DNA of 64,000 nt. Origin: an uncultured bacterium. GTDB taxonomy: Bacteria > Spirochaetota > UBA4802 > UB4802. The stretch is from the NCBI GenBank assembly GCA_937920495.1, contig CALEUQ010000005.1:12682-76681 (forward strand). Reading direction: 5' to 3'. The notes under the pieces were generated by a model. It was not told the DNA's origin. It ran no database searches and was given only the letters and a program-made list of their open reading frames with translations. Position numbers and translations under genes: made by a program. Of the stretch, positions 1-64,000 are shown one piece after another; within the stretch, counting starts at the first letter, position 1; each line of letters begins with the position of its first letter.

Positions 1-1
1 A

Positions 2-697
2 TCGGTGACTTCCGTACAGCTAGTTTCTGCTTTTGGAGCTATCGCCAACAATGGCGTGTATATGTATCCCCAGATAGTAAATCAGATTCAAAACAGCGAT
101 GGTCACACGGTCACTGCATATTTCCCAAAAACAAAAGGCAAAATATTGAACCCAACGATAGCCAGAACCTTGCTATCCATGATGCACAATGTTGTTATTG
201 AGGGAACAGGAAAAAAAGCGTACGTGGCAGGGTACGGCACAGGTGGTAAAACTGGTACAGCGCAAAAATCATTGCCACAGGGCGGCTACATACCCGATGC
301 ATATGTTGTATCATTTGTTGGGATTGCACCGGTTGATAATCCGGATATTTGTATTTTAGTAATGTATGATGAACCTGCGTATGGTGGTTCGGGTGGTGAG
401 CTAGCTGCACCTGTTTTTGCTGAAATAGCAAAACGCGTATTGCCGCTCAGAGGGTTTGGGAGTGTTGCTATCAATACGGTACACGCACAGCCTTCAAAAT
501 ATAAGTCTGTGATTAATGATGTCATGCCAGATTTTATTGGCCAGCCTGAAACAAGTGCTTTGCGACATCTAATACAGTTACAGCATGAATATCCGATACA
601 GTATATAATGAAAGGTAAGGGCAAAGTTGTTGCCCAGGATCCAAAACCGGGAGTGCCGTTAAAAAAAGTTAGTACTATTACACTGGTACTGGAGTAA
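2..697 (+). CDS. Penicillin-binding protein (FtsI/SpoVD-like transpeptidase C-terminal part plus PASTA domain); 5' truncated by window edge
   Basis: KTGTAQK transpeptidase motif; C-terminal VMPDFIG...VVAQDPKPG PASTA-like segment. Confidence 0.9.
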   Translation, partial: SVTSVQLVSAFGAIANNGVYMYPQIVNQIQNSDGHTVTAYFPKTKGKILNPTIARTLLSMMHNVVIEGTGKKAYVAGYGTGGKTGTAQKSLPQGGYIPDAYVVSFVGIAPVDNPDICILVMYDEPAYGGSGGELAAPVFAEIAKRVLPLRGFGSVAINTVHAQPSKYKSVINDVMPDFIGQPETSALRHLIQLQHEYPIQYIMKGKGKVVAQDPKPGVPLKKVSTITLVLE

Positions 698-699
698 CT

Positions 700-2556
700 G
701 TGGAAAATATTTTTAAAAAAAATATTGGGGCGATAGTTAAACGTAATAAGTCTCTGGCTGAAATAGTCAGCAATGCAGATTACACACCGTACGTTGATGT
801 GTTACAGGCAAAAAGTGGAGATCCTGTTCCAGTGGTAAAGAAAGAATCAGGAAACCTATCCGTTCACAGTAAATTTGATCCTGTGAAAGAAGCACAACGC
901 CTGATTGATGAATTTAACGTAACACAATACGATTGTATTGTTGTTTCCGGTTTTGGATTTGGATATCATATTGAGTGCCTTTTACAAAAAGTCAAAAAGG
1001 ATGCAACAATTTTAATAATGGAACAATTTCCATGGATGGTTGCGGCAGCTATCGCTCATAGGGATTTACACCATGTATTAAATGATACACGTGTTATATT
1101 GCTGGTCAACCCTGATGAAGAAGCCATAGCCATTCACATGAAGGGAAGGTCTTCATATAAAACACTGTTTATTACGCACCGAGGTTCATTTCAGATTAAC
1201 CCGGAACACTACACCAATCTGCAAAGAATTGCAAAAGCCTATATCTCTACAAAAGAGGTTAATATTGCTACACTGGCAAAATTTGAAAAATTGTGGACTT
1301 CCAACATCGCACGAAATATCAGACAGATTATTAGTTCCCCTCCTGCATCATCATTTTTTGACAGATTCAGCAATATTCCTGCTATCATTGTTAATGCCGG
1401 ACCAACATTAACACAGAGTATCCCGCATATACAAAAATGTTATGATAGTTCCATCATTATTGCGGTTGATACATCACTTAAGGTTTTAGAGCATTATGGC
1501 ATTGAACCGCATTTTTGTATTACGGTTGACCCGCAGCTCATTAACGCACGGTATTTTGAAGGTATCCATTTCAGCAAAACAATATTAATCGCTGATCCTA
1601 TGGTGCATCCATCCACATTTTTGTTTTACACAGGAAGAAAAGCAATAACAGGTGTTGCATTTGAGATGATGAAATGGATTGAGGAGATCACTGGCAGTTA
1701 TGGCACTCTTCGTTATGGGGGTTCAGTGTCAACCAATGCGTATGATTTTGCAAAACGGCTTGGGGCACATCCCATTATCATGGTGGGACAGGATTTAGCC
1801 TTCACTAATGGATTGGCACATGTAAAAGGTGCATATTTAGATGACCATATTTATTTCAGGAACTATCGCACATATACCGTAGAGATGTTTAACAGGTTTC
1901 AGCTTACTGCATTGCCAAAGATTTTAGTTAAGGGCATAAAAAGCAGATTTGTCCATACTAATCAGAAAATGATGATTTTCATTTCCTGGTTTGGCAGGTT
2001 GAATGATCAATCTTTGATCAATGCAACGTATGATGGCGCATATATTGACAATGTTGCTCATAAAAAGTTTGAGGATATTGCATATCACAAGTATGGCATT
2101 GATCTATGGCATGCAATTGATGAGATTTACAAGAGCGCTGTTCCTGAAAGTGCCACCATAACCTTACATTCAGAACACCTGTTAACGCAATTACATGAAA
2201 TGCTGCACCAAACTGAATCAATGAATACCATGCTGTCCCGGGCAATTCACTTTTCAGAGGAACTTATACACAACATACAAAACAAAAAGACACAGGCCAT
2301 ACCTTCACTGGTAAAAAAGCTGGATGATATTGACAAAAAGCTTACAGACTTTAGTGTTACCAGAAATCTGGTTGGGTTAACCATACAGCACATTATTCAT
2401 ACAGTGACCGAGGGATACGAAATTGATGAAGCTGTGACCAGTGAACAGGAAAAAGTAGCTTTAAAATCTCTGTACTTATATAAAGGATTACTGGAAGGAG
2501 TACAGTATAGCAGCCGTGTTATAAAAAATATGATAGTGTTGTTACAACAATTGTGA
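700..2556 (+). CDS. Motility-associated factor (MAF/DUF115) glycosyltransferase-family protein
   Basis: HSKFDPVKEA, GFGFGYH, AGPTL, GGSVST, GQDLAF...H motifs typical of DUF115/MAF proteins. Confidence 0.8.
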   Translation: MENIFKKNIGAIVKRNKSLAEIVSNADYTPYVDVLQAKSGDPVPVVKKESGNLSVHSKFDPVKEAQRLIDEFNVTQYDCIVVSGFGFGYHIECLLQKVKKDATILIMEQFPWMVAAAIAHRDLHHVLNDTRVILLVNPDEEAIAIHMKGRSSYKTLFITHRGSFQINPEHYTNLQRIAKAYISTKEVNIATLAKFEKLWTSNIARNIRQIISSPPASSFFDRFSNIPAIIVNAGPTLTQSIPHIQKCYDSSIIIAVDTSLKVLEHYGIEPHFCITVDPQLINARYFEGIHFSKTILIADPMVHPSTFLFYTGRKAITGVAFEMMKWIEEITGSYGTLRYGGSVSTNAYDFAKRLGAHPIIMVGQDLAFTNGLAHVKGAYLDDHIYFRNYRTYTVEMFNRFQLTALPKILVKGIKSRFVHTNQKMMIFISWFGRLNDQSLINATYDGAYIDNVAHKKFEDIAYHKYGIDLWHAIDEIYKSAVPESATITLHSEHLLTQLHEMLHQTESMNTMLSRAIHFSEELIHNIQNKKTQAIPSLVKKLDDIDKKLTDFSVTRNLVGLTIQHIIHTVTEGYEIDEAVTSEQEKVALKSLYLYKGLLEGVQYSSRVIKNMIVLLQQL

Positions 2557-2598
2557 ATGAACCTTATTATGTTGTAACAGTTATGCTATAGATTATGA

Positions 2599-2635
2599 AG
2601 AGTACACTGCTGTAATAGGATTTGCAGTGTACTCT
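2599..2635. terminator. Hairpin between convergent genes; member of repeat family A (GTACAC hairpins)
   Basis: AGAGTACACTGC / GCAGTGTACTCT 12-bp perfect stem. Confidence 0.6.
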
Positions 2636-2646
2636 GTTACATACGT

Positions 2647-3402
2647 TTATGCATTCCGTAACTTTTTCTGGTTAACAATAAAAAGTCCAGCAATACCTGC
2701 CATAATCAATCCCACTGCAATAATCTGAGCCTGTGTTAAACCAGCAAAAACAACCGGATTGCGGCGAATGAATTCTACAAAGAAACGCGGCAATCCATTT
2801 AAAATCAGGTACAAAAAGAATAGCGTTCCCTGTGAAAATTCTTTTTTTCTTAGTTGTAATAGTAGCACTGCTACAATAAATGAGAAAAATGACTCAAAAA
2901 GAGGTGTGGGATACACGGTACTGGATATTGGCACTATGCCATTTGGATAAGCTACGCCAAAGATGCCAGATGTCTCAATACCATAACATCCATCACCGGC
3001 AACATGGCATCCTATTCTTCCAAAACCATAGCCTGCTGCAATACACGGTGCTGCAATATCAAGGATTTTTAAAACAGGCTCCTTGCTCTGTCTAATAATA
3101 AAATAGCTAAATAACAATGCAAAGAGAAATCCACCATATATGGAAAGGCCAGCGCCTGAAAATACAGTACCTGCAGGGTCAGATAAAAACTCATCCATAT
3201 GATCCAGTATGTGAAAAACTTTTGAGCCAATAATGCCGGCAGGAATTGATACCAGTAATATCTTGTATGCTAAATCGGGATTAATGTTACGGACGATAAG
3301 TTCCCTCTCTAATAAAATATATGCCATGTAAATTCCTATTGCCAGCATTACGCCGTATCCGCCAATCGTAATAAATTTATATTGGAATAGTATTGGATAC
3401 AT
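2647..3402 (-). CDS. lgt: Prolipoprotein diacylglyceryl transferase
   Basis: GLSIYGG, GRIGC, YPTPLFE, RFFVEFIR motifs. Confidence 0.92.
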   Translation of the reverse strand: MYPILFQYKFITIGGYGVMLAIGIYMAYILLERELIVRNINPDLAYKILLVSIPAGIIGSKVFHILDHMDEFLSDPAGTVFSGAGLSIYGGFLFALLFSYFIIRQSKEPVLKILDIAAPCIAAGYGFGRIGCHVAGDGCYGIETSGIFGVAYPNGIVPISSTVYPTPLFESFFSFIVAVLLLQLRKKEFSQGTLFFLYLILNGLPRFFVEFIRRNPVVFAGLTQAQIIAVGLIMAGIAGLFIVNQKKLRNA

Positions 3403-3607
3403 AATAAAGTTCCTCCCTGGTTAATGTAATACTTACAACTTAGTATGCTATATTGGCATAAATTATAATAGTCCCACTTCAGAAAACATTATTCTTTCTT
3501 TGGTACTGTAAAATTTTTGTTCGTCACGTCATAATTGCTACAATAAAAAAAATTGCAACAGATTTATAATCTCTGTTGCAATTTTTTGTGCTAATGTTGC
3601 GTTCTGT

Positions 3608-5167
3608 TTACTTTGTTTCAACTGCTAAGGTCTGGCGTAATTCACGTTTTAATATTTTACCGGAAGGATTTTTGGGCAATGCATTCATAATAAAGATTTT
3701 CTTTGGTGTTTTAAATCCTGCCAAACGTTGTTTGGCAAATGCAATGATCTCTTCCTCCGTCGCATGCATGTCCTTCTTCAGCACCACAGCTGCACATACA
3801 AGTTCAATCCATTTTGGATCAGGCAATCCAAAGACCGCTACTTCAGCAATTGCAGGGTGCTGGTATAGTATCTCTTCAACTTCACGCGATGCAACATTTT
3901 CGCCACCTGTTTTTATCATGTCCTTTTTACGGTCAACGACATACAGATATCCATCTTCATCAAATTTGCCTAAATCGCCACTGTGAAACCAGTCATACGC
4001 AAATGCTTCAGCTGTTTTATCGGGATCGTCTAAATATCCGGTCATTACATGACCTGATCTGTGAACTATCTCACCAACCTGACCGGTGGGAACAAAGTTA
4101 CCATCATCATCCATTAATGCAGTTTCAACATTAAGCACTGGTTTTCCCGCAGAACCTGGCTTTTTAAGCTGGTCTTCAGGTTTTAGTATGGTGGCAACTG
4201 GACCCATTTCTGTCTGTCCATAGTAATTCCAAAGGCGCAAACCAGGGAAAAGTTCAGTTAAACGCTTAAGTACTTCCACAGGCATTATGCTTGCACCATA
4301 CGCAGCTTTTTGTAGTGAAGTAAGATTATATTTTTTGAATTCAGGGTGATTGATGATCCCAATCCATACTGTTGGTGGTGAAAACATATGTGTGATGTGG
4401 TATTTTTCAATGAGCTGCATCATGGCAACAGGATCTGCTTTATGTAATATTATATTTGTAGCACCCACATACAAAAATGGCATAAGGAAGCAATGAAGCT
4501 GTGCGCAGTGAAATAATGGCAATGCGTGCAGGCTGATGTCATGTGCCTGATATTCACCTTCAATGATGCAACTGAAATACTGAGACATCAGGGCTCGGTG
4601 CGACAGCATGGCGCCTTTTGGCTTTGATTCTGTTCCACTGGTGTATGGAATCTGTGCAATATCTTCTGGCTCAACAGTTGCAGGAATGTCGTGAGCAGGC
4701 ATATCCTTCATCATTGTAATGAGATTATCAAAACCCTTAGGGGTTTGAGTACCTTCAAGGGGTATAAACAGCCAATTTTGAACAGTTGTGCATTTATTGA
4801 TAGCCGGGGCAATCACATGATATAAATTATCTTCCACAATCACCATCTTTGATTTTGAATGATTGATAATATACGACATTTCATCGCCATTGAGCATATA
4901 ATTTATGGGAACCTGAACTGCACCAATCTTTGAAAGGCCAACAAAGCTAATTGGATAATAATGTGAGTTGTATGCAATGATCGCTACACGATCACCTTTT
5001 TCAATCCCATACTGTTGCATAAGGTGGCCAAAGCGGCAACATTCTTCTTCAAGCTGTCGAAAAGTGATATTATTTTCTCTGAATACAATCGCTAATTTGT
5101 TACCAAATCGTGAAGCAGCACGGCGCACCATATCAGCTATTGTATCTCTGCAGTAAAGGTTAGCCAT
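3608..5167 (-). CDS. Acyl-CoA synthetase / AMP-dependent fatty acid-CoA ligase
   Basis: YTSGTESKPKG, YGQTE, HSGD, PKNPSGKILK adenylation motifs. Confidence 0.92.
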   Translation of the reverse strand: MANLYCRDTIADMVRRAASRFGNKLAIVFRENNITFRQLEEECCRFGHLMQQYGIEKGDRVAIIAYNSHYYPISFVGLSKIGAVQVPINYMLNGDEMSYIINHSKSKMVIVEDNLYHVIAPAINKCTTVQNWLFIPLEGTQTPKGFDNLITMMKDMPAHDIPATVEPEDIAQIPYTSGTESKPKGAMLSHRALMSQYFSCIIEGEYQAHDISLHALPLFHCAQLHCFLMPFLYVGATNIILHKADPVAMMQLIEKYHITHMFSPPTVWIGIINHPEFKKYNLTSLQKAAYGASIMPVEVLKRLTELFPGLRLWNYYGQTEMGPVATILKPEDQLKKPGSAGKPVLNVETALMDDDGNFVPTGQVGEIVHRSGHVMTGYLDDPDKTAEAFAYDWFHSGDLGKFDEDGYLYVVDRKKDMIKTGGENVASREVEEILYQHPAIAEVAVFGLPDPKWIELVCAAVVLKKDMHATEEEIIAFAKQRLAGFKTPKKIFIMNALPKNPSGKILKRELRQTLAVETK

Positions 5168-5370
5168 ATAGATCCTCCATTGATATTATAATATGATATA
5201 TGACAAATATGAAATAAACGAGCTGCCGTGCAAGCACAAAATGTTAATTAAATTTAAAATAGGCAAAGATGATACATAGATTAACTATCGAATAAAATGA
5301 ATACTTTGAAATTATATATTTAAATGCTATTTTAATTATACTATTTATGATGTGTTAAATAATTAATAGT

Positions 5371-5444
5371 ATAGCTCCCTTTGGCAGAGGGGGTCTATGA
5401 TATGTTTATTATGTTCACAAATTTTATTTAAGGAATAAATCGTG
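5371..5444 (+). repeat. Repeat family A copy (hairpin plus AGGAATAAATCGTG tail)
   Basis: 5405-5444 is the exact reverse complement of 63128-63167 (40 bp). Confidence 0.85.
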
Positions 5445-5644
5445 GATTTTTCAAAAAATTGTAGTATTGATTTTGAATTTTATTATTTGTTTTTTTAATT
5501 GACTTAGTTTATATTGTTTTAGGAAGGTTATAGACACGCCGTGATTGTTCTTTAATCAAAATTTTGAATACGTAACAAGCTCAGTATAACGATGAGTGAG
5601 GGATTTTTTATATTTAAAATCAAAACAGAAAGGAGAAAGCTTTC

Positions 5645-8600
5645 ATGGCAAAAAAGATTATGAAATCAATGGATGGTAACGAAGCTGCTGCGTACATATC
5701 GTATGCGTTTACTGAGGTTGCTGCCATCTATCCCATTACACCATCTTCCCCCATGGCTGAACATGTTGACGAGTGGGCTGCTCACGGTAAAAAAAATATT
5801 TTTGGGCAGGTTGTACGCGTTGTTGAGATGCAATCTGAAGCAGGCGCTGCTGCTGCTGTTCATGGTTCATTGCAGGCAGGTTCGCTTACCACAACGTACA
5901 CTGCCTCGCAGGGGTTGCTGTTGATGATCCCCAACATGTATAAGATTGCTGCAGAATTACTCCCTGCGGTCTTTCATGTCAGCGCTCGTTCCATATCAGC
6001 TCAGGCATTATCCATATTTGGTGATCATCAGGATATCAATGCATGCAGGCAAACGGGGTTTGCTATGCTGGCAAGCGGTGGAGTGCAGGAGGTTATGGAT
6101 TTAGCCGCTGTTGCGCATCTTTCGGCAATAAAATCACGTATACCATTTTTGCATTTTTTTGATGGATTCAGAACATCTCATGAAATACAGAAGATTGAAG
6201 TTCTGGATTATGATGATCTGGCAAAGCTCATTGATTATGCAAAGTTAGAAGAATTCAGAAACAATGCATTGAATCCAGAACAGCCCGTTACACGTGGCAC
6301 AGCGCAGAATCCTGATATTTATTTCCAGGCAAGAGAAGTGAGCAACATCTTTTATCAGGCTATACCTGATATTGTAGATGAATACATGAGGCAAATAAGC
6401 AAGCTAACCGGAAGAGAATACCATCCTTTTACATATTACGGTGCACCTGATGCCGAGCACATAATAGTAGCAATGGGCTCGGTAACAGAAACAATTAAAG
6501 AAACAATTGACTACCTGCTCACACAAGGCCAAAAAGTTGGGCTTGTTACCTGTCATCTCTACAGGCCATTTTCAGCAAAATATTTTTTTAATGTGTTGCC
6601 ACGCACTGTTACACGTATTGCAGTACTTGATAGAACAAAAGAACCCGGATCCATTGGCGAACCGCTGTATCTTGATGTTCGTGCAGCATTTTATGGAACA
6701 GCCAACCAGCCTGTTATAGTTGGTGGTAGGTATGGATTGAGTTCCAAAGATACTACACCAGCACAGATTCTAGCAGTGTATAATAATCTCACGCTCAATG
6801 AACCAAAGAATGGATTTACTGTAGGTATAGTGGATGATGTAACCTTTACATCACTGCCATTGCCTGAGGAAACAAGCGTGGTTCCCGAAGGTACCTTTGA
6901 AGGTAAATTTTTTGGTGTAGGATCTGACGGGACTGTTGGTGCCAATAAGAATTCAATCAAAATTATTGGCGACAACACTGATTTATATGCTCAGGCCTAC
7001 TTTGCATATGATTCAAAGAAGTCAGGTGGTGTGACTGTATCTCATCTGCGCTTTGGGAAAAAACCAATCAGGTCTACCTATCTGGTTAACCATCCTGATT
7101 TTGTTGCCTGCCATGTTCCCGCATATCTGGATAAATATGATATTTTAAAAGGCCTGAAGAAAGGAGGCACATTCCTGCTTAACTCACTGTGGGATGAGGA
7201 GGAAACTAAAAAGAAGCTGCCGGATCACATTAAACGATATTTAGCTGAAAATAATATAAAATTTTATATTATCAACGCAACAGAAATATCCGAACGTATT
7301 GGGCTTCCTGGCAGAACCAATACCATAATGCAGGCAGCTTTCTTCAAAGTAAGCAATGTCATCCCTTATGAAATAGCTGAGAAGGAAATGAAGGATGCCA
7401 TCGAAAAAACTTATGGCAGAAAAGGTGCTGATGTTGTGAGCAAAAATATGGCTGCGGTTGATGAGGGCGCAAAAAATGTAATAGAGGTCAAAGTCCCTGA
7501 AGAATGGAAAAATATAGAGCTTCCCGGAAAACCAAAATTTGAAGAATTGCCCGAATTTATCCGTGAAGTAGTGGAACCAATGAATCGATTGGAGGGCGAT
7601 AGTTTACCGGTAAGTACCTTCTTGCCAAGACCAGATGGGACATTCCCTCCAGGTACCACTCAGTATGAAAAACGCGGTATTGCTGTCAATGTTCCTGAGT
7701 GGCAGCCGGATAACTGTATACAGTGTAATCAGTGTGCGTATGTATGCCCACACGCCGTTATCCGTCCATTCCTTCTTAATGACGAAGAAATGAAAAAAGC
7801 ACCAGCTGATATGCCGGTACTTGAAGCAAAGGGCAAAGGCCTTGAAGGGCTTAAATTCAGGATTCAGATTAGCCCACTTGATTGTACAGGTTGTGGCAAC
7901 TGTGCTGAAGAATGTCCGGCAAAAGAAAAAGCATTGATTATGAAGCCGCTTGAAAGTCAGCTTGGTCAGCAGAAATACTGGGACTTTATAGTGAAGAATG
8001 TTACGTATAAAGATAATTTGATGAATAAATACACTGTTAAAGGCAGTCAGTTCTGCCAGCCACTTTTTGAATTCTCGGGTGCATGTGCAGGCTGTGGGGA
8101 AACTCCCTACATCAAGCTTATTACTCAGCTTTTTGGTGATAGGATGCTGATTGCCAATGCAACCGGGTGTTCTTCAATTTATGGTGGTTCTGCGCCGGCA
8201 ACACCTTACTGTGTTAATGCACAGGGAAGGGGGCCTGCATGGGCAAGTTCACTTTTTGAGGATGCAGGTGAGTACGGTTATGGCATGTATCTGGGTGTTA
8301 CGCAACAACGTAACAAGCTTGCACAACTTTTAGATACAATTGCAAAAACAACAACTAACGCCCAACTTAAAGATGCAGCGCTCCAGTGGCTTGCAGGCAA
8401 GGATAATGCTGAAAAATCACGCGAAGCTACCGCTAAACTTTTACCACTTTTGAGGGGCGATAGTTCTCAAGAAGCAGCTTTAGTGTTGAAATTAGCTCGA
8501 TATCTGGAAAAGAAATCAATATGGGTGTTTGGTGGCGACGGTTTTGCCTACGATATTGGATTTGGTGGGCTTGATCACGTTATAGCTTCTGGCGAGGATA

Positions 8601-9166
8601 TAAATATTTTGGTTATGGATACCGAAGTGTATTCAAATACAGGTGGTCAATCCTCAAAGGCAACACCATTAGCAGCACAGGCTAAGTTTGCTGCAGCTGG
8701 TAAGCGGGTACGTAAAAAAGATTTAGGACTTATGGCCATTACGTATGGCTATGTATATGTAGCACAGGTTGCAATGGGTGCAAGTCAGATGCAGTATATG
8801 CGCGCAATTACTGAGGCAGAAAGCTATCCGGGGCCATCTCTTATTATTGCGTATGCACCGTGTATCAATCACGGATTAAAAGATGGTATGGGAAAATCAC
8901 AGGAAGAAGAAAAGAAAGCAGTAGAATGCGGTTACTGGACATTATGGCGGTACAATCCATTGCTTGAAAAAGAAGGCAAAAATCCATTTATACTTGATTC
9001 CAGGGAGCCTCAATGGGACAAGTTTAATGATTTCCTTATGGGTGAAGTTCGATATTCAGCATTAAAGAATGAATTTCCCCACGTTGCAGAAGAACTGTTT
9101 GCTGCTGCACTTGAAAATGCTAAATGGCGGTATAACAATTACAAGAAACTTGCAGCCCAGTCATAA
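5645..9166 (+). CDS. nifJ: Pyruvate:ferredoxin (flavodoxin) oxidoreductase
   Basis: YPITPSS, two CxxCxxC ferredoxin motifs, GACAGCGE and GGDG TPP-binding motifs; 1173 aa. Confidence 0.97.
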   Translation: MAKKIMKSMDGNEAAAYISYAFTEVAAIYPITPSSPMAEHVDEWAAHGKKNIFGQVVRVVEMQSEAGAAAAVHGSLQAGSLTTTYTASQGLLLMIPNMYKIAAELLPAVFHVSARSISAQALSIFGDHQDINACRQTGFAMLASGGVQEVMDLAAVAHLSAIKSRIPFLHFFDGFRTSHEIQKIEVLDYDDLAKLIDYAKLEEFRNNALNPEQPVTRGTAQNPDIYFQAREVSNIFYQAIPDIVDEYMRQISKLTGREYHPFTYYGAPDAEHIIVAMGSVTETIKETIDYLLTQGQKVGLVTCHLYRPFSAKYFFNVLPRTVTRIAVLDRTKEPGSIGEPLYLDVRAAFYGTANQPVIVGGRYGLSSKDTTPAQILAVYNNLTLNEPKNGFTVGIVDDVTFTSLPLPEETSVVPEGTFEGKFFGVGSDGTVGANKNSIKIIGDNTDLYAQAYFAYDSKKSGGVTVSHLRFGKKPIRSTYLVNHPDFVACHVPAYLDKYDILKGLKKGGTFLLNSLWDEEETKKKLPDHIKRYLAENNIKFYIINATEISERIGLPGRTNTIMQAAFFKVSNVIPYEIAEKEMKDAIEKTYGRKGADVVSKNMAAVDEGAKNVIEVKVPEEWKNIELPGKPKFEELPEFIREVVEPMNRLEGDSLPVSTFLPRPDGTFPPGTTQYEKRGIAVNVPEWQPDNCIQCNQCAYVCPHAVIRPFLLNDEEMKKAPADMPVLEAKGKGLEGLKFRIQISPLDCTGCGNCAEECPAKEKALIMKPLESQLGQQKYWDFIVKNVTYKDNLMNKYTVKGSQFCQPLFEFSGACAGCGETPYIKLITQLFGDRMLIANATGCSSIYGGSAPATPYCVNAQGRGPAWASSLFEDAGEYGYGMYLGVTQQRNKLAQLLDTIAKTTTNAQLKDAALQWLAGKDNAEKSREATAKLLPLLRGDSSQEAALVLKLARYLEKKSIWVFGGDGFAYDIGFGGLDHVIASGEDINILVMDTEVYSNTGGQSSKATPLAAQAKFAAAGKRVRKKDLGLMAITYGYVYVAQVAMGASQMQYMRAITEAESYPGPSLIIAYAPCINHGLKDGMGKSQEEEKKAVECGYWTLWRYNPLLEKEGKNPFILDSREPQWDKFNDFLMGEVRYSALKNEFPHVAEELFAAALENAKWRYNNYKKLAAQS

Positions 9167-9182
9167 ACTATATAATATACTA

Positions 9183-9211
9183 CAGGGAGCTTTAGCAATG
9201 GAAGCTCCCTG
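9183..9211. terminator. Bidirectional terminator-like hairpin
   Basis: CAGGGAGCTT / AAGCTCCCTG 10-bp stem between convergent ORFs. Confidence 0.7.
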
Positions 9212-9217
9212 ATACTA

Positions 9218-9382
9218 CTATGCCTGTGTATTAATTACTTTACCTTTATTTTCTTCTTCAGGGGTTTTTGGTACTTCGCTTAATCTGTTTAGCGTTTCTT
9301 CAACAGTGTTTTTTCCCATCTCTTTTGTTCTTTGCAACACACCCTGAGTGTTGGTTGATACATCATTAATTTTATTTATCAT
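9218..9382 (-). CDS. Small 54-aa protein missing from the ORF track (YjfB/putative motility protein-like C-terminus)
   Basis: GGGAGG Shine-Dalgarno upstream of ATG; translation MINKINDVST...EENKGKVINTQA. Confidence 0.65.
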   Translation of the reverse strand: MINKINDVSTNTQGVLQRTKEMGKNTVEETLNRLSEVPKTPEEENKGKVINTQA

Positions 9383-9452
9383 GTAACCCTCCCTTGCAAA
9401 TAAATTTACTTATAGTGTTATTCCAAACTTGACTGCGGTTTACTCCCTCATA

Positions 9453-9515
9453 GTCATTCTGAGCTTGACTCAGAATCTATTCATATCCAACATCCCGGAT
9501 CAAGTCCAGGATGAC
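9453..9515. repeat. Repeat family C: two facing GTCAT-palindromes (REP/BIME-like)
   Basis: GTCATTCTGAGCTTGACTCAGAATCT followed by inverted ATCCCGGATCAAGTCCAGGATGAC; near-identical to 52738-52763. Confidence 0.85.
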
Positions 9516-9538
9516 ACATTGTTGAAATAAAACGTAAA

Positions 9539-10327
9539 TCATTTCTTCTTTGGCAATGGTATAAATGAACTTGTTGTTTTAATATATTCAATATATTCAG
9601 GGCGTTTTTCTTTTAATGAGCTTTCAAGCAATGTAACACCTGAAACTTTTAAAAGCATGTATGTGATCCAGATAGGTGAGATGATTGTTACTATCCCGTA
9701 TGGAACAGGCAGGGCAATAATAAAAATCCCCCACCACATAAGTGATTCGCCAAAATAATTTGGATGGCGTGAATAATACCATAAACCCTGGTTCATAACT
9801 TTTCCTGCATTTGCAGGGTTGTGAATAAATTTATAAAGCTGTATATCGGCAACTGTTTCAAATATAAAACCGGTGAGCCATACCAGAATGCCAATATAAT
9901 CAGTTGCTAAAATCCTGGTAGGTTTAAGTGCAGTAATTCCAATTTGAGCAGACAGTGAAATAATGATAAGAAGCAATCCCTGAAGCCAGAACACTTTAAA
10001 TAGGCTTATAATCCAGAAGTTTTTGGGATTTTTATTACGCATTGCTGTATACCGTGGGTCTTCACCTTTGCCACGTTTTCGGTAAAAAATGTAGATGGAT
10101 AGTCGCAATCCCCATAGAAGTACAAGCACAACTATAATTGTTGCCCTTACGGTGTATCCCTGAAAGAAGATATATGTGAGCAATGATACAAGAATGAATC
10201 CCAATCCCCAGAATACATCTGCAATACTTGCATCTTTTGTAATAAGGCTTATGATCCATGCAAGGGTAAAAAATATAAGGATTGCTATCAGGTTATAAAT
10301 GACTATCTGCACAATAGATTCTATCAT
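9539..10327 (-). CDS. DUF1295 / steroid 5-alpha-reductase-like membrane protein
   Basis: EDPRY, ADIQL, SRHPNYFGE motifs; start chosen from GGAG SD. Confidence 0.88.
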   Translation of the reverse strand: MIESIVQIVIYNLIAILIFFTLAWIISLITKDASIADVFWGLGFILVSLLTYIFFQGYTVRATIIVVLVLLWGLRLSIYIFYRKRGKGEDPRYTAMRNKNPKNFWIISLFKVFWLQGLLLIIISLSAQIGITALKPTRILATDYIGILVWLTGFIFETVADIQLYKFIHNPANAGKVMNQGLWYYSRHPNYFGESLMWWGIFIIALPVPYGIVTIISPIWITYMLLKVSGVTLLESSLKEKRPEYIEYIKTTSSFIPLPKKK

Positions 10328-10399
10328 TATAGCTATCTCCAAAACTTATATTATTAAAAACATACAAAGTGTTACTATCAAAGTCAAATTAATTATTTT

Positions 10400-12853
10400 T
10401 TATGTGAGCTTGTGTGCGATAGCATCTCGGGTCTTTGCCACAATATCATCCACAGTGAGTGTATCAGGATACATTGGGGGCAGTATATGTATACTTATTG
10501 GTGTTGGTCTGGGTAGTATATTGCCACGTTTGAATGATTGGTATGCACCATTAATTGCTATCGGTACTACCGGACAATTAAGTTCTTTGCTTAAGATAGC
10601 AAATGTCTTTTTAAAGGTTCCAAGCTGTCCATCAACAGTACGAGTACCTTCAGGGAATATTATAATGTTACGTTTATTCTGAAGAATGGATGCCATTTTC
10701 TGAATGGAATCCTTAAGGTTAGTATCGATATTAACGATTATAGTATTCATTAACTTAGCCAGAGAATCTCCCCGGGATACTTTAATAAAACCAAGTTCAC
10801 GGGATAAAAAGTAGGTGTATATTAATGTTTTATTTGGTAATGATGAAATAAGAAGAACGGAATCTAAAAAACTTTGATGATTTGGGGCAAATATAACGGG
10901 GTTATCTGGAATATTTTCTTTACCGTAAAGATGTAATTTGAAATATAGTTTTGTTATTGGCTTGAGAATATATTTTGCAAATAAAATTAAAGAAAATCCA
11001 TGCTTAAAAGTATATGAGGTGTTTTTGATAATAACCTGTAGCCAGTTCTGAGCCTGTTCTTCAAATTTTAATTTATGCTGGGCAATAAAAATAGATAAAC
11101 CTTCAACGGTAGGATTATTGAGGATATCAGCATTTGATATACTAATGCCAAATGTTTCTTCAATATATGTCTGAAAAGAAAGTATGCCTAAGGAATCCAG
11201 ATTAAGATCCAGCAAAAGGTTGTGATGAGGTAATACTTTTCTACGAGTATGAATAGTTAAAAATCTCTGGATTGATTTATATTCAACCGTTTTGGGTTCT
11301 TTTATGTTTGTATGTTTTTCTTCTTTTTCTTCGTTTGCTACAAGTTGCTTTACTACATATCGCTGGAGTTTGCCCAATCTGGTTTTTGGCAATTCATCTT
11401 TGGAGATAGTTATTTTAGTAATATGCTTATAACTTGCAACGCTGGCATTATATCGGTTGATGACTTTTCGTTTTATTGTTTCCAGGATATTGACAATATT
11501 TTCCTTTGCAATCATACTGTAATCAGGATGAATGACTGCCGTAAGATTCCCCTTATCTTCAATTACTCCTATTTCCTTTATGAGCGGTGATATGCGTAAG
11601 ATGTGTTTTTCAATTTCTTCAGGGTTTATATTTTTACCACTGGGTAACACAATCATATCATCCTTTCTGCCTGTTATATAAAGGTATCCATCATTATCAA
11701 AATAACCGGTATCTTTAGTATGAAACCATCCATCAGTAATGACCTGATCTGTTGCCTTCTTGTTTTTGTAATATCCTTTCATTACATTTCTGCCTTTAAC
11801 CAGAATTTCTCCATCAACTATCTTTACTTCTGTTCCTTTAACTGGTAAACCAACAGAGCCCAACTTTACTTTTGAAAAAGGGTTAAAGGCAACCAAAGGT
11901 GCAGTTTCGGTTAATCCGTATCCTTCAACCAGATTAAACCCCAATGTTTTGAGGTCATTAGCAACTTTTGGATCTAATTTGGCGCCACCGGTAAGAAAAG
12001 CATGAATATGGCCACCAAACGCATTGTGTATCTTCTTAAAAAGTAGTTTTGAAAATGTTAGATTATTCACTGCTTTTGCTACTAAAAATAGACTATATGC
12101 AACTGGATTCTTTTTTACTGCAGCCATGATGTTTTTATGCAAAAGTTCATATAAACGAGGTATTCCTAAAAACATGGTGACACTGTGCTTCTGCAATGCA
12201 GCCAGTATTTTATCAAGCACCAGCTCTTTTACCATCACTACAGAAGCATTGAGATACAGCGGTGCGGTAACACAACCCTGTAGTGGGAAGATATGGTAAA
12301 ATGGCAACAATGCAATCATGCGGTCATCCTGCGTAAGCATCTTTAGATCAGCAATTGCCTGGATGCTGCAAAGCAGGTTATCGTAGGTGAGCATAACTCC
12401 TTTTGGTTTTCCAGTTGTGCCTGATGTGTACATAATGATTGCAGTATCATTGTAATTGATTTCAGGAAATGGCAGTGTTGTATCTGGTTTAGATTGTATT
12501 TGTTCTAATATCAATACACGGGGTTTAAATTTTATCAGTTTCAATGTCCTTTTTACTGTAGGTAGGGTATTAATTGAGCAATATATTGCTTTAGGTGTAC
12601 AGTTATTGAGAATATATGATAGCTCATGTTCTTTCAGGTTATAATCACATGGGACTGCGATTCCTTTTTTAGCCCATACACTGTAGAATGCATAAATCCA
12701 TTCAGGGCTGTTTTCGGCAAATATGAGGACTCTATCTCCTTTGTTAATTTTTAAATTTAAAGCAAACGAAGTAATATTTTGAATAAGTTCGTTATATGAA
12801 ATTTCTTTATCTGCAATGTATATTGCTATTTTGTCAGAAGGTTTTGGGAACAT
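10400..12853 (-). CDS. Multidomain acyl-CoA/ACP synthetase - ACP - PlsC acyltransferase (Aas-like)
   Basis: YTSGTTGKPKG, GYGLTE; LDSL phosphopantetheine site; NHQSFLD and FPEGTRT acyltransferase motifs. Confidence 0.9.
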   Translation of the reverse strand: MFPKPSDKIAIYIADKEISYNELIQNITSFALNLKINKGDRVLIFAENSPEWIYAFYSVWAKKGIAVPCDYNLKEHELSYILNNCTPKAIYCSINTLPTVKRTLKLIKFKPRVLILEQIQSKPDTTLPFPEINYNDTAIIMYTSGTTGKPKGVMLTYDNLLCSIQAIADLKMLTQDDRMIALLPFYHIFPLQGCVTAPLYLNASVVMVKELVLDKILAALQKHSVTMFLGIPRLYELLHKNIMAAVKKNPVAYSLFLVAKAVNNLTFSKLLFKKIHNAFGGHIHAFLTGGAKLDPKVANDLKTLGFNLVEGYGLTETAPLVAFNPFSKVKLGSVGLPVKGTEVKIVDGEILVKGRNVMKGYYKNKKATDQVITDGWFHTKDTGYFDNDGYLYITGRKDDMIVLPSGKNINPEEIEKHILRISPLIKEIGVIEDKGNLTAVIHPDYSMIAKENIVNILETIKRKVINRYNASVASYKHITKITISKDELPKTRLGKLQRYVVKQLVANEEKEEKHTNIKEPKTVEYKSIQRFLTIHTRRKVLPHHNLLLDLNLDSLGILSFQTYIEETFGISISNADILNNPTVEGLSIFIAQHKLKFEEQAQNWLQVIIKNTSYTFKHGFSLILFAKYILKPITKLYFKLHLYGKENIPDNPVIFAPNHQSFLDSVLLISSLPNKTLIYTYFLSRELGFIKVSRGDSLAKLMNTIIVNIDTNLKDSIQKMASILQNKRNIIIFPEGTRTVDGQLGTFKKTFAILSKELNCPVVPIAINGAYQSFKRGNILPRPTPISIHILPPMYPDTLTVDDIVAKTRDAIAHKLT

Positions 12854-13245
12854 GGGTTATTCTCCTAACAGGATATGTAAAAGAAATGTTGCACTCATTT
12901 AGATAACTTGGAGTATCATTATGCATACTGTAATAGTAATTTCCATAGTAACTATTACATAGAGTACATATCAATAGTTTCACAATTAGTTTAATGAAAA
13001 TTTGCAATCATTTTATAATAAATACAAATTTATAATCAGTTGTCAAGTACAATTAAAAGTTATACCATAGGTGAACAATACCATATAATGTCAGATTTCT
13101 GAAGCAGGCAATGTAAAATTTAAAATTTTAAAATATGGTATTTAAATACATAAACATCAAATAAAAATATAAAAAATCTTGCCAAACTCTTATGTTGCTG
13201 TAATATATCATGAAATTACCTAACTAGATCTAATAAGAGTTTGCT

Positions 13246-14358
13246 ATGGATTATACATTTGTTCAATACAATAAGCATAAACAGTTAATTATTAAGGAAT
13301 ACAGCCGTAAAGAGTTTATTGCTGTGTGTTCCGATTTATTGTACCGGCCAAAAAAGCTATTTGTTGGATTGGGTGACTTCCTTGAAATTGGTGATTATAA
13401 CCAATTGCTGGATGCCATCTTTTATGATGAGGAAAGCTCAATTATTGAGAACTTTCTTGATGAAGCAAATCGCACACTTTCTGGAAAAGGGCAGATACCA
13501 TTTTCATTTTTAAAATTGGCAGTGTACTACCCTGATTATCTTTTAAAGGATGTACCCACTCAATGTGCATTAACTGTTGGTGCTAAAACCCGTCTTTTTC
13601 CAGGTGCCTGTCATTTTATGAATTTTATGAAACAGTATAATCCATCAATACTGACAGCAATTCCTTATGAACTGGCTATTGAAATTATAAAAAGAGTTGG
13701 GCTTGATGATAACCATCTTGTTGCAACAGAATATAAAAAGGCTACAGGCACTAAAAATATTGAATTATATGCAGGTGATATTGAACAATTTATTTCAGGC
13801 GAAAGGAAAATCATTGAAATTGAAAAATATATGGCACAAACAAATACAAAAGAAGAAGATGTCCTGTATATTGGAAGAGGTGAGTCAAGCGTTATCACGT
13901 TTTCCAAAATTAATTCTATTGCGTTTAATCCATCGGATGCAATCATCCCGTCATCTCATATTACTGTGTATGGCTCATCTCTGGAATCGCTCCTGGTATT
14001 ATTTAATGATTCAAAAGAAATAAACAAATTTTTACTATCGGATATTGGCGAACACATTTTGCCGTCACTTATTGTATTATCCGATGTAAAAGAAAAACCA
14101 AAGGAGATAATCGAGTTAGAAAAAAAACACAGACGATTACAGGCAAATATTATTGGGCAAAGAATAGAACACGGCACTGAAAGTTACACTACATTAAAGC
14201 GTGATATTGAGTTATCATTGAGTGCGTACCCTTTTAATTTTCAGGCAATAAAGGATATGGTGCGTTCACGATTGGAAAAATTCAGAATAAATCCTGAAGC
14301 TTTTGTAAATGAAATATGTGCGATAGCTCAAAAGAGATATCAAAGCTGGGGTATGTAA
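13246..14358 (+). CDS. Hypothetical protein, possibly degenerate HAD-like fold
   Basis: 370-aa ORF; LFPGA, LYIGRGESS and IAFNP resemble HAD motifs but no DxD. Confidence 0.6.
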   Translation: MDYTFVQYNKHKQLIIKEYSRKEFIAVCSDLLYRPKKLFVGLGDFLEIGDYNQLLDAIFYDEESSIIENFLDEANRTLSGKGQIPFSFLKLAVYYPDYLLKDVPTQCALTVGAKTRLFPGACHFMNFMKQYNPSILTAIPYELAIEIIKRVGLDDNHLVATEYKKATGTKNIELYAGDIEQFISGERKIIEIEKYMAQTNTKEEDVLYIGRGESSVITFSKINSIAFNPSDAIIPSSHITVYGSSLESLLVLFNDSKEINKFLLSDIGEHILPSLIVLSDVKEKPKEIIELEKKHRRLQANIIGQRIEHGTESYTTLKRDIELSLSAYPFNFQAIKDMVRSRLEKFRINPEAFVNEICAIAQKRYQSWGM

Positions 14359-14419
14359 TATGTAACAAATTACCATAATCTGCGCTTTTGCCATATACGC
14401 TATATTGGGAGGGGGTACG

Positions 14420-14914
14420 ATGGCATCCTGTAAGATTATATGTGCTGTATTATTAATTTTTATCATATCGCTGTTTTATTGGGATAATGTTTTTGCTCAA
14501 TCTATTGGATATAATCAATTATTTTTAGGAACAACGTATAACAAAGTAAAAGATATATTGCAGTATCAGGATTATGATTACAAAGAAATGAAAATTGGTG
14601 TGATTAAAGTGATAACATATAATGATTCACAATCAAGTGGAATGTTAGTATTTGATTTTTTGGACAGATTATACACTCTAATTATTACAATCCCTGTTAC
14701 TGATGCACAATTTGATCAATTGCAAAAGCATCTACAACATAAATATGGAGAATTTACCGTGGATAAGAATGTATTATTCTGTACCATAGGAATATACCGC
14801 ATAGCTCTGTATCGCAATAAAAACGCACACACTGCTACTGTTGAATATGGCCACACCTTGCCGCTCTTCTATCCTGCAACACCAGCAGAAGAAAATCCAT
14901 TTTCACAGTTTTAA
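14420..14914 (+). CDS. Hypothetical exported protein
   Basis: GGAGG SD; hydrophobic N-terminal signal ending VFA. Confidence 0.65.
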   Translation: MASCKIICAVLLIFIISLFYWDNVFAQSIGYNQLFLGTTYNKVKDILQYQDYDYKEMKIGVIKVITYNDSQSSGMLVFDFLDRLYTLIITIPVTDAQFDQLQKHLQHKYGEFTVDKNVLFCTIGIYRIALYRNKNAHTATVEYGHTLPLFYPATPAEENPFSQF

Positions 14915-14934
14915 TATTTTCAAAGGAAACGATT

Positions 14935-16146
14935 GTGGGTAACTATCGCATATATGGCTTCATTATTCTTTTTATTTTATATTTGACGCAGGGTATTCCC
15001 TTTGGCTTTCAGGTTACTGCGTTACCGGTACTGTTTAGACAATCCGGAGTATCACTTACTATAATTGGATTTAGCAGTCTTCTATCATTACCCTGGATGC
15101 TTAAAATTGTGTGGGCGCCCCTTGTTGATAGATTCTGGATTGCTAAGTTTGGAAGAAGAAAATCATGGTTGGTACCTTTGCAAATGGTGATGGTTGCTTC
15201 AGCATATACTGCTACTCATATTGACATAGCTTTGAATCCAGCGTTATTTGCTGCCACTATTTTTGTCATGAACTTCTGTGCTTCTATACAGGATATTGCA
15301 GTTGATGGATTGGCAATAGATATATTAAAAGATAATGATTTAGGATATGGTAATGCCATCCAGGTTGTTGGGTACAAGATAGGGATGCTCGTAAGTGGTG
15401 GTTTTTTGGTGTGGTTAAGTTCATTCATTGGTTGGAAGGCTGTATTCCATGTAATATGCGGGGTTGTTGCAATTCCTGTATTACTTCTTATCCCTTTTAA
15501 AGAAAATAGTATAACGTACACACAGATCAAGTATATAACAATTAATGATATTTTTACACATATTACGCATGCTGTAAAACAACATGGTGTGATTATTGTA
15601 TTTCTGCTTATAGCAACATATAAAACTGGAGAAACATTCATTGATGGAATGTTTAAGCCTTATCTGGTTGATCAGGGGTTTAGTGCTCAACAAATAGGTT
15701 TATGGCAGGGAATGTATGGTATGGCTGCTTCTATTGCAGGATCAATAATTGGCGGCGTGCTTTCATCGCGCTTTGGGATCTTTAATGGATTGTGGATTTC
15801 ACTGCTGGTACGTGTAATACCATTAGGTGGTGAATGGTATTGTTCACTCATTGTTCCGTCAAGTGAATTGATTATTGCAGTTACTATCGCTGAACATTTT
15901 TTTGGTGGCATGCTGACTACTGCAATGTTTGCATTTATGATGTATACTGTTGACAGGATGATAGGGGCTACACACTATACTATGCTTGCAACTATTGAGG
16001 TACTTGGCAAATCACCTGGAATGTGGTTTTCAGGGTTACTTGCTGATACGTTTGGGTATTCGTACCTTTTTGCATTAGGAATTATTCTTTCAATTTTGCC
16101 AATAGTATTTTTAATAATGGTAAAAAAATTACGAATTATTTCTTAA
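14935..16146 (+). CDS. AmpG-like MFS transporter
   Basis: LYLTQGIPFGF, LPWMLKIVWAPLVD, GRRKSW, QDIAVDG motifs. Confidence 0.88.
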   Translation: MGNYRIYGFIILFILYLTQGIPFGFQVTALPVLFRQSGVSLTIIGFSSLLSLPWMLKIVWAPLVDRFWIAKFGRRKSWLVPLQMVMVASAYTATHIDIALNPALFAATIFVMNFCASIQDIAVDGLAIDILKDNDLGYGNAIQVVGYKIGMLVSGGFLVWLSSFIGWKAVFHVICGVVAIPVLLLIPFKENSITYTQIKYITINDIFTHITHAVKQHGVIIVFLLIATYKTGETFIDGMFKPYLVDQGFSAQQIGLWQGMYGMAASIAGSIIGGVLSSRFGIFNGLWISLLVRVIPLGGEWYCSLIVPSSELIIAVTIAEHFFGGMLTTAMFAFMMYTVDRMIGATHYTMLATIEVLGKSPGMWFSGLLADTFGYSYLFALGIILSILPIVFLIMVKKLRIIS

Positions 16147-16190
16147 AATTTGTTTATGAATAATGAAGTGTACACCTCTGGCAGAAGGCA
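16146..16190 (-). repeat. Partial repeat family A copy
   Basis: TTTATGAATAATGAAGTGTA is identical to 34705-34724 and resembles the reverse complement of 38719-38752. Confidence 0.6.
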
Positions 16191-16322
16191 GTGTTAGTAT
16201 TGACTATTTCATATAGTCCTTGAATGAATATTGATAATTTATGAAAATGTTCTTTACTTTTTTTTAAATTTATATCTGGATATTACTAAATAATAATTAG
16301 ACATTCTGGTAAACTGGATCCA

Positions 16323-18293
16323 ATGTATAAGAAAATTATTTTTGGCATTGTTTTTTTTACTTTTACATTAGTATGTATAAGCTGTAATCAAACACAAACA
16401 TTGCATAAGCAAAGGGCTATAGAGGGCGTTTTAGACCTTAGAAACTGGGATGAATCTGCAAATAATGTCATATCTTTAGATGGAGACTGGGAATTCTACT
16501 GGAATCAGCTTCTTGAACCATCTCAGTTTAAAAAAGGGATAAAACCTTTTACTTTTATAGAAGTTCCCAGGGCATGGAATAAACAGGGTAATTTCAGGTA
16601 TTCTTTTTCTGCGTATGGATATGCAACATATAGATTGCGTATCATCCATGATACAAAGTACGTAGGGCAGATTAAAACGATAATAATGCCGTATGTACAT
16701 ACCGCGTATACTCTGTGGATAAATGGGAAAGTTGTTAGCCAGAATGGCAAGGTTGGCACATCAAAATCTACTATGGTTCCTTTTCAGCTTCCTATTATAA
16801 CACAATTTGTTATTGATTCCACGGTAACAGAAGTTGTATTACACATATCAAACTTCCACCAACGAACGGGCGGTATCTTACGAAGTATAAAATATGGCAA
16901 TTATGATATTATTAATAAACAATATGAACTGGACCTTTTCATGACATTATTTGTCACAGCTGCCCTCATTGTTATTTTGTTATATCATATTGGACTTTTT
17001 ATTTTAAATAAAGAATATAGCACCAATTTATATTTTGCATTGTTTTGTGCAGTTATTGCATTTAGACTTTTATTAACTGATGAAAAGATTTTTGTTAAAA
17101 TGGTTTCGTTTTTACCGTGGGATCTCTATTTGCGCATGGAGTATTTGACTATAGTATTTGGGATTATCTCCTTTGCACATTTCATGAATGGTTTATATCC
17201 TGGAAATGTAAACAAAGTAATACTACGAACTATTGATGTGTATTTTGGGTTTTTCGTTCTTTTTGTATTATTTGTACCTATATCAATAGTTTCAAATTCT
17301 TTACTTTTCATTCAAATTGGATTATTTTTATCAGCTTTTTATTTATTATTTGTTCTAATAAAAAGTATTTCTGTAGAATCGCTTAATTCTATCATACATA
17401 TAGGCGGTTGTGTAATAATGTTTTTTACTCTTGTTAATGATATCTTATATACTCAGCAATTAATAAATAGTATCTACTTGTTTGAGATAGGATTATTAAT
17501 TTTTGTCTTTACACAATCATTAGTTGCACTTGAAGAATCATTAAAGTTACAGAACCGGTTAATCACAATAAATAGTGAATTGCAGGTTGCACGGAGGATT
17601 CAAACAACAATTTTGCCTGAGGTTGTACCCACAACACCTTTGATACATGTTGAAGCATGTTATATCCCAATGGATGAAATAGGCGGCGATTTTTACCACT
17701 TTTATGAATTGGATGAACATAGGTTAGGGATTATTATTGCTGATGTTACCGGGCATGGTATTCCGGCATCTTTATTTGCATCTACAGTTAACATTGCATT
17801 TTCACTACAGCAAAATAATGCAGATAATCCTGCGTTAGTACTGTCTAATATGAATAATATTTTGTATGGTAAAACAGGAGGACAACCAATAACTGCCTTA
17901 TATATGTATATTGATGCATTACAAAAAGTAGTGAAATTCTCAAGAGCAGGTCATCCACATCCTTTAATCTGGAAAAGCAGCAATAAGAAGGTTGTGGAGA
18001 TTGAAATTCCCGGAAAAATACTGGGTGTCTTTGAAAATATTAAAAATGATATTGTAACGTACCCAATACACAGCAATGACAGAATAATATTATATACTGA
18101 TGGAATTACGGAAATTCGAAATAGCAAAAATGAAATATTTGGTATTGAGCGTGTTATGTCATGTATTGAAAACAATCATCATAAAAGTACCAGGGAACTT
18201 ATTGATAGTATTATTGATACAGCTATACAATGGGCAGGAAACAAGAATAAAATAACAGATGATATAACCATAGTGATTGTCGAAATTAAGTAA
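16323..18293 (+). CDS. 7TM-DISM sensor with SpoIIE/PP2C phosphatase domain
   Basis: LDGDWEFYW extracellular domain, about 7 TM segments, GGDFY / ADVTGHG / YTDG / DDIT motifs. Confidence 0.92.
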   Translation: MYKKIIFGIVFFTFTLVCISCNQTQTLHKQRAIEGVLDLRNWDESANNVISLDGDWEFYWNQLLEPSQFKKGIKPFTFIEVPRAWNKQGNFRYSFSAYGYATYRLRIIHDTKYVGQIKTIIMPYVHTAYTLWINGKVVSQNGKVGTSKSTMVPFQLPIITQFVIDSTVTEVVLHISNFHQRTGGILRSIKYGNYDIINKQYELDLFMTLFVTAALIVILLYHIGLFILNKEYSTNLYFALFCAVIAFRLLLTDEKIFVKMVSFLPWDLYLRMEYLTIVFGIISFAHFMNGLYPGNVNKVILRTIDVYFGFFVLFVLFVPISIVSNSLLFIQIGLFLSAFYLLFVLIKSISVESLNSIIHIGGCVIMFFTLVNDILYTQQLINSIYLFEIGLLIFVFTQSLVALEESLKLQNRLITINSELQVARRIQTTILPEVVPTTPLIHVEACYIPMDEIGGDFYHFYELDEHRLGIIIADVTGHGIPASLFASTVNIAFSLQQNNADNPALVLSNMNNILYGKTGGQPITALYMYIDALQKVVKFSRAGHPHPLIWKSSNKKVVEIEIPGKILGVFENIKNDIVTYPIHSNDRIILYTDGITEIRNSKNEIFGIERVMSCIENNHHKSTRELIDSIIDTAIQWAGNKNKITDDITIVIVEIK

Positions 18294-18306
18294 AAACCGC
18301 TCAAGA

Positions 18307-18681
18307 CTATACAATTGCAATTGCATCTATTTCGATAGGAGCACCAGCTGGCAGATCAGAGACTCCTATACATGATCGTGCTGGCGGATTAGATGGGAAA
18401 TATTTTTTATATATTTCATTCATTTTTTGGAAGTTGTGCATATCTTTAAGATACACAGTAATCTTGACAATATTCTGCATATTGCTGCCCGCATTTTCCA
18501 CTATACTTTTGACATTATTCAAGACTAGCTCAGTTGCCCTTGTTATATCGTCAATTACAATATTTTTATTTATATCTATTGGAATAATTCCTGATATAAA
18601 TAAAAATCCATTAGCCTCAACAACATGTGAATACGGACCGCCTTTTGGCAAATTATCAAAATTATGATGTGTAATTGCCAT
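18307..18681 (-). CDS. ridA: RidA/YjgF family enamine deaminase
   Basis: GPYS, PARS, LPAGAPIEIDAIA motifs. Confidence 0.88.
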   Translation of the reverse strand: MAITHHNFDNLPKGGPYSHVVEANGFLFISGIIPIDINKNIVIDDITRATELVLNNVKSIVENAGSNMQNIVKITVYLKDMHNFQKMNEIYKKYFPSNPPARSCIGVSDLPAGAPIEIDAIAIV

Positions 18682-18691
18682 AGTAACCTTG

Positions 18692-19864
18692 TTAAAGTAG
18701 TTTTTTTTCTTCTAATTTTTTCTGAATGGATTGTAGCTGCTTGTAATTATTAATAATTTTGATCATGTACCGGTTATCTGGATCCTGTGATAGGTCAATC
18801 TCTAATGGTTTTTCATAAAATCGTGCCAGCAGCTGCTCGCCAGTTCTCTGGAATTTACAAAATATTATCACTTTAGGTTTCAACATGTCGCTGATGCCAA
18901 AGTCCTTGATAATAGCAAGCTCCTGTGTATTCAGTTCACAAATATCGTTATGTGTATAAAATGCCTGCGTATTGTTTAATATGGGGCCCAACCTATTGAT
19001 GAAAATGTTAATTAATTGATAATCAAATTGCTGATTAATTGCATTTAATATAGCTTTCAGTGCATTACTTGGTTCTATAGCATTCCTGAAAGGGCGTTTT
19101 GATGTTAATGCATCATATATGTCGCACAATCCAATTATTTTGGGATATATGGGCAAGTTTTCATACGGTAAGCCGTAGTAACCATTATTGTTGTAGCGTT
19201 CATGATGAAATAATACTGATTGCAATACTATTGGATGGACATCCTTAATTTTTTTAAGTGTTTCATATCCAAGCTGAGGGTGGCGCTTCATTTTCTGAAT
19301 ATCGGTTATGTTATACTTGCCTTCTTTTTCAAGAAGGTTTTTATCTAATTGCATCTGACCGATGTCGTGTAAATACCCACCTAAAGCTATATTTTTAATC
19401 TCTTCCTTGTTAAAAGTACCAATCATGCGGGCAAGTACAGCACTCAAGATGCCTGCATTGACTGAATGGTTATAGATATATTCTTCATAACTTTTTAGAT
19501 CTTTGAGAAGATTTAATGCTAAAATTTCAGTTGAAGTCAGGTCATTCACAATATCGGTAATAACCTTTTCAGCTTCATGAAATGCCATCTTGCTGATTTT
19601 TTGGCTATGAGCTATTTCATTCATTATCTCTTTTGATTTATTGCGGGCAATCTGCATCCTGAAAGTAGGAATAACGGCCATCTGGCCGTTGTCATTATAG
19701 TAAAGTATGTTGCCATACCGTGCTTTAATGGCATTTATTTTTTCAGCGGTTAAGGCTACACGTGGCGGTAAAACCACATCACCATCTTCAGATATTAGTG
19801 GATAAATGAAACTACTGTTAGGTTTGAGATAATCTACATCTATTTTTATTTTTTTTCCAGGCAT
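18692..19864 (-). CDS. HD-GYP domain protein with variant motif
   Basis: HS, HDIG, HHER, DIYDALTSKRPF; GYP replaced by GYY. Confidence 0.85.
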   Translation of the reverse strand: MPGKKIKIDVDYLKPNSSFIYPLISEDGDVVLPPRVALTAEKINAIKARYGNILYYNDNGQMAVIPTFRMQIARNKSKEIMNEIAHSQKISKMAFHEAEKVITDIVNDLTSTEILALNLLKDLKSYEEYIYNHSVNAGILSAVLARMIGTFNKEEIKNIALGGYLHDIGQMQLDKNLLEKEGKYNITDIQKMKRHPQLGYETLKKIKDVHPIVLQSVLFHHERYNNNGYYGLPYENLPIYPKIIGLCDIYDALTSKRPFRNAIEPSNALKAILNAINQQFDYQLINIFINRLGPILNNTQAFYTHNDICELNTQELAIIKDFGISDMLKPKVIIFCKFQRTGEQLLARFYEKPLEIDLSQDPDNRYMIKIINNYKQLQSIQKKLEEKKLL

Positions 19865-19960
19865 TTAATAATCATAACACATGAATATTTGTTTGATAAT
19901 ATTTGTTTCAATATAGTTAAATTACTTATATAAATCAATTATATTTTTTTGTGATTGATT

Positions 19961-20058
19961 AAAAATTTTTGGCTGATTCCGTAATTTTGGGAAAATTGTA
20001 CAAAATAAGAAAATTTGATAATCTTATTTCCCAAAATTCCGGGAAGATGGAAAATTTT
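19961..20058. repeat. Repeat family B: short element bounded by inverted ends (MITE-like)
   Basis: TTCCGTAATTTTGGGAAA ... TTTCCCAAAATTCCGGGAA; ends recur at 43031/43197, 52701/52864 and 63433. Confidence 0.65.
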
Positions 20059-20061
20059 AAA

Positions 20062-20607
20062 TTACGTAAATACAGTAAAGTTTTTAATGGTTTGAAGCAA
20101 AATCTGAGCTGCATTAAGAGCATCTTCCCTTGTTAATCCACAGTCGTTATATAAAGAATCCGCCATAAATTTTCGTATAGCCAGGTATACATCTTCTGTT
20201 GGATAAAAAAGAAATGCAAAATTTTCACCCTGTGTTTTTAAGATTGTGAATGATGTATATAACATCAAAGGTTCTTTTGGTATCATTATCTTTTCTTGTT
20301 TTTGCCCGGTGATTATGGTCAGATCATCAAAACGGTAAGGTATTGATTTGCCAGCTTCTCTGTGAACTGGTTCTTCATATCTTCGTGAATATGAAGCAGG
20401 CTCAACCAATAGATGTGTTCTGCTCCCGTCTGTTTTAAATGTCAATCCTTCCGCAGTTTGATAAATATCTTTGACATTTTTATATGCAGTTACTTCATAA
20501 ATTGAATATATTGAATCAGCATCAAAAAATGAACAAATTATAAACCCACCATTTGATGGTATCGTATTGCTCATGTATGCTTTAAAAAGTGCAGTTCCTT
20601 TTGCCAT
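20062..20607 (-). CDS. Hypothetical protein
   Basis: ORF with GAGG SD before MAKGTALF; no recognised motif. Confidence 0.7.
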   Translation of the reverse strand: MAKGTALFKAYMSNTIPSNGGFIICSFFDADSIYSIYEVTAYKNVKDIYQTAEGLTFKTDGSRTHLLVEPASYSRRYEEPVHREAGKSIPYRFDDLTIITGQKQEKIMIPKEPLMLYTSFTILKTQGENFAFLFYPTEDVYLAIRKFMADSLYNDCGLTREDALNAAQILLQTIKNFTVFT

Positions 20608-20804
20608 ATAGTACCTCGTGATTATTGTTAAGAATAATAAAGAATAGATTAATTTGAAATTATTGTTCATCAGTATACATCAGGCAAAAGTTAAATGCAA
20701 ACATTTTTTTATTTTATGTTATTTACACTATTTATTCCTGAATATAATTAATACACAAAATATGGAATTAAGTGTACTTCCGTTAACGCAGGTGTACTCC
20801 TGTA

Positions 20805-21407
20805 CTATTTATTGTTTTTCTTTTTATATAAAACAATAGATAAGACTGTTAACAGAAAAAGTGAAAATATTATTAATTTATATTTATTGAGATAGGGGAA
20901 TATAATTTCGTAATTAGATCCCAGAGTATACCCAATCGTAAACAGAATTGTTGATGTTATTGAAAGTGCCAGAAGATCTACCAGCATAAATTTATATAGT
21001 TTCATTCTGGCCAGCCCGGCAGTCAGAAAGATAACATTTCTAACGCCAAAAGGAATGAACCGGCCAAAAAATAATGTTTTTGCTCCATGAGATTGATAGT
21101 AATATTCAATTTTTTGTATTTTATCCAGTGGGTAAAATCTGGCTAATTTCTTGTGTTCCAGAATAAATTTCATTCCAAATCTGCCTAAGCAGTAAGAAAT
21201 AATATCACTGGTATAAGCACCTAATACACAACCAGCAGCAATTTTAAACGTGTGTTCGGGTATAATAGTTGCTGCAATGGAAGCAGAAATAATGAAAATT
21301 ATATCTTCTGATATAGGGAAATTAAATCCTGCGAGAACTAGTAATATGAAAGAAACATAGTGTAAATGGGGTGCAAAATCAAAAAGAAGCTGAGAGATGT
21401 ATGCCAT
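20805..21407 (-). CDS. DedA family membrane protein
   Basis: PISED, GRFIPFGVR motifs. Confidence 0.9.
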   Translation of the reverse strand: MAYISQLLFDFAPHLHYVSFILLVLAGFNFPISEDIIFIISASIAATIIPEHTFKIAAGCVLGAYTSDIISYCLGRFGMKFILEHKKLARFYPLDKIQKIEYYYQSHGAKTLFFGRFIPFGVRNVIFLTAGLARMKLYKFMLVDLLALSITSTILFTIGYTLGSNYEIIFPYLNKYKLIIFSLFLLTVLSIVLYKKKNNK

Positions 21408-21430
21408 AGAAAATTCTCACCACTATATAA

Positions 21431-21757
21431 TTATTTAATGATAAAGGGCTCGTATTTGATTGCTACAGAACCTTTTTTTACCCAGATGCGGATTTGTAAG
21501 GCATTTTTTCCATCTACCGAAGAGATTGTTCCTAATTCTTCAACAAGATCAATGGTATCAATCGAAAATTCGTAAAATATCTTTTTATCTGAAAAAGGAT
21601 CGGATAATAATATGATCTTTGATTTATCGTATTGATGCTTTTTAGGGGTTCCTACAAAAGCTATATGATCTTCAAAAAAGTTTATATTCCTGTATTTGTC
21701 AATTGCAGTTTTATCGTTTTCTTTAAGAAAATTTAATAATTTAATCTGTTCTTCCAT
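21431..21757 (-). CDS. Conserved small hypothetical protein
   Basis: 108-aa ORF in operon context; FVGTPKKH...DPF...RIWVKKGS pattern. Confidence 0.7.
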   Translation of the reverse strand: MEEQIKLLNFLKENDKTAIDKYRNINFFEDHIAFVGTPKKHQYDKSKIILLSDPFSDKKIFYEFSIDTIDLVEELGTISSVDGKNALQIRIWVKKGSVAIKYEPFIIK

Positions 21758-21775
21758 AACTATCTGCCAAACCTT

Positions 21776-22369
21776 TTATATTTTTTTTAAACCATTAATA
21801 ATGACTTCAATGGATTCCTGTACAATTATCCCCTGTAAGGGTTTATAACTATCAGCAATCAGTAAATTGATCATTGTCATGATAATTCCACAGCATACTT
21901 TTGATAGCACTGGAATATAGGCATTACGTATAAAACCATGAGATATGCCTATGGTTAAAAACTTATTTAATTCCTCATATATTATGTTTTTCATTTTTTC
22001 AGGGAAAAAGGCAAACTTTGAATCATATGCATGAAGTAATAAAAATCTTAATTCACTACTAAATTTAAGCGCAAATTCACTTAATCTCAAAATTTCCTGT
22101 TTAATTATTGTAAAATAGTCTGATTGGGTAATATTTTCCGGTAGTGGGGATAATATAAAAATTGAGTCAATTGAATCAACTATAGGTTGGTAAATCTCGG
22201 TTAAAAGCATCTCTTTATCTTTGAAATATACATAGAATGTTCCGGTTGCCAGGTTGCAGTAATCCATAATGTCATTAATTTTTGTTTTTGAATAACCCTT
22301 TTCATTGAAAAGTTTTTCAGCAGCATAGAGAATTTTTGTTTTTGTTTCAGGTTTAACTATTTGTGGCAT
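21776..22369 (-). CDS. TetR/AcrR family transcriptional regulator
   Basis: N-terminal HTH: AEKLFNEKGY...GTFYVYFKDKE. Confidence 0.92.
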   Translation of the reverse strand: MPQIVKPETKTKILYAAEKLFNEKGYSKTKINDIMDYCNLATGTFYVYFKDKEMLLTEIYQPIVDSIDSIFILSPLPENITQSDYFTIIKQEILRLSEFALKFSSELRFLLLHAYDSKFAFFPEKMKNIIYEELNKFLTIGISHGFIRNAYIPVLSKVCCGIIMTMINLLIADSYKPLQGIIVQESIEVIINGLKKI

Positions 22370-22500
22370 TTCATAATCCTTTGAAACTTATATAGTAGCA
22401 ATAGTAAAATGGTATATATGTTTTATCAAGAAAATAAAATAGCTATGTGGTATTACATGCATATTAATAAACATAGACATAAGGAATAAAATACGTTATG

Positions 22501-22524
22501 AATACCTATGTCAGCATAGGTGTT
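22501..22524. promoter_or_regulatory. Palindrome in divergent tetR/asmA region (candidate operator)
   Basis: AATACCTATG-TCAG-CATAGGTGTT. Confidence 0.35.
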
Positions 22525-22646
22525 CTGTCCATTATTAACTTATTAACAAAATAATTTTCCGCAATAATTAGTGAAATAAAACCTTGACAATATTTAAAAT
22601 TTTAGTATATGTAAAATAAGAAGTACCAGGTATACAGAAAGAGAAT

Positions 22647-24911
22647 ATGAAGAAAATAACCAGTAAAATATATCCGTTGCATTTGCCTGCATTTGTAATA
22701 GCTATTGCTATACTTTTAAGTTTTATTGTTATTCAGAAATTTTATTTCACGATATTGCTAAATTCAAAGGTTACTCCCAATGTTATAGAGCAAATATTTG
22801 AAAATAATTTCAAAAAAGCTATCCAGTTTGATAGCGTTAGCATTACGTTAGGTGGTAATATCCGTCTTGAAAATATGAAGATAGCACCTACTACTGATTT
22901 TAATGATAATTATAATTTGATATCAAGTAAAAACGCAATTATCGATTTGAGTTATTTCAAGGCATTAACTGGTAAGATGGTAATCAGAGGGATAAGCTTT
23001 ACAGATGCTTCCATGACAATTGTAAAAAATTATGGTAAAAGCTATCTGGAAACATTTCAGGGTATATTTTCAGGGATAGTAAATGATAATACTCTTAATC
23101 TGGATGATTTTTATATTGAAGCTGCTGGCAATTTAGTGTACAATGAAAGTCTCACTACAGATAAGTTAAGAGTTATAATTCACGATGTGTCGCTGGATAT
23201 TTCACTTAAAAATAAACAATTATCATATAATATCAAAGGAGTTGTTGAGCCAATTGATAGCACTCTTGATAATGGCAAGATACATGTATCCGGAATTATT
23301 AATTACTCCGATGCAATGGTATATGCATCATCACATCATGCCATATATGCTAAGAAGCTAGATATGCATATAGCAAACTATTTTTTAAAAGAATATTCTG
23401 ATTACCCGATAGTAACCAGGGGGTATTTTTATACTGATTGTATTGTTGATCATGGGTCGGGATTTACATTTAAAGGTATGGTTGAATTTGATAATTGTAC
23501 AGTTGAAAACTATAACAACGTTCCTCATTATGAATTGATATCAAAAGATAATATAAGCATTAATGCACATATCTACTGTAATGAAGATTTATCCCGGATT
23601 GATGTGTCATCATTTGAATTTAATGATAGAGAAATTTCAGTTAATGCCAGCGTAAAGTATATAAAAGATAAAGTGCTGCAATTTGATTTTTCCACAAATA
23701 AGATTGATCTGGATGATTGTGATTATATTCAGTTAATACCAGGTATGTATTATGATGGTTCATTTAAGATACTGACACAATGTGATTTTGATATTGCTCA
23801 AGATACTATGAAGTCATTTAAAATATTATGTGATGCTCACGATGTGTCTATAAAGAAAAAAGTTGGCAACGTTACAAATGTATATCTGGAAAATGCAAGG
23901 TTAAAAATTGACGGCGATGTCAAATCTGTAATTATTGATTTCTTTACCAAACACAAAAAGTCTGATATATCAATACAATCAAAAATAAATATTGCTACAT
24001 GGGCACCATTCACATCTACAACGGACATTACTGTTACTTCCAAACAGTTGCATTCTGATGTGTTGATGAATCTTGTAGTTGATGGCATATCATCATTATA
24101 TACTGGTGCAATTGAAGATATGGGTATTGGCTACACTGAGATGTTTTTCAGGGATAAGCCATTTGGAAAATATTTAATTAATAATGTAATTAAACTAAAA
24201 TTTAACATCGGAAAGCTGCTATTAGATAACAATGCACATCTAAAGAACATTAGTGTTGATCTATTATCAAATAAAGGTGCTATATCAACTCAATCATTTA
24301 CATGTGAAGGATATTCAGGAATATATTCCTTCAATATAAATGCATTTTGTAATTGTGATTATCCTAATCTCAGTATTGCTGCCGGTGTATCAAATTTTGA
24401 TTATGGAAGATATTTACAGGATTGCGGCAAAAAAAATGCAACGGGAGTGCTGAATGCAAGCGTAAATTATTCTGTATCAGGTTACCGCTTAAGCCATCTT
24501 TTGCAAAATGGCAATGGTGTATTGCAGGTAACTATCGCCAATACCCTGTTTGAGAACACACTGCTACAAAAAAAGATTGGTGAAATTGCCAGAAGTTGTA
24601 ACATAACATTTCCTGATGCACTATGGCGATGCAACAGGCTGAATGTAACCATTAATCATATAGCCGACAGATGGATTCTGCAGAATTTGTTTATTGATAC
24701 AGATATGATGCAGCTTGGTGGTTATGGAAGCTATACAGTTGATAAAGGACTCTCATTGCCATGTTATGCAACATTGTTTACAAAAGAGGGGCCGGCCATC
24801 AAGGGGTCACAAAGGATAAATTTTGTCATAACGGGTAATCTTAATAATCCGGTGATTGTGGCCGGCACACCCTGCAGCAAAAAAGAAATATCAGTCTTTG
24901 ATGTCAATTAA
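22647..24911 (+). CDS. AsmA-like envelope protein
   Basis: N-terminal TM anchor, long beta-rich body, C-terminal ITGNLNNP typical of the AsmA C-terminal region. Confidence 0.65.
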   Translation: MKKITSKIYPLHLPAFVIAIAILLSFIVIQKFYFTILLNSKVTPNVIEQIFENNFKKAIQFDSVSITLGGNIRLENMKIAPTTDFNDNYNLISSKNAIIDLSYFKALTGKMVIRGISFTDASMTIVKNYGKSYLETFQGIFSGIVNDNTLNLDDFYIEAAGNLVYNESLTTDKLRVIIHDVSLDISLKNKQLSYNIKGVVEPIDSTLDNGKIHVSGIINYSDAMVYASSHHAIYAKKLDMHIANYFLKEYSDYPIVTRGYFYTDCIVDHGSGFTFKGMVEFDNCTVENYNNVPHYELISKDNISINAHIYCNEDLSRIDVSSFEFNDREISVNASVKYIKDKVLQFDFSTNKIDLDDCDYIQLIPGMYYDGSFKILTQCDFDIAQDTMKSFKILCDAHDVSIKKKVGNVTNVYLENARLKIDGDVKSVIIDFFTKHKKSDISIQSKINIATWAPFTSTTDITVTSKQLHSDVLMNLVVDGISSLYTGAIEDMGIGYTEMFFRDKPFGKYLINNVIKLKFNIGKLLLDNNAHLKNISVDLLSNKGAISTQSFTCEGYSGIYSFNINAFCNCDYPNLSIAAGVSNFDYGRYLQDCGKKNATGVLNASVNYSVSGYRLSHLLQNGNGVLQVTIANTLFENTLLQKKIGEIARSCNITFPDALWRCNRLNVTINHIADRWILQNLFIDTDMMQLGGYGSYTVDKGLSLPCYATLFTKEGPAIKGSQRINFVITGNLNNPVIVAGTPCSKKEISVFDVN

Positions 24912-26879
24912 TTCATAAATTTTTACCGGCAATTGCTTTCCTTTAACCCGTACAAGGTCCAATTCACGAGCTATTACATGATCCTTCACATGTTCATAAG
25001 TAAATTCACTGATTATTATATTCGTGCCATATTGTTTATTTGTTCCTTCAAGGCGTGCACCTAAGTTTACATTATCACCCATGAGTGTATAGTCCATACG
25101 TGAAGCAGAACCCATATTGCCAACTACCATTTCACCAGTATTTATTCCAATACCAATGTGCAGGGCTGGCTTGTTCATCTGTACCCATCGTTTATTCAAT
25201 TGTTCAAGAACCTGTATCATCTCTACTGCACATTTACATGCTAACAGCGCATGGTTATCTTGTGGGATGGGTGCTCCCCAGAATGCCATGATTTCATCAC
25301 CAACGTATTTATCAAGTGTTCCATCATACTTAAATACCAGTTCAGTCATTGCCTGTAGATATTCATTAAGATGTTCCACCAGCTCCTCAGGTGTCATCTT
25401 TTCAGAAATAGTGGTAAAACTTCGTATGTCAGAAAAGAGTACCGTGAGAATCTTTTTATCACCGCCAAGTTTTAATTTATCTGGATGTTTCAATAACTCA
25501 TCAACAACAGTTTTGGAAACAAATTTGGAAAAAGTTTGCCGTATGTATTTTTTCTCCTGTTGTTCTGTTAATACTCTTAAGGCAATAATAAGTGAGAATG
25601 TGGTGCCAACCTGAATGATGGGTGATGCAAATATAGTAATCATGTTAAATACATCAAAGAGCAGGTAAGAACCTATTATATAGAATAATGCAAGACCAAG
25701 AGTGAAGGCAACGGATATAATAATTGAAACCCGGGGAAGAATGAAACCTAAAAGCAGTGCAATGACAAGTAAAATAAGTATATTCTGCCAAGTGCTAAAT
25801 TTAAAAATAAAATCCTGGTTTAGTATTGTGTTCAAGGCGTTGGCATGATGTTCAATCCCAAAAAGGTCGCCATAGGGTGATTTGTGAATATCTGTTGATA
25901 TACCCGTTGATGCGTATGCAGCAATCAGAACTATTTTATCTTTCAACGATGTGTTCTGTATTTTTCCATCGCGGCAAAAATAATAGTATGGATAATGAGT
26001 AAAACTACCTGGCCCGCCAATAAAATTAATATCCATAAAACCTTCATCATCAATCGGAATCACTATGCTATTATCAGGTGTTGGTTTTGCCATTTTTTCT
26101 CTTGGGATGTTTGATAGTTTAATATACCTGCCCATGGAGATGGTTACATCTTTTTTGGTAATGCCATAGTAATGCATGACTATCAAAAGGTCAATAGAAG
26201 GATAATACTTACCTTTGAATTTGATAATTAAAGGAACTTTTCTATTCACATGGTCAGCATCAGGACGTATGTTTGCAAATCCTAATCCTATTGCGGCCTG
26301 CGATAACAATGGTGTTGGTGGGACAGCTTCTTCAACCCATGGCATAGAATTATCCTGTGGATCAACAGGAAAAGAGTAGATATCCAGAATGCGCATACGT
26401 TCAGCAATATCAGTGTATTTTACATCAACCTCTTCTGTTTCAAATGGATAATCTAAAAATACACAATTTGCCTCTTTTATGGCTCTGGCAAAGTCTTCCT
26501 CATACGGTTTGTGGTCCAGGAACATGATATCAAAAAACATTGCTTTAGGATTGCCTGTTCCAACGTATCGGGTAAATTTTGCATGGTATGACCACGGGAA
26601 TGGCCATTTTATTCCTTCATTGTCAAACTCACGGATGGTATTTTCATCAATTCCTAAAATAATAATATCATCACGTGAACGGGGATTTTTACGACTCATC
26701 CGCACACCATCTTGCAGTTTAACGGCTTTTTCAGAAGGGTCACGCAGATAGAATCTGAAATTGATGGAACCGTATTCAAGTCCATCTAATAGTTTTGTTT
26801 GTGAATATAAAAATGATAGGATAACAAATACAGCTAAAGATAATCCCAAACCCAAAATTTGATTTTTATTAATTTGCAT
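24891..26879 (-). CDS. CHASE2-domain adenylate/guanylate cyclase
   Basis: FSDIRSFT, DKYVGD, GDNVNLGARLE; CHASE2 motifs WPFPW, FDIMF, GIEHHA. Confidence 0.93.
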   Translation of the reverse strand: MQINKNQILGLGLSLAVFVILSFLYSQTKLLDGLEYGSINFRFYLRDPSEKAVKLQDGVRMSRKNPRSRDDIIILGIDENTIREFDNEGIKWPFPWSYHAKFTRYVGTGNPKAMFFDIMFLDHKPYEEDFARAIKEANCVFLDYPFETEEVDVKYTDIAERMRILDIYSFPVDPQDNSMPWVEEAVPPTPLLSQAAIGLGFANIRPDADHVNRKVPLIIKFKGKYYPSIDLLIVMHYYGITKKDVTISMGRYIKLSNIPREKMAKPTPDNSIVIPIDDEGFMDINFIGGPGSFTHYPYYYFCRDGKIQNTSLKDKIVLIAAYASTGISTDIHKSPYGDLFGIEHHANALNTILNQDFIFKFSTWQNILILLVIALLLGFILPRVSIIISVAFTLGLALFYIIGSYLLFDVFNMITIFASPIIQVGTTFSLIIALRVLTEQQEKKYIRQTFSKFVSKTVVDELLKHPDKLKLGGDKKILTVLFSDIRSFTTISEKMTPEELVEHLNEYLQAMTELVFKYDGTLDKYVGDEIMAFWGAPIPQDNHALLACKCAVEMIQVLEQLNKRWVQMNKPALHIGIGINTGEMVVGNMGSASRMDYTLMGDNVNLGARLEGTNKQYGTNIIISEFTYEHVKDHVIARELDLVRVKGKQLPVKIYELIDIKD

Positions 26880-27252
26880 ATGTAGTACCCTTACAATTCA
26901 TAAAATAATAGTTTTGTTTGTGACAAATTGAATTAAGTAAATTGACTACTATACATAAGTAATAATTGCAAGTTTTTTATTAAATTCTTGACAAAATAAT
27001 TTTTGTAAAAAAATCACTTTGTATCCTATGTATCACAGATGTAGTGGTATAATACTGTACATAATGCTCTTGTGTGCAATTGCACGCAAATACACTGATG
27101 TCATATTCACATTCATGTGTACGTTATTTTGGGAAGCGGTGCTTTTATCCTGTCATTTCTTCATGCAGAATGTGCGTATTGACGTTGTACTAACAAATTG
27201 AAATCTTCAATGACGGTATATTACATATAATTTCTGGTGAAGAGGTATCAAC

Positions 27253-28917
27253 TTGATTATCAAGGAATATATTGCACAAACTGTTGGACAGGCATTGGCA
27301 AAACTTTTACAGGCAAAGAATATTTCATTAGAGCTATCGCCCGCAGTAAAGGTTGAGTATCCCAAAGAGGAAAAATTTGGGGATTATGCAACACCTATTG
27401 CAATGGAGTGTGCAAAAATTCTCAGGATGTCGCCCATCCAGATTGGTGAAGAGATAAAACAACATATTGATGATAAGATCTTTGAGCGTGTTGATGTGGT
27501 TAAGCCTGGCTTTATCAATATATTTTTATCGCTGCCGTTTCTGTTACAAAGATTGGAGGAGATAGTAACTGTTAAGGATGAGTATGGTAAAAATAAAAAG
27601 ACCAATCCAAGAAAAGTTAATATTGAGTTTGTGTCTGCAAATCCTACAGGTCCTTTAAATGTGGTCTCTGCGCGTGCTGCCGCAGTGGGAGATACTCTTG
27701 CAAACCTTCTTACTGCAAGTGGTGATATAGTGCACCGTGAATTTTATGTGAATGATTATGGCAATCAGGTGTTATGGCTTGGAAAATCGGTGTGGATACG
27801 ATACAAACAGATGCTGGGAGAAGACGTCCCATTCCCGGAAGAAGGTTATCACGGTGAATATGTAAAGGATATTGCTCGATACATACATGAGCACTTTGCA
27901 CAGGAACTATCGCACAAAAAAGATGAAGATGAAATTATTAATTTCTTTGCACGTAAAGCTGTAGAATATAATGTTGCATCACAAAAAAAAGATTTAGATA
28001 GATTCAACGTTACCTTTGATACATGGTTTCATGAAAGCACCTTGCATCAAGACGGCAAGGTAATGCAAGTCTTTAAGTATCTTGAATCGCTTGGTGTTAT
28101 ACGTGATGAGGATGGCAAGAAGGTATTTGTATCCACGCAGTTTGGTGATGATAAGGACAGGGTGGTTGTGCGCGATGACGGAAGACCAACGTATTTGATG
28201 GCTGATATTGCATATCACAGGACAAAAATTGAGCGCGGATATGATCTTATTATTGATATCTGGGGCCCGGATCATCATGGGTATATTGCCCGCCTGGTTG
28301 GTGCAATGAAGGCAATGGGGTATGATGAAAAGCAGTTCAGGATTCTTATTTCGCAACAGGTAAATCTTCTAATGAATGGTGAAGCGGTGAAGATGTCCAA
28401 ACGGTTGGGGACATTTTCCACCATGCGTGACCTTATTGATGAAATTGGGACTGATGTTGCACGCTATTTCTTTGTGATGCGTTCTATGGAAAGCCATCTG
28501 GATTTTGACATTGACCTTGCAAAGCGCCAGAGCAGTGAAAATCCAGTATTTTATTTGCAATATGCTCATGCTCGTATTTGCTCAATATTCAGGGAAGCAC
28601 AAAACAGGAATATTTCTTATAATAAGGCGATAGTAGATGTGGAACATTACAACAATCCTGAAACGATTGCATTGTTAAAGCTTATGGCTCGTTTTCCTGA
28701 AGAAGTATATGATGCGGCAACAAGCTTTGAGCCACATCGTATTACCGTGTACTGTATGCGCCTTGCACAGGCTTACCATAAGTTTTATACTGAGCACAGG
28801 GTATTGTCTGACGATACAGCCCGCACGCAGAGCTATCTGACATTATGTGATGGTGTGCGTATTATTTTGAAAAATGCACTGGCATTACTTGGTGTCAGTG
28901 CACCTGAAAGGATGTAA
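27253..28917 (+). CDS. argS: Arginine--tRNA ligase
   Basis: EFVSANPTGP, KMSKR, YLQYAHARICS, GVSAPERM. Confidence 0.97.
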   Translation: MIIKEYIAQTVGQALAKLLQAKNISLELSPAVKVEYPKEEKFGDYATPIAMECAKILRMSPIQIGEEIKQHIDDKIFERVDVVKPGFINIFLSLPFLLQRLEEIVTVKDEYGKNKKTNPRKVNIEFVSANPTGPLNVVSARAAAVGDTLANLLTASGDIVHREFYVNDYGNQVLWLGKSVWIRYKQMLGEDVPFPEEGYHGEYVKDIARYIHEHFAQELSHKKDEDEIINFFARKAVEYNVASQKKDLDRFNVTFDTWFHESTLHQDGKVMQVFKYLESLGVIRDEDGKKVFVSTQFGDDKDRVVVRDDGRPTYLMADIAYHRTKIERGYDLIIDIWGPDHHGYIARLVGAMKAMGYDEKQFRILISQQVNLLMNGEAVKMSKRLGTFSTMRDLIDEIGTDVARYFFVMRSMESHLDFDIDLAKRQSSENPVFYLQYAHARICSIFREAQNRNISYNKAIVDVEHYNNPETIALLKLMARFPEEVYDAATSFEPHRITVYCMRLAQAYHKFYTEHRVLSDDTARTQSYLTLCDGVRIILKNALALLGVSAPERM

Positions 28918-29116
28918 AAATTGCAATGTAAAAAAATAAATTATTGATTTTTTATAGCTGCAACAGTTGTATTACAATAAATATCACTTAAAAATGTATG
29001 AATGCCACTTGTAAGCATACTATGGCTTTGAGGATGTGTGTATATATCATTCTACTCTGAGAATACATACTATTGTTGAATAATGCATCAAATACTATTA
29101 TGTTAACGACAATTAC

Positions 29117-30334
29117 ATGAAAGTTGCACTTATCGCTACAGGCAGTGAACTGGTGAGTGGCCGTGTTCATGAAGGAAATAATTATTTTTTAAGCCAGCAT
29201 CTACATGCAACAGGATTGGCGGTTGTAATGCACTTTGTGGTTGGTGATGACCGTGAGCTTTTGCGCATGTCAATAGAATATGCGCTGGGTATTGCCGATG
29301 TAATTGTTATTTCAGGAGGGTTAGGGCCAACCATTGATGATATTACCTTTGAAACTCTTGAAAAAATGTTTGGATTAAAGCCGGTAATCCACAAGCCTTC
29401 AAAAGAACGCATGGAGTATTTCTTTAATACAATTGGAAAATCTGTATTGCCATCGGATCTTAAGATGGTGACAGTTCCTGATAATGCAGCAGTGTTTGAT
29501 AATGATACCGGGCTTGCACCGGGTTTTGCTATCAGGGCTGGGGGAAAAGATATTATAGCATTGCCAGGGGTTCCACGCGAATTGCATGCTATGATTGGTA
29601 AGGTTACCGATTATCTGGAACACAACTATCTATTGAAGAAAACAAAATCTGTAACATTCAAGGTTGTCATGATGCGTGAAGCTGAAGTTGATGCGGGGGT
29701 TGGGAAGATAATTCATAACATCAAAGGTGTTGATGTTTCTATAACATACGACGCAGGAATGACTACAGTAGTGCTCAGTACTAACGATGAATCCATGTTA
29801 CCGGTTGATAGTATAATTGGTAAGGCAAAAGAGCTTTTTGGATCAAAATTAATATATGGATATAATTCATTAGAAGAAAAGATTGTTAGAGTATTTACAC
29901 ATCATGGTAAAACGATAGCTATCGCAGAGTCATGTACCGGAGGTCTTGTTGCAAAAAGAATCACGGATATACCTGGTTCTTCAAATGTGTTATTAGGTGG
30001 CATTGTGGCCTATAGTAATCAGGCAAAGGTATCGCTGTTAGGGGTTAATCCAGCTACATTACGTACGTATGGTGCTGTGAGTAAGGAGACAGCGCGTGAA
30101 ATGGCTACTGGCGTTAAGGAAAAATTTAATGCTCGTTATGGAATTTCAATCACCGGTATAGCCGGACCTGATGGGGGAACTGAAGATAAACCGGTAGGGT
30201 TGGTATGCTTTGGCATTGCTGGCAATGACATATTCACCACACAGATGCAATTTGCAGGCAACCGTGAGCAGATACGTACAATGGCAACCAATTATATCTT
30301 AACCAGACTGTTAATATATGCAGGGCTTGAATGA
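29117..30334 (+). CDS. cinA: CinA family protein (MocF domain plus NMN deamidase)
   Basis: GGLGPTIDD, LPGVPRE, AESCTGG, ITGIAGPDGG. Confidence 0.93.
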   Translation: MKVALIATGSELVSGRVHEGNNYFLSQHLHATGLAVVMHFVVGDDRELLRMSIEYALGIADVIVISGGLGPTIDDITFETLEKMFGLKPVIHKPSKERMEYFFNTIGKSVLPSDLKMVTVPDNAAVFDNDTGLAPGFAIRAGGKDIIALPGVPRELHAMIGKVTDYLEHNYLLKKTKSVTFKVVMMREAEVDAGVGKIIHNIKGVDVSITYDAGMTTVVLSTNDESMLPVDSIIGKAKELFGSKLIYGYNSLEEKIVRVFTHHGKTIAIAESCTGGLVAKRITDIPGSSNVLLGGIVAYSNQAKVSLLGVNPATLRTYGAVSKETAREMATGVKEKFNARYGISITGIAGPDGGTEDKPVGLVCFGIAGNDIFTTQMQFAGNREQIRTMATNYILTRLLIYAGLE

Positions 30335-33162
30335 AAAGGGTAATTATTATATATATTGTGCTACTGGTTCTGGGTGCTTCTTCATACGCAATAGAAAGCT
30401 CACAATTGTTTGAGCAGGGTATGGAAGCATTCAGGATGGGGAATTACGGTTCGTCGGAACTTATATTCAGAAAAGTAATTGATGCTAATGATTCATATAA
30501 GGACAGGGCATGGTACTATCTTGCGTTATCAATATTTTATCAAAAACAGTACCGTTCAGCTATCTTTGAGTTAAATAGATTTTTGCTTTTGTGTACCACG
30601 CCTGACCTGTGCAGCGAAGCACGGTTCTGGATTGCAGAATCATATTATGCACTCAATGATTATATCAAAGCCATTGAAGAATACAACAGGTTCATTTCAC
30701 AGAGCAAAAATAAACAGCTGATAATAAATTCGTATGACCGAATAGGCGAAATTTACTTCAATCAAAAACGGTATGATGAAGCAATCATTGAATGGAAGAA
30801 AGCATTAACTATAAGCAGTAAAAAATATCAGGACGAAAGCCGAGTAATAAAAATTGGTGAAGCGCTGTTCTTAAGCGAGCGCTATGAAGAAGCGCTGGAT
30901 ATGTTAGAGCCTTTGATTCATGCTACTGGTGAGCTTACCATACAGTCAAAAGCAAGACTGCTGGTTGGAAGGATATACCAGCTTACCGGCAAGCACTGGC
31001 AGGCAATAAAATATTTCAATGAAATTCCTGAGTCCATGTTGCGTGTGCCGTCTTTTCTGAGTGTGCAATATTTCAAAGCTTTATCATATATTGCATTAGG
31101 AGATACATATAATGCCCGTCTAAATCTTAAATCGTATATACTTATTTCTACTGATGATGTGCCATATCACTATAATGCAAAATACGAATTGGGGAGGATA
31201 CTTTTAAACACCAAAGATTCTGATGAAGGAATGGCACTGCTGGATGAAGTGTATACAAATAGTAATGATATAGAATTAAGAAGCAATGCTTCGTTTGAGC
31301 TGGCAAAGGTCTATCTTAAAAATAACAATAATGAAAAAGCTATCCCCTATTTAGAAAATGCTGTTTCCACCAGTGATGCTGAAAGTCAAAAATATGTCAT
31401 GATGACCTTAACCAGATTATATATAACTACTGCACGCTATGATGATGCAAAAAGGCTTCTGGATTTTATGCTGGAAAAATACCAGTATGAAGAAAATAGG
31501 GATGAAATGCTTTATTTAGTTGCCCAGGTATATGTAATGCAGGGAAACATCCCCAAAGCACTGGAAGTATTTGAGGAAATAAAGGCAACCAATCCTTTTT
31601 CACAATACCTGGCTGAGCTTGATTATGTAAAGGCATTAGAAGCGTTTAAAAAAGGGCAGTTTAACGATGCCATAGATTATGGCAATAGATATTTAAAAAA
31701 TCAAAGAATTGATAACAGATATGAAGCATTAATTTTATTGGCAGAGTCATATGTAAAGATAAACAATACAAAGAAAACCATTGAAGTCATCGATCAGTTA
31801 ATAATCCGTTTTCCAAAGAAGGCAGGATTAGAAGAAATACTATATGAATTATGTGCTGTATTGAAAAGTCAGGGTGTTAACGTGGAGCGGTATTATTCAT
31901 TTATTATTAAAAATTATAATGAGTCAATAGCAGCGGGAAAAATATTTATAGAAAAAGGTGATGATGCTTATAAAAAGAAAAATTTTCAGGTTGCTACATA
32001 TTTTTATTCACAATATCTGGCAACAAAGGGAAGGCCGCGTGAACGTTCAGTACTTTTATTTTATGTACGGTCACTCTATGAATTAAAGCAATATAATACA
32101 ATTATAAAAACATTGCTTAACAGTGATTACTTAACTGTGGATGATTTAACAACAAAATTGCTATTAAAATGGCTGGCAAAAAGCTTTTATGCAATAAAAG
32201 ATTATTCCGCTGCATTGACATATTTCGTGAAAATACCTTTCCAGGACTACAATAAAGAAGATTTTGTAGTAATAGCGGATACAGCATTAAAGGCTGGACA
32301 ACCGGAGATAGCAACTGATATCCTTACGTATGTTGAAGAAGATGATTATTATGCTGGCATTGCGTATTCAATTGCTTTATATTACAGAACGAACGGGAAT
32401 AACGAACAGGCATTTGATTATTTTACTAAAGTTTTACTCAGGAAACCAGATAGCAGTGTTTCTGATGATGTAAAAGTAAACCTGGCACAGATTTACATTG
32501 AACGTAAAGAGTTTGAAAAAGCTATTGAACTGGCACAATCCATTCAGAAGAATGAACTAGAAAATCTGCGGATCAGTATAATGGCTATTGCATATTTCAA
32601 TTCAGGCAATACTGCTGAAGCGTTGAATGTTATTTCAGGTAAACTTAATAATATTTTAAAAACTGAATACGCAGATGAAATAGTGAAGTTTTTGTTGATG
32701 TATTATTATGAACAAAATGATTTAAAGAATTATCAGAATATGTATGTGCATGGCATAAAAAGAAACCGTTTGATATCGTTATCAAATTATTATTATGGCA
32801 TGATGATGTATAAAAATAATAATTACTCACAGGCTTTACAGTTTTTTAACAGTGCGTTACGATATAATGATGAATATGCGCATGCTTCATTTTACTATGC
32901 AGCTTTAATATATCTTTTAGTACAGCGTAATTTTGCTACAGCAAAAAAGTATTTTGACCTATATTTTTCCAAAGTCAATGATACTGAAATCAATTATTAT
33001 AATGCAAAAGTGTATCTATCATTGTTGTTGTACGAGATGGGTAAAAAAGATGATTCCAGAGATATCGTATATCAGATAGTTAACTCAGATTCAAATGTAC
33101 TTGCAAAAATTAAGGCACAACATCTTATTCGTGAGTATGGTTTTCAAGAGCCAATACAATAA
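30331..33162 (+). CDS. Large exported TPR-repeat protein
   Basis: Signal peptide and many TPR-like helical repeats. Confidence 0.85.
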   Translation: MKRVIIIYIVLLVLGASSYAIESSQLFEQGMEAFRMGNYGSSELIFRKVIDANDSYKDRAWYYLALSIFYQKQYRSAIFELNRFLLLCTTPDLCSEARFWIAESYYALNDYIKAIEEYNRFISQSKNKQLIINSYDRIGEIYFNQKRYDEAIIEWKKALTISSKKYQDESRVIKIGEALFLSERYEEALDMLEPLIHATGELTIQSKARLLVGRIYQLTGKHWQAIKYFNEIPESMLRVPSFLSVQYFKALSYIALGDTYNARLNLKSYILISTDDVPYHYNAKYELGRILLNTKDSDEGMALLDEVYTNSNDIELRSNASFELAKVYLKNNNNEKAIPYLENAVSTSDAESQKYVMMTLTRLYITTARYDDAKRLLDFMLEKYQYEENRDEMLYLVAQVYVMQGNIPKALEVFEEIKATNPFSQYLAELDYVKALEAFKKGQFNDAIDYGNRYLKNQRIDNRYEALILLAESYVKINNTKKTIEVIDQLIIRFPKKAGLEEILYELCAVLKSQGVNVERYYSFIIKNYNESIAAGKIFIEKGDDAYKKKNFQVATYFYSQYLATKGRPRERSVLLFYVRSLYELKQYNTIIKTLLNSDYLTVDDLTTKLLLKWLAKSFYAIKDYSAALTYFVKIPFQDYNKEDFVVIADTALKAGQPEIATDILTYVEEDDYYAGIAYSIALYYRTNGNNEQAFDYFTKVLLRKPDSSVSDDVKVNLAQIYIERKEFEKAIELAQSIQKNELENLRISIMAIAYFNSGNTAEALNVISGKLNNILKTEYADEIVKFLLMYYYEQNDLKNYQNMYVHGIKRNRLISLSNYYYGMMMYKNNNYSQALQFFNSALRYNDEYAHASFYYAALIYLLVQRNFATAKKYFDLYFSKVNDTEINYYNAKVYLSLLLYEMGKKDDSRDIVYQIVNSDSNVLAKIKAQHLIREYGFQEPIQ

Positions 33163-33174
33163 TCAGAGGAAGAT

Positions 33175-33624
33175 ATGAAACATTATACTTTTCTTGTGAT
33201 TCACGGACCAAATTTAAATCTTCTTGGGGAAAGGGAACCAGCAATATATGGTACTCTAACGCTTGAAGACATCAATAGCAGAATAGCTGAATTTGCAAAA
33301 AGCAACAATTGTATGGTTAGTTTTTTCCAGTCTAACAGTGAAGGCCAAATTATAGATTATATTCAGAAAAACAGAAATTGCGATGGTATTATTATTAATG
33401 CCGGAGCGTATACTCACACTTCAATTGCTATCCGTGATTGTATAGCTGCTATAAAGCTTCCGTGCGTGGAGGTTCACCTTTCCAATATACATTCACGTGA
33501 ACGCTTCAGAAGGCATTCATATATTGCACCTGTATGTATTGGACAGATTTGCGGATTTGGGTACTACTCATATATTGTGGCGTTGCAGGCTTTGATACAT
33601 TATCTGGAAAATAATGCAAGGTGA
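33175..33624 (+). CDS. aroQ: Type II 3-dehydroquinate dehydratase
   Basis: GPNLNLLGEREP, NAGAYTHTS, EVHLSN. Confidence 0.96.
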   Translation: MKHYTFLVIHGPNLNLLGEREPAIYGTLTLEDINSRIAEFAKSNNCMVSFFQSNSEGQIIDYIQKNRNCDGIIINAGAYTHTSIAIRDCIAAIKLPCVEVHLSNIHSRERFRRHSYIAPVCIGQICGFGYYSYIVALQALIHYLENNAR

Positions 33625-33634
33625 TTTTATTTCT

Positions 33635-34711
33635 ATGAACTATCGCACAAGAATAAAAAAAATACAAAAATACTTATTAGAAAAACGACAATTTCCTTAT
33701 CTTGTTGCAAGTCTGATCAACATTAAGTATTGTACAGGATTTGAAGGTAGTTACGGATATCTGATTTTCTTTGAAGATGAGACAGTTTTTGTTTCTGATT
33801 CGCGGTATGAAGAATATGCTTTGACGATATTGCCAAAAAATGTACATTTTGTGTTGCAGGATAAGGATTTTTTTAAAACGCTACAGTCATTGATGAAACA
33901 AAAAAAAATAAAGAACATATTTTTTGAAGAGCATTCCATCACTTTATCACAATACAGAACATTTAAGGAGCAATGTAAGGGCATAGCAATTAATTATGGC
34001 GGGGATGTAATAAACCAGTTGCGTATTATCAAGGATGATGATGAGATTGAAAATATTAAAAAAGCAGCTCAGATAACTGATAAATGTTTTTACCATATAC
34101 TTGAGTTTATTAAACCTGGTGTTACTGAATGGGACATTGCTATTGAGATTGAATATTTTTATAAAACCAATGGATGTGAGAAAAATTCATTTGATACTAT
34201 TGTTGCTTCAGGAGCAGGGTCGTCAATGCCACATTACAAAACAGGCGCTAAAAAAATAAAGGCAGGTGAACCGGTACTTATTGATATGGGTTGTGTGTAC
34301 AGAGGTTATTGTTCGGATATTACGCGAACAGTCTTTGTTAAAGATATCCCTGATGGTATCAGTACAATTTATTCTGTTGTAAAAGATGCCCAGCAAAAAG
34401 CCGTAGATGCCGTAAAACCAAATTTAACTACAAATAAACTTGACAGTATTGCAAGGGATTTTATAGCTGCAAAAGGATATGGTGCTTTATTTGGTCATTC
34501 GTTAGGACATGGTGTTGGTCTGGACGTTCATGAACTACCGGCAGTAAAACAAAACGGAGCGGTGGCTTTAAAAAAGGGTATGGTTATTACAATAGAACCT
34601 GGTATATATATACCAAGAGAAGCAGGCGTTAGAATTGAAGATATGGTGCTGGTAACTTCTTCAGGGCACGAGGTATTAACTAAAAGCACTAAAGAGTTGA
34701 TTGTTTTATGA
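33635..34711 (+). CDS. Xaa-Pro aminopeptidase (M24B)
   Basis: DMG...SDITRT, HSLGHGVG..HE, TIEPG, GVRIED. Confidence 0.93.
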   Translation: MNYRTRIKKIQKYLLEKRQFPYLVASLINIKYCTGFEGSYGYLIFFEDETVFVSDSRYEEYALTILPKNVHFVLQDKDFFKTLQSLMKQKKIKNIFFEEHSITLSQYRTFKEQCKGIAINYGGDVINQLRIIKDDDEIENIKKAAQITDKCFYHILEFIKPGVTEWDIAIEIEYFYKTNGCEKNSFDTIVASGAGSSMPHYKTGAKKIKAGEPVLIDMGCVYRGYCSDITRTVFVKDIPDGISTIYSVVKDAQQKAVDAVKPNLTTNKLDSIARDFIAAKGYGALFGHSLGHGVGLDVHELPAVKQNGAVALKKGMVITIEPGIYIPREAGVRIEDMVLVTSSGHEVLTKSTKELIVL

Positions 34712-34750
34712 ATAATGAAGTGTAAACACCTTATCAGGTGGGTGTGTACA
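34705..34750. repeat. Repeat family A hairpin
   Basis: TTTATGAATAATGAAG then TGTAAACACC / GGTGTGTACA stem. Confidence 0.6.
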
Positions 34751-34794
34751 TTGTAATTTAAATATTTTTATTTTGTTCAGGGGAGTTAGTATCC

Positions 34795-35358
34795 ATGATT
34801 ACAAGTAATGATTTACGGAACGGTACAATTATCAAGGTTGATGGAGATTTATATTCAGTTGTTGAGTATCAGCATGTAAAGTTGGGGCGGGGTGGTGCAT
34901 TTGTTCAAACAAAATTGAGATCTTTGACAAGAGGTGTCATTGTTGACAGGAAGTTTAAAGGACAGGAAAAGGTTGAGGATGTCAGGGTTGAAAAAAAGAC
35001 GTTACAGTATTTGTATGATGAAGGCGACACCCTGGTTTTTATGGATACACAAAGTTATGATCAGATTCATGTGGACAGGAAAAAGGCCGGGAATCTGCTT
35101 AACTACATAAAAGAGGGTGATAGCGTTGAAGCAACCATGCATGATGAGGAAATATTATCTATAGAGCCCCCAATATTTGTAGTATTGAAAGTCACGTATG
35201 CTGAACCAGGTGTTAAGGGTGATACTGCTACAAATGTTTTGAAACCAGTAACCGTTGAAACAGGTGCCACTGTTCAGGTGCCAATTTTTGTCAACGAAGG
35301 TGATGTAATAAAAGTTGACACGCGGACAGGAGAATATGTTGAACGTGTGAAAAAATAA
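34795..35358 (+). CDS. efp: Elongation factor P
   Basis: PGVKGDTA, VDTRTGEYVER; tip loop HVKLGRG. Confidence 0.97.
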   Translation: MITSNDLRNGTIIKVDGDLYSVVEYQHVKLGRGGAFVQTKLRSLTRGVIVDRKFKGQEKVEDVRVEKKTLQYLYDEGDTLVFMDTQSYDQIHVDRKKAGNLLNYIKEGDSVEATMHDEEILSIEPPIFVVLKVTYAEPGVKGDTATNVLKPVTVETGATVQVPIFVNEGDVIKVDTRTGEYVERVKK

Positions 35359-35483
35359 TTACGTATGTAATGAAAGTGTACGCACAATCGGAAAAAGACG
35401 TATTGAAAACGTATTGTATTCCTGCTATGATAGTTGGCGGGAATAAACATACAATATAAAATTTTAATCAAAAGATTTACAAT

Positions 35484-36635
35484 GTGAAATCTGAAATTAT
35501 AACCAAAGAAGCATATACGGCATTTAAAAAAGGTTCGTATGTAGTTGCTGTCCAGTTGTTAGAAAAAAATATTAATATTTCCAATGATCCGTATGATTAT
35601 TTTTTATTGATTTTATCGTATTTGTTTACAGATAAGCTTATGCAGGCAGAAACTGTTTTGCGCAAGGCTCTGCGGCAATATCCTTCTTTTTTTCCACTTC
35701 TTGAAATCCAGGCATTTTTAATATTAAAAGCTGCTAAATCAAAGGATGAAGCCTGCACAGGATACATTGATATATTAAAAGTTTGGCCTGGTAATAAACA
35801 GATAAATAAGATTATAACAAAAATACAGGAATCAGATGATTTTGAGCAATTCCAGAAAAAAGCAAAACTTAAGGATTTCATTAGAGTAAAACCCCCAAAA
35901 AAAATAAAGACACAACATTACCGGGACGTGAAGTACAATACAAATATCAAAAAAGTAGCTTCTGTACTAATAAGCCTGGTAGTGTTGATAGCAGGTATTG
36001 TATTTTTTCCATCGCCACTTGCAAAACTCATAAATGAAAAAATTGAAGTTTTGTTCCCACACCATAGTGAAGTCAAAAATCTGGAAGATATATCACACAT
36101 CTCACTTGATGGTATGCATTACGATATCATTGACAAAATACAAAAAGTGCGCACACCTGAATTGTATGTAACAAACGACGCCTGTATACAGGATTTTAAT
36201 CGGGCAAAGTGGCTGATAAAAGAAGGCAAGGAAAATGATGCCATGATATTGCTGAACAAGATTGATGCAAGCAATGCAAATTTCAGAGTAAAAGAACGGG
36301 TTGCATTTTTAAAAGATTTTATACATCGCAATAAGGAGCGTACGGTTGCCCTATTTTCATACACGGATGTCATGCAAAAGCCATATCTATATAAAGGCAT
36401 AAATGTAAAATGGCAGGGTAAGGTAGCAAATTATAAAAAAAAGAATGGCAATACCTTTCAGCTAATGATCAATTATTCAGAAAATCGATTTGATGGCATA
36501 GTAGATGTATATGCACCTTTTGAAGTACAATCTTTAGCTAATGGGGCGATAGTAACTGTTGAAGGAATCATCACCAATATTATTGGTCAGAAGATTGTAG
36601 TTATGCAGGCAAATAATATTGAAATCAAAAATTAG
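35484..36635 (+). CDS. Hypothetical membrane-anchored protein (TPR-like N-terminus)
   Basis: 383-aa ORF with helical N-terminus and a single central TM segment. Confidence 0.7.
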   Translation: MKSEIITKEAYTAFKKGSYVVAVQLLEKNINISNDPYDYFLLILSYLFTDKLMQAETVLRKALRQYPSFFPLLEIQAFLILKAAKSKDEACTGYIDILKVWPGNKQINKIITKIQESDDFEQFQKKAKLKDFIRVKPPKKIKTQHYRDVKYNTNIKKVASVLISLVVLIAGIVFFPSPLAKLINEKIEVLFPHHSEVKNLEDISHISLDGMHYDIIDKIQKVRTPELYVTNDACIQDFNRAKWLIKEGKENDAMILLNKIDASNANFRVKERVAFLKDFIHRNKERTVALFSYTDVMQKPYLYKGINVKWQGKVANYKKKNGNTFQLMINYSENRFDGIVDVYAPFEVQSLANGAIVTVEGIITNIIGQKIVVMQANNIEIKN

Positions 36636-36677
36636 AGTTTTTATGATTAACTATACTCAACAAAGCGAGAGTTTATT

Positions 36678-37820
36678 ATGAAGGTAGTATTGAAAGAATG
36701 CACTCAATATGAAGTTGATACAATCAAAGAAACAGTAATGGCAGCTTTACACCGGTTGCAGTTTGATTTTTCAAAACTTTACAATGCAAAAGTTGCAATA
36801 AAACCTAATTTATTAACTTCTGCGTCACCTGAATCTGCAGTAGTTACGCATCCTGCTTTTTTTAAAGCAATAGTTCAGATTGTTACACAGCACGGTGGAG
36901 TACCAGTACTTGTTGAATCCCCTGCAGTTCATTCCTTGCAAAGAGTAATGAAAAAGACAGGATATGATGCGATAGTAACTGAAGAAGAAGTGCTGGTTGC
37001 CGATACATCAGATTGCATGATAATTCATAATGAAAATTCTCATCATTTTAAACGATTTGAAGTTCCAACAATATTAGCTGAATGCGATATACTTATCAAC
37101 ATTCCAAAGTTTAAAACACATTCTTTAACCTACATTACATGTGCAGTAAAAAATTTATTTGGCACAATTCATGGAATGAAAAAATCTCAGTGGCATATTA
37201 AAGCAAAAAGTAAAGATGATTTTGCAATGATGCTTCTGGATTTATATCAGGCGTATTTAACGGATAAGGCATTACCACAAACTATAGTCCATATTGTTGA
37301 TGCCATAACAATGATGGAAGGTGATGGACCAGGACCAAGTGGTAGGCCAAAATTTATGGGAGTAATTGCTACATCATACAATGCAATAGCAGTTGATTAT
37401 GCTCTGTCACAGCTTGCAGGTTTTGATATAGAAAATATACCTACTATTACTCAGGGTTTTAAACGGGGACTTTGCGCTACACCAGATAAAATTGAAATTA
37501 TCAAGGATGAAGGGATCTTTGCTGATTATCAATGTGCTGCGCCTAAAGATTCAGGTTCAACAAAAATTCTTGCTATACCACTTATAAATAGATTATTAAA
37601 AAATCTTTTTATAGCAAAGCCACTACCTGATCCTGAAAAATGTACACTCTGTTATCAGTGTAAAAAGATTTGCCCGGTAAAAGCAATAAGCATTTCAACG
37701 GATGGTAAAGTGCCACATTATGATTATTCAACGTGTATACGGTGTTATTGTTGTATGGAAATATGCCCGGAGTCAGCGATATCGTTAAGTAAACCCTTAT
37801 TTAAGAAAATCTTACGGTGA
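36678..37820 (+). CDS. DUF362 protein with C-terminal 2x[4Fe-4S] domain
   Basis: IKPN, PKFKTH, AVKNLFG, EGDGP; two CxxCxxCxxxCP motifs. Confidence 0.9.
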   Translation: MKVVLKECTQYEVDTIKETVMAALHRLQFDFSKLYNAKVAIKPNLLTSASPESAVVTHPAFFKAIVQIVTQHGGVPVLVESPAVHSLQRVMKKTGYDAIVTEEEVLVADTSDCMIIHNENSHHFKRFEVPTILAECDILINIPKFKTHSLTYITCAVKNLFGTIHGMKKSQWHIKAKSKDDFAMMLLDLYQAYLTDKALPQTIVHIVDAITMMEGDGPGPSGRPKFMGVIATSYNAIAVDYALSQLAGFDIENIPTITQGFKRGLCATPDKIEIIKDEGIFADYQCAAPKDSGSTKILAIPLINRLLKNLFIAKPLPDPEKCTLCYQCKKICPVKAISISTDGKVPHYDYSTCIRCYCCMEICPESAISLSKPLFKKILR

Positions 37821-37844
37821 TATATTATTTTTGAGAGGAAATTT

Positions 37845-38231
37845 ATGGAGCAAAAGGATACTATACGCAAAATTGTCGTTATTGAGATAATTGTTTTTCT
37901 TTTGATTATTGTATTTATATGGGCAGAAGAAATATTTGATCTGCCACATATGCTTTTAAATGCGGAACCTACCCCTGTAAATTATGAAGAAAGTTTTATG
38001 GAAACTTTTATTTTTACCGTTATATTTGGCTTTTTGATATACCACACTATAAAAATTTTGATGAAAATACGTAATTTGGAATCGTTTGTACGAATTTGTT
38101 CAGGTTGTCATAAAGTGTATGTGAATGGAAGATGGGTATTGCTTGAGGAGTATTTTAATAGTTATGCAAACAAAAAAACATCGCATGGTTTATGCGATGA
38201 CTGTAAAAACTATTATAAAAAATCTAATTAG
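37845..38231 (+). CDS. Small membrane protein with C-terminal CxxC...SHGLCxxC motif
   Basis: Two TM segments; ICSGCHK...W..LEEY...SHGLCDDC. Confidence 0.75.
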   Translation: MEQKDTIRKIVVIEIIVFLLIIVFIWAEEIFDLPHMLLNAEPTPVNYEESFMETFIFTVIFGFLIYHTIKILMKIRNLESFVRICSGCHKVYVNGRWVLLEEYFNSYANKKTSHGLCDDCKNYYKKSN

Positions 38232-38302
38232 CGGAGGAGGGACTCGAACCCCCCACACCACGGATATGAGCCGTGTGCTCTAACCAACTGAGCTACTCCG
38301 CC
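38229..38302 (-). tRNA. tRNA-Met(CAT), elongator type; CCA not encoded
   Basis: GGCGGAGTAGCTCAGTTGGTTAGAGC...CT CAT AT...GGTTCGAGTCC cloverleaf. Confidence 0.92.
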
Positions 38303-38303
38303 T

Positions 38304-38379
<76 letters not shown>

Positions 38380-38398
38380 ATCGTTTTAACGAATTGAC

Positions 38399-38427
38399 AA
38401 TCTATTTATAATATACATTATAGTCAA
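38399..38427 (-). promoter_or_regulatory. Sigma70-like promoter of the tRNA pair
   Basis: TTGACT-17 nt-TAGATT on the minus strand. Confidence 0.6.
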
Positions 38428-38492
38428 TCATTTTTCAAATTCTTAATATTTTGTTTATAAGCAAATTATTTTTTTATTCTTTCCAGAGCAAG

Positions 38493-38560
38493 CAGGCTTA
38501 ATTCAGGATCTTTACCACATTGCGTCATTCCAGGTCCCGATTGGCATCGGGACGGGGTCT
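38493..38560. repeat. Repeat family C related palindromes
   Basis: CAGGTCCCGATTGGCATCGGGAC (38531-38553) matches the reverse complement of 52820-52843 except for one indel. Confidence 0.75.
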
Positions 38561-38665
38561 ATGAGCCATATTGAGCTACATCATTTCTTAGACGTGTGAT
38601 TTAAGTTAATGTTCTAAAAATTCAGTCATGAAGAAAAATTTTAAGAAATAATTTACCAATGATTT

Positions 38666-38772
38666 CTTAAAAATATTTAGTTAATAAAACGGTTTACACC
38701 CCGCTGCCTTCGGCGGGGGGTGTACACTACGTTCATTATGTTTACAAATTTTGTTTAAAGGAATAAATCGTG
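38666..38772 (+). repeat. Full-length repeat family A copy
   Basis: Aligns along its length with the reverse complement of 63128-63236; central GC-rich hairpin closed by TACAC/GTGTA. Confidence 0.85.
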
Positions 38773-38831
38773 GAAATAATTTGTAAAAAAAAATTAAATT
38801 TTATTAATATTATTGTTGAAATTTTGCAATG

Positions 38832-39050
38832 TGATATAATACTGTCAATGTTCTCTTTTAAGAAGAGGGGGTGATATTATTTAAGGGCTAAAACCTATTA
38901 GCGGTTTTAGCATTTTGATTATTTAAGAGCGCAAAAAACCCAAAGGAATTATAATCCCCAGGGTGGCGAATTTAAGTTAACCTTAAAAACCATTCTTAAT
39001 GCATACACTCACCGTAGTGTAGGTGAATTTATAAAATGAGGTGGTTGCCC
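38832..39050 (+). promoter_or_regulatory. Extended -10 promoter and structured 5' leader of the speD operon
   Basis: TGaTATAAT at 38832-38840; hairpin 38887-38911; TACACT/AGTGTA and CACC/GGTG pairings at 39004-39026. Confidence 0.45.
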
Positions 39051-39458
39051 ATGGAGGGTTTAGGTACACACATCATTGCGGAACTCTTCAACTGTAACGA
39101 GTTTCACATCAACAATTTAAAAAAGGTTGAGGAGGTGTTGACGGCCGCAGCCGAACTCTCTAAAGCCACTATCATCCAACCATTCTTTCACAAATTTTCT
39201 CCATACGGTATTAGCGGAGTCATCGTCATTGCCGAGTCGCATATCACAATCCACACATGGCCGGAATATGGGTATGCAGCGGTTGACGTCTTCACCTGCG
39301 GAGATCACAATTACAAGGTAGCTATCGACTATATCACTGAACAGCTGGAAGCAGAGCGATGTGTTCTGTACGAGATGCGGAGAGGTGTGCTGAGCGATAG
39401 CAAGGTAAAAAATGTACCAGTAATTCGGGAGGTGGAAAATGTTAACTACATTGACTAA
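39051..39458 (+). CDS. speD: S-adenosylmethionine decarboxylase proenzyme
   Basis: IAESHITIHTWPE and DVFTCG motifs; GAGGTGG SD. Confidence 0.95.
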   Translation: MEGLGTHIIAELFNCNEFHINNLKKVEEVLTAAAELSKATIIQPFFHKFSPYGISGVIVIAESHITIHTWPEYGYAAVDVFTCGDHNYKVAIDYITEQLEAERCVLYEMRRGVLSDSKVKNVPVIREVENVNYID

Positions 39459-39855
39459 CGACATACTTAAAACAATTCCGACCATTGACCAGTTTGAAAA
39501 ATTGGGTGCATGGGGATTGTATTGCAGCGTAGACATTCATAACTGCGATCCGGATATAATCCGCGATGCAGAGATGATTCGGCAGTATGCTATTCAGTTG
39601 TGCGATCTCATTGAAATGAAACGATTTGGGGAAACCACAGTTGTAAATTTTGGTGAGGATGAGCGTGTTGCTGGTTTTTCAATGGTGCAGCTAATAGAAA
39701 CTTCAATGATATCAGGTCACTTTGCCAATCTGACAAATACTGCCTACATTGATATATTCAGCTGCAAGTATTATGACCCTGAAGTTGCTGCACAGTTTTC
39801 ACTGAGCTACTTCAAGGGTAGCGACTATACTCTGAATGTCGCATTGAGAAAGTAA
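39439..39855 (+). CDS. Divergent AdoMetDC/SpeD-family pyruvoyl-dependent decarboxylase
   Basis: LIETSMISGH aligns with IAESHITIH; DIFSCK; own GGAGGT SD. Confidence 0.85.
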   Translation: MLTTLTNDILKTIPTIDQFEKLGAWGLYCSVDIHNCDPDIIRDAEMIRQYAIQLCDLIEMKRFGETTVVNFGEDERVAGFSMVQLIETSMISGHFANLTNTAYIDIFSCKYYDPEVAAQFSLSYFKGSDYTLNVALRK

Positions 39856-39860
39856 TACGC

Positions 39861-39900
39861 AATTAAGGGGAAGGTACAAGGTACCTGCCCCCTTAATTTT
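39861..39900 (+). terminator. Intrinsic terminator-like hairpin inside the spe operon
   Basis: AATTAAGGGGAAGGTAC / GTACCTGCCCCCTTAATT followed by Ts. Confidence 0.65.
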
Positions 39901-39970
39901 ATATGCCTACCAGAAATTTATCAGCATTACATTTACATTTTACCACAACTACAAATTCAGGAGGTATGAG

Positions 39971-40837
39971 ATGCCCTTTGAATCAAGCGTATGGATTGAA
40001 GAAATGTATGAAATGGAAAATGGACGTACCATGAAACTTAAGGTGACAGATAAACTGGCAACCTATGATTCAAAGTTTCAGAGGATTGAAATATATAACA
40101 CAAAGGCATTTGGCAGGATGTTGGTGCTTGATGGTGTGTTTATGACCACAGAAGTAGATGAAATGGGTTATCATGAGATGCTTGCACACGTACCCATGTG
40201 TGTGCATCCCAATCCCAAACGGGTACTTGTTATTGGTGGCGGTGATGGCGGAACATTACGTGAAGTGTTGAAACACAAAGAAGTGGAAAAAGCTGATATT
40301 TGTGAGATAGATGGTGATGTAATACGACTTTGCCGTGAATACATGCCTGCCTTATCGTGCTCGTTTGATGATCCACGTGTTACAGTGTATACCGAAGATG
40401 GAGCAAAGTTTATTGCAGAAAGAAAGAAAGCGTATGATATCATCCTGGTTGATTCTTCTGATCCCATTGGCCCTGCTGCGGTGCTGTTTTCTGAAGAGTT
40501 TTATAAAAATTTAAGCGAATGTCTGGATGATGATGGTATAGCATCAACACAATCAGAATCTTTATTCTATCATCCAGATATTATTGCTACACTGGCTACG
40601 TACAATAAAAAGTTCTTCAAAGTACCTTCGTATTATTATACGATGGTGCCCACATATCCAAGTGGCATGATTGGTTTTTCATTTTGCTCTAAGAAATACC
40701 ATCCCATAAATGATTTTAAAGAGGAAAGAGCAAAAGCCCTGTTGAATCAACTAAGATATTATAACCCGGATGTACACAGGGGTGCGTTTGCGTTGCCACA
40801 ATTTATCAGGACAAAATTAGATGGTATCCTGTATTAG
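39971..40837 (+). CDS. speE: Polyamine aminopropyltransferase (spermidine synthase)
   Basis: YHEMLAH, VLVIGGGDGG, DSSDPIGPA, PTYPSG. Confidence 0.95.
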   Translation: MPFESSVWIEEMYEMENGRTMKLKVTDKLATYDSKFQRIEIYNTKAFGRMLVLDGVFMTTEVDEMGYHEMLAHVPMCVHPNPKRVLVIGGGDGGTLREVLKHKEVEKADICEIDGDVIRLCREYMPALSCSFDDPRVTVYTEDGAKFIAERKKAYDIILVDSSDPIGPAAVLFSEEFYKNLSECLDDDGIASTQSESLFYHPDIIATLATYNKKFFKVPSYYYTMVPTYPSGMIGFSFCSKKYHPINDFKEERAKALLNQLRYYNPDVHRGAFALPQFIRTKLDGILY

Positions 40838-40843
40838 TATCTG

Positions 40844-42427
40844 ATGGATACAATCGATTGGATCATTGTTTTTGCATATAGTGTGTGTGTTGTTGGCATT
40901 GGGTATATAATAGGGAAAAAACAAAAAAATCAGTCTGATTATTATATTGCGTCACAGAAAGCATCAGCCTGGTTAACAGGATCATCGCTTGCTGCCAATC
41001 AGGTAAGTGCAATAAGCCTGATTGGCGTACCTGCCTTTATTGCTGTCAAACATAATGGAGGGCTAACATGGTTGCAGTATGAGTTAGCTCTTCCATTATC
41101 AATGATTTTCATCATTCTTTTTGTCATTCCGGCTTTCAGATCATATCAGGGTTTTTCAATCTATGAATGGCTTGATAGACGGTTTGGCATGCAGACACGT
41201 GTGTTTCTGGCACTGGTATTTTTGCTCAGCAGATCATTAGCCACTGGTGTTGCTATTGTTGCCACTTCATACGTGGTAAGTGTGTTGATTGGCCTTGATA
41301 TGTATATTTCTATCATAAGTATTTCAATCATATCTCTCATATACACGTCTATTGGTGGAATCCTGGCTGATATTTACACCGATGTTATGCAGCTTTTAGT
41401 TTTACTTTTAAGCACATTATTATTCTGCGGCATAATACTCTATGTGATAAATGGACATACCGCTTTTAGTATTGATTATGGGCGGCTAAGGATATTTAAT
41501 TTTGATTCATTGGGAATAACGGATGGAAATACCTTTACATTAGCGCCAATGTTGTGCGGTGGTTTATTTTTATATATTTCATATTATGGGTTTGATCAAA
41601 GCCAGGCACAGCGTTTTCTGTCCTGTAAAAGTTTAAATGCAGCACAGAACGCAGCAATAATTAACATTCTATTACGTTTTATTGTTGTATTAATGTATTC
41701 TTTTTTAGGTGTTTTGTTGTTATTACTTTTATCAATGGATAATGCTCTACAAAGTTTGATGTCAAATCAGCCACCTGATATGTTAGTTCCGACATTTATC
41801 AAACACTATATACCTGCTGGATTAAAGGGGGTGGTAGTCTCCGGAATTCTGGCTGCATCAATGTCAAGTATGGATTCAGCAATAAATTCATTAAGTGCAA
41901 TCACCTACAATGATGCACTGCAACTGGTTTTCCCAAAAATTAAAAATATAAGCGATACGGCAACATTATTCTTATCACGAGTATTGACTGTTTTTTGGGG
42001 TATTGTAACAACACTATTTGCTATTATATTTGCAGAAAGCAGTGAAACAGTTGTGGAAATTGTAAATAAAATTGGATCATTGCTATATGGACCAATATGT
42101 GCAGTATTTATCATTGGGATGATAACTAAAAAAAAGATCCATAAGTGTGCAGTTATTGGCGGATTTGTTACAGGAATTATGGTTAATGTATGTATATGGC
42201 TGTTTTTGCCGTCTGTGTCATGGATGTGGTGGAATGCAACAGGTTTTTTTGCTGCCGTACTTGTACCTTTTATTGTATCAATTTTTACAGATTCAGGATA
42301 TGATGATAGCATCTATAATATAAAAACTTTTTCAAGTAAAGTATGGTGTAAGGCGATAGCTCTTGTGATGTGGTTTTTTGTAGTCATTGGAATATTTCTG
42401 GTAATTGAAATATTATTATCGCAGTAA
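40844..42427 (+). CDS. Sodium:solute symporter (SSS family)
   Basis: DQSQAQRFL, AASMSSMDSAINS, multiple TM segments. Confidence 0.9.
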   Translation: MDTIDWIIVFAYSVCVVGIGYIIGKKQKNQSDYYIASQKASAWLTGSSLAANQVSAISLIGVPAFIAVKHNGGLTWLQYELALPLSMIFIILFVIPAFRSYQGFSIYEWLDRRFGMQTRVFLALVFLLSRSLATGVAIVATSYVVSVLIGLDMYISIISISIISLIYTSIGGILADIYTDVMQLLVLLLSTLLFCGIILYVINGHTAFSIDYGRLRIFNFDSLGITDGNTFTLAPMLCGGLFLYISYYGFDQSQAQRFLSCKSLNAAQNAAIINILLRFIVVLMYSFLGVLLLLLLSMDNALQSLMSNQPPDMLVPTFIKHYIPAGLKGVVVSGILAASMSSMDSAINSLSAITYNDALQLVFPKIKNISDTATLFLSRVLTVFWGIVTTLFAIIFAESSETVVEIVNKIGSLLYGPICAVFIIGMITKKKIHKCAVIGGFVTGIMVNVCIWLFLPSVSWMWWNATGFFAAVLVPFIVSIFTDSGYDDSIYNIKTFSSKVWCKAIALVMWFFVVIGIFLVIEILLSQ

Positions 42428-42429
42428 AT

Positions 42430-42603
42430 TTACTTCCAGATTGTTTTTACATAGGGATAGTGTAATATTTTTCCATCGCTGGTGATTAAGGGGATGTTAT
42501 ATATTCTTGAAGTGATTACAATTATTCTGTCAGCAAGGTCTTTGTGAAATTTTCCGGGTAAATTAACTGAATGTTCAGCTATTGTATTGTCTACTGGAAT
42601 AAA
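42430..42603 (-). pseudogene. VapC/PIN toxin C-terminal fragment
   Basis: Translation FIPVDNTIAEHSVNLPGKFHKDLADRIIVITSRIYNIPLITSDGKILHYPYVKTIWK; N-terminal half absent. Confidence 0.8.
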
Positions 42604-42840
42604 TTAAAACCCAATCATCTATCTCTACGGATTCTGTTGGATTGTTATAATCTTTTATTGAATTTTTTAAAAATTTGAGAATATCATCAGTTTGTTTTGA
42701 ATACCGGGTAATTTTTAAAACAGGTTTGCCCCTGTCAGTTATAATGACATCGTCGCCACTTTTCTCAATATCGCGTAATATTTTATAAGTAGATTTGGTT
42801 TTAATTTTGATTTTGATTTTGATTTTGATATTAACTTAAT
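42604..42840 (-). pseudogene. Phd/YefM antitoxin pseudogene
   Basis: ISKSK..KP / ILRDIEKSGDDVIITDRGKPVLKI; ATT in place of ATG after GAGG SD; frameshift near 42785. Confidence 0.75.
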
Positions 42841-42863
42841 GATAAATCCTCTATTGAACAAGT

Positions 42864-42887
42864 GACCATAGTTATATGATTATGGTC
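42864..42887. promoter_or_regulatory. Candidate TA operator palindrome
   Basis: GACCATA-N10-TATGGTC directly upstream of the antitoxin remnant. Confidence 0.5.
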
Positions 42888-42895
42888 TTATACAC

Positions 42896-42982
42896 GTGCC
42901 GTACAGGGATGTACGGCGCATCTATGTTGCGGGTGTTACGATAATAGGCAGGAGGCCGTCGGAACGCCCGCCGTGGAAGGAT
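42896..42982 (+). other. GC-rich structured element with GGA-loop hairpins
   Basis: GTGCCGTACA-GGGA-TGTACGGCGC; GCGGGTGTT/AACGCCCGC enclosing GGC-AGGAG-GCC. Confidence 0.55.
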
Positions 42983-43030
42983 AAATTTTTAAATATCTGA
43001 TAACGTTGCGTTGTTGTAACAACACTGTTA

Positions 43031-43253
43031 CCCTTTCCGGGAATTTTTGTTTTCATGAATACATATAGTGGGCTATAACAGCGACACGTGCACTGCGGGT
43101 TTTTTATTGAAACAGTCTTTTTATGCAATACTATTATTGCCAGTAAAGTTTTTATGCATAAGGTATTAACGCAAATATGAAATACTTTTTTGATGGATAA
43201 TCTTATTTCCCAAAAATTTGTAAAGAGCGATTTTATTTAAGGAATAAATCGTG
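43031..43253. repeat. Mosaic of repeat family B ends and the family A tail
   Basis: ATAATCTTATTTCCCAAAA at 43197 (as at 20018 and 63433) followed by ATTTTATTTAAGGAATAAATCGTG at 43230-43253. Confidence 0.7.
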
Positions 43254-43341
43254 ATAATTATTTGTAAGAATTAATAATATAGTAGAACGCTTTAGAAGTA
43301 GCAAAAAGTGATAGTAACTTGTATAGGTTTATAAATATACG

Positions 43342-44055
43342 TTAAATACTGATAGTATTTACAATAAGCATTGACCTGTCTTCCTGATGGGGTTCAACAC
43401 GATACAGTATACCTTCAGGTGAGGCAATGAGACTGCGAGCCTGTAGAAAATTTTTGTAATCAGATTTCACACCGCATACTTTAACCAGTATTGCATTAGC
43501 AAGTTGAGCACCACGAACAAAAATATCATTATCGCGTTTAAATTTTTCTTCCACAGTTTCATTGCGCATAAGCGAAAATGTAGGTATGAAGATAATCTGA
43601 GCACCTAATTCTTTAAGTGCTATAAAATTATCGTCTTTAAACACATCAGCACAAATCAAGACGCTGAAACGAACACCATACGCGTTAAAAATAACGTGGG
43701 TATTTCCGGGTGTTATCTTGCCTTCTTCAGCAAAAAACAGGTTTTGTTTGCGGTAAAATCCTAACATATTCCCACTGTGAAAAACAAAAGTAGTATTGTG
43801 CAATACATTGCCATTAAGTTCGGGCATGGTGCCGCCTATAACAACAGCATCAAGTTCTTTTGACAGTATCTGCATTCGTTTAAGCTGTAATGCCTGGTTA
43901 TGTTGTGTTTGCGTGTGATTGCCAAGCTTTTTATTTACAAAGAAATATTCCGGAAAGCATATAAAGTGCGGTTTAATATTCTTAAGTTTTTTAACTGTTT
44001 CATGAGTTAAATGCGTTCCCAGAGGGTACTGATACATTACTATAGTATAATCCAT
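43342..44055 (-). CDS. Carbon-nitrogen hydrolase (nitrilase superfamily)
   Basis: Catalytic triad context FPEY, YRK, ICAD. Confidence 0.88.
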   Translation of the reverse strand: MDYTIVMYQYPLGTHLTHETVKKLKNIKPHFICFPEYFFVNKKLGNHTQTQHNQALQLKRMQILSKELDAVVIGGTMPELNGNVLHNTTFVFHSGNMLGFYRKQNLFFAEEGKITPGNTHVIFNAYGVRFSVLICADVFKDDNFIALKELGAQIIFIPTFSLMRNETVEEKFKRDNDIFVRGAQLANAILVKVCGVKSDYKNFLQARSLIASPEGILYRVEPHQEDRSMLIVNTISI

Positions 44056-44204
44056 AAATAAGGCCTTTTTTGAATTGTTGACACTTGCATATATCAGGTG
44101 TTTTAACAGTAACTATCGCACAAATAGTATATCATTATTTTTTTATTTTAAAAAATTATGCCCTGGCTATGGCAAAAATCTTTCAAATTATAATGATTAA
44201 AATC

Positions 44205-44233
44205 TTGACTTGCGATATATTCCACTATACAAT
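44205..44233 (+). promoter_or_regulatory. Sigma70-like promoter of glgP
   Basis: TTGACT-17 nt-TACAAT. Confidence 0.65.
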
Positions 44234-44263
44234 TAGAAAAAAATATCCAGAATGCGAGGGACT

Positions 44264-46816
44264 ATGAGCACGATACAAACTTTCAGAGTGTATCCATATT
44301 TGCCGGATAACCTTAAACCTTTGAAAACAATTGCCTATAATATGTGGTGGGTATGGAACTTTGAAGCAATTGAACTATTCCGCCGCCTTAATGTTGAATT
44401 GTGGCGCGAGTCTAATCATAATCCTGTTGCTTTACTTGGCATGCTGTCACAGGCCGAACTGGATGAAGCAGCAGATTCTGAAAGTTTTATGGCTCACTTG
44501 AAACGTGTTTCAGAAGAACTGGAGTGGCACCTTACCAAGAAATCCTGGTTTGAAGAATCATATCCAACTTATAAAGATATGCAGATTGCATATTTCAGTG
44601 CAGAGTTTGGCATTCATGAATGTCTGCCAATTTATTCCGGAGGTCTTGGAGTATTGGCGGGAGATCACATAAAGTCGGCCAGTGAACTTGGGTTGCCGTT
44701 TTTTGCCGTTGGACTTTTGTACCGGTTGGGTTATTTTCATCAGTATTTAAATATTGATGGCTGGCAGCAAGAGCGATATCCTGAAACCGATTTTCACAAC
44801 CTTCCTTTGCAACTGGTGATGAAAGATGATAAACCATTGATCATTGATGTTGAATTTCCGGGAAGAGCTGTGTATGCACAGGTGTGGGAATGTAGTATTG
44901 GGCGTATACGGTTGTATCTGCTTGATACCAATATTTCTGAAAATAGCATCGAGGACCGCACAATTACTGATCAGCTCTATGGTGGTGATGTGGAAATGCG
45001 AATAAAACAGGAGATGCTTCTGGGTATAGGTGGCTACCGGATGCTTAAAGCGCTGGGTAAGAATATATCCGTATACCATATGAATGAAGGTCATTCAGCT
45101 TTTCTTAGTATAGAACGTATCTATGATGCAATGGTTACCTATAAAATGAATTTTAATGAAGCGCTGGAGTTTGTTACTGCAAGCACTGTGTTTACCACTC
45201 ATACGCCGGTACCTGCAGGCAATGACAGGTTTTCGCCTGAATTGATTGATAAATATTTGTCGCACTATTATCAAAAGTTGGGGATATCGCGTGAAGATTT
45301 TTTGGGTTTAGGAAGGGAAAATCCGCTGGATAAGCTGGAAACATTTTGTATGACAGTGCTGGCTATTAAGACCGCTGCATACTGTAATGGAGTATCAAAA
45401 TTGCATGGATCGGTTTCAAGGAAAATGTGGAGTAATATCTGGCCGGGGTTGCCTGTTAACGAAGTGCCTATTCATCACGTAACAAACGGCGTGCAGATAT
45501 TATCCTGGACATCGGATGAGATGATGCGCTTACTCAACCGTTATCTTGGACCACGATGGATTGACAATCCTGTTGATAAGACTATATGGAAGAATATTGA
45601 TACTATTCCAGATTCTGAGTTATGGCGCTGCCGCGAACGATTACGGGAAAGGGTTGTTGCATTTGCACGAAAGAAATTACGGGAACAACTTATTGCACGC
45701 GGCGCTCCGCGTTCTGAAGTTGAAAAAGCTGATTCAGTGCTTGATTCTGAAGCATTAACTATAGGTTTTGCACGTCGTTTTGCAACCTACAAGCGTGCAA
45801 CATTATTACTGAAAGACATGCAGCGCCTGGAGCGTATACTTCTTGATAAGGAAAGGCCTGTACAGATCATCTTTGCAGGGAAGGCTCATCCACGCGATAA
45901 TATGGGCAAAGAATTAATTAAAAAGATTATCCATTTAGGCAGGGATGACCGTTTTAGAAGTAAGATAGTGTTTCTGGAAGATTACGACATCAATATTGCG
46001 CGCTATCTGGTGCAGGGGGTAGATGTGTGGCTTAATACTCCTATACGTCCACAGGAGGCATCGGGTACAAGTGGGATGAAGGTTGTCCCTAATGGTGCGC
46101 TTAATATTAGTGTCCTTGATGGATGGTGGCCTGAAGCTTTCAATGGGAATAATGGATGGGCCATAGGCAAGGGTGAGGAATACCAGGATCCTGAATATCA
46201 GGATGAGGTTGAAAGTTTGTCACTCTACAATATCCTGGAACAGGAAGTCATTCCGCAATTTTACACACGAGGTGCTGATGGGATACCACGCGAGTGGGTT
46301 AAAAGAATTAAAGAATCCATGAAGACAATTTTGCCGCAATTCAATACCAACAGGATGGTGAAGGAATACACTGAAATGTATTATCTTGCTGCTTACGATA
46401 GTTACGTAAAATTCAGTCAAGATAATTTCAAGGCATCTAGAGAACTTGCAAAGTGGAAACATCAGATACGGCAGAAATGGCAAAAGGTTGCCGTGGAGTC
46501 CATTACCCATGAAAGCAAAAAGGAAATAATAGTTGGCTCGCAACTGAAAGCAAAAGCTGTTGTGAACCTTGGGGAACTTAAACCGGCTGATGTACAGGTT
46601 GAATTATATTTTGGCAATCTTAACCAGAAAGGTGAGATTGAAGATGGTGCTGCGTTACCCATGCTGATGGTAGAGGATCTGGGAAATGGCAGATATACCT
46701 ACGAAGGACGCATGCTCTGCCTTAAATCAGGTCAGTTTGGGTTCACGGTGCGAGTTATTCCGCTACACCCAGATATGCCGCGTAAATATGAATCACGGTT
46801 GATTACCTGGGCATAA
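44264..46816 (+). CDS. glgP: Alpha-glucan (glycogen) phosphorylase
   Basis: YSGGLGVLAGD, NEGH, ARRFATYKR, EASGTSGMK PLP motif. Confidence 0.97.
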   Translation: MSTIQTFRVYPYLPDNLKPLKTIAYNMWWVWNFEAIELFRRLNVELWRESNHNPVALLGMLSQAELDEAADSESFMAHLKRVSEELEWHLTKKSWFEESYPTYKDMQIAYFSAEFGIHECLPIYSGGLGVLAGDHIKSASELGLPFFAVGLLYRLGYFHQYLNIDGWQQERYPETDFHNLPLQLVMKDDKPLIIDVEFPGRAVYAQVWECSIGRIRLYLLDTNISENSIEDRTITDQLYGGDVEMRIKQEMLLGIGGYRMLKALGKNISVYHMNEGHSAFLSIERIYDAMVTYKMNFNEALEFVTASTVFTTHTPVPAGNDRFSPELIDKYLSHYYQKLGISREDFLGLGRENPLDKLETFCMTVLAIKTAAYCNGVSKLHGSVSRKMWSNIWPGLPVNEVPIHHVTNGVQILSWTSDEMMRLLNRYLGPRWIDNPVDKTIWKNIDTIPDSELWRCRERLRERVVAFARKKLREQLIARGAPRSEVEKADSVLDSEALTIGFARRFATYKRATLLLKDMQRLERILLDKERPVQIIFAGKAHPRDNMGKELIKKIIHLGRDDRFRSKIVFLEDYDINIARYLVQGVDVWLNTPIRPQEASGTSGMKVVPNGALNISVLDGWWPEAFNGNNGWAIGKGEEYQDPEYQDEVESLSLYNILEQEVIPQFYTRGADGIPREWVKRIKESMKTILPQFNTNRMVKEYTEMYYLAAYDSYVKFSQDNFKASRELAKWKHQIRQKWQKVAVESITHESKKEIIVGSQLKAKAVVNLGELKPADVQVELYFGNLNQKGEIEDGAALPMLMVEDLGNGRYTYEGRMLCLKSGQFGFTVRVIPLHPDMPRKYESRLITWA

Positions 46817-46863
46817 TATCACATAATCGTGTTGGAAGTGGTAAGATTATGTAATCGTGTAAT

Positions 46864-48660
46864 TTAATCTATCTTTAAAATTGTAAGGAATGCTTCCTGT
46901 GGTATTTCCACAGATCCAATCTGCTTCAGGCGCTTTTTCCCTTCTTTCTGCTTTTCAAGTAGTTTACGCTTACGGGTGATATCTCCGCCGTAGCACTTTG
47001 CCGTGACATTTTTCCTGAGTGGTGAAATATTTTCACGGGCAATGATGCGAGAGCCTATCGCCGCCTGAATTGGAATTCTAAATTGCTGTCGAGGTATAAT
47101 TTCTTTGAGTTTTTCAATAATGTCACGCCCACGTTTGTATGCTTTATCTTTATGAACCATAAATGACAGCGCATCAACTGGCTCTTCGTTAACCAGAATA
47201 TCTACTTTAACAATATCAGAAGCTCTATAATCAGTAAGTTCATAATCAAATGATGCATATCCACGGGTACAAGATTTAAGCTTATCATAGAAGTTAAACA
47301 TTATTTCAGCTAATGGTATTTCGTAGGTCAACTGTACACGCGTTTGATCAATATACTCCATTCTTTTGTGGATTCCACGGCATTCGCTGACCAATGCCAT
47401 TATGTTCCCAATGTATTCTGATGGGGTGATAATAGTTGCATCCACAAACGGTTCTTCAATGCGTTCAATTTGAGAAGGGTCAGGCATTTTTACAGGGTTA
47501 TCTATCATCACAGTTTTACCATCTGTCAACACTACTCTGTATTCAACCGTTGGTGCCGTAGTAACAAGCGCCAGCCCAAATTCTCGCTCCAAGCGTTCCT
47601 GCACAATTTCCATATGCAAAAGACCTAAATAGCCACACCTGAATCCAAAACCCAATGCATACGAATTATCCGGTTCAAAAAATAGTGCCGCATCATTTAA
47701 TTTTAATTTGTATAGTGCTTCTTTTAAATCATCATAATCGTCACTTACTGATGGATAAAGGCCTGAGAATACCATTGGCTTTGCTTCTCTAAATCCAACA
47801 ATTGGCCGGGTCACTGGATTCTGTGCAGATGTTATGGTGTCTCCGGTGCGTGTGTCAGTAAGCTGCTTTATTCCAGCAGTAATATAACCAACCTGGCCAG
47901 CAGTAAGCTGTGGGCGCTTTTCTCTTTTTAGTCTGAAATGGCCAACTTCGGTTACTTCATATTGTTTATGGTTTGAGAAAAGCATTATGACATCATCTTC
48001 TTTCACTGTTCCGTCAAAAATTCTTACTTTTGTAACAACGCCAACATACTGATCAAAATATGAGTCGAATATTAAAGCTTTTAATGGTGCATCAGGGTTA
48101 CCCTGTGGTGCAGGTATGCGTTCTACTATTGCTTCTAATAATTCATCTATGCCTATACCTTCCCGTGCTGATACGCAGATGGCAGTTTCGGGATCAAGTC
48201 CCAAGCTTTTTTTAATGCTTTCTTTTGTACGGGTTATATCGGCATTGGGCATGTCTATTTTATTTATTACTGGCACTATAGTTAGATCGTTTTCTAAAGC
48301 TAAATACATATTGGCAATTGTTTGTGCTTCTACACCCTGAGTTGCGTCAACAAGTAGCAAAACTCCTTCACACGCTGCTAATGCACGTGAAACTTCATAG
48401 GTAAAATCCACATGCCCGGGTGTATCAATTAGATTGAATGTATATGTATTTCCATCTTTTGAGTGATAGCTAAGTGTAATAACATTTGCCTTTATGGTTA
48501 TGCCGCGCTCACGTTCAATGTCCATATCATCAAGAAGCTGATCAACGTGATTGCGCGGATCAATGGCATTACACCTCTCAATAATGCGATCGGCAAGAGT
48601 TGACTTGCCATGGTCAATATGTGCAATAATAGAAAAATTTCGTATCAGCGACTGTTTCAT
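46864..48660 (-). CDS. lepA: Elongation factor 4
   Basis: [41 protein letters not shown]. Confidence 0.98.
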
Positions 48661-48865
48661 AGGATAGTTGCCTTTTTCAGGTAACGTTATGTATACTACA
48701 AAATGTATGAATACTATTATAGCGTGCTTTTAATGAAAAAATGCGGTTTTATAATAAAAAATTCTTGTTTAATGACTATGAGCTTGTTATTGATAAATAA
48801 AGCAAGTTATTTTTTTCTGGTTATGTTTAACAAAAAAATTTGTTGTAGAGAAGAGTAATACGATT

Positions 48866-49321
48866 ATGAAGATTTTAGTAATTTCAGATACTCATGGAAA
48901 TATTCACAAACTAAAGAATATCATAGAAGCTGAAGAATCGTTTGATTGTCTCATCCACTGTGGTGATGGCATAAATGATTTGATTCACGTGGTTATTCCA
49001 AAAGGTGTACTGCTGATTACAGTGTGTGGGAATATTGATAGGGCACGGGGTATTAATGGGCAGACAGCTATTGTTGAAAATATCAATGGCTATAAATTTT
49101 TTATCACACATGGCGATATGTTTGGCGCTCATCAGGATATTACAGGAGTATGGTCTGAAGCAAAACGGCTGGGTTGCGATATTGCATGTTTTGGTCATAC
49201 TCATCGACCAATGAATGATGATGCAGGCCCATACATGTTTAATCCGGGAGCAGCGCAAAGTGGCATGTATGGTGTAATTAACATAAATAATGGAATAAAA
49301 GGGGAATTGAAAAGAGTGTAA
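48866..49321 (+). CDS. YfcE/YsnB-like metallophosphoesterase
   Basis: SDTH, HCGD, GNID, THG, GHTH, NPG. Confidence 0.92.
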   Translation: MKILVISDTHGNIHKLKNIIEAEESFDCLIHCGDGINDLIHVVIPKGVLLITVCGNIDRARGINGQTAIVENINGYKFFITHGDMFGAHQDITGVWSEAKRLGCDIACFGHTHRPMNDDAGPYMFNPGAAQSGMYGVININNGIKGELKRV

Positions 49322-49374
49322 ATTAGATATATATTTGCCGTCTAAGGCAGTTGATGCGCACCCGGTTGTAATTT

Positions 49375-52300
49375 TTACAGTAATGTATTTTTTATTTCAA
49401 GGAATTTACTGTGATTTTTTATAAATGCACTAACAATAACCGGATCAAAATATATACCAGATTTATCAGTTATAATTTTAACAGCCTTTTCATGTGGATA
49501 CGCCTGCTTGTAAGGACGTTGCGAAACAAGAGCATCATATACATCTGCAATAGCTACTATACGTGCCGATAACGGGATTTCACGCCCTTTTAATCCTTTT
49601 GGATATCCGGAGCCGTTCCATCGTTCATGGTGATAATATGCAATTTCCTTGCCTAAATTAAGGTATGATCGGCCTGTAACTTTTTGCTCAGCTTCGGCTA
49701 TGGTTTCTGCTCCAATTATTGTATGCTGCTTCATAATTTCAAATTCATACTCAGTTAACTTTCCCGGCTTAAGTAAAATATGGTCAGGAATGCCAACTTT
49801 GCCAATGTCATGAAGCAAACAGGAGTTTACAAGATCTCGTATGTAATCATGTGTAATATAATTATTATATTCGGGGTGTTGTGATAACTCAAAAGCTAAT
49901 ATTTCAACATAACGCATAATTCGCTCTAAATGCATCCCTGTTTCTTTGTTTCTGTATTCAGCTAATTTTGCAAGCGAAACGATAGTTACTAATTGCGCCT
50001 GATGAAGTCGTTGATTGAGTTCATGTGATTCTGCTTCAAGACGTTTTTTCTCGCTTATATCAATAAAGAAATAAAGACGTGCAAATGGTATATCATGGTC
50101 ATCATGAAGAAGTGATGACATGCACAATGTTGTTAGTATATCGCCGGATTTTTTCAGCATTGCAATTTCAGTATACGGTTGATATATAATTGAATATGAT
50201 TCATGGTTTGCAGATGATTTGGGATAGTTATTTTCAAAATAAATTAATTTGTTAAGTGGAGTATTTAAAATTTCAAATGGTTGATAACCTAATATTGTTG
50301 AAGCACCTTTATTCCAGCTTGTTATTATACCACTCAGGTCGGTTGTGATAATACCTATCATTTCGTTCTGTAAAATCTTTTCCTGAAATTCGGTAAGGTT
50401 TTGTATATGGGCTTCCATTTGTTTTTTTCGCTCTATATCGCGTGCCACTATCTGAATGCCTGCGGTATTATCAAGAGGGACTACACTCATGGCAAGTTCA
50501 TACCAGCTATATTTGCCATTACGGGTATATAATTGCATTTCAAAAGGCTGGGGATTGGTGCCACTTTTTAATGCATGTTCCATTATGGTGTGCAATATAT
50601 GTTTTTCGTTTTTGTCAATAAAATCAAAAATTGAAGGTTTGCGGGAATCAGGATAATCAAAGAGTTTGTAAAAGATGGAATTTCCATATACTATTTCTCC
50701 ATCAGCTGTACATAAAAGAATTATATCCTGAGTATTCTCTACCAGGTTGCGGTACTTAAGTTCTGATTTTACAAGTTCGTCCTGATTGCGCTTTCGACTG
50801 ATCTCAACTGCTGCTGCGTTAAGCAACAAGCCAATAAAGTCTTTATTCTCATTATTCGAAGACGGGTCAAGAGCTATCGCTATACTGCCTTCTATGCGTT
50901 GTTTGGAACCTATAGGATAGATTGTTATAATTTCATTCCGTAATTGTGATAGGAGCAAATTTTTTGTATTATTATCTATACCTGGAAATGTTTTTTCTAT
51001 TGCTTGCTGCAAACCAGACTTATCTTCAATTATAATTTCTTTTCCGGTTTTAATAACTTCAAAAAATGGTATATTAGAATAATTGTTCAAATCAAGTTTT
51101 ACATGTAAAATGTTATCATGTGCAACATCCTGCAATATTTTCAGAAAATCTTCAGGGAAGACATCTACAATCTGAAGGGTGTTAACATCATTGCAGAGTA
51201 GTGTCACAATACTAAATCTGGCGCCTAACGCGTGTAATGACTTGGTAATATAATGTATGCTTTCTTTTATTGTATGAGCTTGCTTTATATGATATAAAGT
51301 ATTTGCCACTAATTCTAACTTTTTTTGCTTTTCTTTCAATTCTTTGGTTTGCTTATCAACTTCTTCAGCAAGTGCTAAACTAAATTTTTCTATCTTCTGC
51401 TCGGCAACAATTCTGGTTGTGATATCTTCAAGGATATTAACTACCAAAGAAACCATGCCTGAAGGTGCATGTATGGGTGAAGCGGTATACTTAAAATAAC
51501 GTGAATCATCAGAATAAAGATTTTTCTGTTCGCGTATAATAGCAGATCCCTGAGCCATTACTCTGCTGGCTAAACAATCATGGCAGGGTTCATCTTTATG
51601 AGCTAAAATTTCGTAGCATTTTTTGTTCACAGGATGTTCTATAGAAAACCATTCTTTGAAAGTATCATTAGTTTCAATTATACTATAATCTTTATTGATA
51701 ACAAACATTGCCATTGGTATGGCATTAATAAGCGATGAATATTTTGATTCAGAGATGATAATTTTATTTTGGTACCGGTACTGCCTGAGTCCGTTAGCAA
51801 TTAACCGTGCAATAAGTTCTAACGTAGCAAATTCATTTTCATCTAGTATTGTGTGATGTTTAGGATATACAATATCAAATGAACCTATGATTTCTTTCTC
51901 AGCGATAAGTGGGAATGATACAACGCCACCAAAATCAGGAGATTGAAGAATTTGTTTTTGCAAGTCAATTGTAAGTAGCCGGGATAAATCTTTACTGGCC
52001 TGAGAGAAATCGCTTACAATTTTTTCTAAAGGGTATATTGCTTTGTTGTAAGCTGTATTGGGAATATTTATGGTATCGGATAGTATAAGATATCCTCTCA
52101 AAATTGAGAATAGTATGCTTTTAGTAAATATTTTTCTGTTAGCAATAAGCTTTTTAATATTGATGGTATTAAACTCTATATTTAATGCATTATCATTTAA
52201 CTGAGGTAAAAAATTTTTTAAAATGTTTAGTTCCGGGAATATCAATAAGTGATCACTGCCGTCGATGTTCGATAGACATGAAATATTAAATACAGGTATT

Positions 52301-52434
52301 TTTAAATTAAAAATAAGGGATTTTACTTGATTTATATATTCGTAAATAGAGAAAGTTGTGTTATCTATATTTGCTATTTGAAGTAAATATTTTACAGGAT
52401 ACGTATCTTCAGCAAAATTGGTGGCGTTATTCAT
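49375..52434 (-). CDS. Multi-PAS/GAF sensor with C-terminal HD-GYP phosphodiesterase
   Basis: ETGMHLER, HDIGKVG, HHERWNGSGYP, RPYK; several PAS repeats. Confidence 0.9.
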   Translation of the reverse strand: MNNATNFAEDTYPVKYLLQIANIDNTTFSIYEYINQVKSLIFNLKIPVFNISCLSNIDGSDHLLIFPELNILKNFLPQLNDNALNIEFNTINIKKLIANRKIFTKSILFSILRGYLILSDTINIPNTAYNKAIYPLEKIVSDFSQASKDLSRLLTIDLQKQILQSPDFGGVVSFPLIAEKEIIGSFDIVYPKHHTILDENEFATLELIARLIANGLRQYRYQNKIIISESKYSSLINAIPMAMFVINKDYSIIETNDTFKEWFSIEHPVNKKCYEILAHKDEPCHDCLASRVMAQGSAIIREQKNLYSDDSRYFKYTASPIHAPSGMVSLVVNILEDITTRIVAEQKIEKFSLALAEEVDKQTKELKEKQKKLELVANTLYHIKQAHTIKESIHYITKSLHALGARFSIVTLLCNDVNTLQIVDVFPEDFLKILQDVAHDNILHVKLDLNNYSNIPFFEVIKTGKEIIIEDKSGLQQAIEKTFPGIDNNTKNLLLSQLRNEIITIYPIGSKQRIEGSIAIALDPSSNNENKDFIGLLLNAAAVEISRKRNQDELVKSELKYRNLVENTQDIILLCTADGEIVYGNSIFYKLFDYPDSRKPSIFDFIDKNEKHILHTIMEHALKSGTNPQPFEMQLYTRNGKYSWYELAMSVVPLDNTAGIQIVARDIERKKQMEAHIQNLTEFQEKILQNEMIGIITTDLSGIITSWNKGASTILGYQPFEILNTPLNKLIYFENNYPKSSANHESYSIIYQPYTEIAMLKKSGDILTTLCMSSLLHDDHDIPFARLYFFIDISEKKRLEAESHELNQRLHQAQLVTIVSLAKLAEYRNKETGMHLERIMRYVEILAFELSQHPEYNNYITHDYIRDLVNSCLLHDIGKVGIPDHILLKPGKLTEYEFEIMKQHTIIGAETIAEAEQKVTGRSYLNLGKEIAYYHHERWNGSGYPKGLKGREIPLSARIVAIADVYDALVSQRPYKQAYPHEKAVKIITDKSGIYFDPVIVSAFIKNHSKFLEIKNTLL

Positions 52435-52700
52435 TAAATTAACCCTTTTGCAAGGATTATGCAAAAAACTCAACAACACCACAATACAATCGAGAGCGTA
52501 AAAAATCAACAAAAATATTCAGTCCAGCAGGTTTTTTTTAGGATAAATGCCTATTTACTAACGCATCTACATATTGTTGCGTGAGATATAAATTTTGAAT
52601 TTGTATTTTTTTGGTATTGATTATTCTTAAAGATTATTTTATTAAGAATTAAATGTACAAATGCTGTACGCTTTAGCAACTGTTGTGTAGAGTGAACTGT

Positions 52701-52900
52701 AATTTTTTGGCTAATTAAGTAATTTTGGGAAAGCGGTGTCATTCTGAACTTGATTCAGAATCTCTCTACTCATGTCATTGCGAACTTGATTCGGAATCTT
52801 TAGTTCCTGAATCGAGCCTGTCCCGATGCCAATCGGGAACCTGTGAAATACATTATTTTATGCATAATTTTTATCCCAAAAATACAGAATGAGTGATTTT
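52701..52900. repeat. Family B ends enclosing family C palindromes
   Basis: AATTTTGGGAAA left end; GTCATTCTGAACTTGATTCAGAATCT (52738), GTCATTGCGAACTTGATTCGGAATCT (52774), GTCCCGATGCCAATCGGGA (52820); right end ATAATTTTTATCCCAAAA. Confidence 0.8.
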
Positions 52901-52970
52901 GTTCTTTACGCAGTAATAAGGGGAAATATCATTAATAAAAATATATAGTATAACAATTACAGGAGCATGT

Positions 52971-54104
52971 ATGACAGCATTAATACACATTTCCGACACA
53001 CATTTAGGCTTTAATGATTATGACAAAATTAATGATGAAGGTATTAATCAGCGTGAAGTTGATGTATATAACGCATTTGCAAAAGCTGTTGATGGTATTG
53101 TAGAGGCTAAACCTGATTTTGTTATCCACACCGGGGATTTGTTTCACCGTTCTTCGCCTTCCAATCGCGCACTCATTCAGGGGTTGCAGCATATAAAAAG
53201 AATAACAAAAGCAGGAATTCCATTTATCGTTATAGCCGGAAATCACAGTACACCTAAAACCATATATACAAGCCCCATATTGCAGGCGTTACAGAGTATT
53301 GAAAATGTATATGCAGTGTATAATGGGCACTATGAATGCGTTTCCATTGATGGAATACATTTCCATTGCCTGCCACATATTGCAGATGATACTCAGTATA
53401 TAGAACAAATACAAAAAGTAGAGCCAAAAAGCGGGAATAATATATTATTGATGCACACATCGGTAGGTAAAGACTATCTGCTTGATGAATATGGTGAAAG
53501 GATTTTCCCGGCAGAGTACTTTTCACTTTTGCAAGAGTTTGATTACGTAGCACTGGGGCACTGGCATAATTTTCAGGTTCTGCCACAATGGGATAATGTG
53601 TGCTACAGTGGTTCCACGGAGCGCTTCAGCGATAGGGAAGCTTCTAAGCAAAAGGGTTTTGTTACAGTTACTATCGGTACTGAAACTAAAATACAATTTA
53701 CACCTATACCAATACGGGATTGGGTGCGGTTTGATATAAAGAAGTGCAGTGAGCGCTCAGTGGATGATATCAAAAAAGCAATTGCAGAGTTTACTTCAAA
53801 GACAAATGATGGAGCAATCGTGAGTATCTATCTTCATGATATTGAGCAGCATCAGAGTGTTGCAATTAGCAATATGTGGATTGCACAGCAGTTTCCGCAG
53901 GCACTTGTTGTATTGCCTAAAAGGATATTTAAGGTACAGCATAGCCATACTTCATCATCCATGAAATATGTTTCAATTGATGAATTGTTTACGGCGTATT
54001 GTAAAAACCAGATTAATGATGAAAAAGAAAGGAAGGCTGTGTTAACTTTGGGTACACAATATTTTTTAAAATACCGTCAACAATCAAGTGATGTAAAGGA
54101 ATAG
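52971..54104 (+). CDS. sbcD: SbcD/Mre11 nuclease
   Basis: SDTHLG, GDLF, GNH, ALGHWH, YSGSTE. Confidence 0.92.
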   Translation: MTALIHISDTHLGFNDYDKINDEGINQREVDVYNAFAKAVDGIVEAKPDFVIHTGDLFHRSSPSNRALIQGLQHIKRITKAGIPFIVIAGNHSTPKTIYTSPILQALQSIENVYAVYNGHYECVSIDGIHFHCLPHIADDTQYIEQIQKVEPKSGNNILLMHTSVGKDYLLDEYGERIFPAEYFSLLQEFDYVALGHWHNFQVLPQWDNVCYSGSTERFSDREASKQKGFVTVTIGTETKIQFTPIPIRDWVRFDIKKCSERSVDDIKKAIAEFTSKTNDGAIVSIYLHDIEQHQSVAISNMWIAQQFPQALVVLPKRIFKVQHSHTSSSMKYVSIDELFTAYCKNQINDEKERKAVLTLGTQYFLKYRQQSSDVKE

Positions 54105-54107
54105 CCT

Positions 54108-56507
54108 ATGATTATACAGACGCTTGCTTTAAAAAATTTTAGACAATATACAGACATCAGCATCCAGTTTAAAGAAGGGCTCATTGGTATAATTGGAAAA
54201 AACGGCAGTGGCAAAAGTACGCTTTTTAATGCAATTGTGTGTGCGCTATACGGTGTGTTGCCAACCACCAGAGAGTATATTCGCTCTGCCTATGCTGATA
54301 GTAATGCCACGGTTAGAATTGAATTGGTATTTGAAATCGATAGCAATCAGTATCGTGTCATCAGGGAATATAGAGGCAAAAGTTTACAGGCACATGCTTC
54401 ATTATACAAAAATGATGCGGCGATAGCAACCGGTGCTACTGATGTAACAAACACCTTAGAAGATATAATTGGCATGCCGCAGGATGCCTTCATGCATTCA
54501 TTATTTGCAGCGCAGGGTGAACTGCGACAAATATCAGAAACCAGTGGTGCTGATCGCAGAGAGCTCATCCGAAAAATAATGGGCTTCAGTATGGTAGATG
54601 ATATCTTGCAGATGATTCGCAATGATAGGAATGACAAAAAAAGATTTATTGAAGGGCAGCAGGTAATGCTTTTAAGTGAAGATGATATAAAGGCAAAAGA
54701 ATCTGCACGTGAGGACTATAATAAGGAACTATCGCACAAAGAAAAGGCAGTACATGAATTACAGAAAAAATATGAATCACTTGCACAAAAGTTTGATGTG
54801 ACACAGAAAAAGTTTGAAGAGCAGCAGAGGCTTTATAGAAAACACAATGATCTGGTCCAGAAAAAGATGCAACAACAGGCACATCTGGATAATTGCATAA
54901 CAAATATTGACGAGGCAAAAAAACGACTAACACAGCTGGAAAATGCAAAAGCTGAACGTGAACAACTTTTGGTACAAGAACAGAAGTATAATACATTGAA
55001 GCATAAAAAAGAGCAGCTTGAGCATGCGCGCGCAATGAACATAAAAAAGCAAGCGCTACAAAAACAATATGATGAGCTTGCTGTAGAGCTACATGAAAAA
55101 GAAAAGAGTATAAAGGCAGAGCAGGATGAGCTGCAAAAAATTAATCACCTTGAAGGAATGATTACACAATATGACACCACAAAGAAAGAAAAAGAAAAAA
55201 CAATGAAGTCATTGCAGGATAAGCTGTATGCATTAAAGGAGCAGATAGGCGGCATTGAAAAGTCGGTCAAAGATCGCACAACACACATTGAGCAGATTAA
55301 AAAGCTTGGAAGGGAAGCTGAATGCCCGGTATGTTTGCGTCCTTTGCATGAAGCGTATGATGCAACGATAGCACGCCTTTTGGCCGAAATTGAAGGGTAT
55401 GAAAAAAAAGAAAAGGCGCAGTTACAGAGTGAAGTAGAAAAAGCGCAGGTAATGATAAAAGACGTCGAGAGCGCATTGAAAGATATTGAAACACAGCTCA
55501 CTAATATGCAAAAGCAGAAAGCACAACTATTAGAAAAAAAGAAAAATGTTGAAAAGTCACTTGCTGAATTAAATAAGAAAAAAGGAAATCTTAATCTGAT
55601 TCATTCACAATTACAGGAATTGGGTGCTGTTACATTTGATGATCAGGAATATGAAAGGGTGGTGAAAGAACTTGCTGTGCTTGAAGCTGTTCACACCAGG
55701 TTTATTGGATTGGATGCTCAGATACGGGAAATTCCTGATGTGTGGCAAAAAATTGAAAAGCTTGAAAAACAGCAGGAAACTCTTTCTTCTGAAATAAAGA
55801 AGATATATGAAGATATAGCTACGTTAGGATTTTCTGAACAAGTATATAATGATATTAAGAAAGAATATGATTCTGTATTGCAGCAAAAAGAAAATATAAC
55901 AAAACAATTTAATGAGGAAAAAATACTATATAATAATATTAAAAATGAAATCAGCAAGATTGTCGATGAGCTTGAAAAAGATAAACTAAACCGTAAAAAA
56001 ATTGAATCTGCAAAACAAGAATTTGAGTTATTGCAAAGACTTGAAAAAGTTATGGATGGCTTCAGGGAATCTGTACTGCAGATGGCAAAACCAGTTATTG
56101 CCAATTACGCCAGTAATCTTTTGAATCAGTTAACTAAAGGTCGCTATCAGGCAATTGTGATGGATGATAATTTTGACTTTTCAATCATAGATGATGGTAA
56201 AGAATATCCCATTAGCAGATTTTCAGGTGGTGAGATTGACTGTGCCAACTTATGCCTGCGAATTGCTATCAGCAATGCCATCAGGGATTTTAGTGGCAGC
56301 GGTGCTGTGGGATTTATGGCATTTGATGAAATCTTTGGAAGTCAGGACAATGAACGCCGTAATGCAATCATTAATGCATTGTACAGCCTTCAGGAACAAT
56401 ACCGCCAGATTTTTATCATTTCACATATTGATGATGTAAAAGAGTCTTTTCCTGCCATATTACATGTACAAACAACGCCTAATGGGTCAGTGGCAAAGTG
56501 GCTATGA
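54108..56507 (+). CDS. sbcC: SbcC/Rad50 SMC-family ATPase
   Basis: GKNGSGKS Walker A, coiled coil with CPVC zinc hook, FSGGE signature, FDE Walker B. Confidence 0.92.
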   Translation: MIIQTLALKNFRQYTDISIQFKEGLIGIIGKNGSGKSTLFNAIVCALYGVLPTTREYIRSAYADSNATVRIELVFEIDSNQYRVIREYRGKSLQAHASLYKNDAAIATGATDVTNTLEDIIGMPQDAFMHSLFAAQGELRQISETSGADRRELIRKIMGFSMVDDILQMIRNDRNDKKRFIEGQQVMLLSEDDIKAKESAREDYNKELSHKEKAVHELQKKYESLAQKFDVTQKKFEEQQRLYRKHNDLVQKKMQQQAHLDNCITNIDEAKKRLTQLENAKAEREQLLVQEQKYNTLKHKKEQLEHARAMNIKKQALQKQYDELAVELHEKEKSIKAEQDELQKINHLEGMITQYDTTKKEKEKTMKSLQDKLYALKEQIGGIEKSVKDRTTHIEQIKKLGREAECPVCLRPLHEAYDATIARLLAEIEGYEKKEKAQLQSEVEKAQVMIKDVESALKDIETQLTNMQKQKAQLLEKKKNVEKSLAELNKKKGNLNLIHSQLQELGAVTFDDQEYERVVKELAVLEAVHTRFIGLDAQIREIPDVWQKIEKLEKQQETLSSEIKKIYEDIATLGFSEQVYNDIKKEYDSVLQQKENITKQFNEEKILYNNIKNEISKIVDELEKDKLNRKKIESAKQEFELLQRLEKVMDGFRESVLQMAKPVIANYASNLLNQLTKGRYQAIVMDDNFDFSIIDDGKEYPISRFSGGEIDCANLCLRIAISNAIRDFSGSGAVGFMAFDEIFGSQDNERRNAIINALYSLQEQYRQIFIISHIDDVKESFPAILHVQTTPNGSVAKWL

Positions 56508-56515
56508 TAATGTAG

Positions 56516-56544
56516 TTGACTTTTGCTTTTCATTACGTTATATT
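56516..56544 (+). promoter_or_regulatory. Sigma70-like promoter
   Basis: TTGACT-17 nt-TATATT. Confidence 0.55.
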
Positions 56545-56673
56545 ATAAAAAATTTTAAGTTGTATATTTATATGTGATGTGTGATATCTAAAGTGAGTAA
56601 TTGCGTATGTGTTCAAAGCTTATGCGGTATCAACTCACATTATAAAAATGTATTAATCTGGAGAGGATGAAGT

Positions 56674-57138
56674 ATGTCGCAAAAAAAACATTTAGTAATC
56701 TTCTTATTTATATTTGGGGGTATAGTAACTCTTGCTGGATTAAAATTAATAAACGATGCACGTGAAAGTTTACACTGGCCTAACACAGAAGGTGTAATAA
56801 CACAATCTTTTATGAACTGGGATAAAGATAGACAACATTATGCTGATATTAAATACTCATTTGTTGTGGCAGGTGAAACAATAACCGGTTTTCAGATATC
56901 TACACGGGAATTCAATACATCAAGTGAAGAATTGTTAAAGGAATATCCTGTGGGCAAAAAAGTTACAGTGTATTACGATCCTGATGATCCGTATAATTGT
57001 TATCTTGAGCCGGGTTATTCATGGCAAAGCTATCAGGCTTTTGTTTTGGGTGTCATTATTTTACTTGTTGCCATTGGAGTTGCAGTATTCTATAAAGAAA
57101 AACCCAAAGATAAAGAACATAAGGTAATAAAAGTATGA
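56674..57138 (+). CDS. DUF3592-like membrane protein
   Basis: WP.TEGVI..S, YPVGKKVTVYYDPDDP flanked by TM segments. Confidence 0.8.
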   Translation: MSQKKHLVIFLFIFGGIVTLAGLKLINDARESLHWPNTEGVITQSFMNWDKDRQHYADIKYSFVVAGETITGFQISTREFNTSSEELLKEYPVGKKVTVYYDPDDPYNCYLEPGYSWQSYQAFVLGVIILLVAIGVAVFYKEKPKDKEHKVIKV

Positions 57139-58058
57139 AGATCTCACGTAAAAAATTTATATCATCACTTATTCACACTTCGGGTTTATTTGTATTAACA
57201 AGCCTAACTGGTATTAAAAAAGTTTTTGGGGTGGAAAAAACGGCTGATGTAGTAGTTATTAAAACTGAAGTATTGACTGAAAAATCTATTTATGCAATGG
57301 TACACAAAGGCTTTGATGAAATGGGCGGAATTAATAAGTTTGTTAAAAGAGGCAATAAAGTAATAATAAAACCAAATATTGGTTTTAATTCAACACCGGA
57401 GCGTGCACATACCACAAATCCAGTCTTAGTTGAAGCGGTAGCTTCAATGTGTAAAAAAGCTGGTGCTCATGTCACTATTATGGATAGACCGGTGCATAAT
57501 GCACGGATGTGCTATCGTAGTAGTGGTATTGAGGATGCAGCAAAAAAAGCTGGTGCCGATATTGTGTATATGCATAGAGAAAAATTTAAAAAAGTTTCAG
57601 TACCAGGTGGTCTTAATCTTGATACTCTTGATGTGTATGAAGATATACTGGAAGCAGATGTAATCATAAATATGCCCATAGCAAAACATCATAGTGCAGC
57701 AGAGTTGACTCTTGCCATGAAAAACCTGATGGGTGTCATTGGTGGTAATCGTGGTTTCTATCACATTAATCTGCACAGGAACATTGTAGATTTTAATAAA
57801 GCAGTGAAAGTAAATCTGGTAATACTTGATGGTTTGAGAATTTTAACACAGCATGGTCCTTCATCAGGAACACCAGAAGATATAAAAGAAGCCAGAACAG
57901 TTATCTTTGGCACAAATCCTGTTATGGTGGATGCGTATGCGGCAAAGCATCTATTTGGTATAGAACCATCTTCCATTGGCTATCTCAACCTGGCAGCACA
58001 ATCAGGTATGGGGAGCATTAATGTTAACACATATTCTACAATAATAAAAACAGTATGA
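57135..58058 (+). CDS. DUF362 protein with Tat-like signal
   Basis: SRKKFI N-terminus; IKPN, PIAKHH, MKNLMG. Confidence 0.88.
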   Translation: MKISRKKFISSLIHTSGLFVLTSLTGIKKVFGVEKTADVVVIKTEVLTEKSIYAMVHKGFDEMGGINKFVKRGNKVIIKPNIGFNSTPERAHTTNPVLVEAVASMCKKAGAHVTIMDRPVHNARMCYRSSGIEDAAKKAGADIVYMHREKFKKVSVPGGLNLDTLDVYEDILEADVIINMPIAKHHSAAELTLAMKNLMGVIGGNRGFYHINLHRNIVDFNKAVKVNLVILDGLRILTQHGPSSGTPEDIKEARTVIFGTNPVMVDAYAAKHLFGIEPSSIGYLNLAAQSGMGSINVNTYSTIIKTV

Positions 58059-59545
58059 AATCAAAACGCTGGTCCATTTACCGGGCAATAGTCCAGCTTT
58101 TACTGTGGTCTGTGTTTATTGCAAGCATCATCTATTTGCATGATCCTGTTTCTAATGCAAGCCTGGGATTTTATCCGTCACTTTCTATCTACAGCATAAC
58201 CGTTGGATATATATCGGGACATGCAGTAAAGTATGTGTTGTTGGGCATCTCTATCTTTGTGCTGACATTTGTGCTGGGGAGGTTCTTTTGCGGATGGGTG
58301 TGCCCGCTTGGTGCAACAATTGATGCAGTTGATGGTATTATACAACACAAAGAAAAAATTAAAGCACACAGCATTACGCGTATCAAATTTTTAGTATTTT
58401 ACAGTTCACTCTTCATAGCATTCCTTGGCTTTAATGCTGCGGGGTATGTTGATCCCATCACCATAGTGTACAGATCCTATGAGCTTTTCTTATATCCATT
58501 TGTATCATACATAGGGTCGGAGCCATTGTCGTGGGTTTTACCGGGATATCAGGCACGGGACTATCCATTTTATTATTACAATTGGGCATGGATTGCAGTG
58601 GTATTCCTGGTTGTGTTAGGACTATCTGCTTTTTTACGGCGGTTTTGGTGCAGAGTACTGTGCCCGCTGGGTGCAATGTATGCGCTTGTTTCACATCTTT
58701 CATTATTCAGGCGTGTGGTTAATGAAAACAAATGTACTCATTGCGGTGCATGTGTTACAGGTTGTCGTATGGGGGCGATAGCAACCGGTGGTGTTGGCAC
58801 AAGAGAGCATGAATGTATTAAATGTTTTGATTGCCTGAAAAACTGTAATTATGAAGCTATTTCCTTTACATTTGCTCTACCTTTTAAAGTCAAAAGTGTA
58901 GAGTTCCCTGGCAAGGGAATTACTCGCAGGGATTTACTTGTTGCAGCAGGGTCAGGGATGATGGTTGCTGCAAGTAAGGTGTCACTTTTTGCGGCATCAC
59001 ATCAAAGCTATATTATACGCCCACCAGGCGCATTGCCCGAAACGCAATTCTTAGATGCTTGTATACGCTGCGGGCAGTGTATGAATGTGTGTCCCACCAA
59101 TGCGCTACATCCATGCATTACTGAAGCTTCTTTTTACGGTATGTTTACACCACGTCTTATACCGCGCATTGGGTACTGTGAATTTACCTGTACACGCTGT
59201 GGACAGGTTTGTCCCACCGGAGCAATACAAAAGCTAAAGCGTAAAGAAAAACAAAAATTTGTGATAGGTACTGCATATATATTGCATGATATATGTATAC
59301 CATGGTCTGAGCATACAAATTGTATTGTATGCGAAGAGGTGTGCCCTGTTGCCAATAAGGCAATCACACTTGAAAAAAAGATTGCCAAAAATAAACATGG
59401 CATGCAGGTTGAGGTTTTGTTGCCTGTAGTCCATGAGGACAGATGTATAGGCTGCGGAATATGTGAAAATAGATGCCCGGTGGGTGGTCAGGCAGCCATT
59501 GTGGTACGCAAGCCAAAGCTAAGCATTGGAGAATATTATGGATAA
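58055..59545 (+). CDS. Membrane polyferredoxin (NapH/MauN-like fused to NapG/MauM-like)
   Basis: GRFFCGWVCP, WCRVLCP, RPPGA and many CxxCxxCxxxCP motifs. Confidence 0.88.
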   Translation: MKSKRWSIYRAIVQLLLWSVFIASIIYLHDPVSNASLGFYPSLSIYSITVGYISGHAVKYVLLGISIFVLTFVLGRFFCGWVCPLGATIDAVDGIIQHKEKIKAHSITRIKFLVFYSSLFIAFLGFNAAGYVDPITIVYRSYELFLYPFVSYIGSEPLSWVLPGYQARDYPFYYYNWAWIAVVFLVVLGLSAFLRRFWCRVLCPLGAMYALVSHLSLFRRVVNENKCTHCGACVTGCRMGAIATGGVGTREHECIKCFDCLKNCNYEAISFTFALPFKVKSVEFPGKGITRRDLLVAAGSGMMVAASKVSLFAASHQSYIIRPPGALPETQFLDACIRCGQCMNVCPTNALHPCITEASFYGMFTPRLIPRIGYCEFTCTRCGQVCPTGAIQKLKRKEKQKFVIGTAYILHDICIPWSEHTNCIVCEEVCPVANKAITLEKKIAKNKHGMQVEVLLPVVHEDRCIGCGICENRCPVGGQAAIVVRKPKLSIGEYYG

Positions 59546-60446
59546 TGGGAAGCAGTATGAAGCCCTCGTAGCTAAAAGAGTAACCTGGATTGGGATGGTT
59601 GCCAATATAATGCTGTCAGTATTTAAATTTGTTGCGGGGTTGGTGGGGCATAGTCAGGCAATGGTTGCTGATGCAGTTCATAGCTTTTCAGATTTGAGTA
59701 CCGATATTGCAGTGCTTGTTGGCATCAAATACTGGGCAAGCCCTGCTGATGAAGATCATCCCTATGGGCATGAACGCATAGAAAGTATTGTGACAGCGTT
59801 CATTGCATTAGCTCTGTTTGCTGTTGGTCTTGGCATAGCATACAATGGCATTGTAACAGCGTTTGAACCTGACACAAAAAGTCCCGAAGCAATTGCACTT
59901 GTAGCTGCGTTCATTTCTATTATAACAAAAGAGTGGTTGTATCGCTGGACTGTAAAAAAAGGGAAAGCAATTGATTCTTCATCCGTTGTTGCCAATGCCT
60001 GGCATCATCGTTCTGATGCAATGAGTTCTATTCCGGCGCTTGTAGCAGTTGCACTGGCCATGGCACATCCAACATTAGCCTTTTTTGACCATGTTGGCGC
60101 GGTGGTAGTTGCTGTTTTTATTATTAAGGTTTCATTTGATATCTTAAAACCTGTGGTGATGGAGCTTTCCGATAAAGGAGCATCCAGGTCGCAGATAAAT
60201 GCAATTGATTCATTAGCTATGAAGATTGATGGTGTCAAAGAAGTGCATAGCATCCGTTCACGCCGTGTAGGGAAAGGTTATTTCGTTGATCTACACGTAC
60301 TGGTTGATGGCAAGATGTCGGTACAGGATGGGCACGATATTGCACGTAGTGTAAAGAACGAGCTTTTGGACAAGGGGCCAAAAGTGTTAGATGTTATTGT
60401 ACATTTAGAGCCGTATCAGACTTCATCAAAAAAGAATAACGGGTGA
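59538..60446 (+). CDS. Cation diffusion facilitator transporter (FieF-like)
   Basis: ADAVHSFSD, HPYGH, HHRSD, VHLEP. Confidence 0.93.
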   Translation: MDNGKQYEALVAKRVTWIGMVANIMLSVFKFVAGLVGHSQAMVADAVHSFSDLSTDIAVLVGIKYWASPADEDHPYGHERIESIVTAFIALALFAVGLGIAYNGIVTAFEPDTKSPEAIALVAAFISIITKEWLYRWTVKKGKAIDSSSVVANAWHHRSDAMSSIPALVAVALAMAHPTLAFFDHVGAVVVAVFIIKVSFDILKPVVMELSDKGASRSQINAIDSLAMKIDGVKEVHSIRSRRVGKGYFVDLHVLVDGKMSVQDGHDIARSVKNELLDKGPKVLDVIVHLEPYQTSSKKNNG

Positions 60447-60546
60447 GGATGGGATATGCTGCTGATTGCGTCAGCAGCATACAATATAACATCATCAAAA
60501 AAGAATAACGAATGAGGATGGGATATGCTGCTGATTGCGTCAGCAG
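60420..60546 (+). repeat. Two-copy direct repeat (58 bp, period 69) containing a hairpin
   Basis: 60420-60477 vs 60489-60546 with 3 mismatches; CTGCTGA-TTGCG-TCAGCAG stem-loop in each. Confidence 0.9.
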
Positions 60547-60579
60547 ATTATCTAAAAAAATCATTAAAGAAAATGACAT

Positions 60580-61359
60580 GTGAAAGAGTATACGGTAACA
60601 ATTCGTTTTTATGAAGAACTTAATGACTTCCTGCCAAATGACAAAAGAAAAGTTGCGTTTATTGTAACCTGGAAAGGCAAGCGCAGTATCAAAGATTTAA
60701 TAGAATCCTTAGGTGTACCGCATGTTGAGGTTGACCTTATTTTAGTGAATGGGATTTCGGTTGGATTTGATTATATTGTTCAGAATAATGATTACATCAG
60801 CGTGTATCCTGTGTTTGAACGATTTGAAATAACTAATACTACACGTCTCAGGCCACTAAGCCTTAGAACACCTTTATTTATCTGTGATGTACATTTACGA
60901 AAACTGGTGAAGTACCTGCGCCTGTTTGGATTTGATGTTTTATATGATGAAAAATGGGATGATAAGGATCTGGCACAAATAGCAGCGCAGCAAAAACGCA
61001 TTTTGCTTACGCGTGACCGACAGTTACTGAAACGAAAGATTGTTGACCGAGGATTGATTATCCGCAATACCAACCCAGGTAAGCAGATAGTGGAAGTATT
61101 AGAGAGGTTAGACCTGTGGGATGCAATACATCCATTCAGCCGATGTATAATGTGTAATGGAAACGTTGTTAAGTTTTTCTGTGACACGTCAGAGTTTGAA
61201 AAAGAAAAATCGCACATTCCACCGGGAGTGCGTGCCTGGTGTACTGAATATTACAAATGCACGCAATGTGGCAGGATATACTGGAAAGGCAGTCATTATG
61301 AAAAGCTTATAAAAAAAATAGATAATATTTTAACACACAGAAATATACACACAGAATAA
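60580..61359 (+). CDS. Ubiquitin-like domain - Mut7-C (PIN-like) RNase - Zn ribbon protein
   Basis: RFYEELNDFL...SIKDLIESLGVPH; DVHLRKL..LRLFGFD; LLTRD; RCxxCN...CxxCGRIYWKGSH. Confidence 0.9.
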   Translation: MKEYTVTIRFYEELNDFLPNDKRKVAFIVTWKGKRSIKDLIESLGVPHVEVDLILVNGISVGFDYIVQNNDYISVYPVFERFEITNTTRLRPLSLRTPLFICDVHLRKLVKYLRLFGFDVLYDEKWDDKDLAQIAAQQKRILLTRDRQLLKRKIVDRGLIIRNTNPGKQIVEVLERLDLWDAIHPFSRCIMCNGNVVKFFCDTSEFEKEKSHIPPGVRAWCTEYYKCTQCGRIYWKGSHYEKLIKKIDNILTHRNIHTE

Positions 61360-61422
61360 TACTACTCAGTACTTAATTCAAGAAAATCACGGTTTATAGC
61401 GATAGAATGAATAAGGGGCGTT

Positions 61423-63051
61423 ATGAAGATTGTACTTGGCTATTGTGTACAGAAAGAGCACAGTCATGATTATTATATTACATTGCTTCCTGTAGGCCTT
61501 GTTTCTATAGCTTCATATCTATCATATAAAGGATATGATGTAACACTGGCAAATTTTTCTAAAAAAAGCACCAACCAGATTCTAAAAGAAATAGAGAATA
61601 TCAAACCGCAGATAGTAGGCTTTTCATTATATACTCATAACAGAAATATTACTCTTGAAATTATACATAAAATCAAAAGAGCCTTTCCCCAAATAGTTAT
61701 TGTGCTTGGCGGCCCACACGCTACATTCCTTTCAAATGAGATAATCAAACGCTATCCATCTGTAGATTATATAGTGGAAGGTGAAGGCGAGGATGCAATG
61801 CTTGCAATAGTAAAAGCAATAAAAGCAGGCAAGCCACTCCTGGAAAAAATAGTAGTGCATAACAACCTAAATATTCACTCATTACAATATCCGGCTAAGT
61901 TTCAAGGTAAACTTTATGAAGTCAATATTAATGAGCAGTTTAAGTATATTATAACTTCGCGCGGGTGCAGTTTCAATTGCACCTTCTGTGATTCGCCGTC
62001 ATTCTGGGGAAGAAAGGTTAGATTCAGGGATGTTGATGATGTTGTTGATGAGCTGGAGTTTTTATACAAAAAATATGGAATGATTTATTTTTCCATCAGG
62101 GATGATAATTTTACATTAAAAAAAGAACGTGTACAGGAACTATCGCATAAACTCATAAAGAAAAAATTGTATATGATGTGGAACTGCCAGGCACGTGTGG
62201 ATACAGTTGATCAGGAAATGCTTGTTGCAATGAAAAAGGCTGGATTGGAGCATATACAGTACGGAGTTGAGTCAGGATCAGAGAAGGTGTTAGCGCTTTA
62301 CGATAAAAAGATAACTATAGAAAAAATTATACAAGCTGCTATGCTCACACGAAAAGTTGGTGTATATCTTTCGGTGTATCTTATGGTTGGAATGCATCAG
62401 GAAACTTACAAAGACATAAAAAAAACAAAGAAGCTTATTACCATGATGTTGCCTGGTGATTGTGTTGTCTCGCCTGTGGCGCTGTATCCTGGTACAAAGC
62501 TGTATGAAGATGAAAAGAAACGTGGTGTTGTGGACGATAGTATATGGTTTACAAAAAGAGATGCTGGAATTTATCTGCGCAATCAACCTATAGTACAGCA
62601 GTGGATGAATGATTTATTAATGCATACATATAATTTGCGAAGCAAATCCTGGTACAGGACAAAAGACTTTGCCTTGCACCGAAAGGTGGTGGGTGATTGC
62701 TGGGTTACTGATATACTTGAAGGTGATTATTATCTTGATAATGATATGTATCCTGAGGCATCTCATGTGTATGCAAAAGTGATAAATGCAATGTCTGATA
62801 ATCCCTGGGGGTATATGCGCTATGGCAAGCTTCATTTTGCCATGGGTGATTACGAAACAGCAATGGAAAGCTTTTTTGAAGTGACAAAAATTGTGCCTAA
62901 ATACTATGGGGGATGGTTAAAATATGCACAAAGTTGCCTGGCTCTTGGAATAAAAGATAAAGCACGTGCAGCTATTAGCAGAGCAATTGAATTGAATAGA
63001 TATGATGAAAGGATTCGTCATCTGTATAATTTGTTGAATAAAAAAAAATAG
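61423..63051 (+). CDS. Cobalamin-dependent radical SAM protein with C-terminal TPR
   Basis: GGPHAT, GEGE, SRGCSFNCTFC, GVESGS. Confidence 0.9.
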   Translation: MKIVLGYCVQKEHSHDYYITLLPVGLVSIASYLSYKGYDVTLANFSKKSTNQILKEIENIKPQIVGFSLYTHNRNITLEIIHKIKRAFPQIVIVLGGPHATFLSNEIIKRYPSVDYIVEGEGEDAMLAIVKAIKAGKPLLEKIVVHNNLNIHSLQYPAKFQGKLYEVNINEQFKYIITSRGCSFNCTFCDSPSFWGRKVRFRDVDDVVDELEFLYKKYGMIYFSIRDDNFTLKKERVQELSHKLIKKKLYMMWNCQARVDTVDQEMLVAMKKAGLEHIQYGVESGSEKVLALYDKKITIEKIIQAAMLTRKVGVYLSVYLMVGMHQETYKDIKKTKKLITMMLPGDCVVSPVALYPGTKLYEDEKKRGVVDDSIWFTKRDAGIYLRNQPIVQQWMNDLLMHTYNLRSKSWYRTKDFALHRKVVGDCWVTDILEGDYYLDNDMYPEASHVYAKVINAMSDNPWGYMRYGKLHFAMGDYETAMESFFEVTKIVPKYYGGWLKYAQSCLALGIKDKARAAISRAIELNRYDERIRHLYNLLNKKK

Positions 63052-63127
63052 TAGCCAAAGTAAATTAAAAAAAATTTTTATTTTTTTTAAATTTTCTCTC
63101 TTCCAGGCGTATTAATTATATGAAAAT

Positions 63128-63236
63128 CACGATTTATTCCTTAAATAAAATTTGTGAACATAATAAATATATTGTACATCCCCGCCACTTTCAGCGACGG
63201 GAGTGTACACAGTTTTATTAACAAAATATTTTTAAG
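63128..63236 (-). repeat. Full-length repeat family A copy
   Basis: Reverse complement aligns to 38666-38772 and shares an exact 40-bp tail with 5405-5444. Confidence 0.85.
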
Positions 63237-63421
63237 TAATTATTAGTGATGAAAATGAAAAATTCATTGTGGAGTTTTGGAAAATTGAATTAAAGATGAA
63301 AGGGAAAGGATCTGCTGTGAAGCCCCGTTCTCTTGTGGTAAATCATGCGATTATAATAAATGCGCTACGAAAAAATGATATAAATAGTTTTGCAGAAGGA
63401 ATTAACATATAAGTAAAATCC

Positions 63422-63470
63422 TTTTTTGATGTATAATCTTATTTCCAAAAAATCCGGAAAGAGGGAAAAA
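63422..63470 (+). repeat. Repeat family B right end
   Basis: TTTTTGATGTATAATCTTATTTCCAAAAAATCCGGAAAGAGG, similar to 43187-43230 and 20018-20050. Confidence 0.65.
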
Positions 63471-63471
63471 T

Positions 63472-64000
63472 ATGTCATTAAAAGCTAATAAAAACCAGCT
63501 CAAGGCCATAAATGCAGAGCAGGGTGCTCATCTTGTCATTGCTTCTGCCGGGAGTGGAAAAACTTATACTGTGATACAACGGAGCATTGCTTTGATTAAC
63601 AAAGGTTTGTGTAAACCTGACCAGCTTCTGTTACTTACATTCAGCAGAAAGGCTGCAGATGAACTTAAGCAAAGAATAGTGAATGTACTTGGCAAAAATG
63701 GACAGGATATTGTTGCATCAACATTTCATTCCTTTTGCCTTCAATTTATTATAAAACGCTGTATGAATACGGTCCACGTGCTGGATGAAGAATCCAGTGA
63801 AAAAGTAATAAAAGAGATTATTGATAGATATATTAACGAGTTGTATGGAATTCCTTCATTGGTGGTATATAAAATTCTTATGAAAGGAACAACACATAAA
63901 AAGCTACCGCCTGATATTTACGATAAGATAAAACTGATAAAAGAAGAATATAATGCGTACAAAAAGAAGCATAATTATATTGATTTTGAAGATATGATAA
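63472..64000 (+). CDS. UvrD/PcrA-family helicase N-terminus; 3' truncated by window edge
   Basis: Q motif (NQ), ASAGSGKT Walker A, LTFSRKAADEL, STFHSF. Confidence 0.9.
   Translation, partial: MSLKANKNQLKAINAEQGAHLVIASAGSGKTYTVIQRSIALINKGLCKPDQLLLLTFSRKAADELKQRIVNVLGKNGQDIVASTFHSFCLQFIIKRCMNTVHVLDEESSEKVIKEIIDRYINELYGIPSLVVYKILMKGTTHKKLPPDIYDKIKLIKEEYNAYKKKHNYIDFEDMI

Follow-up and report, generated by a model that had tools for sequence, protein, structure and literature searches.

In Pasteurellaceae, the uptake sequence USS has a strong short core around which weaker, AT-rich flanks are spread, and the Chi sequences of recombination are short, non-palindromic, lineage-specific and over-represented. 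According to a 2025 preprint (10.1101/2025.10.24.684340), USS and the DUS of Neisseriaceae are 9-10 nt words with hundreds to thousands of copies, dialects, avoidance of stop-codon frames and inverted repeats, and about half of them lie in terminators. The predicted receptor of USS is the type IV minor pilin ComN (PMC12616744). For the cyanobacterial word HIP1 (GCGATCGC), site conservation was used to argue that it is under selection and a role in nucleoid structure was proposed (Xu et al. 2018, PMC5861425); a function in transformation is now argued (PMC13756078).

The word that we describe here, from a genus of uncultured Spirochaetota, shares features with each of these systems. Like DUS, it is non-palindromic, about 10-12 nt in length, repeated hundreds to thousands of times on both strands, intragenic in stop-avoiding frames and lineage-specific, with species dialects on a conserved core and some inverted terminator-like pairs. 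Unlike DUS, it has an unrelated sequence, belongs to a different phylum and is known from genomes alone; moreover, a type IV pilus and a pilin in the ComP role were not found, and only 15% of its copies are intergenic. It resembles USS in having a short, strong core amid weaker flanks that are AT-rich and spread over about 29 bp, in its position mostly in coding DNA, in the bending of protein sequence towards the word and in the conservation of sites between species, and differs from it by the gap in machinery and by a spacing close to random. As described for HIP1 (PMC5861425), the word is hyperabundant, occurs in and between genes and is retained at orthologous sites more often than controls are; both words also go with an orphan methyltransferase and a debated function, and both contain the half-site GCGAT. 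However, it is non-palindromic, it is confined to one genus rather than spread over a phylum, and the orphan methyltransferase also occurs outside the word-bearing genus. HIP1 itself is nearly absent from the genome (4 copies), which also avoids CGATCG (53 copies). With Chi the word has in common that it is short, non-palindromic and lineage-specific, with RecC present, but it shows no strand bias, a much higher enrichment and a much longer footprint.

A hyperabundant word in the window and across the genome

In the window, the whole stretch of 64,000 nucleotides analysed here, RCTATCGC occurs 26 times (14 on the + strand, 12 on the - strand), whereas 1.58 copies were expected from 100 dinucleotide-preserving shuffles (sd 1.30, largest count 7; 26 or more in 0/100). 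Our recount reproduced exactly all 26 positions reported in a first-pass annotation of this DNA. The same annotation had stated that A or T precedes every copy, that G never comes next, that seven copies extend with ACA and that 25 of the 26 are intragenic, and the recount agreed (26/26, 0/26 and 7/26, with 44112 as the one copy outside ORFs of at least 100 aa). The copies are as follows.

38..45, +, GCTATCGC, in ORF 2-697
730..737, -, ACTATCGC, in ORF 700-2556
1048..1055, +, GCTATCGC, in ORF 700-2556
1862..1869, +, ACTATCGC then ACA, in ORF 700-2556
7596..7603, -, copy CCGGTAACTATCGCC, in pyruvate:ferredoxin oxidoreductase gene 5645-9166
8457..8464, -, ACTATCGC, in pyruvate:ferredoxin oxidoreductase gene 5645-9166
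10416..10423, -, GCTATCGC then ACA, in ORF 10400-12853
14320..14327, -, GCTATCGC then ACA, in ORF 13246-14358
14942..14949, +, ACTATCGC, in ORF 14935-16146
15883..15890, +, copy CAGTTACTATCGC, in ORF 14935-16146
24531..24538, +, copy CAGGTACTATCGCC, in ORF 22647-24911
27333..27340, +, GCTATCGC, in argS 27253-28917
27906..27913, +, copy ACAGGAACTATCGCACA, in argS 27253-28917
28627..28634, -, ACTATCGC, in argS 27253-28917
29918..29925, +, GCTATCGC, in CinA-family gene 29117-30334
33639..33646, +, ACTATCGC then ACA, in M24 peptidase gene 33614-34711
36546..36553, -, copy ACAGTTACTATCGCC, in ORF 35484-36635
36969..36976, -, copy TCAGTTACTATCGC, in ORF 36678-37820
39394..39401, -, GCTATCGC, in ORF 39036-39458
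42353..42360, -, GCTATCGC, in solute symporter gene 40844-42427
44112..44119, +, copy ACAGTAACTATCGCACA, sole intergenic copy of the window
50873..50880, +, GCTATCGC, antisense within ORF 49375-52512
54420..54427, -, GCTATCGC, in SbcC/Rad50-like gene 54108-56507
54728..54735, +, ACTATCGC then ACA, in SbcC/Rad50-like gene 54108-56507
58775..58782, -, GCTATCGC, in ORF 58055-59545
62139..62146, +, copy ACAGGAACTATCGC, in radical SAM gene 61423-63051

YCTATCGC, with C or T at -1, was found in the window only at chance level (3 copies vs 1.3 expected), and R at -1 is therefore part of the motif. The invariant core of the word is CTATCGC, which has 1550 copies in the genome (3.02 Mb in 86 contigs, 38% GC). 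The 9-mer AACTATCGC has 730, a 28-fold enrichment over the same word reversed, which served as a control (26 copies). It ranks second among 9-mers by frequency, and the top-ranked 10-, 11- and 12-mers are extensions of the motif. Enrichment is not confined to the window: 1119 copies of ACTATCGC and 303 of GCTATCGC give 0.47 per kb genome-wide, compared with 0.41 per kb in the window, or roughly one every 2 kb, with copies on both strands and mostly within genes. A wider footprint, from -11 to +17, can be written roughly as T-T-n-n-C-A-G-K-A-A-CTATCGC-C-M-A plus an A-rich tail, and information over these approximately 29 bp is graded. In keeping with the view that the motif is not already described, we found no description of a CTATCGC word in the literature searched.

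The abundance of the word is independent of coding

Inside ORFs, AACTATCGC occurs 579 times, as compared with 33.5 +/- 5.1 when synonymous codons were shuffled within each gene (30 replicates), 15.7 under a codon permutation null and 54.4 +/- 7.4 under a dicodon null (10 replicates), the last being a first-order codon Markov model whose training set was the motif-laden genome itself; the enrichment thus persisted under the dicodon null. The 12-mer GTAACTATCGCC was enriched more than 60-fold (115 copies vs 1.8 and 0.5 under the nulls), and the rare-codon pair CTA-TCG was observed 472 times vs 43.5 expected. The synonymous null for AACTATCGC is twice the codon-permutation null, and the protein sequence itself is therefore bent towards the word. 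Copies per frame numbered 331/255/122 in sense and 340/250/17 in antisense orientation, the last value belonging to the frame in which the word makes a TAG stop; every other frame is used, and the first-pass annotation had already noted different frames in the window. Intergenic DNA holds 15% of the copies, and non-coding DNA makes up 13% of the genome. The hyperabundance of the word is independent of coding, and the codon-aware nulls and frame use strongly support the proposal of a DNA-level signal instead of a by-product of protein sequence.

A check for strand or replichore bias revealed none: regions of positive GC skew hold 273 copies on the + strand and 252 on the -, and those of negative skew 229 and 235, while in the window, where skew is positive throughout, the ratio for RCTATCGC is 14:12. 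The word is symmetric for strand, replication and transcription. Copies are spread slightly more evenly than a Poisson process would give (variance/mean 0.82 per 10 kb), and distances from one copy to the next are nearly exponential (CV 0.98). Of 27 close pairs of copies, 20 have inverted orientation, and some make hairpins with a T-run behind them; such terminator-like pairs hold few of the copies.

Origin, maintenance and distribution of the word

The word is present in all nine species genomes of the genus, which is known only from metagenome-assembled genomes, with 1262-1753 cores per genome vs 257-332 for the reversed control and 423-950 copies of AACTATCGC. Four genomes of the sister genus were at background (121-190 cores vs 127-204 for the control). 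In a survey of the phylum (401 genomes, 153 genera), more than 75 copies were found only in eight genomes, all of the word-bearing genus, and the remaining 393 were at background level. The word is therefore restricted to one genus.

Sites of one genome of the genus, G000, that could be aligned to the sister genus lacked the motif there in all cases (0/43); the differences were substitutions and the alignments had no insertions in 42/43, which shows that the sites arose by point substitution. Between G000 and a second species, G008 (862 kb aligned at 79.7% identity), 257/434 cores (59%) were kept, compared with 23% of all 7-mers and 15% (38/257) of composition-matched 7-mers, and identity within 600 bp of the sites was 0.78-0.80, equal to the background rate. 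Conservation is thus site-specific, with drifting flanks. Non-conserved orthologous sites mostly carry single transitions, such as CTATTGC, CTATCGT or TTATCGC. Two species have a flank dialect: GAGCTATCGC occurs 546 times in G007 and 408 times in G008, vs 103-221 times in the other seven genomes. Among shared sites without gaps (231), position -1 changed from A to G in 40 cases and from G to A in 6, and GAA became GAG in 22 cases vs 2 in the opposite direction. Such a parallel shift of flank preference at orthologous sites implies a reader that acts in trans and a process that is still running. A check for depletion in variable DNA, as might mark acquired islands, saw none: blocks of G008 without alignment to G000 carry 0.444 copies per kb, and aligned DNA 0.480.

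Possible roles of the word

We tentatively favor a reading of the word as a genus-specific tag of self DNA similar to DUS and USS. A sequence-specific protein would read the word as duplex DNA in either orientation, and a component of a DNA-exchange pathway would favor fragments that bear it. Point mutations creating the word would spread through recombination, those destroying it would be replaced, and the genome would settle near one copy per 2 kb. This reader may be part of a pathway for DNA uptake or recombination. An uptake sequence was among the options of the first-pass annotation, and all statistical and evolutionary features tested fit it; the canonical machinery, however, was not found.

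Candidate parts are ComEC, DprA, a gsp-type secretin-pseudopilus system and a putative barrel-HhH protein. ComEC, of which only the 'Competence' domain was seen, and DprA are encoded in the genus, and also in genera that lack the word and in many bacteria that are not competent. The type II secretion genes (one T2SSE-family ATPase, one secretin, four pseudopilins) lie together as a canonical gspC-to-M cluster, and the synteny of this cluster extends to the sister genus, which lacks the motif. Searches found no type IV pilus, no second ATPase of PilB/PilT type, no extra pilin in the ComP role, no canonical ComEA over cut-off, and VirB4 in 0/13 genomes. A fast-evolving protein (G000:C1:18632-19870) is predicted to form an outer-membrane barrel of 14 strands and to carry a helix-hairpin-helix tail like that of ComEA; it is encoded in 9/9 genomes of the genus, with identities of 48-71%. 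The self-DNA tag is weakened because machinery that reads DUS or USS was not found, and because the barrel-HhH protein is also present in the sister genus (25-26% identity vs a median ortholog of 53%) with a weak HhH match (Pfam HHH_3, 19 bits; cut-off 27). It is further weakened by the low intergenic share, the few terminator-like pairs, the near-exponential spacing and the lack of depletion in variable DNA, and because the same statistics would be expected from a chromosomal role or from biased repair.

Such a chromosomal role, which we consider somewhat unlikely, would resemble that proposed for HIP1: selection would keep the word at roughly even intervals for binding of a chromosomal protein or marking by an orphan adenine methyltransferase; the word would help to organise the nucleoid, aid segregation or allow methylation-dependent self-marking, and would be unconnected with DNA import. 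The retention of sites amid drifting flanks (59% vs 15-23% in controls), the slight under-dispersion per 10 kb and the missing uptake machinery are consistent with it. The genomes also encode an orphan gamma-class N6-adenine methyltransferase (585 aa; N6_Mtase, Eco57I and TaqI_C), located between the housekeeping genes hypA and rsmG with no adjacent nuclease, that parallels those linked to HIP1 (PMC4390886). However, all genomes examined in both genera have this conserved enzyme, the motif-free sister genus included, and it has diverged to an ordinary extent (47% identity vs a median of 53%, and 75% vs a median of 83%); moreover, the word is non-palindromic and no genus-specific reader was identified. 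Since HIP1 is itself argued to act in transformation (PMC13756078), this role partly merges with that of a self-DNA tag.

Apart from any function, sequence-biased repair or gene conversion of near-matches, as in very-short-patch repair, could have produced the word as a neutral by-product, which we regard as improbable. Acting in trans, it would make the word through point substitutions, whatever the frame or strand; by repairing decayed copies it would mimic conservation, and its preference could shift between species. The single transitions at non-conserved sites also fit. Yet known repair biases alter word frequencies by small factors, and the enrichment here is 28-fold for the 9-mer and over 60-fold for the 12-mer, with a graded footprint that resembles a binding site more than a mismatch context. 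The known enzymology is also absent: neither a C5 methyltransferase nor Vsr was found in five genomes (0/5 each), and no Dam-family enzyme exceeded the cut-off. With these missing and the orphan N6-adenine methyltransferase in both genera, the methyltransferase or repair option of the first-pass annotation is unsupported in its classical form.

A Chi-like signal, by which RecBCD or another nuclease reads the word and spares own DNA from degradation, seems very improbable to us, even with RecC in 13/13 genomes of the family and an SbcCD pair within the window. It fits poorly because orientation bias relative to GC skew is absent; in addition, the same RecC is shared by the sister genus, of which a 400 kb sample nonetheless held no word of comparable abundance, and both footprint and enrichment far exceed those of known Chi sites, which span 5-8 nt. 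An artefact of repeated peptides or codon-pair preference, of small mobile element copies or of assembly or binning error is refuted, although a few copies lie in local tandem repeats (C39:32333-32397, C68:16100-16400, C31:47800-48000), by enrichment that outlasts three codon-aware nulls, use of both orientations and all permissible frames, 22-mers around the core that recur at most 3 times, insertion-free alignment to the sister genus (42/43) and presence in nine separate species genomes.

If the word is indeed a DUS/USS-like tag of self DNA, such tags would extend, without pilus machinery, to a phylum in which they were not previously known.

The CTATCGC word is over-represented across the genome, and the enrichment is not a coding effect

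The first-pass annotation listed 26 copies of RCTATCGC in the window, and an exact search returned the same 26 at the same coordinates, 14 on the + strand and 12 on the - strand. Its claimed excess over about two expected copies held up in 100 dinucleotide-preserving shuffles (mean 1.58, largest 7), and its description of the surroundings proved accurate: A or T precedes 26/26 copies, none of the 26 is followed by G, seven continue with ACA into an 11-mer, and 25 lie within ORFs of at least 100 aa. Cores preceded by a pyrimidine numbered 3 in the window against 1.3 expected, which is chance level, and we therefore regard the purine at -1 as part of the motif.

The enrichment is not confined to the window, as had been left for checking, but is genome-wide. 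The assembly to which the window belongs (G000; 3.02 Mb, 86 contigs, 37.8% GC; window at C5:12682-76681) contains 1550 copies of the CTATCGC core, 1119 of ACTATCGC, 303 of GCTATCGC, and 730 of AACTATCGC; the last are divided between 383 on the + strand and 347 on the - strand, and the reversed 9-mer occurs 26 times. In this AT-rich genome, AACTATCGC ranks second among all 9-mers, and the top 10-, 11-, and 12-mers are extensions of the motif (AACTATCGCC, 397 copies; GTAACTATCGC, 265; GTAACTATCGCC, 156). A logo built from the 1549 cores having complete flanks carries information from -11 to about +17. Upstream, it is T-rich at -11 to -9, with C-A-G at -6 to -4, T/G at -3, and A-A at -2 and -1; downstream of the core, it reads C/A, C/A, A, and then an A-rich tail. 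No 22-mer around the cores was seen more than three times, indicating that these sites are not copies of an element.

Gene positions came from 2623 crude ORF-based calls that cover 87% of G000. Cores outside these genes number 235/1550 (15%), about equal to the non-coding share. By frame, core copies number 331, 255, and 122 in the sense direction and 340, 250, and 17 in the antisense direction; the frame with only 17 copies is the one in which GCGATAG contains a TAG stop, and the two stop-unconstrained frames hold 586 sense and 590 antisense copies. We found 579 copies of AACTATCGC within ORFs, compared with 33.5 ± 5.1 when synonymous codons were shuffled per gene, 15.7 under codon permutation, and 54.4 ± 7.4 under a first-order codon (dicodon) model trained on G000 itself, the null that the first-pass annotation had proposed as a check and under which the enrichment persists. 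The longer GTAACTATCGCC occurs 115 times within ORFs against 1.8, 0.3, and 0.5 under the synonymous, permuted, and dicodon nulls, respectively, and the rare-codon pair CTA-TCG occurs 472 times when codon usage predicts 43.5. The enrichment of CTATCGC is not a coding effect.

Copies are symmetric between strands and have near-exponential gaps

Orientation in G000 was 273:252 where local GC skew is positive and 229:235 where it is negative, and the window holds its copies at 14:12 although its skew is positive throughout. By these GC-skew and frame counts, strand use in G000 depends on neither replication nor transcription. Gaps between ACTATCGC copies are near-exponential (n = 1036, mean 2496, median 1807, CV 0.98), core counts per 10 kb are slightly under-dispersed (variance/mean 0.82, 263 bins), and motif density increases with GC. 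The longest motif gap in G000 is 16.5 kb. Motif deserts were considered as acquired islands, a reading that we rejected because the number of long gaps fits an exponential; DNA of the congeneric species G008 that does not align to G000 has a nearly normal motif density. Pairs of sites closer than 60 nt are few, and 20 of the 27 are in inverted orientation. Several close inverted pairs form hairpins followed by T-runs and are terminator-like, in a genome where 15% of cores are intergenic.

Within the window, the longest motif-free stretch is 15891-24530 (8.6 kb, GC 0.30-0.32). The genes there are ordinary signalling and regulatory ones: they code for a 7TM-SpoIIE phosphatase, an L-PSP endoribonuclease-family protein, HD-domain and VTT-domain proteins, a TetR regulator, and a portion of an AsmA-like protein. 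There are no mobile-element genes among them, and several gaps of 8.6 kb are expected by chance across G000. We also considered whether clusters of sites could mark an autoregulated gene for the reader, that is, a trans-acting protein recognising the word. This idea was discarded, since the intergenic clusters proved to be tandem repeats with no DNA-binding gene adjoining them. The repeats are as follows.

Intergenic repeats of G000 that carry the motif
C39:32290-32400, C25:67270-67540, and C63:1-340: repeat element around the palindrome CGCGATTGGCCAATCGCG
C68:16100-16400: tandem repeat of ~95 nt (three copies), each with one motif copy
C31:47800-48000: tandem repeat of ~75 nt (three copies), each with one motif copy

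In C39, the palindrome CGCGATTGGCCAATCGCG is followed by four tandem 19-nt units (CGGGGAACTATCGCGCTTT) with the motif in each; related copies at the end of C25 and the start of C63 indicate that this element breaks the assembly.

The word is restricted to one genus

The window encodes a LepA protein that shares 96% and 90% identity with the LepA of two metagenome-assembled genomes named 'Spirochaetota bacterium', and 74-79% with the LepA of uncultured genomes that carry the labels Spirochaetota, Spirochaetes, Leptospirales, or Leptospira. In our species collection, the family consists of two genera, with 9 window-genus and 4 sister-genus genomes; those other than G000 are species representatives, mostly metagenome-assembled, and absence means not found in those searched. 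The annotation had suggested looking in related genomes, and doing so placed the word in 9/9 genomes of the genus (1262-1753 cores, reversed control 257-332; 423-950 AACTATCGC) and in 0/4 of the sister genus, whose counts are background (121-190 cores, control 127-204; 8-14 AACTATCGC). Across a phylum survey of 401 genomes from 153 genera, the only outliers were the 8 of the window genus, and the highest core count elsewhere was 75 (control 56). No comparable alternative hyperabundant word was found in a 400 kb sample of the sister-genus genome G009, nor a comparably abundant one in 20 kb loci of other relatives.

Viral contigs scanned for ACAGTAACTATCGC gave at least 120 matches, and none of the 80 flanked loci among the matches listed had more than two copies of AACTATCGC. 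The core-richest of those listed, L201 and L139, each carry 6 cores in ~11.5 kb and represent the same virus (99.9% identity), which is devoid of the extended motif flanks and has no match to G000. As for word-carrying phages, the viral-contig matches, judged on the 80 loci among those listed, are uninformative in either direction, and we dropped this candidate.

A second over-represented word, GGGTCAGAGC, occurs 185 times in G000, 153 of them as GGGGTCAGAGC. An A-run usually precedes it, 43% of its copies are intergenic, and it often lies no more than a few hundred bases from contig ends (sites include C9:129, C81:10228, C27:278, and C79:631). Samples of G008 and of sister-genus G009 are also enriched in this word, which makes it a feature of the whole family with no relation to CTATCGC. 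It could represent a promoter or terminator element, or one end of a repeated element.

Sites are conserved between species and shift in flank dialect

Orthology was assessed in one congener (36% of the G008 genome) and one sister-genus genome (about 10%). In the latter comparison (144 kb aligned, 69% identity), 0/43 G000 cores matched a core, and the sister-genus sequence at these positions differs through substitutions, with one gapped case, which argues that the word arose in place by point mutation after the genera split. The comparison with G008 covered 1.2 Mb, of which 862 kb aligned at 79.7% identity. We found that 257 of 434 G000 cores (59%) are a core at the orthologous G008 position; in the same alignments, conservation was 23% for all 7-mers and 38/257 (15%) for composition-matched 7-mers. 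Identity up to 600 bp on either side of shared sites was 0.78-0.80, the same as at random positions, and the constraint therefore appears to act on the word itself and not on its neighbourhood. With flank identity at background within 600 bp, a recombination footprint was rejected.

The flanks differ between species. The dialect GAGCTATCGC occurs 546 times in G007 and 408 times in G008, both congeners of G000, compared with 103-221 in the other seven genomes; these two also have the lowest counts of AACTATCGC (423 and 520, respectively, versus 629-950), with an unchanged number of cores. At 231 shared ungapped sites, an A at -1 in G000 was matched by a G in G008 in 40 cases, and a G by an A in 6; GAA in G000 faced GAG in G008 at 22 shared sites, with two in the reverse direction. 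G008 is not the GC-richer of the pair (0.366 vs 0.378). Such a parallel shift at dozens of independent orthologous sites implies a trans-acting reader that is acting now and whose preference differs between species. Together, these observations require a sequence-specific, orientation-blind, trans-acting process, one that generates a word of 7 to ~12 bp and preserves it genus-wide, with a preference that drifts from one species of the genus to another.

Methyltransferases and uptake machinery in the family

In three window-genus and two sister-genus genomes, we found no C5 methyltransferase, Vsr, or Dam-family enzyme above cut-off (0/5 for each). An orphan gamma-class N6-adenine methyltransferase of 585 aa, with N6_Mtase, Eco57I, and TaqI_C domains, is conserved in both genera, where it sits between hypA and rsmG with no adjoining nuclease.

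Orphan N6-adenine methyltransferase
G000:C11:1080-2837 (L125), window genome
G008:C1:293493-295253, congener
G009:C104:6653-8440, sister genus

The G000 protein is 75% identical to that of G008 (median 83%) and 47% identical to that of G009 (median 53%). N6/N4 methyltransferases vary among species of the genus, and that of G000 lies beside an MjaI-like nuclease, so these enzymes do not explain a genus-wide word.

This last locus (G000:C69:10893-12827; L131:2894-4827), flanked by adenylate kinase and dnaX genes, encodes a type II system: an N6/N4 methyltransferase carrying an SNase-like piece at its C terminus and, after it, a restriction endonuclease of the MjaI family. The specificity of MjaI is CTAG. 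G000 contains 53 copies of CGATCG, 4 of GCGATCGC, and 5606 of GATC. By a zero-order hand estimate from base composition, GATC stands at about half of expectation and CGATCG at about one seventh, a depletion that looks like restriction avoidance, past or present.

ComEC was found in 4/4 other genera tested and in 8/9 genomes of the genus, the exception being the 95% complete G007, where it was missed, and DprA in 5/5 genomes tested; like ComEC, DprA is also present in genera without the word. The sole pilus-like system consists of one secretin, one T2SSE ATPase, and four pseudopilins, arranged as a gspC-to-M cluster; the motif-free sister genus has this cluster in gene-for-gene synteny, with protein identities of 36-73%. 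Such divergence of type II secretion proteins between the genera is unremarkable, and this lead was rejected. In the genomes searched, we found no second ATPase of the PilB/PilT/Tad type and no ComEA above cut-off; VirB4 was found in 0/13 genomes and RecC in 13/13 genomes of the family.

A weak HHH_3 match (19 bits against a cut-off of 27) led to a 413-aa protein.

Candidate envelope DNA-binding protein
G000:C1:18632-19870, 413-aa product, window genome

AlphaFold2 predicts a signal-like helix, a beta-barrel, and a helical tail (mean pLDDT 70, 11-sequence alignment). Among solved structures, the barrel is matched best by OmpG (E 6.6e-9, TM 0.61 on target), chain F of the type 9 translocon, and FadL, and the nearest ESM Atlas clusters (score 0.96) are helix-hairpin-helix (HhH) proteins with HHH_3 in 99-100% of members. 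The protein is present in 9/9 genomes of the genus at 48-71% identity, with 25-26% in the sister genus. We consider it a candidate envelope DNA-binding protein whose HhH assignment is weak.

Its gene belongs to a four-gene run at G000:C1:17667-22271 (L252:3668-8272), upstream of a glycosyltransferase and a PGA_cap gene. The products, of 322, 413, 515, and 267 aa, matched no Pfam family above cut-off; the second is the predicted outer-membrane 14-strand barrel with an HhH-like tail, and the nearest Atlas clusters of the third are hypothetical proteins of Spirochaetota, Bacteroidota, and Cloacimonadota, together with DUF6029. Both sister-genus genomes searched have a 762-aa ORF with a strong HHH_3 match (G009:C79:13811-14005; G011:C49:14083-14277), which resembles Tex in length and domain. 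No equivalent strong match was found in the three window-genus genomes searched.

Discussion

Self-DNA tags are, by one account, firmly known from only two proteobacterial families, as the DUS of Neisseriaceae and the USS of Pasteurellaceae; their words, of 9-10 nt and with dialects, are there described as present in hundreds to thousands of copies, avoiding stop-creating frames and forming inverted repeats (10.1101/2025.10.24.684340). The G000 word is likewise abundant, as expected of a 9-12 nt tag with hundreds to thousands of copies (730 versus 26 reversed), is used on both strands (383 +/347 -, with skew splits of 273:252 and 229:235), and is lineage-restricted with dialects (9/9 in the genus, 0/4 in the sister genus; a GAG dialect in G007 and G008). 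It resembles an uptake sequence in these genomic features, yet it is not classed in the DUS/USS family. Reading of DUS and USS relies on type IV pilus machinery and its dedicated minor-pilin receptor (ComP, or predicted ComN), and no PilT or PilB was found in the genomes searched here. To our knowledge, biased DNA uptake followed by recombination is the only experimentally established process with all of the properties described, and for this reason we read CTATCGC as a DUS/USS-like self-DNA tag. We do so tentatively, because a type IV pilus with a minor-pilin receptor was looked for and not found. A reader would prefer DNA bearing the word, and uptake and recombination would then spread and maintain copies genus-wide.

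The main rival, possible if doubtful, is a HIP1-like role in the chromosome, or a role linked to methylation. HIP1 of cyanobacteria is linked to an orphan methyltransferase whose target is all or part of the word, and HIP1 shows periodic spacing of 10-90 kb along the chromosome. It is a palindromic octamer, GCGATCGC, whereas neither CTATCGC nor RCTATCGC is self-complementary; as for HIP1, site conservation here exceeds controls (59% vs 23% and 15%). The same conservation argument was taken as evidence of selection on HIP1 by Xu et al. 2018, in whose account a nucleoid-structure role is proposed (PMC5861425). HIP1 is still debated as a possible third case of a self-DNA tag (PMC5861425, PMC13756078), and the two readings may converge, since a possible function as an uptake tag has been argued for HIP1 itself in a 2026 paper (PMC13756078). 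Neutral biased repair is improbable: it would have to operate at unprecedented strength and with no known enzyme in the genomes searched. Very improbable is a Chi-like signal; Chi requires RecBCD or AddAB, and RecC is present in 13/13 genomes of the family, but Chi is co-oriented with replication, a poor fit to a word with no strand skew (273:252, 229:235; 14:12 in the window). An artefact is excluded.

A more specific form of the self-DNA tag, which we consider unlikely, is an independently evolved, pilus-free recognition in which the word would be read by a T2SS-like pseudopilus tip or by the putative barrel-HhH protein, possibly on DNA marked by the orphan methyltransferase. Sequence-selective uptake would then have a third origin, one distinct in mechanism and, for the first time, lying outside Proteobacteria, and the flank dialect would show reader specificity in the course of drifting between species.

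A full-text literature search found the word in no relevant paper and in one unrelated mouse microRNA match. In the literature searched, we found neither work joining uptake sequences, over-representation, and spirochaetes nor DUS- or USS-like words proposed outside the two families. What is new here is a genomic signature of the DUS/USS or HIP1 type in a new phylum, non-palindromic, restricted to one genus, and with the known reading machinery not found. The word tags DNA of this genus in metagenomes and could go into constructs if the genus is ever cultured, and scans for hyperabundant words in genomes of uncultured bacteria can expose such systems. The sharp boundary with the sister genus and the ongoing dialect shift offer a compact comparative system for finding the reader. 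One meaning of these results would be that selective DNA exchange is commoner and mechanistically more varied than thought; the other, that some different process can yield the hallmarks of uptake sequences, in which case abundance would be weaker evidence of uptake wherever that inference is drawn.
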